DNA from: a virus
Direction: 5' to 3' (one strand)
Length of the DNA: 14,540 bases
Virus record (IMG/VR): IMGVR_UViG_3300045988_150167
Below the pieces are notes generated by a model, which was not told the origin of the DNA, made no database searches, and saw nothing but the letters and a program-made list of their open reading frames with translations. This document shows, in pieces, positions 1 to 14,540 of this stretch; position 1 is the first letter of the stretch; the number at the start of each line of letters is the position of its first letter. The position numbers and the translations under genes are program-made.

Positions 1-288
1 TAGTACAGAATTCTGTAATATTCCGGTTCCCACCGTTACAGACTTCTGTACAGTTGCTTGTGCATGTCCTGCGAACACATGTCTATGGTGCATGTACACC
101 TGCAAGCAGGGCAGGGGAGTGCGTGCCGGTGTACATAGTAACAATTGCTAGTTATAAGAATGATACAAATGTCCATTGCATGAGCATATAGTACATGTAC
201 CCGCAAGGCGTTCTATGCTATACTATAATTGTACCATAAGGGTACATATCGCTATACGTCACACCGACATAGAAAGGGAGAATTTGAA
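1..288. repeat. Left inverted terminal repeat (ITR-L), a candidate protein-primed replication origin that also carries an early promoter, 5' UTR and SD
   Basis: The reverse complement of 14319-14540 is identical base-for-base to 1-222. Homology continues to 288 (partner 14257) with one 5-bp indel (extra CTATA at 223-227), two substitutions (265, 270) and a 1-nt indel just before the ATG. Confidence 0.95.
216..229 (+). promoter_or_regulatory. Candidate early promoter -10 region inside ITR-L
   Basis: TGcTATACT (extended -10, 216-224) overlaps TATAAT (224-229), about 60 nt upstream of ATG 289. No convincing -35, which an extended -10 tolerates. Confidence 0.5.
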
Positions 289-615
289 ATGATGATTATT
301 AAAGATGCTTTCAAAAGTTTATTTGGTTCCGTGCTAGAAACCGCAGTTTTGTTTGAAAATTGTGATGGATATTCTCAAAGCAAAATATTAGTAGAAGAAT
401 GTGCAGAACTCATTGTAGCTTTATCGCATTTTGAAAGAAATAGAATGGGAAGTTTTGATGAAATATTAGAAGAACTATCTCATGTGCTAATATCCTGTTT
501 TGCATTTATAATTTGCGCAAATATACCGCTGGATGGGATTATTGCAGAAGTAAATAAAAAATACAATAAGTATCATATTGATAGGAGTGTGAATAATGAT
601 GATTTTCGTGATTGA
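289..615 (+). CDS. MazG-like all-alpha NTP pyrophosphohydrolase (108 aa)
   Basis: AGGGAG SD at 275-280 lies 8 nt before ATG 289; the tracked ORF start at 229 is inside the ITR and has no SD. The acidic helix motifs EECAEL...EELSHVL have spacing typical of MazG/dimeric-dUTPase-like enzymes. Confidence 0.55.
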   Translation: MMIIKDAFKSLFGSVLETAVLFENCDGYSQSKILVEECAELIVALSHFERNRMGSFDEILEELSHVLISCFAFIICANIPLDGIIAEVNKKYNKYHIDRSVNNDDFRD

Positions 616-766
616 TATGCTTAACCATGTACATGTGTATGTGGGTATGAACATGCAGGAAGCTGTGAACGCGAAAAACGATTATATGTCATTTATGGGC
701 ATTTCCGATGAGTCTATCCAGATAGAGGTGATTTTGGATGCAAATAAAAGTATTAGTTGCCTGTGA
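596..766 (+). CDS. Small hypothetical protein (56 aa, below the ORF-track cutoff)
   Basis: AGGAG at 583-587 lies 8 nt before ATG 596. The frame stays open to TGA 764-766 and fills the otherwise unexplained gap between flanking genes, overlapping both. MMIFVIDMLNHVHVYVGMNMQEAVNAKNDYMSFMGISDESIQIEVILDANKSISCL. Confidence 0.4.
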   Translation: MMIFVIDMLNHVHVYVGMNMQEAVNAKNDYMSFMGISDESIQIEVILDANKSISCL

Positions 767-1421
767 GGAATCGCAGGTTGTATGCAAGGCGTTCCGTGCG
801 CGCGGATATGAAGCATACAGTTGTGATATTTTGGAGCCGTCTGGTGGGCATCCAGAATGGCATATTTTGGGCGATGCTCTGAACGCTCTCGCAGGTGGGG
901 AAATTGTTACAATGGACGGAGCAACTCATGATGCGGGAAATTGGGATTTACTGATTGCACATCCGCCTTGCACATACTTGTCAAATGCAGGTGCAAGGCA
1001 TTTGTGGAAAGGCCATGAATTACAGGCTGATAGAGTTAAGCTTGGTATACAAGCTAGAGACTTGTTTATGCGGTTTTTGTGGGCTGACGTACCTTTTAAA
1101 TGTGTGGAGAATCCGATACCATCAACAGTATTTTGCCTGCCGCCATATACGCAGGTTATACAGCCTTACCAGTTTGGGCACCCTTACACAAAGAAAACTT
1201 GTCTGTGGCTTAAAGGGTTGCCGCCTCTGGCGCCGACAAATGTTGTGGAACCTGTTGCTACATGGTGCCCAAGCGGAAGTTATAGTCAAAAACACGGTGC
1301 ACAATACAAAGGGATGTGTACAAAAGACCGTGCAAAAAATCGGGCAAAGACATTTGCAGGAATTGCCGAAGCTATGGCTGGTCAATGGGGTAGTTATATT
1401 ATGGAGGTGCTTAATAAATGA
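738..1421 (+). CDS. Short divergent DNA (cytosine-5)-methyltransferase-like protein (227 aa)
   Basis: AGAGGTG SD at 723-729. PPCTYLSNAG has the exact spacing of C5-MTase motif IV (PCQxFSxxG), and VENP matches motif VI (ENV). The N-terminal beta-strand KVLVACEESQ sits where motif I FxGxGG should be. Confidence 0.6.
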   Translation: MQIKVLVACEESQVVCKAFRARGYEAYSCDILEPSGGHPEWHILGDALNALAGGEIVTMDGATHDAGNWDLLIAHPPCTYLSNAGARHLWKGHELQADRVKLGIQARDLFMRFLWADVPFKCVENPIPSTVFCLPPYTQVIQPYQFGHPYTKKTCLWLKGLPPLAPTNVVEPVATWCPSGSYSQKHGAQYKGMCTKDRAKNRAKTFAGIAEAMAGQWGSYIMEVLNK

Positions 1422-1606
1422 CAATCCGTGATTTTTACCGGGCGTGCCTGTCAATGCAGCCTAAAACAAGTATCCGTGTGTATGATAACGACCGTTGCAT
1501 TTACAACGGTGAATATGGTGACTTGCCTTATACACTTGCAAAACATGAGTTTGAAACCTTGCTAGTTAATCCTATTATGGAGTGGAAATTTTATTTTAAC
1601 TCTTGA
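1418..1606 (+). CDS. Small hypothetical protein (62 aa), paralogue of the right-end gene 14008-14256
   Basis: ATGA start/stop overlap with the upstream gene. Shares DFYRxC...P....VY....GE(Y/F)...P...E.L with the 82-aa right-end protein. Confidence 0.6.
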   Translation: MTIRDFYRACLSMQPKTSIRVYDNDRCIYNGEYGDLPYTLAKHEFETLLVNPIMEWKFYFNS

Positions 1607-1631
1607 CAGGCACCCTATAATATGATACTAT
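1603..1631 (+). promoter_or_regulatory. Near-consensus sigma70/sigA promoter for the structural (late) operon
   Basis: TTGACA (1603-1608), 17-nt spacer, TGaTACTAT (TG at 1623-1624, -10 hexamer 1626-1631). It lies between the last left-arm early gene and the structural genes. Confidence 0.7.
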
Positions 1632-1632
1632 G

Positions 1633-1728
1633 AAATCGGGAAAAGATGCGCAAGCTATACGGACGGAATCCGGCGCACGACCTTGTAGCGGGTCAAGAGT
1701 CTTTTCCCGATTTTTGTATGTCCGTCCG
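1633..1728 (+). promoter_or_regulatory. Highly structured leader: attenuator/terminator, 5' stabiliser or candidate small RNA
   Basis: A perfect 14-bp stem (1633-1646 with 1700-1713) encloses two hairpins (1647-1651/1673-1677 and 1679-1682/1691-1694), giving a three-way junction. A T-run follows at 1711-1715. A further 8-bp complementarity (1660-1667 with 1721-1728) has pseudoknot topology and ends 12 nt before SD 1741-1746. Confidence 0.5.
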
Positions 1729-1752
1729 CTCTGTGAAAGTGAGGTGTAAACC

Positions 1753-1905
1753 ATGGAAGAGATTAGCACTATTATCCAGCAGGTGGGTTTCCCGATTGCG
1801 GCGTTTTTGTTGATGTGGTGGCAGAGTAACACGACCATCAAAGAAAACACCGCTGCTATTGTAAAACTCTGTGAGCACATGAGCAAAATGGACGGTGAAG
1901 CATAA
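1753..1905 (+). CDS. YvrJ-family-like small membrane protein (50 aa); possible holin-like function
   Basis: GAGGTG SD at 1741-1746, ATG at 1753. MEEISTIIQQVGFPIAAFLLMWWQSNTTIKENTAAIVKLCEHMSKMDGEA has one hydrophobic segment with the conserved GFP motif and the size typical of the YvrJ family. Below the ORF-track cutoff. Confidence 0.6.
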   Translation: MEEISTIIQQVGFPIAAFLLMWWQSNTTIKENTAAIVKLCEHMSKMDGEA

Positions 1906-2114
1906 TGTATGTTGTTATGTATGCCGACATTACCAGCGCGCAGGCATGGATTGTATACAGCAAATGCAGGCAATTGGGTATCGGCTATTGCAGCGAATAC
2001 ACCGCCAATTACAATCAAAACGTTGTATGCGGCCCTATGACAGCAGGCGACAAAGACACGCTTGTTAAACTTATCAATGACCCTGCCAAAACAACCGTAT
2101 TGAAAGAGGTGTAA
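1905..2114 (+). CDS. Hypothetical protein (69 aa)
   Basis: TAATG stop/start overlap with the upstream gene; co-oriented in a tightly packed operon. No recognisable motifs. Confidence 0.45.
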   Translation: MYVVMYADITSAQAWIVYSKCRQLGIGYCSEYTANYNQNVVCGPMTAGDKDTLVKLINDPAKTTVLKEV

Positions 2115-2119
2115 CAACT

Positions 2120-2410
2120 ATGACGATTGATGATATTATTGCCCTGTGTCGCGCAGGCTACACGAAAGACGACCTTTCAAAGCTTGTCACTCTTGACAAC
2201 GCTGCACCCGCTGCACCCGCTGCACCCGCTGCACCCGCCGCACTCGCTGCACCTGAAGAGGATGCAGGCAGTATTATTGCCGCAATTAACGCGCTCGGCG
2301 CGCAGATTAAAACAATTAACATTGCGGCAACCGAACAGCCTAAACCGCAGACCGCGGAAGAAGTGCTTGCAAGCATTATCTTGCCGCCAAAACCCGCAAA
2401 TCAGAAATGA
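2120..2410 (+). CDS. Putative scaffolding protein (96 aa) with an (AAP)n low-complexity linker
   Basis: GAGGTG SD. Its size (96 aa vs 98 aa for phi29 gp7) and its position immediately upstream of the capsid gene match phi29 gp7. Helix-prone ends flank an Ala/Pro repeat. Call rests on synteny only. Confidence 0.45.
   Translation: MTIDDIIALCRAGYTKDDLSKLVTLDNAAPAAPAAPAAPAALAAPEEDAGSIIAAINALGAQIKTINIAATEQPKPQTAEEVLASIILPPKPANQK
2201..2254 (+). repeat. 9-bp tandem repeat (GCTGCACCC x4 perfect, plus 2 degenerate units)
   Basis: Read directly: units at 2201, 2210, 2219 and 2228 are identical, while 2237 and 2246 diverge. Encodes AAPAAPAAPAAPAALAAP. Confidence 0.95.
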
Positions 2411-2420
2411 GGTGTAAACC

Positions 2421-3635
2421 ATGAATGATATGACTATTTCGCAGGCCGCGACCATCCTTGGTGAGGCCGTTGAACAGGCAACAGGACAGAAAGTTATTAC
2501 CAATATTGCAACGCCTGAACAGTTTGTTTCGGTCGCACAGACTGCCCTTAAAACAGGCTATGACCCGATTATGAACGCACTGTCCCAGATTTGGAGCCGG
2601 TCAATCTATGCAGTGCGTGATTATACCAGCCCTCTTACCAGCTTGGAGATGGATATGCCGCGATACGGAAACGCGCTGCGCAAGATTAGCCCTATTGCTG
2701 CAAAGATGCAGGACGACCAACGTTTTATTTGGCCTGTCGCATATGATGCAAAAGGCCATGCAGCTAACGCACTTGGCAACGGTCAGAGTGTGGATATGTA
2801 TAAGATTAACAAGCAGGAAGTCTTGCAGACTAACTTTTACGGCACGGCTGTTTATGACCAGCCCTACACCACGTTCCGAGACCAGCTTGACGTGGCAATG
2901 TCTGGTGCTGATGAATTTATGCGTTTCAACGCCATGAACATGACCGAACGCAACAATGACAAAGAGTCTTACCGTGAAGCCGTTGCCCGTGGTATGCAGG
3001 CCAACTTTATTGCTGCGATTCTGGATGAAAAGCAGACTGCGCGTGTTGTCCATCTGTTGACCGAATACAACACGGAAAGCGGCCTGGAGCTTACCGCGCA
3101 AAGTGTATATCAGCCCGCGAACTTTGCGCCTTTTATGCGTTGGGTTGCCGCACGCATCAATGTTATTGCCCGTCTGATGGGTGAGCGCAGTCAGATGTAC
3201 CAGACCGTCATTAACGCGAAACCCGTTTTGCGCCATACCCGCGCCGAGAATCTGCGCGTTGCACTGTATAGTAAGGCTTACGAGCAGATGCGTACTATGG
3301 TTATGTCGCCCACTTACCACGACAATTATTTGACGCTCGGCAATTTTGAAAGCATCAACTTTTGGCAGAGCATCGAAAGTCCCGACAGTATCGCAGTTAC
3401 GCCGGTGTACACCAGCACCACAGGCGCGGTTAAGAAAGCGACCGCAGAAGTTGAGCAGGCAGGCATCTTTGGCATCATGCATGACCGTGATGCACTAGGC
3501 TATTGCTATACCAACGTGTGGAGCGCAACAACGCCACTTAATATCAGCGGCGGTTATTGGAACACCGAAGAGCACGCAACAATTAAGACTATTCAGGACA
3601 ATACCGAAAAGGCCGTTGTGTTGCTGCTCGACTAA
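2421..3635 (+). CDS. Major capsid protein, phi29 gp8-like (404 aa)
   Basis: GAGGTGTAAACCATG initiation region. Position follows the scaffold candidate, and a strong terminator follows directly. N-terminal region resembles remembered phi29 gp8 in pattern (ATxxxxxxVxxxxLxxxxxxxxNxxxxxIxxxxxxxR...). Confidence 0.7.
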   Translation: MNDMTISQAATILGEAVEQATGQKVITNIATPEQFVSVAQTALKTGYDPIMNALSQIWSRSIYAVRDYTSPLTSLEMDMPRYGNALRKISPIAAKMQDDQRFIWPVAYDAKGHAANALGNGQSVDMYKINKQEVLQTNFYGTAVYDQPYTTFRDQLDVAMSGADEFMRFNAMNMTERNNDKESYREAVARGMQANFIAAILDEKQTARVVHLLTEYNTESGLELTAQSVYQPANFAPFMRWVAARINVIARLMGERSQMYQTVINAKPVLRHTRAENLRVALYSKAYEQMRTMVMSPTYHDNYLTLGNFESINFWQSIESPDSIAVTPVYTSTTGAVKKATAEVEQAGIFGIMHDRDALGYCYTNVWSATTPLNISGGYWNTEEHATIKTIQDNTEKAVVLLLD

Positions 3636-3648
3636 CTTTTAATAATAG

Positions 3649-3679
3649 CCCCGTGTCAGTTATGGCACGGGGTATTTTT
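3649..3679 (+). terminator. Rho-independent terminator/attenuator after the capsid gene
   Basis: Stem CCCCGTG(TC) 3649-3657 pairs with (GG)CACGGGG 3664-3672 around a 6-nt loop, followed by TATTTTT 3673-3679. Confidence 0.8.
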
Positions 3680-3694
3680 GAAAGAGGTGAGATT

Positions 3695-5170
3695 TTGAAT
3701 ATCACGCTATATCAATTTTCCAAAAAATTAAACAGCACCGCCCGCCCGTCCGGCACGTCAAAAGGCGTGCAAGGGCAGTTGCGGGAATCTTGCAGCATGT
3801 TAGCGCCGGAAATTGGTTTTGTGTCGTTTGGTCAAACGGAAAGTCCGCACGCGTGGAACTATGCATACATTCCAGATTTTGGCAGATTTTATTATATTGA
3901 CAACTGGACATGGACAGCTGGCATGTGGTATGCGAGTATGACCGTTGACCCTCTGGCAAGCTGGCGCGATGCAATCGCCAACAGCACTGAATATATTGTA
4001 AGAGCTGCAAGCGCTGTCAACCCTAATGTTATTGATACAACATACCCAACATTTGCAGGTTGCAATCAAGCGCATGTAGATATTACAGGGCTTTTTACAG
4101 ACCAACTTTCACGTGGCACATTTATCATGTCGGTGCAGGCAGGCGGAGACCAAGCCAAGTTTGGCACAAACACTACGCTACTTTGCACGCCCGGCGCAAT
4201 GTATAATTTCGCGCAAAAGTTACTTGCAAGCGCCGACTACTTGCAGATTGACCCCAACGAGATTAGCGCGAGTCTTTCCAAAGCCTTGTTTAATCCTATA
4301 CAATATATATCATATTTGATGTGGCTGCCTGTTAATGTTTTGCCGTCAGACCTCAAACCCTTGTCAAGTGTCCCTCTTGGCTGGTGGTCAATTGACGCCG
4401 GTACAGGGTTTTTTGTTCTAGACGAAAGACACGATAAAGTAACATGGGAACACACTCTTGCTATTCCGCGCCACCAGCAGGCAGACACAAAGCATAAATT
4501 TTTGCGCGCGGCACCGTACAGTGAATATAAATTATATATGCCGGGGTTTGGGCTGATTGATATTGATGCAAGTAAGCTGTATAATATGGATAGCTTAACA
4601 ATCAGTATTGTGATTGACTTGTACACCGGCAACATGACCTTGCAGTTTATGGACGGTGACAAGCCGTTTCAAACTCTTTCTGGATGTTGCGCGGTGCAAG
4701 CGCAGATTGGGCAGATTGCAAGCATGGTTACAAGCGAAAGCGGAGTTGTGCAGGCCACTGTTGGTGGATTAGTTGGCGGCGCTCAGGCATTTTTTCAGCA
4801 GGCTGCGGACATTACCCAAAAAGTGCATAACTGGATTAACGGTGCGGATACATTAGGTTTAGGCCAAAACGCCGCAGCAATTGGCAACGGCATCCAGAGC
4901 GGCGCACAGCAGGCAACCGCAGAAAGTGTTTCAAAAGGCGGGCAAGGTGGCGTTGCGGAATATGGTATTACCCCTTATTTACAATGTAAGTTTTGGAATC
5001 TGGTTGACCAAGCCCCTGAGCACCGAGGCTATCCGCTGTGCGAGAAACGCAAAATTGGCAGCTTGTCCGGCTATATCATGTGTTCGGACAGCGATTTTTC
5101 CGCGCCTGCAACCTCAATGGAAATTAGCGCAATCCGGGAACATCTTAATAATGGTTTTTATTTTGAGTAA
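3695..5170 (+). CDS. Tail knob / distal tail tube protein, phi29 gp9-like (491 aa)
   Basis: GAGGTG at 3684-3689 lies 5 nt before in-frame TTG 3695; the tracked GTG 3653 and ATG 3662 lie inside the terminator hairpin. Also has a Gly/Ala/Gln-rich segment (VGGLVGGAQA...GNGIQSGAQQA). The C-terminus (GYPLCEKRK...ISAIREHLNNGFYFE) resembles the phi29 gp9 C-terminus (GYKINRVKK...LQEIRTIFDNGITLW). Confidence 0.7.
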   Translation: MNITLYQFSKKLNSTARPSGTSKGVQGQLRESCSMLAPEIGFVSFGQTESPHAWNYAYIPDFGRFYYIDNWTWTAGMWYASMTVDPLASWRDAIANSTEYIVRAASAVNPNVIDTTYPTFAGCNQAHVDITGLFTDQLSRGTFIMSVQAGGDQAKFGTNTTLLCTPGAMYNFAQKLLASADYLQIDPNEISASLSKALFNPIQYISYLMWLPVNVLPSDLKPLSSVPLGWWSIDAGTGFFVLDERHDKVTWEHTLAIPRHQQADTKHKFLRAAPYSEYKLYMPGFGLIDIDASKLYNMDSLTISIVIDLYTGNMTLQFMDGDKPFQTLSGCCAVQAQIGQIASMVTSESGVVQATVGGLVGGAQAFFQQAADITQKVHNWINGADTLGLGQNAAAIGNGIQSGAQQATAESVSKGGQGGVAEYGITPYLQCKFWNLVDQAPEHRGYPLCEKRKIGSLSGYIMCSDSDFSAPATSMEISAIREHLNNGFYFE

Positions 5171-5183
5171 AGGAGTTGATTAT

Positions 5184-5735
5184 ATGGCAAGCTATCCACA
5201 ATGTATCACAGACGAGAGCACAATTACAGTGACCGCAGCATATCCGTATTATTCGGACGGCTCTCACCACGGCGGCATTGACACCAAGCATCCAACTGAT
5301 TTTTTGGCGTTTGCACCGCAGGCCGGGACGATTGTCACGGCGCACACTTGGCAAGGCGGTAAAACCGGTAACGATAGTTGGGGCAATTATATTGTGGTCG
5401 ATATGGGCAACAAGCGTTATTGGTTGGCTGCGCATTTTAAGACACAGACACACAAGGTCGGAGAGGTGCTCAAAGCTGGCGATTTAATCGGCGTACAGGG
5501 GCAGACCGGCAATGCAACCGGCATCCACACTCATTGGGAATATTGGGTAGGCGGTCGCTCTACTCGATACCGTCAAGACCCGTCACAGATTTTGGGCATC
5601 CCAAACGCAGTAGGTAAGTATGATGTAACATGGAGTGCAGACAATCCGCCCGGCCCCGGCCCGGAACCGCCCACGCCGGGTAAAAAAGCAATCCCGGTAT
5701 GGTTATTGCTTAAAATGGCAAGGAGGTACACCTGA
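5184..5735 (+). CDS. M23 (LytM/lysostaphin-type) metallopeptidase, a peptidoglycan hydrolase (183 aa)
   Basis: AGGAG at 5171-5175, ATG at 5184. Has the HxxxD motif (SHHGGID) and the HxH motif (GNATGIHTHWE). A Pro-rich linker PPGPGPEPPTPG is followed by the short basic/hydrophobic tail KKAIPVWLLLKMARRYT. Confidence 0.85.
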   Translation: MASYPQCITDESTITVTAAYPYYSDGSHHGGIDTKHPTDFLAFAPQAGTIVTAHTWQGGKTGNDSWGNYIVVDMGNKRYWLAAHFKTQTHKVGEVLKAGDLIGVQGQTGNATGIHTHWEYWVGGRSTRYRQDPSQILGIPNAVGKYDVTWSADNPPGPGPEPPTPGKKAIPVWLLLKMARRYT

Positions 5736-6646
5736 TGCAAGCAGCGCCTTATATGTACGATTATGTTAACACAGAGGTAAGCCAGCACAGTCCCAGCACT
5801 GTACACACCAAAAACACAGAGCTTCAACGCTTTTTTGCCCGCTACTTACTGCAAAAAGCAATGTCTGTTTTTAAGTGGGACTTGCCGGAAACATGGGATA
5901 GGGACTATTTTTTGTATGTTTTGTACGGCATCGGCTATATTGCTGTGATTAACACAGATAAATACGGAGTTATTCCGCAGCAGTGTGGGCTTGACGGGTA
6001 CAACATTTTTTACCAGCCCAAACGCGCCCTTATCACAAATCCCTTGCTTAGAGGTTTGCGCCGGTTGGATATTGGCACGCAATGCACACTAATCAAGCTG
6101 CAACCTGATTATGGCAGCGTTATGGACTTGGTGGGTTTTTACGCCGACATGATGGCATTGACCGCGGAGACCGCAGGGGTCAACCTTGTCAATAGTCGTC
6201 TATCCTATGTGTTTTTCGGGAAAAATAAAAACGCGGCGGAGAGTCAAAAGAAATTATTTGACAATATCGCAAGCGGCGAGCCTGCAACATTTGTCGATAC
6301 CGCGTTGTATGATGTCCAGAGCGGCAACCCCTCTTGGATACCTTTTCAGCAAAACGTGGGGCAAAATTATATTGCGGGTGACGCTTTGGCAGACCTGCGC
6401 AAGTGGGAAATGATGTTCGACACGGACGTGGGCATCCCTAACGCGAACACAGACAAAAAAGAACGCCTTATTAGCGATGAGGTCAACGCGAATAACGTAG
6501 AAGTAACCAGCAAAGCAGACTTGTGGCTTGACCAGCTTCAAAAGAGTTTTGCACAGACAAGCAAAATGTTTGGCGTTAAACTTGGCGTTGAGTGGCGCAA
6601 CAAACCGCAAGTAAGCGCAGGAAGTGAGGGCGGCGAAAATGAGTAG
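5735..6646 (+). CDS. Portal / head-tail connector (upper collar), phi29 gp10-like (303 aa)
   Basis: TGATG overlap with the upstream gene, AGGAGG SD. Size matches gp10 (309 aa). NANTDKKERLISDEVNANN resembles gp10 NANLEKKERMVTDEVSSND. The N-terminal FFARYLLQKAMSVFKWDLP resembles gp10 [22 protein letters not shown]. Confidence 0.88.
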   Translation: MQAAPYMYDYVNTEVSQHSPSTVHTKNTELQRFFARYLLQKAMSVFKWDLPETWDRDYFLYVLYGIGYIAVINTDKYGVIPQQCGLDGYNIFYQPKRALITNPLLRGLRRLDIGTQCTLIKLQPDYGSVMDLVGFYADMMALTAETAGVNLVNSRLSYVFFGKNKNAAESQKKLFDNIASGEPATFVDTALYDVQSGNPSWIPFQQNVGQNYIAGDALADLRKWEMMFDTDVGIPNANTDKKERLISDEVNANNVEVTSKADLWLDQLQKSFAQTSKMFGVKLGVEWRNKPQVSAGSEGGENE

Positions 6647-7250
6647 AGCGACATTGTCACTGTTAGGGCTGTATCAGTACGACAACACAATTTTTAACGA
6701 GTTGGTGTTGCCGGACGGCATGGACAAAAAGTTATATATTAACAACCTACTGATGGAGACAGCAGAGATGGAAGTGCTGTTTTCAAACCCCACCACCATG
6801 CGCTCTGTCATTGGCATTTGGTCTAGCGCACATCTGGACAGCTGGAACAAGATGTGGAACACCACCAAACTTGAGTACAATCCAATTGAAAACTACGACC
6901 GGCAAGAGGAATGGACAGACAACAATCAAACTAACAGCAAGGTGCAAAGTAAGGACGTTGGCACCGGCAAAAATCACAGTACTGATATTAGCAAGGCAGC
7001 AGGCTTTGACAGCGGCAACCTTGTTACAAGCGGTCAAAATGACAATGACAGCAATAACGAAAGTACGCAAATCGGCAATAGCGAGGGCAACAGCAACGAA
7101 GAGTTAAAACACACGGGGCGCGTACATGGCAATATCGGCGTGACCACATCCCAGCAGATGATAGAAGAAGAACGCAGGGTTGCCGATTGGAACATGTACG
7201 AGTATCTGATTGACAAGTTTAAGCAGCAATTTTTGCTGTTAGTATATTAA
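6639..7250 (+). CDS. Putative lower collar / head-tail adaptor protein (203 aa)
   Basis: GAGGG at 6626-6630 lies 8 nt before ATG 6639, which overlaps the portal stop. Sits at the position of phi29 gene 11. Has an Asn/Ser/Gly-rich middle. Call is mainly by synteny. Confidence 0.5.
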   Translation: MSRATLSLLGLYQYDNTIFNELVLPDGMDKKLYINNLLMETAEMEVLFSNPTTMRSVIGIWSSAHLDSWNKMWNTTKLEYNPIENYDRQEEWTDNNQTNSKVQSKDVGTGKNHSTDISKAAGFDSGNLVTSGQNDNDSNNESTQIGNSEGNSNEELKHTGRVHGNIGVTTSQQMIEEERRVADWNMYEYLIDKFKQQFLLLVY

Positions 7251-7262
7251 GGGGGTTATAGC

Positions 7263-9728
7263 ATGTTTGATACCAGATGGCCTTATACCGATTTCCACAA
7301 CTTAAACCTTGATTGGATTCTGGAGACGCTCAAAAAGCAGGATGCGGCTATTGCGGATTTTATTTCGCTTAATAGCATTACCTACGCAAACCCGTTGCAG
7401 TGGGATATTACCCGACAGTATCCCAAAAATCAGGTTGTGCTTGATACCAACGGAGACGGCTATTTGAGCGTGCAGCCGGTGCCGGTTGGCGTTGAGATTG
7501 CTAACACCGACTATTGGACAAAAATTGGCAATTTTTCCGAATTGTGGAGCTCGGTCAAATTGGCAATCACGGCAGCAGATGAGGGACTCAAAACCACGGC
7601 AAGCGCAGACCGTGCAAGCGGCGACCTTGTATGGCTCAATAATATCCTATATGTCTGCACCACCGCAATTACACGCGGCACCGAGTACGGCACTAACAAC
7701 ACCGCAAAAACCACGATTGATGCAAGACTTGCCAATTTGGCAAACGCTGTGAGCACGCTGCAAAACAACATTACAAATATTAACAACACGTTGCCCAACA
7801 AGATTGACAAGGACACCACCGGAGACCTTGCGCAGACGGTCAGCGGCAACTATAATCAAACGGTTGACGGTAACACGGCATTGACGGCCAAACGTTTCGA
7901 TATCTATACCCAATTTGGCAAGGCTTTTACCTCTCATTCTGGCGTAACATCAATCGGTAACGATAATGTCCCGACATGGATTTACGGCAAAGAGCTTCGG
8001 TTGGCATCTACACCGCTGGTAAACATTGATGATAATTACGCATATGCTACCATTGGCACAAGTGTTGATGCAGAGACAAAATTTTTGGTAAGCCGCACCG
8101 GCAAAATCCCCGATAGTATCAAACCGTCCCCCCACAGCATTGAAGAATTTCAGGAACTCAAAAAAGACGGCACCGATGATATTACCGCAACCCTTAACAC
8201 ATACACCAAACAATTCCCGCTGTTCATCCCGGTCGGCATCTATAAAATCAGCGCACCGGTGCAGCTCAAACATAGCTTGTACGGTGCAAGCGCGTCCCGT
8301 GACCCGGCACGCGGCAGCAGTGACACAATATTGCAGTATACCGGCAATCCGACAGCGTTTGGCAGCCTTGGCGTGCTCACTGTATCCGGCAATGATGTAG
8401 ATGGCAATGTCGTCATTGCAAATCTGGATATTATCTGTAACGGCATGATTGGCGGTATTGTGTATACCACGGACGTATACACCGACAATTACATCTATAA
8501 TGTAAGTATCAGCGGCGTTAAATCCTATGGCGTGTACTTGCAGCCCAGCACTAGCAAGCTGAGCCGGTATTGTTACATGGATAATGTAACGGTATGGGGC
8601 TTTAGTGATGTGCATCCCGCGGAGCGTGTCGCCGGTAACGTTGCGTTTTATTGGGGCGACAAGTCTCCCGACTGCGATTGCAATAACCTTTTGGCGATGG
8701 TGTGCCAGACCGGTTTTGACTGCCGTACTAACGTGTTTGGCTGCAACTGGATTACCTATAATGGTATTCCGGCAGGCGGCACTGGTGGCGCGGACGCTAA
8801 TACATGGTGGGAAAACACCAATGGCCTTAAAGTCACTAACAATGACGTACACATTACTAACCTGTATCTTGATACTTGCCGCCGTGGCATTGTATTTGAC
8901 GGGCCGGGCAAGGCGGCTGCATATATTAACAACCTGATTTACACTGTTAACGATGACACGGCAACCACAGGAGAGGGCAACGCAGCAATTGCACTGATTG
9001 GCACTAGCCCTAGTCCGCAGTTGACGGTTGATGGCGGTGTAATTAACCGCAGCGCCAAAGTCTCCACCACGGTGCAGAGCATCGGGCAATACCCGGTTAC
9101 AGCCATGATGTGCAAAATCAATAATGTGTATATCTACACTAAGCGAGAGTATATTTTTACGGGCAACGGTCAGTATATTTGCAAGGCGGGCGAGCACCGG
9201 TGTATTGACCTTGCAATTACAGACCAGACCCAGTACACCGTTGATGGGCATTCGGAGACCGGAGACCCTGAACAGTATAAGGCATTTGCCTATATTCCGG
9301 TGCCGTCCGACAGCAACACCTCACAGGGTTGTATCCGTATCTGTGATCGTAACGACATTGATTATACTGTCTTTATTTCCAACAATCCGGAATCTGGCGA
9401 TTTGTTTGCAATCAGCGCTTTTGATAACCGCAAACTCAATCAAGCCATTTATGGGGCAACAGCCGGCACAGGACGGACAGTTACTTGGGATGTAGTCACA
9501 GACCTTGACAAGTTGTATTATGTCAATGATGGTGCTGCTATCATCCTTTATTTTAAGCGCCCTGCATCTTATGCAGTTACGGTGCAGGTGAGTGGCTTCT
9601 TACAGGGCAATTCTCCTGTCATCCTCGACCGCATCCGCAACATGGACGGCACTCCAATGGACTTCCCGCGCTGGAATAATCATGACGGCATGACTGCTAT
9701 CAAGATTTTGCGCCCTAACATTTCTTAA
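7263..9728 (+). CDS. Tailspike / pre-neck appendage-like protein with a pectate-lyase-type beta-helix (821 aa)
   Basis: Sits at the position of phi29 gene 12 with similar size (gp12 is 854 aa). The N-terminal YTDFHNLNLDWIL motif is common in Firmicutes phage fibre/appendage N-termini. The central DGTDDITATLN...IPVGIYKIS is the pectate_lyase_3-type signature. Confidence 0.75.
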   Translation: MFDTRWPYTDFHNLNLDWILETLKKQDAAIADFISLNSITYANPLQWDITRQYPKNQVVLDTNGDGYLSVQPVPVGVEIANTDYWTKIGNFSELWSSVKLAITAADEGLKTTASADRASGDLVWLNNILYVCTTAITRGTEYGTNNTAKTTIDARLANLANAVSTLQNNITNINNTLPNKIDKDTTGDLAQTVSGNYNQTVDGNTALTAKRFDIYTQFGKAFTSHSGVTSIGNDNVPTWIYGKELRLASTPLVNIDDNYAYATIGTSVDAETKFLVSRTGKIPDSIKPSPHSIEEFQELKKDGTDDITATLNTYTKQFPLFIPVGIYKISAPVQLKHSLYGASASRDPARGSSDTILQYTGNPTAFGSLGVLTVSGNDVDGNVVIANLDIICNGMIGGIVYTTDVYTDNYIYNVSISGVKSYGVYLQPSTSKLSRYCYMDNVTVWGFSDVHPAERVAGNVAFYWGDKSPDCDCNNLLAMVCQTGFDCRTNVFGCNWITYNGIPAGGTGGADANTWWENTNGLKVTNNDVHITNLYLDTCRRGIVFDGPGKAAAYINNLIYTVNDDTATTGEGNAAIALIGTSPSPQLTVDGGVINRSAKVSTTVQSIGQYPVTAMMCKINNVYIYTKREYIFTGNGQYICKAGEHRCIDLAITDQTQYTVDGHSETGDPEQYKAFAYIPVPSDSNTSQGCIRICDRNDIDYTVFISNNPESGDLFAISAFDNRKLNQAIYGATAGTGRTVTWDVVTDLDKLYYVNDGAAIILYFKRPASYAVTVQVSGFLQGNSPVILDRIRNMDGTPMDFPRWNNHDGMTAIKILRPNIS

Positions 9729-9732
9729 CAGC

Positions 9733-9767
9733 AACAGCCCCTGCCAATACGGCAGGGGCTGTTTTTT
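9733..9767. terminator. Bidirectional Rho-independent terminator at the convergence point
   Basis: An 11-bp GC-rich stem CAGCCCCTGCC (9735-9745) pairs with GGCAGGGGCTG (9751-9761) around a 5-nt loop. It is flanked by AA on the left and TTTTTT on the right, between the tailspike stop (9728) and the ATPase stop (9766-9768). Confidence 0.85.
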
Positions 9768-10830
9768 ATACTTTTCGACTTGAGATTTTCGCGCCCTCTT
9801 TGAAATACTTATCTAGTAATATTTCACAGATGGGAGATTCGAAAACCACAATATCAGTATAATAGTAAGCAAGACGGAACCACGCAAAATGGGCGTTAAA
9901 CATCTGTATACCGCGTTCGGTACTTTCGTATACCGGGCAACTACCAGACCTGTGCGTGGTAACATAATATTTTTCTTTCGATTTGTGCTTATAAATTTCA
10001 AGCTCACCCATGACACATACAGGTTTATATTCAATAATGTTTTGGGGTTTTATCTGGCTGTATTCCTGCCGAAAATCGTTATTAAGTGCCATGGCACTGT
10101 ATAACTTATCTTTGGTAAGACGGTACAAAGCAGTATTTGCTTTTTGTATAGAGATGGGAGAGTGTTGCAGCATTACAAGAGTAATACCGCGCTCTGTGTC
10201 TTGCCACATTTCCGTCTTGGTATCAAGCATTTTTTGAGCGCGTGAAACAAGCCCCATGTCCAGAAACAGCGGGTTTGCAATATCGTTTGCGTTGGCAAGA
10301 CACAGCATTTTAAGAGGCGGTTCGCCTTTTAATTCTCTGTTACGATTAATAGTTTCATACGCGTTATAAAATGCAGCAGCTTCATTTTTCAAGGGGCGTT
10401 CGTGTTTTTCCGGGATAAATTCATCATAGATGCAGATTTTGCAATCCTCTGCGCTAAAGCCTCGCATATTGGAGATTGTGGACAGTGCGCAGGTGTAACC
10501 ATACGGCAGGCCGCCGGTGTATTTGCCCTCATCATCAACATCATAAAATGCGCTGCTGCCTTTGGAGATTGGAAAAGGCTTAATGCTTAAACCCATATCT
10601 TCACAGACCGGCTTTATGGGACTGAATTCCGGCTTATTAACAAGGTCAATCGCGGTTTGCGTTCGGCGCATTAGCATAAATGTAATGCGATGCTCAAGCA
10701 CATATTTTAATGCGCCGTATGTTTTACCGGTGCCACGTCCGCCGACAACCATAATATAAGGCGTTGGCAAGCCCATAATATAATCCATGTTCAGGTATCC
10801 GCTGTCTAGGTATAGTTTGTTCTTTTTCAT
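9766..10830 (-). CDS. DNA encapsidation (packaging) ATPase, phi29 gp16-like (354 aa)
   Basis: Walker A VVGGRGTGKTY (gp16 has IGARGIGKSY). Walker B ICIYDEFIPEK (gp16 has IVFDEFIREK). LANANDIANPLFL resembles gp16 LSNAVSVVNPYFL. Confidence 0.88.
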   Translation of the reverse strand: MKKNKLYLDSGYLNMDYIMGLPTPYIMVVGGRGTGKTYGALKYVLEHRITFMLMRRTQTAIDLVNKPEFSPIKPVCEDMGLSIKPFPISKGSSAFYDVDDEGKYTGGLPYGYTCALSTISNMRGFSAEDCKICIYDEFIPEKHERPLKNEAAAFYNAYETINRNRELKGEPPLKMLCLANANDIANPLFLDMGLVSRAQKMLDTKTEMWQDTERGITLVMLQHSPISIQKANTALYRLTKDKLYSAMALNNDFRQEYSQIKPQNIIEYKPVCVMGELEIYKHKSKEKYYVTTHRSGSCPVYESTERGIQMFNAHFAWFRLAYYYTDIVVFESPICEILLDKYFKEGAKISSRKV

Positions 10831-10851
10831 CTTTTACTCGCTTCATATTTC

Positions 10852-10885
10852 AAAAGGGCGGCGGTTTTCAAGCCGCCGCCCTTTT
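10852..10885 (-). terminator. Rho-independent terminator between the SSB and ATPase genes
   Basis: A 9-bp all-GC stem GGGCGGCGG (10856-10864) pairs with CCGCCGCCC (10873-10881). It is flanked by AAAA/TTTT, so a U-run follows the stem on either strand. Confidence 0.75.
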
Positions 10886-10917
10886 GTGGGGAGGAATTAT
10901 GTCAAGAATGGAAATGG

Positions 10918-11268
10918 TTAGTTCATCTTGCAACCGATATAATGACGGCCTTGCTTGCTTTCGCCACCAATGACTTCAACGTCAACACTGGCGAGGTCTG
11001 CGCCGTACTGGTTGGCAACATCGATGATTGCTTCAAAGTCGCGCTTAAACGTGCTGGAAATGGTACTGAAAGTGTCGCCCTCGCTGGTAAGCACTGCAAG
11101 CACTTCCAGCGTTTCGCCCTTGGCGTTTTCGTCCTCGTAGAGGGCGTAAGCCTCAATGTTAAAAGTTGCGCCTTCAAGCGTTTTCATGGGGCGTGAGTCG
11201 GGGTTGCGGGTCAGGTTGTACGCCTGCTTCATGGACAGATTTTCGGGAAAGCTCTTGATGATTTTCAT
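10918..11268 (-). CDS. Single-stranded DNA-binding protein, phi29 p5-like (116 aa)
   Basis: AAGGAG SD. Size matches p5 (124 aa). NIEAYALYED...GETLEVLAVLTSEGDTFSTISSTFKRDFEAIIDV...VEVIGGESKQG parallels remembered p5 IEANAIAQYK...[32 protein letters not shown]...VKVVQGTSSKG. Confidence 0.6.
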   Translation of the reverse strand: MKIIKSFPENLSMKQAYNLTRNPDSRPMKTLEGATFNIEAYALYEDENAKGETLEVLAVLTSEGDTFSTISSTFKRDFEAIIDVANQYGADLASVDVEVIGGESKQGRHYIGCKMN

Positions 11269-11322
11269 TGTTGTTACTCCTTTGTTCGTGTTTGTGTTTT
11301 GTAGCTTTCTTGCTACAATTAT

Positions 11323-11351
11323 ATGATACTACATTTATGACCAATTGTCAA
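11323..11351 (-). promoter_or_regulatory. Promoter for the SSB gene (minus strand)
   Basis: On the minus strand: TTGACA (11351-11346, overlapping the polymerase stop codon), 17-nt spacer, TATCAT (11328-11323). A small hairpin GTAGC/GCTAC (11301-11316) lies in the predicted 5' UTR. Confidence 0.6.
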
Positions 11352-13444
11352 TATCCATTTTCAAAATATTCATCTAGCCTGCCAATACCTTTCCGGGTGT
11401 AGTCGCAGCGCAAAAGCAAGTCCATGTATTCCGCAGTTATTCCCAGTTTATAGGTGCTTTCGCGGATAACAACGTTTGATGTAATTGACAATGTGTGACC
11501 GTCTATTGTAATGCTGTCTATCTCTGGACTATCATTGTATATAGATTCTGTTCCGCCAGCGTCCCAGAAAACAAAACCGGGCTTAAATGCGTCAATGCCG
11601 CCGTGGCGTTCCAACTCTTTTGCGCCCTCTTTTTTGTTTACACCTGCGATTGTGCAGCACAATGGGCTTTCCGGCGTTTCACGGTAACAATATTTTTTCG
11701 CGCCCAACGTGGCAAATTCGCACATATCATGTTCAGGTTCAAAAACGCCCATATAATGCATTTTGCCGGAGGGGTCAGCAGCATAAGCACCTGAGGCTTT
11801 ACTATCTTTGATTCGTGCTTTGTTGTATTTTGTCCAGTCAATGTCACCCAAATATTTGACAGAATCGGTATCGCAATAAACAAAGCCATCCCCTGCAAGC
11901 TCTATGCCCTCTTCCAGCCTGTAGCGTGCATTGGCTGTCACCCATACGCCCCATTGATAGCACAAAAACGCGTTGCGCAGATTATGCGACAAGATATTTT
12001 CAATTGGCGTTTTTTCATCAATTTCAAACTCTTCATCCGGTGTGTATAAAATGGAGCGTTTGCCCGGGTCTTGTGCCATCATACCGTATATACTATTGAG
12101 CTTGTTTTTGCTTTTCATGTAGTACAATTCTTGACCGGGTACATTTTTCAGACTGGTTTTTGCGCGGTAATAATCTATTGCACATTCAATCAGTTCACGC
12201 GGCAATTTGGCATATGTGGATTGCCAACAATCATATGCCCGGAATCCAGAAAACTTGTACTCTTTAAGGATAATTGCAAGGTCAACGTCTGTCACGGTTG
12301 TTTCGAGGTATTTTGCGCTCAATATTCGCCCGTTGTCGCGGTCGGGGTCTATCACGTTTCGGCTCTTATCAATCGTTAGATATGGACAACCCCAACAGGG
12401 GTTGATTAACTCAACGTCTGCTAATGCAATACGCATTATCAACGCTTTGCGGTGCTTGTTGAGTTTCCGTTTGAGTCCATCCAAAGTTATTTCGCCAATA
12501 GGCTCAAAAGCTCGCATTGGGTACAGACAATTGCACAACACATCCGGGTAACTGCTGCTTCGGTCTGCGCTCTGGATTTTACCACGCAGCACTTGACCGG
12601 TATAATAGCGGTTGGCGTGGGTGTTTCCGCCGCGAAACGCTTCACGCAGCATTGTGTATAATTCCGCGTCAGGCTGGATTGCGCCGAGACGTTCCAGCCC
12701 TGCGCGTTTCATCGCGGCGCGTGCATCGCGGCGCACATATCCGGTAGAGGTTAGAGGGATTGTGTACAGGTTGTCATTATCGTGGCGCATTTCGATTGTC
12801 AGGGCTTCACACAGACCTAGTACATCGTTTACACAATATTCTAGTTCATCATCCGACAACGGAGTCCAGGGATAGCGGGGTTTATTGTAGTCAAATTTTA
12901 CACCGGATAGTTTACCGTGAGCAACGCCCATTTTGTGGGTGTATGCATCAAGGCTCATATTGCTATGCAAATAGCTGCAACGAAATTCAAAAAAATCACC
13001 GTACATCGTGCATTTCAGGACTTTACGGCAATCAACTGCAAAAATCTCATCATTTGTAAAATGGTAAATTCCGCGCAAAAACTGAAACTCGTATGACAGA
13101 TTGTGAACATACACACAGAGCTGCAAATGATAATCTTCTTGAGATTGTTCTTGCATGCAAGCTTCAAGGCTGGCACACAATGCTTCAAATTCATCCCATG
13201 TTCTGCCAACAACAGTTAGATTAATAGGTTCTGCAAAATGCCATTGCCAAATATACATGACAGCTTGTTCTATCGACTTAATGCGAGTTGTTTCAATATC
13301 AAACGCTGTCACAATATCAAGCAATTTTGTCTTTTTAGTTCTTGTGATTTTCCGTTCCAAAACAGGCAGCGCGGCGAATTTCTCTAGCGGAAAATCAATC
13401 ACCGAACAAATGGCTTGCCCATTCTTCAAGGTCTTTACTTTCAA
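11348..13444 (-). CDS. Family-B DNA polymerase, protein-primed type (698 aa)
   Basis: Exo I FDIETT, Exo II NLSYEFQF, Exo III YCVNDVLGL, motif A DRSSSYP (phi29 DVNSLYP), motif B KLNSIYGMMA (phi29 MLNSLYGKFA), motif C YCDTDS (identical to phi29) and KxY GAKKYC. The start is TTG at 13444, preceded by AGAGGTAAGG. Confidence 0.93.
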   Translation of the reverse strand: MKVKTLKNGQAICSVIDFPLEKFAALPVLERKITRTKKTKLLDIVTAFDIETTRIKSIEQAVMYIWQWHFAEPINLTVVGRTWDEFEALCASLEACMQEQSQEDYHLQLCVYVHNLSYEFQFLRGIYHFTNDEIFAVDCRKVLKCTMYGDFFEFRCSYLHSNMSLDAYTHKMGVAHGKLSGVKFDYNKPRYPWTPLSDDELEYCVNDVLGLCEALTIEMRHDNDNLYTIPLTSTGYVRRDARAAMKRAGLERLGAIQPDAELYTMLREAFRGGNTHANRYYTGQVLRGKIQSADRSSSYPDVLCNCLYPMRAFEPIGEITLDGLKRKLNKHRKALIMRIALADVELINPCWGCPYLTIDKSRNVIDPDRDNGRILSAKYLETTVTDVDLAIILKEYKFSGFRAYDCWQSTYAKLPRELIECAIDYYRAKTSLKNVPGQELYYMKSKNKLNSIYGMMAQDPGKRSILYTPDEEFEIDEKTPIENILSHNLRNAFLCYQWGVWVTANARYRLEEGIELAGDGFVYCDTDSVKYLGDIDWTKYNKARIKDSKASGAYAADPSGKMHYMGVFEPEHDMCEFATLGAKKYCYRETPESPLCCTIAGVNKKEGAKELERHGGIDAFKPGFVFWDAGGTESIYNDSPEIDSITIDGHTLSITSNVVIRESTYKLGITAEYMDLLLRCDYTRKGIGRLDEYFENGY

Positions 13445-14021
13445 TTTTAACCTTACCTCTCTTTATACGAGAATATTTGTCGGGAAAGTCACGGGCAGCT
13501 TCTTCTTGCTTTTTAATAAAATCTGAAAACCATTTTTGCAGTTTTGACGCTGGTATTTTGCCTTTTGAGACGCTATTATAAAGCATTGCAATAATTTCCG
13601 AGTCTACAATTGTATTTTGCGCAATTGCGCGCATAGACTCCATAAACCCAACAAAAGACAAAAAATTCCGCGGTGTGATAAAATCATACCCGTTTGCGTT
13701 GAGCTTGGCAACCATGTCCTTACGTTCGCGCTTAAAACGAGTAATAGAAATATCTTGACTCAAAAAGCGCTTTGCTTCAGCAAGAGCATAGACAAGTTGC
13801 TGCTTGTTCTTAATCTGCACAACAGGCGGCAACTTGCCATAATGCTTGACTTCTTCAAGGTCGGCAAATTCTGATTGTTCAAGGCGCTCTTGACGTTTAC
13901 GCACGATAGAGCGGAGCTTGCTGTATTCTTTACGCAGCTCTGCTTCGGTGTGCTTATTGAGATAATAAGGTGTATACTCTAGGTCTTGCCACGCGTATTG
14001 CGTAGGTTTACGCTTTGCCAA
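13395..14021 (-). CDS. Candidate terminal protein (208 aa, basic)
   Basis: Lies immediately upstream of the protein-primed polymerase and overlaps it, like phi29 gene 3 before gene 2, and the genome has ITRs. Lys/Arg-rich. The likely start is TTG 14021, 8 nt after GGAGAGGAG; the tracked ATG 14048 has no SD. No sequence motif confirms the call. Confidence 0.5.
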   Translation of the reverse strand: MAKRKPTQYAWQDLEYTPYYLNKHTEAELRKEYSKLRSIVRKRQERLEQSEFADLEEVKHYGKLPPVVQIKNKQQLVYALAEAKRFLSQDISITRFKRERKDMVAKLNANGYDFITPRNFLSFVGFMESMRAIAQNTIVDSEIIAMLYNSVSKGKIPASKLQKWFSDFIKKQEEAARDFPDKYSRIKRGKVKIESKDLEEWASHLFGD

Positions 14022-14256
14022 ATTCCATGCTCCTCTCCTGCAATGCAAATATTAACTTCACAACTTGAGAATCCCTTGCAATAATATTCAAATCTTCGAT
14101 AGTTGCGTCACGATATACATGCGGCATCGAGCGAAATTCACCTGTCCACATAGGCATACCGCCTTTCTCTGCACTGTATACGGAAACCAAAATATCGGGG
14201 TTTAGGGTATAGCACATGCGGTAAAAATCCAGTGGTGTGATAACGCGTTTTTTCAT
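14008..14256 (-). CDS. Small hypothetical protein (82 aa), paralogue of 1418-1606
   Basis: ATG 14256 is preceded by the ITR-borne AGGGAG SD; the tracked start 14346 lies inside the ITR. Shares the DFYRxC...P....VY....GEF...P pattern with the 62-aa left-arm protein. Confidence 0.65.
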   Translation of the reverse strand: MKKRVITPLDFYRMCYTLNPDILVSVYSAEKGGMPMWTGEFRSMPHVYRDATIEDLNIIARDSQVVKLIFALQERSMEFGKA

Positions 14257-14540
14257 TTTCAAATTCTCCCTTTCTGTGTCAGTGTGACGTATAGCGATAT
14301 GTACCCTTATGGTACAATTATAGCATAGAACGCCTTGCGGGTACATGTACTATATGCTCATGCAATGGACATTTGTATCATTCTTATAACTAGCAATTGT
14401 TACTATGTACACCGGCACGCACTCCCCTGCCCTGCTTGCAGGTGTACATGCACCATAGACATGTGTTCGCAGGACATGCACAAGCAACTGTACAGAAGTC
14501 TGTAACGGTGGGAACCGGAATATTACAGAATTCTGTACTA
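14257..14540. repeat. Right inverted terminal repeat (ITR-R)
   Basis: Mirror copy of 1-288 (see ITR-L). The last base of the window pairs with the first base. Confidence 0.95.
14317..14325 (-). promoter_or_regulatory. Candidate early promoter (perfect extended -10) inside ITR-R
   Basis: The minus strand reads TGcTATAAT (14325-14317), about 60 nt upstream of ATG 14256. Confidence 0.55.

Follow-up and report, generated by a model that had tools for sequence, protein, structure and literature searches.

Overall identity of the genome

The window, i.e., the whole stretch of 14,540 nucleotides analyzed here, is very probably the essentially complete linear double-stranded DNA genome of a phi29-type podovirus of the human gut, uncultured and probably virulent, with about 3 to 10 nt probably missing from each tip and a protein-primed replication scheme as set out below. 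Directly behind its late promoter lies a three-way-junction RNA of about 83 nt with the architecture of a prohead RNA (pRNA), which may serve in packaging or act in cis as the leader of the late operon. Members of this lineage have been catalogued before, though not described, and the genome is not unusual; the RNA matters more than the genome itself. All core modules of phi29 are present, supporting the central claim of a preliminary description of this DNA, namely, that it belongs to a small protein-primed podovirus of the phi29 type from a lineage distinct from phi29. The features of the window are as follows.

1 to 289, unstranded: left inverted terminal repeat (ITR), exact over 1 to 222 and imperfect to 289
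4 to 17 and 37 to 50: two 14-bp palindromes of the left ITR, TACAGAATTCTGTA and TACAGACTTCTGTA
near 29 to 36: GTTCCCAC motif of the left ITR
92 to 136: GC-rich inverted repeat of the left ITR
about 216 to 229: inward promoter-like TGCTATACTATAAT of the left ITR, followed by the 5' untranslated region and ribosome-binding site of the first gene
289 to 615, plus: candidate MazG-like NTP pyrophosphohydrolase, 108 aa (weak)
596 to 766, plus: small open reading frame (ORF), 56 aa, no function assigned
738 to 1421, plus: DNA methyltransferase-like protein, 227 aa (phrog_757, E 1e-56)
1418 to 1606, plus: small ORF, 62 aa, no function assigned, kept in close relatives
1603 to 1631, plus: late promoter, TTGACA-17-TGnTACTAT
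1632 to 1714, plus: three-way-junction RNA
1753 to 1905, plus: first late ORF, 50 aa, one hydrophobic helix, holin candidate
1905 to 2114, plus: small ORF, 69 aa, no function assigned
2120 to 2410, plus: scaffolding-protein candidate, 96 aa, with a PAAPAAPAAPAA tract (from position and size)
2421 to 3635, plus: major capsid protein, gp8-like, 404 aa
3648 to 3673, plus: intrinsic-terminator-like hairpin and T-run after the capsid gene
3695 to 5170, plus: tail knob protein, gp9 fold, 491 aa, TTG start behind GAGGTG
5184 to 5735, plus: M23 peptidoglycan endopeptidase, 183 aa (PF01551)
5735 to 6646, plus: portal (upper collar connector), gp10-like, 303 aa
6639 to 7250, plus: lower collar (proximal tail tube connector), gp11-like, 203 aa
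7263 to 9728, plus: tail spike or appendage candidate at the gp12 position, 821 aa
9733 to 9763, unstranded: hairpin terminator, bidirectional, where the late operon and the ATPase gene converge
9766 to 10830, minus: gp16-type DNA packaging ATPase, 354 aa
10852 to 10886, minus: GC-rich hairpin and U-run, separating the SSB gene from the ATPase gene
10918 to 11268, minus: p5-like single-stranded DNA-binding protein (SSB), 116 aa
11323 to 11351, minus: promoter-like site, TTGACA-17-TATCAT, upstream of the SSB gene
11348 to 13444, minus: family-B protein-primed DNA polymerase (PolB)
13395 to 14021, minus: terminal-protein (TP) candidate, 208 aa, predicted all-alpha, overlapping the polymerase start by 50 nt
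14008 to 14256, minus: first right-arm ORF, 82 aa, no function assigned
14257 to 14540, unstranded: right ITR, exact over 14319 to 14540 and imperfect inward to 14257

Inverted terminal repeats and genome ends

Comparison of the window with itself confirmed that bases 1 to 222 are the exact reverse complement of bases 14319 to 14540, as had been noticed before, and an exact inverted match of this length cannot have arisen by chance. Beyond it, after a 5-bp indel, an imperfect repeat with 2 mismatches continues to the start codons that bound the arms (289 on the plus strand and 14256 on the minus strand), so that the arms measure about 289 and 284 nt; in the right arm, TGCTATAAT arises from the 5-bp deletion relative to the left one. 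The arms may be a single unitig used twice in a de Bruijn assembly, and thus their identity out to the terminal base is no proof of physical ends. Three relatives run 3 to 10 nt beyond the ends of the window, and all of them begin with GCGTA(G/C)TA. As the window begins with TAGTA and the relatives begin with GCGTAGTA, the terminal bases are uncertain, and the contig probably stops about 3 to 10 nt short of each physical end. The claim of a whole ITR-bounded genome stands for an ITR-bounded one that is complete or nearly so, probably short of the outermost tips.

We considered whether the inverted repeat is an artifact of assembly and the true molecule is circular, circularly permuted, or longer. 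In several relatives the inverted repeat measures exactly 55, 77, or 141 nt, lengths that assemblers typically use as k-mers, and the two arms of the window stop at the same base, as if one unitig had been doubled. However, 222 nt is no k-mer size, and the imperfect continuation with its indel and 2 mismatches reaches sequence unique to each arm. Besides, independent contigs carry ITRs that are unlike those of the window and identical within each genome (exact over 300 nt in relative 109471 and over 294 nt in relative 149043), the isolates Phanie and HM2 possess ITRs of 170 to 171 nt, and in relative L032 an Illumina adapter remnant is fused to GCGAAAACC at both genome ends. No circular permutation was seen in the 11 close relatives that were compared directly, which, together with the adapter at both ends of L032, speaks against the circular or permuted molecule that the preliminary description had named as a counterindication. 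Of the hundreds of homologue-bearing contigs, none exceeded about 15.4 kb and none was integrated in a larger contig. An artifact is thus highly improbable. The ITRs vary among strains yet match within each genome, indicating concerted evolution.

Gene assignments

Most of the preliminary assignments were substantiated by profile and structure searches. PolB matched PF03175 (42 bits; cutoff, 25.8) and phrog_1907 (E 9e-57), its translation shows the Exo, DxxSxYP-like, KxxxNSxYG, and YCDTDS motifs, and its best match in the PDB is the phi29 polymerase (1xhx, E 0.001). The gp16-type ATPase and gp10-like portal scored above the cutoffs of PF05894 (48.7 bits) and PF05352 (67.9 bits), respectively. 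As a single sequence, the p5-like SSB fell under the Pfam cutoff; 15 of 22 members of its family matched PF17427, and its comparison with phi29 gp5 gave an hhalign probability of 95.7%. The family profile of the gp8-like capsid protein matched the phi29 capsid protein (6qvk, E 4e-4), the AlphaFold model of the knob protein matched the phi29 gp9 tail knob (5fb5, E 1e-12, TM of about 0.5), and the collar profile matched phi29 gp11 (6qz9, E 7e-5). The window shares with the phi29-like protein-primed podoviruses in the broad sense (PMC11476376) linear double-stranded DNA bounded by ITRs (222 nt exact and about 289 nt imperfect), a protein-primed family-B polymerase, a gp16-type ATPase with a gp10-type connector, and a gp8-like capsid, gp9-like knob, and gp11-like collar. 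The M23 peptidase, also confirmed, is encoded between the genes for knob and portal, in a slot that is variable, and is predicted to be a lysin and/or a gp13-like tail-associated enzyme.

Other assignments are more tentative. The 821-aa protein, previously called gp12-like, holds the gp12 position, but its only similarity is a weak one, found by BLASTP to the beginning of the gp12 beta-helix (E 3e-4); the segment of its gene at about 7613 to 8150 is hypervariable among relatives. The scaffold candidate showed no similarity to phi29 gp7, and we propose both the scaffold and the tail-spike assignments only weakly. The YvrJ-like peptide proposed at 1753 to 1905 did not hold up, PF12841 giving a nonsignificant match (E 0.051, 13.6 bits; cutoff, 29.5). 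Nor was the TP candidate confirmed by similarity: it had no detectable homology to phi29 gp3 (hhalign probability, 0.2%) and no sequence or fold match in the PDB. Its position and the conservation of its family, which is kept upstream of PolB in 52 loci and also in the isolates Phanie (probability, 96%) and AD70P2, suggest that it may encode the TP. In the left arm, the MazG-like ORF matched PF12643 under the cutoff (21 bits; cutoff, 27) and phrog_2245 with E 3e-6; this gene and the methyltransferase gene form an accessory module (290 to 1416) that is missing from all close relatives.

Linear plasmids, too, have protein-primed PolB genes and ITRs, and phage-plasmids are among the phi29-like sequences listed in a review (PMC11476376), so a nonviral or defective element (linear plasmid, phage-plasmid, or satellite) merely bearing such a polymerase has to be weighed. 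The window, however, carries a full conserved virion module (capsid, scaffold candidate, portal, collar, knob, and spike) and a packaging ATPase, searches of Pfam, PHROGs, and NCBIfam yielded no partition, integrase, or plasmid replication genes, and the size agrees with that of isolated phages of the same group. We regard such an element as very unlikely. Integrase and repressor genes were absent from all domain searches (Pfam and PHROGs).

Proposed replication and transcription

From the observed ITR, gene identities, RNA structure with its covariation, and linear relatives with defined ends, we infer the following scheme for a probably virulent phage. Protein-primed replication would start from both ends, with the 208-aa product of the gene just ahead of the polymerase gene as the primer, and the polymerase would initiate within the terminal 50 bp or so of the ITR, which bear the two palindromic 14-mers and a TTCCC motif. 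The displaced strand would be coated by the p5-like SSB, and this mode of replication would keep both ITR arms alike. A promoter inside each ITR would drive inward transcription: the left arm would express early accessory genes (MazG-like and methyltransferase), and the right arm would express the 82-aa protein, the TP candidate, and the polymerase, with the SSB and ATPase expressed from the internal promoter. The strong sigma-A-type promoter at 1603 to 1631 would produce the structured RNA and then, by read-through, the late operon, in the order small membrane protein, scaffold candidate, capsid, tail knob, M23 peptidase, portal, lower collar, and tail spike. The gp16-type ATPase would package unit-length DNA. 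A host in the Bacillota is plausible, as the promoters and ribosome-binding sites look Bacillota-like; the metagenome-assembled genome bins that hold relatives belong to unrelated phyla.

A conserved three-way-junction RNA ahead of the late operon

The RNA at 1632 to 1714 is closed by a 16-bp helix that is continuous with a 4-bp C helix, followed by an 8-nt bulge on the 5' side, AAGCUAUA, and an E hairpin with an invariant CGGAA loop. The D hairpin comes after the E hairpin, its loop, UGUAGC, being complementary to the bulge, and a UUUUUGU tract comes after the closing helix. The RNA is conserved in about 75 related contigs, with covariation at 29 of 29 base pairs. Besides, the bulge and hairpin loop covary together: in 32 unique sequences, the Watson-Crick run between them averaged 4.4 nt with the RNA's own partner versus 2.7 nt with swapped partners (permutation P < 5e-5), and in a held-out set the run was 4 to 6 nt in all 14 sequences. 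No Rfam family matched the RNA; RF00044, which scores 145 bits on phi29 itself, had no match at E ≤ 10 over 1600 to 1760, and a covariance model of the window's RNA (R2) did not find the phi29 pRNA. The RNA was also undetected in AD70P2, AD70P3, and HM2, even with search filters off, and in the Astrithrvirus group (astrithr, Phanie, and DU_PP_III).

We give about even chances to the reading that this is a miniature prohead RNA, which would multimerize by kissing of the bulge and D loop and dock the gp16-type ATPase onto the portal. A possibility that we hold somewhat short of even is a cis-acting 5' leader of the late operon that has no part in packaging. It could then act as an attenuator or put-like processive antiterminator, bind a regulatory protein, or stabilize the mRNA, and its bulge and loop would pair within one molecule as a tertiary contact. 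Indeed, in all of the roughly 75 contigs the RNA comes directly after a strong promoter, and in most the next start codon is 8 to 35 nt downstream. The U-tract terminator behind the RNA is confined to the window's own clade, so that elsewhere the RNA would mostly be the 5' end of the late mRNA; within the late operon, the internal terminator after the capsid gene needs read-through, and the mutual blindness of R2 and RF00044 also fits a leader. Against a leader, each feature of the pRNA architecture has its counterpart here, down to a bulge that lies on the 5' side alone and is complementary to the loop of the second hairpin; to our knowledge, such an arrangement has been described for no leader or put RNA. 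Moreover, the window's clade has a 20-bp helix and UUUUUGU ahead of the late genes, from which a free small RNA would result, and the ATPase of the phage is of the gp16 type, which in phi29 depends on pRNA.

In the literature searched, pRNA is regarded as restricted to phi29 and related Bacillus phages, the only ones in which its need for packaging has been shown experimentally (PMC5066667, PMC11476376), apart from a single mention, in a 2020 preprint, of a pRNA predicted in archaeal ampullaviruses (bioRxiv 10.1101/2020.07.06.188573); its origin is debated (PMC11476376; bioRxiv 10.1101/2020.07.06.188573). If the RNA is a prohead RNA, RNA-dependent packaging would be no peculiarity of Bacillus phages and would be ancestral or widespread in a large clade of 12- to 15-kb gut and rumen podoviruses; the approximately 75 covarying sequences of pRNA architecture are a concrete, directly testable candidate for a packaging RNA outside Bacillus phages. 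For RNA nanotechnology, too, they could be of interest, as naturally occurring three-way-junction RNAs that are short and self-complementary. If the RNA is a leader instead, it would be a new and well-supported class of cis-regulatory RNA in gut phages.

Close relatives and catalogue status

The closest relatives are MT835998.1 (UNVERIFIED Bacteriophage sp., human feces, Mexico), with about 85 to 87% identity over 86 to 90% of the genome, and about 11 IMG/VR UViGs; together they are about 83 to 87% identical over 80 to 90% of the window, and their PolB shares 95 to 97% amino acid identity with that of the window. In gene order the 11 close relatives follow the window, to which they are collinear; they are 12.8 to 14.5 kb in size, and parts of the tail knob and tail spike are replaced. 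None of them is annotated or described. As the nearest record in GenBank has no annotation, the window can serve as an annotated reference. Proteins identical to those of the window occur in ENA scaffold LIJU14-1_SAMEA2338637 scaffold_2140, an independent assembly of the same human-gut sample, and in Logan contigs.

By ICTV convention, members of a genus share more than about 70% intergenomic nucleotide similarity. Taking identity times coverage, which approximates VIRIDIC, we obtained about 0.85 × 0.90 = 0.77 for MT835998.1 and 0.69 to 0.77 for the UViGs, which would place the window in the same genus as these; all relatives are below 95% identity, and thus the window is a separate species. 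At 90% identity, the PolB cluster has 498 members and the capsid cluster 348, and a 2024 review counted more than 2000 phi29-like sequences, many of them 12- to 15-kb gut genomes (PMC11476376). The window is thus a further species of a gut lineage of very small tailed phages that is prevalent but has not been cultured. At 14.5 kb it does not lie near the lower size limit for tailed phages, contrary to what had been supposed, since isolates of 10.4 to 12.3 kb exist (Vibrio K58 g2, Astrithrvirus, Phanie, and Amedibacillus AD70P2/P3).

Comparison with known systems

The closest cultured relatives are Amedibacillus phages AD70P2 and AD70P3 (12.3 kb; Guelinviridae in GenBank) and Clostridium phage HM2, in which seven core proteins are recognizable by BLASTP at 23 to 37% identity (PolB, 36 to 37%; capsid, 28%; portal, 30%; ATPase, 30%; also knob, collar, and SSB). 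Like the window they have ITRs, and their hosts are Bacillota, whereas their genes lie on one strand and their GC content is 27% versus 46% in the window. The Amedibacillus phages cluster apart from the Clostridium Guelinviridae (PMC11476376). The Astrithrvirus group (Salmonella phage astrithr, Acinetobacter phage Phanie, and Pectobacterium phage DU_PP_III) has smaller genomes of 11.2 to 11.9 kb, PolB of about 33% and capsid of about 24% identity, and, upstream of PolB, an ORF of the TP-candidate family (probability, 96%); in the 171-nt ITR of Phanie, a TTCCCC motif occurs about 30 nt in from the terminus. This group differs in its Gram-negative hosts and in a tail knob divided into two genes (PMC11476376).

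With phi29 the window shares a linear ITR-bounded genome, a gene upstream of PolB in the position of gene 3, the p5-like SSB, the gp16-type ATPase, the gp10 portal, the gp8-like capsid, the gp11-like collar, and the gp9-fold knob. The gene order had been said to differ from that of phi29; this is true of the replication and ATPase block, which is inverted and forms one group at the right end, on the opposite strand, whereas the late genes are essentially collinear (7-8-9-[13]-10-11-12). The genome is 14.5 kb versus 19.3 kb in phi29, the ITR is 222 to 289 nt versus 6 nt, the M23 gene lies between knob and portal and has no lysozyme domain, and homologues of the head fiber, p4, and p6 were not found in the window. 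BLASTP matches to phi29 are limited to portal and ATPase (24 to 26% identity), short of the clear proteome-wide relatedness that marks Salasmaviridae, and tblastn with PolB and capsid queries returned no Salasmaviridae record among its matches.

The RNA differs from phi29 pRNA in being about 35 to 40 nt shorter (about 83 nt versus 120 to 174 nt), in heading the late operon whereas phi29 pRNA is encoded at the left end, in its invariant CGGAA E loop, and in mostly having no terminator of its own; there is no sequence or covariance-model match in either direction. Nevertheless, both RNAs run through the same succession of a long A helix that closes the structure, C helix, 5'-only bulge, E hairpin, short junction, D hairpin, and return of the A helix, in both the bulge and D loop are complementary (AACC/GGUU in phi29 and GCUAUA/UGUAGC in the window), and both are encoded alongside a gp16-type ATPase.

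Relatives and gene order

The window comprises 14,540 bp with a GC content of 46%. A megablast search against GenBank phages gave one match, MT835998.1 ("UNVERIFIED: Bacteriophage sp.," human faeces, Mexico; 14,017 bp, without annotation), with 86.6% identity over 86% of the window. In IMG/VR, about 11 contigs carry a PolB with 95 to 97% amino acid identity, and their genomes are approximately 83 to 87% identical over 80 to 90% of the window; by these identities, they belong to the window's genus but to different species. Proteins identical to those of the window were found on ENA scaffold LIJU14-1_SAMEA2338637 (14,285 bp) and in the Logan assembly of ERR414246, as well as on a 14,540-bp JGI contig, presumably the window itself. 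Among cultured phages, the nearest are Amedibacillus AD70P2/P3 (12.3 kb; PolB 36%, capsid 28%) and Clostridium HM2, together with the Gram-negative Astrithrvirus group (11.2 to 11.9 kb) and Vibrio K58 g2 (10.4 kb). More than 2,000 phi29-like database entries have been reported, many of them 12- to 15-kb genomes from human metagenomes (Evseev et al. 2024, PMC11476376), and the most prevalent vOTUs of the gut include ITR-bearing Caudoviricetes (Gulyaeva et al. 2022, PMC9610469). Thus, the genome is a new representative of an already catalogued group, and 14.5 kb is not a near-minimal size, contrary to the preliminary description, which placed it near the lower size limit of tailed phages. The proposal of a distinct lineage holds; phi29 is barely detectable from the window at the sequence level. 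The lineage itself was already on record.

Most relatives are collinear on one strand, in the order TP, Pol, SSB, ATPase, promoter plus structured RNA, small membrane protein, scaffold, capsid, knob, a variable slot, portal, and collar. The window's clade differs in having an inverted TP-to-ATPase block at the right end, so that two convergent arms result. The gene order had been described as unlike that of phi29; this applies to the inverted block, whereas the late module keeps the phi29 order 7-8-9-10-11-12.

Gene content

Start sites were picked by Shine-Dalgarno context and agree with gene calls on independent contigs. The features are as follows.

Features of the left arm, late operon, and right arm
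Left arm, +: weakly supported MazG-like gene; two small ORFs; methyltransferase-like gene (phrog_757, E 1e-56)
Late operon, +: 50-aa protein with one hydrophobic helix, first late ORF
Late operon, +: 69-aa ORF
Late operon, +: scaffold candidate, 96 aa, by position only
Late operon, +: capsid protein, 404 aa (family profile versus phi29 capsid 6qvk, E 4e-4)
3648-3673, +: terminator-like hairpin after the capsid gene
Late operon, +: tail knob, 491 aa (AlphaFold model, pLDDT 81, versus phi29 gp9 5fb5; E 1e-12, probability 1.0)
5184-5735, +: M23 peptidase, 183 aa
Late operon, +: portal (PF05352)
Late operon, +: lower collar, 203 aa (profile versus phi29 gp11 6qz9, E 7e-5)
Late operon, +: 821-aa protein at the gp12 position
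9733-9763: bidirectional terminator between the convergent arms
Right arm, -: 82-aa ORF, first in arm order
Right arm, -: terminal-protein (TP) candidate, 208 aa, overlapping the polymerase start by 50 nt
Right arm, -: protein-primed PolB, 698 aa (PF03175; phrog_1907, E 9e-57), with YCDTDS and other motifs visible
11323-11351, -: strong promoter-like site, TTGACA-17-TATCAT, upstream of the SSB gene
Right arm, -: SSB, 116 aa, just under the Pfam cutoff as a single sequence
10852-10886, -: GC-rich hairpin with a U-run between the SSB and ATPase genes
Right arm, -: gp16-type ATPase, 354 aa (PF05894)

The phi29-type core proposed earlier was recovered, with PolB, SSB, ATPase, portal, and capsid found by domain or profile matches and the tail knob by its AlphaFold model. 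Single-sequence PDB searches of the capsid, tail knob, spike, and TP candidate returned nothing useful; with family profiles, PDB matches were obtained for the capsid and collar, whereas the tail knob and TP candidate had none of use. The best PDB match of PolB was the phi29 polymerase. Within the SSB family, 15 of 22 members match PF17427, and the family profile matched phi29 gp5 with 95.7% probability. Because a hairpin and U-run separate the SSB and ATPase genes, ATPase expression would depend on read-through. The 821-aa protein, previously called gp12-like, has the right position but matches gp12 weakly, and no similarity between the scaffold candidate and phi29 gp7 was found. A YvrJ-like identity proposed for the small late peptide was rejected since the match was not significant. 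No tRNA genes, integrase, or repressor were found in the window.

The M23 assignment was borne out: the protein is a PF01551-type peptidase and can be aligned with the M23 half of phi29 gp13 (E 2e-7). Its gene occupies the variable knob-portal slot, which is filled in about two-thirds of the relatives and empty in the rest. At the C terminus, a proline-rich linker, PPGPGPEPPTPG, leads into a short tail of amphipathic or hydrophobic character, KKAIPVWLLLKMARRYT, and no cell-wall-binding domain was recognisable in the protein. Besides, several relatives with approximately 85% identity elsewhere have replaced or unalignable sequence in parts of the tail knob gene (about 3968 to 5092) and of the gene for the 821-aa protein (about 7613 to 8150), a pattern suggestive of mosaic exchange affecting the middle of the tail knob and an N-proximal portion of the tail spike. 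The module at 290-1416 (MazG-like gene, 56-aa ORF, and methyltransferase-like gene) occurs in none of 10 close relatives; these carry other, shorter sequences there, so the region behaves as a hypervariable cargo slot adjoining the ITR.

We infer that the 208-aa protein is the terminal protein, the weakest link of the gene set. Its position immediately upstream of PolB is kept in 52 loci, and its profile matched the ORF at the same position in Phanie (probability 96%, E 2e-9) and in Amedibacillus AD70P2 (62%). The Phanie protein has been treated as the p3 counterpart, and terminal proteins are so divergent that even HHpred links only those of phi29 and Nf (PMC11476376). The candidate had no Pfam, PHROG, or NCBIfam match and no match among PDB sequences, either as a single sequence or as a 20-member profile, and its all-alpha AlphaFold model (pLDDT 72) had no PDB neighbour. 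Candidate priming residues are Ser141, located in a predicted loop, and Tyr33, which is part of a conserved EYSRLR motif. It was not filed as a gp3 homologue, as hhalign against phi29 gp3 gave a probability of 0.2% and no structural neighbour was found in PDB.

Genome ends

We confirmed that bases 1 to 222 are the exact reverse complement of the last 222 bases. Global alignment of both ends indicated that the repeat runs on past a 5-bp indel for approximately 62 nt with two mismatches, and this imperfect ITR reaches the start codon of the outermost gene on each side (289, +; 14256, -). Therefore, each arm has a terminus, a promoter-like element, a 5' untranslated region, and a ribosome-binding site.

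Features of the ITRs
4-17 and 37-50: two copies of a 14-bp palindrome (TACAGAATTCTGTA and TACAGACTTCTGTA, respectively) within the terminal 50 bp, with 33-bp spacing
92-136: GC-rich inverted repeat in the left ITR
218-222: 5-bp indel relative to the right arm (left arm, CTATACTATAAT; right arm, CTATAAT)

The indel alters the promoter-like element (left, TGCTATACTATAAT; right, TGCTATAAT), the right form being a perfect extended -10 element; the longer form is found at the left end in all relatives. The second palindrome unit is repeated in relative 29451_35. A TTCCCC/TTCCCA motif at 29-36 recurs about 25 to 45 nt from the ends in more distant relatives (L023, L032, L037, L044, L064, L098, and the Gram-negative phage Phanie, L082), and is a possible origin element.

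Identity to the last base is no proof of physical ends, because a de Bruijn assembler yields the same result when one unitig serves both arms. We therefore relied on relatives for the comparison of ends. Nine same-genus IMG/VR contigs, rebuilt from overlapping loci, were all collinear with the window and none was permuted. Two of them have exact ITRs of 300 and 294 nt, which differ from those of the window at many positions yet are identical within each genome, as expected from the concerted evolution of true ITRs. Three same-genus contigs start with GCGTAGTAGGTACAG, GCGTAGTAGACAG, and GCGTACTATATACAG, whereas the window starts with TAGTACAG; from this difference, the window is probably short of about 3 to 10 nt at each end. 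The preliminary description of a whole ITR-bounded genome is thus supported by collinear, unpermuted relatives with ITRs, except for these termini. In L032 (IMGVR_UViG_3300045988_066254), a more distant relative with 50% PolB identity, GTGCTCTTCCGATCT is joined directly to GCGAAAACC... at both ends. We take GTGCTCTTCCGATCT to be the 3' part of an Illumina adapter, and this fusion is direct evidence that genomes of this phage group have defined physical ends. GCG is also the start of relatives in the window's clade, as in L032. Both ends of another relative, L075, read AAAGTAGACAAC..., of which the first six bases are shared with the phi29 terminal repeat AAAGTA.

The ITRs of the isolates Phanie and HM2 measure 171 and 170 nt, respectively. 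Exact inverted repeats of 141 nt (L086, L087, and L096), 77 nt (L098 and the contig of L054), and 55 nt (L002, 138778, 088938, and L043) have the length of common assembler k-mers. These contigs stop short within a longer, genuine ITR, and the ITR lengths of metagenome contigs should be read with this caution. In a set of more than 200 clusters of homologues (TP candidate and tail knob), no contig was longer than approximately 15.4 kb, and each of the 16 capsid matches in GTDB genomes is on a stand-alone contig of at most 14.2 kb. Therefore, the element is not integrated and is not part of anything larger.

Host

The window has strong GAGGTG-type ribosome-binding sites and TTGACA-17-TATAAT promoters, features that fit Bacillota and speak against Bacteroidota, and the hosts of the nearest isolates are Erysipelotrichales and Clostridia. 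The 16 GTDB matches were rejected as host evidence: they fall in MAGs of unrelated phyla (labelled Bacteroidales, Clostridia, Treponema, Kiritimatiellae, Alphaproteobacteria, and Nanosyncoccus), all on small stand-alone contigs (L085 to L100), and look like binning noise. Such placements are contamination of public MAGs by small phage genomes. The MAG taxonomy is incoherent, and a Bacillota host is plausible.

A conserved structured RNA behind the late promoter

A structured RNA came up during annotation of the gap at 1607-1752. The sequence directly behind a strong promoter folds with a z score of -4.0 into a three-way junction.

Features of the promoter-RNA region, 5' to 3'
1603-1631, +: late promoter
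1632-1714, +: structured RNA of about 83 nt, with the following elements
Element 1: 16-bp closing helix, continuous with a 4-bp helix
Element 2: 8-nt bulge on the 5' side only, AAGCUAUA
Element 3: 4-bp hairpin with loop CGGAA, then a 2-nt junction
Element 4: 5-bp hairpin with loop UGUAGC, then a 4-nt junction back to the closing helix, followed by UUUUUGU

The RNA is near-invariant in ten close relatives, in which the adjacent promoter spacer varies, and its few changes are compensatory. Covariance models were built iteratively, R1 from 10 sequences, R2 from 18, and R3 from 48. Of 62 more distant IMG/VR loci, 39 yielded the RNA with these models, as did 11 of 16 MAG contigs and a further 14 loci missed by earlier models. 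In total, about 75 contigs carry the RNA, on the late-gene strand every time (e.g., L015:5394-5476, L070:257-341, L019:5962-6038, and L044:4765-4840). In an alignment of 37 distinct sequences (A4), all 29 pairs showed double-sided changes; 95.2% of cells were paired versus 39 to 46% with slid partners, and the covariation score was 0.74 versus 0.08 to 0.12, figures that are inflated by the fitting of the alignment to the model but whose margin is nonetheless very large. The strand is fixed by G-U pairs and by far lower minus-strand scores. The first hairpin loop, CGGAA, is invariant save for rare CAGAA or CGAAA.

Almost every sequence has a bulge complementary to its second hairpin loop, and the two change together (GCUAUA/UGUAGC, GCUAUG/UAUAGC, GCACA/UGUGC, GAACA/UGUUC, GGUCA/UGACC, GUGCAG/CUGCAC, AAUCA/UGAUU, and UAAUCA/UGAUUA). 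The mean Watson-Crick run was 4.4 nt for a sequence's own bulge and loop versus 2.7 nt for swapped partners (permutation p < 5e-5), and 14 of 14 held-out sequences had bulge-loop complementarity of 4 to 6 nt.

Rfam gave no pRNA or other family in the whole window (E <= 1) or in 1600-1760 (E <= 10), apart from an HCV stem-loop on a terminator hairpin, which we regard as a chance match; eleven relatives gave no match. Neither R2 nor R3 detected the RNA in phi29, Amedibacillus AD70P2, Clostridium HM2, or Phanie. We dropped the reading of the junction as a hammerhead or another known ribozyme, because it lacks the conserved CUGANGA/GAAA core and Rfam gave no such match.

Packaging RNA or leader

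It is this conserved pRNA-like RNA that is worth following up, the genome alone being of modest interest. We give roughly even chances that it would be a packaging RNA. The main rival, a cis-acting leader of the late operon, stands at slightly below even chances. The position of the RNA argues for a leader: 50 of 62 unique RNAs immediately follow a promoter that agrees with the consensus at 9 or more of 12 positions, and in most the first late start codon is 8 to 35 nt downstream. That a U-tract behind the closing helix is restricted to the window's clade also points this way. Furthermore, the late operon contains an internal terminator needing read-through, so a put-like antiterminator or an attenuator is plausible. 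Other roles appear improbable. The bulge-loop pairing might be either intermolecular or intramolecular, as sequence analysis fits both.

A packaging RNA would accord with the architecture known from phi29. The prohead RNA of phi29 (RF00044 consensus) has the same elements, namely, an A helix, a C helix, a CE bulge on the 5' side, an E hairpin, a junction, and a D hairpin, and its CE bulge is complementary to the D loop, as are the bulge and second loop of the window RNA. In phi29, the CE bulge and D loop pair between molecules, forming a ring that docks the ATPase (PMC5066667). Homology between the two RNAs was not detectable in either direction, which is unsurprising because known pRNAs have only about 12% sequence similarity (PMC5066667). 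In the literature searched, pRNA is regarded as a trait only of phi29 and related Bacillus phages (PMC5066667, PMC11476376), with the exception of a pRNA prediction mentioned for archaeal ampullaviruses (bioRxiv 10.1101/2020.07.06.188573).

Follow-up and report, generated by a model that had tools for sequence, protein, structure and literature searches.

The closest described counterpart of the element analyzed here is the prohead RNA (pRNA) of phage phi29, represented in Rfam by family RF00044 and known from Bacillus phages phi29, PZA, B103, M2/Nf, SF5, and GA-1. Members of this family have very low sequence similarity and retain their structure (PMC5066667). According to reviews of 2016 and 2024, pRNA is confined to phi29 and closely related Bacillus phages (PMC5066667, PMC11476376), and the presence of RNA in the motors of other phi29-like phages was described as an open point (PMC8472413).

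We analyzed the 14,540-nt DNA of a small phi29-related gut phage (IMG/VR record IMGVR_UViG_3300045988_150167), hereafter the window. Like phi29, this phage encodes a gp10-type connector, a gp16-type ATPase, and protein-primed replication (PolB and 222-bp ITRs), and it carries a structured RNA element just downstream of the element's own promoter. Judging from the sequence comparisons below, we think it probable that the element is a gene for a structured RNA of ~78-83 nt that is a miniature analogue of phi29 prohead RNA and probably its distant homologue.

Promoter, fold and conservation

The near-consensus promoter spans positions 1603-1631 with a spacer of 17 nt between TTGACA and the -10 box (Table 1). 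The first-pass annotation had called it the best promoter in the genome, which is roughly right: it scored 10/12 plus TG in a scan of the window, but two rival sites without TG, on the minus strand (11351-11323) and within a gene (4557-4585), scored 11/12. TTGACA and TGATACTAT were kept in the related genome MT835998 and the spacer between them diverged; conservation of an internal TATAAT (1616-1621) was not found in close relatives, including MT835998. A TTGACA-like -35 box with 16-18 nt spacing was present upstream of the element in every clade but the rumen clade. Helix A starts exactly 7 nt past the -10 box in loci L036 and L037, and a GAAATC discriminator is common to the window and L036. 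From the promoter position, transcription of the window RNA is predicted to start near G1638. With this start, positions 1638-1647 of helix A would be contained in RNA from the own promoter, and positions 1633-1637 only in RNA produced by read-through or from an earlier start.

The minimum-free-energy (MFE) fold of the RNA was a three-way junction (1633-1713) followed by a T-run. The closing stem reported at first pass, AAATCGGGAAAAGA (1633-1646) paired with TCTTTTCCCGATTT (1700-1713), proved to be a perfect 14-bp helix, which can be extended by a U1647-G1699 wobble; the two internal hairpins and the T-run at 1711-1715 were also present as described. Folding z-scores were -2.0 for 1630-1760 and -2.6 for 1638-1716, which alone are modest; the strong evidence is comparative. 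The RNA is 78-83 nt in size and its helix A has 9-15 bp, uninterrupted in the window. The inner two pairs of helix C covary (CG/GC/UA and GC/CG/AU/UA). The E loop was CGGAA in 33/33 aligned sequences; its variants were CAGAA (L033, L034, L037, and L039) and CCGAA (phage AD70P3).

Table 1. Features of the RNA locus and of the putative partner genes in the window.
Feature	Position	Strand	Evidence and remarks
-35 hexamer TTGACA	1603-1608	+	Sequence scan; invariant in 11 close relatives
Extended -10 TGaTACTAT	1623-1631	+	TG 1623-1624, TACTAT 1626-1631
Helix A, 5' strand	1633-1647	+	15/15 pairs changed on both sides among relatives; 96.7% of cells paired
Helix C, 5' strand GCGC	1648-1651	+	100% of cells paired
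8-nt bulge AAGCUAUA, 5' side only	1652-1659	+	Counterpart of phi29 CE bulge; GCUAUA 1654-1659 complementary to D loop
E hairpin CGGA / loop CGGAA (1664-1668) / UCCG	1660-1672	+	4/4 pairs covary, 100% paired
Helix C, 3' strand GCGC	1673-1676	+	Pair counts
D hairpin GACCU / loop UGUAGC (1684-1689) / GGGUC	1679-1694	+	94.7% of cells paired; 3/5 pairs covary
Helix A, 3' strand	1699-1713	+	MFE fold, pair counts, RNAalifold
T-run TTTTT	1711-1715	+	Possible release point of ~78-nt RNA; specific to the window clade
UCCGUCCG, complementary to E 5' strand and loop (1660-1667)	1721-1728	+	Accessory, window clade
SD GAGGTG (1741-1746) and holin gene (1753-1905)	1741-1905	+	phrog_4898 holin, E = 2e-7; first gene of head/structural operon (synteny)
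phi29-type connector (gp10 family)	5735-6646	+	PF05352, E = 1.3e-18; presumed prohead docking partner of the RNA
gp16-type DNA encapsidation ATPase	9766-10830	-	PF05894, E = 9e-13; presumed partner of helix A

Two covariance models, R1 and R2, were run on 36 IMG/VR loci, 34 of which retain the upstream DNA. The element was found on the plus strand in all 34, and is universal in this phage family, at capsid identities down to ~29%; E-values were 1e-5 to 1e-25 for 33 loci and 0.006 for L033. The models also matched MT836263 and MT836115 and, more weakly, MT835901 and MT836587. In the cultured Amedibacillus phage AD70P3, the element (OP172639, 6296-6367, minus strand) fell below the cut-off of the models and was recognized by intergenic-gap folding and the first structural descriptor.

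The compensatory substitutions that the first-pass annotation had proposed to look for were found in the relatives, where the stems were conserved. Among 33 sequences, 94.7% of the cells were paired versus 61.7% in shuffled and 35-48% in slid controls, and 28/34 pairs were changed on both sides. RNAalifold independently gave the same fold with 23/26 compensatory pairs, and single-sequence MFE folds of divergent homologues mostly formed the same junction. The element was ~97% identical to its MT835998 copy, the two genomes being 86.6% identical. These sequence comparisons indicate that the three-way junction is a real structure under selection and no chance fold, adding an unannotated RNA family to gut-virome annotation.

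The reverse strand was rejected as the functional one (15-23 bits by covariance model vs. ~100 on the plus strand, where G-U pairs are frequent). The 39-codon ORF (1630-1749) across the region is not a conserved gene because five close relatives have ATA or ATT in place of its ATG; base pairing is kept despite the substitutions. Covariance models and descriptors found nothing convincing in Astrithrvirus phages (Acinetobacter phage Phanie and a Shigella phage), C. innocuum phage CI644P4, Enterococcus phage Athos, MT835873, MT835826, and MT836155; therefore, the element is either not universal among small phi29-like phages or too diverged there. The matches listed for the pattern GCGCA-N8-GG-N-CGGAA-N-CC-N-GCGC in genome contigs were sequences of GC-rich bacterial genomes matched by chance and uninformative on distribution: 80 loci among them scored at most 23 bits by covariance model, the alignment being confined in most of them to the segment that the pattern itself dictates.

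Bulge-loop pairing and genomic context

Among the alternatives offered at first pass, the comparative data most favor a miniature analogue of pRNA, but the feature that is key to the case was missed there. GCUAUA (1654-1659), the 5' bulge of hairpin 1, and UGUAGC (1684-1689), the hairpin-2 loop, are complementary. This pairing, which was left out of the covariance model, covaries in at least 12 distinct sequence versions: GCUAUA/UGUAGC, GAACA/UGUUC, GGACA/UGUCC, GAGU/ACUC, GGCA/UGCC, UGCAC/GUGCA, GACC/GGUC, UGUGC/GCACA, GUCCA/UGGAC, GAUCA/UGAUC, AAUCA/UGAUU, and AAAAGGAA/UUCCUUUU. The observed sum was reached in 0/20,000 permutations. The mean Watson-Crick run between bulge and D loop was 4.4 for own pairs and 2.2 for cross pairs, and the core pairs were 100% paired, with 3-5 pair types each; locus L002 carried two pair-preserving changes.

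In phi29 pRNA, the bulge/D-loop pairing is intermolecular; in the window RNA it would be so by analogy. Intramolecular bulge-loop pseudoknots are known in other three-way-junction RNAs, e.g., the THF riboswitch, and complementarity is therefore no proof of ring formation. For the same reason, a steric argument, placing a fully paired 6-nt D loop out of the bulge's reach in cis, was dropped.

The RNA was located 2-220 nt after the packaging ATPase gene and ahead of the head genes in 12 colinear clades; every genome layout has it where two transcription units meet. Within the transcript of the rumen clade, its place is behind the holin gene. The gene downstream varies by clade (holin, CW_7-like protein, and others); the early operon upstream of the element in the window contains MazG-like, methyltransferase, and orf62 genes. 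An RKR-like basic cluster, which binds pRNA in phi29, was not found in the N-terminus of the connector.

Several terminator-like hairpins were observed in the window outside the element. Some occur inside the operon, e.g., at 3648-3673 past the capsid gene, and two others (10843-10891 and 9692-9766) gave the only Rfam matches of the window at E <= 10, both weak.

Proposed packaging role and its alternatives

If the element encodes a miniature prohead RNA, it would be transcribed rightward from the strong sigma-70-type promoter and fold into a three-way junction, with helix A formed by the paired ends, one arm comprising helix C, the 8-nt 5' bulge, and the E hairpin with its CGGAA loop, and the D hairpin as the other arm. 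By analogy with phi29, copies would assemble head to tail at the prohead's portal vertex, with the GCUAUA bulge of each pairing to the UGUAGC D loop of its neighbor. Connector or capsid would be the contact of the invariant E loop, and helix A would point outward, docking the gp16-type ATPase for DNA packaging. In the window clade, the T-run past helix A could release free RNA, and read-through transcription would proceed into the holin and head genes.

In most clades, no terminator was found after helix A, and 5-45 nt separate it from the SD of the next gene; a discrete small RNA would therefore need processing. This arrangement, with the strong promoter just upstream, would also suit a cis-acting leader of the head/structural operon, in which an intramolecular bulge-loop pseudoknot binds a phage or host factor or RNA polymerase and serves processive antitermination similar to that of HK022 put, protein-mediated control of translation or stability, or ligand sensing. 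The invariance of the CGGAA loop hints at a conserved binding partner, the leaders of two clades contain an anti-E-loop sequence, and the hairpins inside the operon, such as that at 3648-3673, could call for antitermination. However, the SD is never within the structure and its distance from it is variable, and neither a conserved alternative fold nor an expression platform was found. None of the pRNA, riboswitch, leader, and ribozyme families of Rfam matched the whole window or 1600-1760 at E <= 10; self-cleaving ribozymes (hammerhead, twister, twister-sister, pistol, and hatchet) were likewise not matched in 1600-1760 at this threshold with a library that detects pistol in another gut phage. 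The downstream gene differs among clades and the rumen RNA follows the holin gene; the position relative to neighboring genes is therefore not fixed, which argues against a leader dedicated to one gene. A leader also leaves unexplained the point-by-point match to pRNA topology and the descriptor shared with known pRNAs, and we regard it as unlikely.

Pairing of the E arm with downstream sequence bears on another reading, in which the RNA acts in trans outside packaging, either as a regulatory sRNA targeting mRNA leaders with its E loop or as a self-assembling scaffold unrelated to the motor. Exact complementarity exists between CGGACGGA (1660-1667) and TCCGTCCG (1721-1728), and the pseudoknot proposed from this pairing at first pass is real in the sequence; it is not part of the core structure because it is kept only in the window clade, with 7-10 nt of complementarity in all members, and, analogously, in L040 (a 9-nt anti-E-loop downstream of the element). 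Nothing above chance was found in other clades. The dedicated promoter and paired ends fit a trans-acting RNA, loop complementarity could drive its multimerization, and the anti-E sequences of the window clade and L040 could be its targets; most clades lack such a target, and the packaging motor is what both the architecture and the genomic linkage with ATPase and head genes suggest, so that a non-packaging role seems distinctly improbable. We give still less credence to the element being mainly an intrinsic terminator of early-operon read-through, or an attenuator of the 1603 promoter that times late expression, both of which had been raised at first pass. TTTTT does follow the stem, every layout places the element between two transcription units, and the outer five pairs (1633-1637/1709-1713), one of which varies between U-A, G-C, and G-U, lie ahead of the predicted start and are expected in read-through RNA only; termination of upstream read-through may be an added role in the window clade. 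Against termination as the main role, a comparable T-run was not found in the L015, L021, L029-L032, and L036 clades, only part of the rumen clade having U-rich tails, and a terminator needs neither two covarying internal hairpins nor an invariant loop nor a covarying loop-bulge pairing. A simple terminator scan did not list the element. The attenuator is not supported: no antiterminator or other conserved alternative structure and no SD occlusion were found, and the rumen RNA lies after the first gene.

Comparison with known RNAs

The put RNA of phage HK022, a processive antiterminator that acts in cis from just downstream of phage promoters, consists of two stem-loops without a closing helix, three-way junction, or loop-bulge pairing. 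Like the window RNA, it is a small structured RNA right after a strong phage promoter, heading a long operon with internal terminators; the Rfam scan revealed no similarity to it. Intrinsic terminators and attenuators resemble the window clade in having a stem and then a T-run between two transcription units. They differ in that the 53-nt "loop" of the window is a conserved, covarying two-hairpin structure, the T-run is missing in most relatives, and no antiterminator fold was found.

In a search with the pRNA covariance model, recommended at first pass, RF00044 matched neither the whole window nor the 161-nt region 1600-1760 at E <= 10 (positive control, phi29 pRNA, 145 bits); membership of the element in RF00044 is therefore not detectable. 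Conversely, phi29 pRNA was not found by the covariance model of the new element. A single structural descriptor placed both phi29 pRNA and the window element at the top in their own genomes (scores of 31 and 33, respectively), and GA-1 pRNA (score 30) second to a probable false positive in the polymerase gene (31). Scores of at least 31 were obtained in 0/12 random genomes of window composition and in 0/12 of phi29 composition.

Candidate pRNA-like RNAs were also found in two groups of Guelinviridae phages of Clostridium perfringens (CPD2/phi24R/CPS1 and phiCP7R/phiCPV4/phiZP2/CPS2); no description of them was found in the searchable literature. As in the window, they occupy a non-coding gap upstream of a small gene and the capsid gene and have the same topology and bulge/D-loop complementarity. 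In the CPD2 RNA, the A helix is long and the C helix (7+3 bp) contains a 1-nt bulge; then come a bulge of 6 nt, an E helix of 4 bp closed by a 6-nt loop, a UU linker, and a D hairpin, and the pairing is GUCA/UGAC. In the phiCP7R RNA, the E loop is UGGAA, resembling CGGAA, and the pairing is GCCA/UGGC; compensatory changes were found within its group. Unlike the window RNA, they measure about 115-150 nt; their A helices are long and interrupted and their C helices have 7-11 bp, dimensions nearer to those of phi29 pRNA. No sequence similarity to the window element was detectable, and RF00044 had no match on these RNAs either; this model is therefore too narrow as a test of the family. The candidate C. 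perfringens phage RNAs are a structural bridge between the window element and phi29.

On balance, though with slightly less confidence than for the window element itself, we favor the view that pRNA-dependent packaging is general to the phi29-like phages that infect Firmicutes of gut and rumen, a large, mostly uncultured group (Guelinviridae and relatives). The size of their pRNA would vary from ~150 nt in C. perfringens phages down to ~75-80 nt, its minimal form consisting of helix A, a CE-type bulge, and the E and D hairpins, encoded as the first element of the head-gene operon beside the ATPase; the window RNA would be the smallest natural prohead RNA known. If so, the RNA component of the phi29-type motor would be ancient and widespread, and a minimal natural pRNA architecture would be defined, telling dispensable helices, loops, and junction features from the rest. 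For pRNA nanotechnology, dozens of natural loop-loop pairs would become available, and the question would be directly testable in the culturable Amedibacillus phage AD70P3 and the C. perfringens phages.

Compared with phi29 pRNA (120 nt active, 174 nt full length), the window RNA is short, at 78-83 nt, about half the size of the active form. Its C helix has 4 bp vs. 9 bp in phi29; its 9-15 bp helix A lacks the CCA bulge, which binds gp16 in phi29, and domain II is absent, the SD following with no further domain in between. Junction linkers are 0-1, 0-2, and 3-5 nt vs. 1, 3, and 0 nt in phi29. The window-type RNA heads the head-gene operon, beside the ATPase gene in most relatives, whereas phi29 pRNA is encoded at the left genome end; unlike phi29 pRNA, most clades of the new RNA have no separate terminator.

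At the same time, the topology of the two RNAs is identical. In both, the 5' and 3' ends, which in the window RNA are predicted from the fold, pair in a helix A closing a three-way junction. Watson-Crick complementarity between the 3' part of the bulge and the D loop is common to both and covaries between phages, the pairing nucleotides lying at the 3' end of the bulge as in AACC/GGUU of phi29. Element for element, the window RNA runs in the order of the Rfam pRNA consensus line: helix A, helix C, a bulge restricted to the 5' side, an E helix of 4 bp closed by a loop of 5-6 nt, the 3' strand of C, a short linker, the D hairpin, and the 3' strand of A.

Structure and genomic setting of the RNA element

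The first-pass annotation had described a promoter (TTGACA, a 17-nt spacer, TGaTACTAT), a perfect 14-bp stem enclosing two hairpins, a TTTTT run and a further exact 8-bp complement, and all of these were found in the window (Table). Hairpin 1 was not a simple hairpin: it consisted of a helix (C helix), a 5' bulge and a capped helix (E hairpin). Its pairing with hairpin 2 (the D hairpin) had been missed: GCUAUA in the 3' part of the bulge is complementary to the entire hairpin 2 loop, UGUAGC. Folding of the single sequence returned the three-way junction, with an energy only moderately better than that of shuffled sequences (z = -2.0 and -2.6); the case rests on comparison with relatives. The 39-codon ORF across the region was present and was rejected as a gene, because its ATG is replaced by ATA or ATT in five close relatives.

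The window is a complete linear phage genome of 14,540 bp, with terminal repeats far longer than those of phi29 (6 bp) and phiCP7R (25 bp). An M23 peptidase was also encoded, and genes for a MazG-like protein and a DNA methyltransferase were located 5' of the element. The sole close relative in GenBank was MT835998, a human-faecal contig without annotation (86.6% identity). The host is probably a gut Firmicute, since the nearest cultured relatives are the Amedibacillus phages AD70P2 and AD70P3 (Guelinviridae; capsid identity 28%).

Features of the window and of related phage loci
Feature	Sequence	Coordinates	Strand	Remark
Inverted terminal repeats	window	1-222 and 14319-14540		perfect, 222 bp
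Promoter	window	1603-1631	+	
39-codon ORF	window	1630-1749		rejected as a gene
Outer stem, 14 bp	window	1633-1646 with 1700-1713	+	
Hairpin 1, inner base helix, 4 bp	window	1648-1651 with 1673-1676	+	
Bulge, 8 nt	window	1652-1659	+	5' side only; GCUAUA at 1654-1659
Hairpin 1 tip	window	1660-1672	+	4-bp helix, loop CGGAA
Hairpin 2 loop	window	1684-1689	+	UGUAGC
T-run	window	1711-1715	+	TTTTT
Downstream complement, 8 bp	window	1660-1667 with 1721-1728	+	
Holin	window	1753-1905		first gene 3' of the element
Hairpin	window	3648-3673		strong, terminator-like; right after capsid gene
phi29-type connector	window	5735-6646		
Hairpin, 13 bp	window	9733-9763		separates convergent rightward and leftward operons
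gp16-type encapsidation ATPase	window	9766-10830	minus	
Hairpin AAAAGGGCGGCGG/CCGCCGCCCUUUU with U-tail	window	10843-10891	minus	13 bp, GC-rich, z = -5.5; terminator-like, between p116 and packaging ATPase genes, just upstream of ATPase; accounts for weak Rfam matches here
Second near-consensus promoter	window	11351-11323	minus	TTGACA-17-TATCAT, 11/12 matches; directly after polymerase gene, upstream of p116 and ATPase
Protein-primed family-B polymerase	window	11348-13444	minus	
Anti-E-loop, 9 nt, GCUUCCGGC	L040, related locus	about 5395-5403		
Element variant	L043 (MT835901), related locus	6018-6110		
RNA found by folding	L049, CPD2 (MH999279)	about 5607-5735	+	
RNA found by folding	L048, phiCP7R (JQ729990)	about 16440-16590	minus	
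Pistol self-cleaving ribozyme (RF02679)	L051 (MT835826), another phi29-like gut phage contig	16259-16334	minus	55 bits, above gathering score
Structured non-coding stretch, ~190 nt	L052, Enterococcus phage Athos (LR990834)	about 4590-4790		with promoter-like site and strong terminator hairpin

Conservation and covariation

Searching IMG/VR with the capsid protein yielded 36 related loci from human gut and rumen samples (capsid identity 38-92%). BLAST recovered the element in the closest clade only; in two more distant loci the inner hairpin was identical, and the outer stems differed yet remained complementary. Covariance models built from these and the window-clade sequences found one copy per locus in 34 of the 34 loci retaining upstream DNA, always on the coding strand and 5' of the capsid gene, with E-values of 1e-5 to 1e-25 in 33 loci and 0.006 in L033. 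Four further GenBank gut contigs (capsid identity 29-35%) also carried copies. That of AD70P3 fell under the covariance-model cut-off; it came to light when the intergenic gap was folded, and the first structural descriptor also picked it out.

Standard pairs made up 94.7% of the pair cells in a 33-sequence alignment (61.7% when shuffled, 35-48% with slid partners), and 28 of 34 pairs were changed on both sides in relatives, as the first-pass annotation had suggested checking. These counts benefit from the alignment having been fitted to the nested structure. The result still holds across about 12 clades sharing almost no primary sequence outside one loop. RNAalifold independently arrived at this structure, and 23 of its 26 pairs were compensatory; MFE folds of individual divergent sequences mostly gave the same junction. 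The E loop was CGGAA in 33/33 aligned sequences and CAGAA or CCGAA in more distant members.

The bulge/D-loop pairing, though absent from the covariance model, was kept in every clade with differing sequences: GAACA/UGUUC, GGACA/UGUCC, GAGU/ACUC, GGCA/UGCC, UGCAC/GUGCA, GACC/GGUC, UGUGC/GCACA, GUCCA/UGGAC, GAUCA/UGAUC, AAUCA/UGAUU and AAAAGGAA/UUCCUUUU. It was weaker (3 bp) in three clades. In L002, a member of the window clade, both of two substitutions preserve the pairing. The three core pairs were 100% paired, with 3-5 pair types each; the mean Watson-Crick run was 4.4 between a bulge and its own D loop versus 2.2 for cross-pairs. The observed sum was not reached in any of 20,000 permutations. 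The L043 variant has a C helix of 8 bp and a 9-nt bulge, 8 nt of which (AAAAGGAA) pair with a UUCCUUUU tract further downstream, where the D region is poorly structured.

Promoter, gene order and alternative functions

Window proteins were mapped by tblastn onto representative relatives. Twelve clades, including AD70P3, were colinear (polymerase, packaging ATPase, RNA, holin, small genes, capsid, connector), and the RNA started 2-220 nt past the ATPase gene. Compared with L015, L021, L029-L032, L034, L036 and L038-L043, the polymerase-p116-ATPase module of the window clade (9766-13444, minus strand) has the opposite orientation and has been relocated to the right end, but the RNA has stayed beside the head module. 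The twelve colinear clades carry ATPase, RNA and head genes on a single strand.

In all clades but one, the RNA is directly preceded by a -35 of TTGACA type and a TAnnnT -10 that often has TG. The end of the -10 box lies 1-8 nt before the first paired base of helix A (exactly 6 nt in L036 and L037), and a GAAATC discriminator is common to the window and L036. From this spacing, the predicted transcription start falls at the base of helix A (near 1638 in the window); the arrangement in GA-1 is alike, with the annotated pRNA starting 7 nt past the -10 of promoter A1b.

The best-supported reading of the element is a miniature prohead RNA, one of the alternatives of the first-pass annotation, and on balance we consider it probable. 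A cis-acting leader, for example for put-like antitermination or protein-mediated control, is unlikely; the SD never lies within the RNA structure, and the rumen clade has the order promoter, holin, RNA, so neither a 5'-terminal position nor a fixed downstream gene is required for the RNA. Another kind of trans-acting RNA is quite improbable; the complement at 1721-1728, which lies between the element and the SD, and its counterpart in L040 might be a target of the free RNA. This sequence, complementary to the 5' strand and the loop of the E hairpin, spans 7-10 nt in all window-clade members; L040, from a distant clade, has its analogous sequence downstream of the RNA, and a search in the remaining clades found nothing above chance.

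Hardly probable at all is a plain terminator or attenuator; a T-run past helix A was found in the window clade only, and U-rich tails in some rumen members. The T-run and the 1721-1728 complement are accessory features, which may release free RNA, terminate upstream read-through via five additional outer pairs (1633-1637/1709-1713; U-A, G-C and G-U all occur at one of them) or mask the E loop when the mRNA is a read-through product. In the other clades an AU-rich spacer follows the RNA, and the next SD comes within 5-45 nt. The main weakness of the miniature prohead RNA reading is that most clades have no defined RNA 3' end, which implies that the RNA is processed or functional within a longer transcript.

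Comparison with phi29 pRNA and the RNAs of C. perfringens phages

The Rfam covariance model of phi29 pRNA (RF00044), proposed earlier as a check, scored phi29 pRNA at 145 bits as a positive control and had no match on the element even at E <= 10. No family of Rfam 15 matched the element, and our own covariance model did not find the pRNA of phi29. The RF00044 consensus opens with helix A and one linker base. The C helix follows, then a 5'-side-only bulge of 9 nt and an E helix of 4 bp capped by a loop of 6 nt; after the C 3' strand and UUU come the D hairpin and, last, the 3' strand of helix A. All these parts recur in identical order in the window element, and in both RNAs the D-loop-pairing bases lie at the 3' end of the bulge beside the E helix.

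A structural descriptor was written that required a helix A of 7 bp or more, a C helix, a 5' bulge of 5-10 nt, E and D hairpins and a minimum of 4 Watson-Crick pairs joining the bulge to the D loop. In the phi29 genome the pRNA was its top match (score 31) and the sole one scoring at least 24; the GA-1 pRNA came second (30), and the top GA-1 match (31), within the polymerase gene, is a probable false positive. The element was top in the window (33; next best 27), and those of other clades were top or tied for top (27-34). Twelve random genomes of window composition and twelve of phi29 composition were scanned, and none reached 31.

Besides the missing RF00044 match, several features speak against membership in the pRNA family: the element is shorter than phi29 pRNA (about 80 versus 120-174 nt), it has a short helix A with no CCA bulge, domain II is absent, and no RKR cluster was found at the N-terminus of the window connector. 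On structural grounds, the element is thus predicted to act like a pRNA, yet is not a detectable RF00044 member. In phi29, the bulge/D-loop pairing (AACC/GGUU) is intermolecular and builds an RNA ring on the prohead, which is bound by the C-E-D region, and the ATPase is docked by helix A (PMC5066667). For the element, our analysis shows the structure, its covariation, the promoter setting, the synteny and the architectural identity with pRNA; we infer the RNA ends, intermolecular pairing and a packaging role: the RNA would multimerise on the prohead via bulge/D-loop pairing, the invariant E loop would touch the portal vertex, and helix A would dock the gp16-type ATPase. Reviews report pRNA from phi29-like phages of Bacillus alone (PMC5066667, PMC11476376); the element is an undescribed RNA family with pRNA architecture. 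This family occurs in cultured phages, where the hypothesis is directly testable.

In Athos, a non-Bacillus member of Salasmaviridae, the structured stretch sits between gene 8 and the scaffolding gene; RF00044 had no match there, and the topology looks different.

Non-coding gaps upstream of the head genes were folded in C. perfringens phages (Guelinviridae), and larger RNAs (about 115-150 nt) of the same topology were found in two phage groups. In the CPD2 RNA, helix A is long and interrupted, and the C helix (7+3 bp) carries a single-base bulge on its 5' side, as does that of phi29 pRNA. A bulge of 6 nt leads to an E helix of 4 bp and its 6-nt loop; the linker is UU, the D hairpin adjoins helix A without a gap, and the bulge and D loop show GUCA/UGAC complementarity. 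In phiCP7R, the bulge/D-loop pair is GCCA/UGGC and the E loop is UGGAA. Conservation within the groups was at least 97% across 10 and 17 phage records, except for CPS2 (91%). phiCP7R, phiZP2 and CPS2 differ at few positions, and some of these differences are compensatory changes in the C and A helices. The RNA regions were without annotation in about half of the records, and the others had a hypothetical CDS annotated under the match. RF00044 had no match on these RNAs, and our literature search found no paper on pRNAs in C. perfringens Guelinviridae phages. Their size, intermediate between phi29 pRNA and the window element, supports common ancestry.
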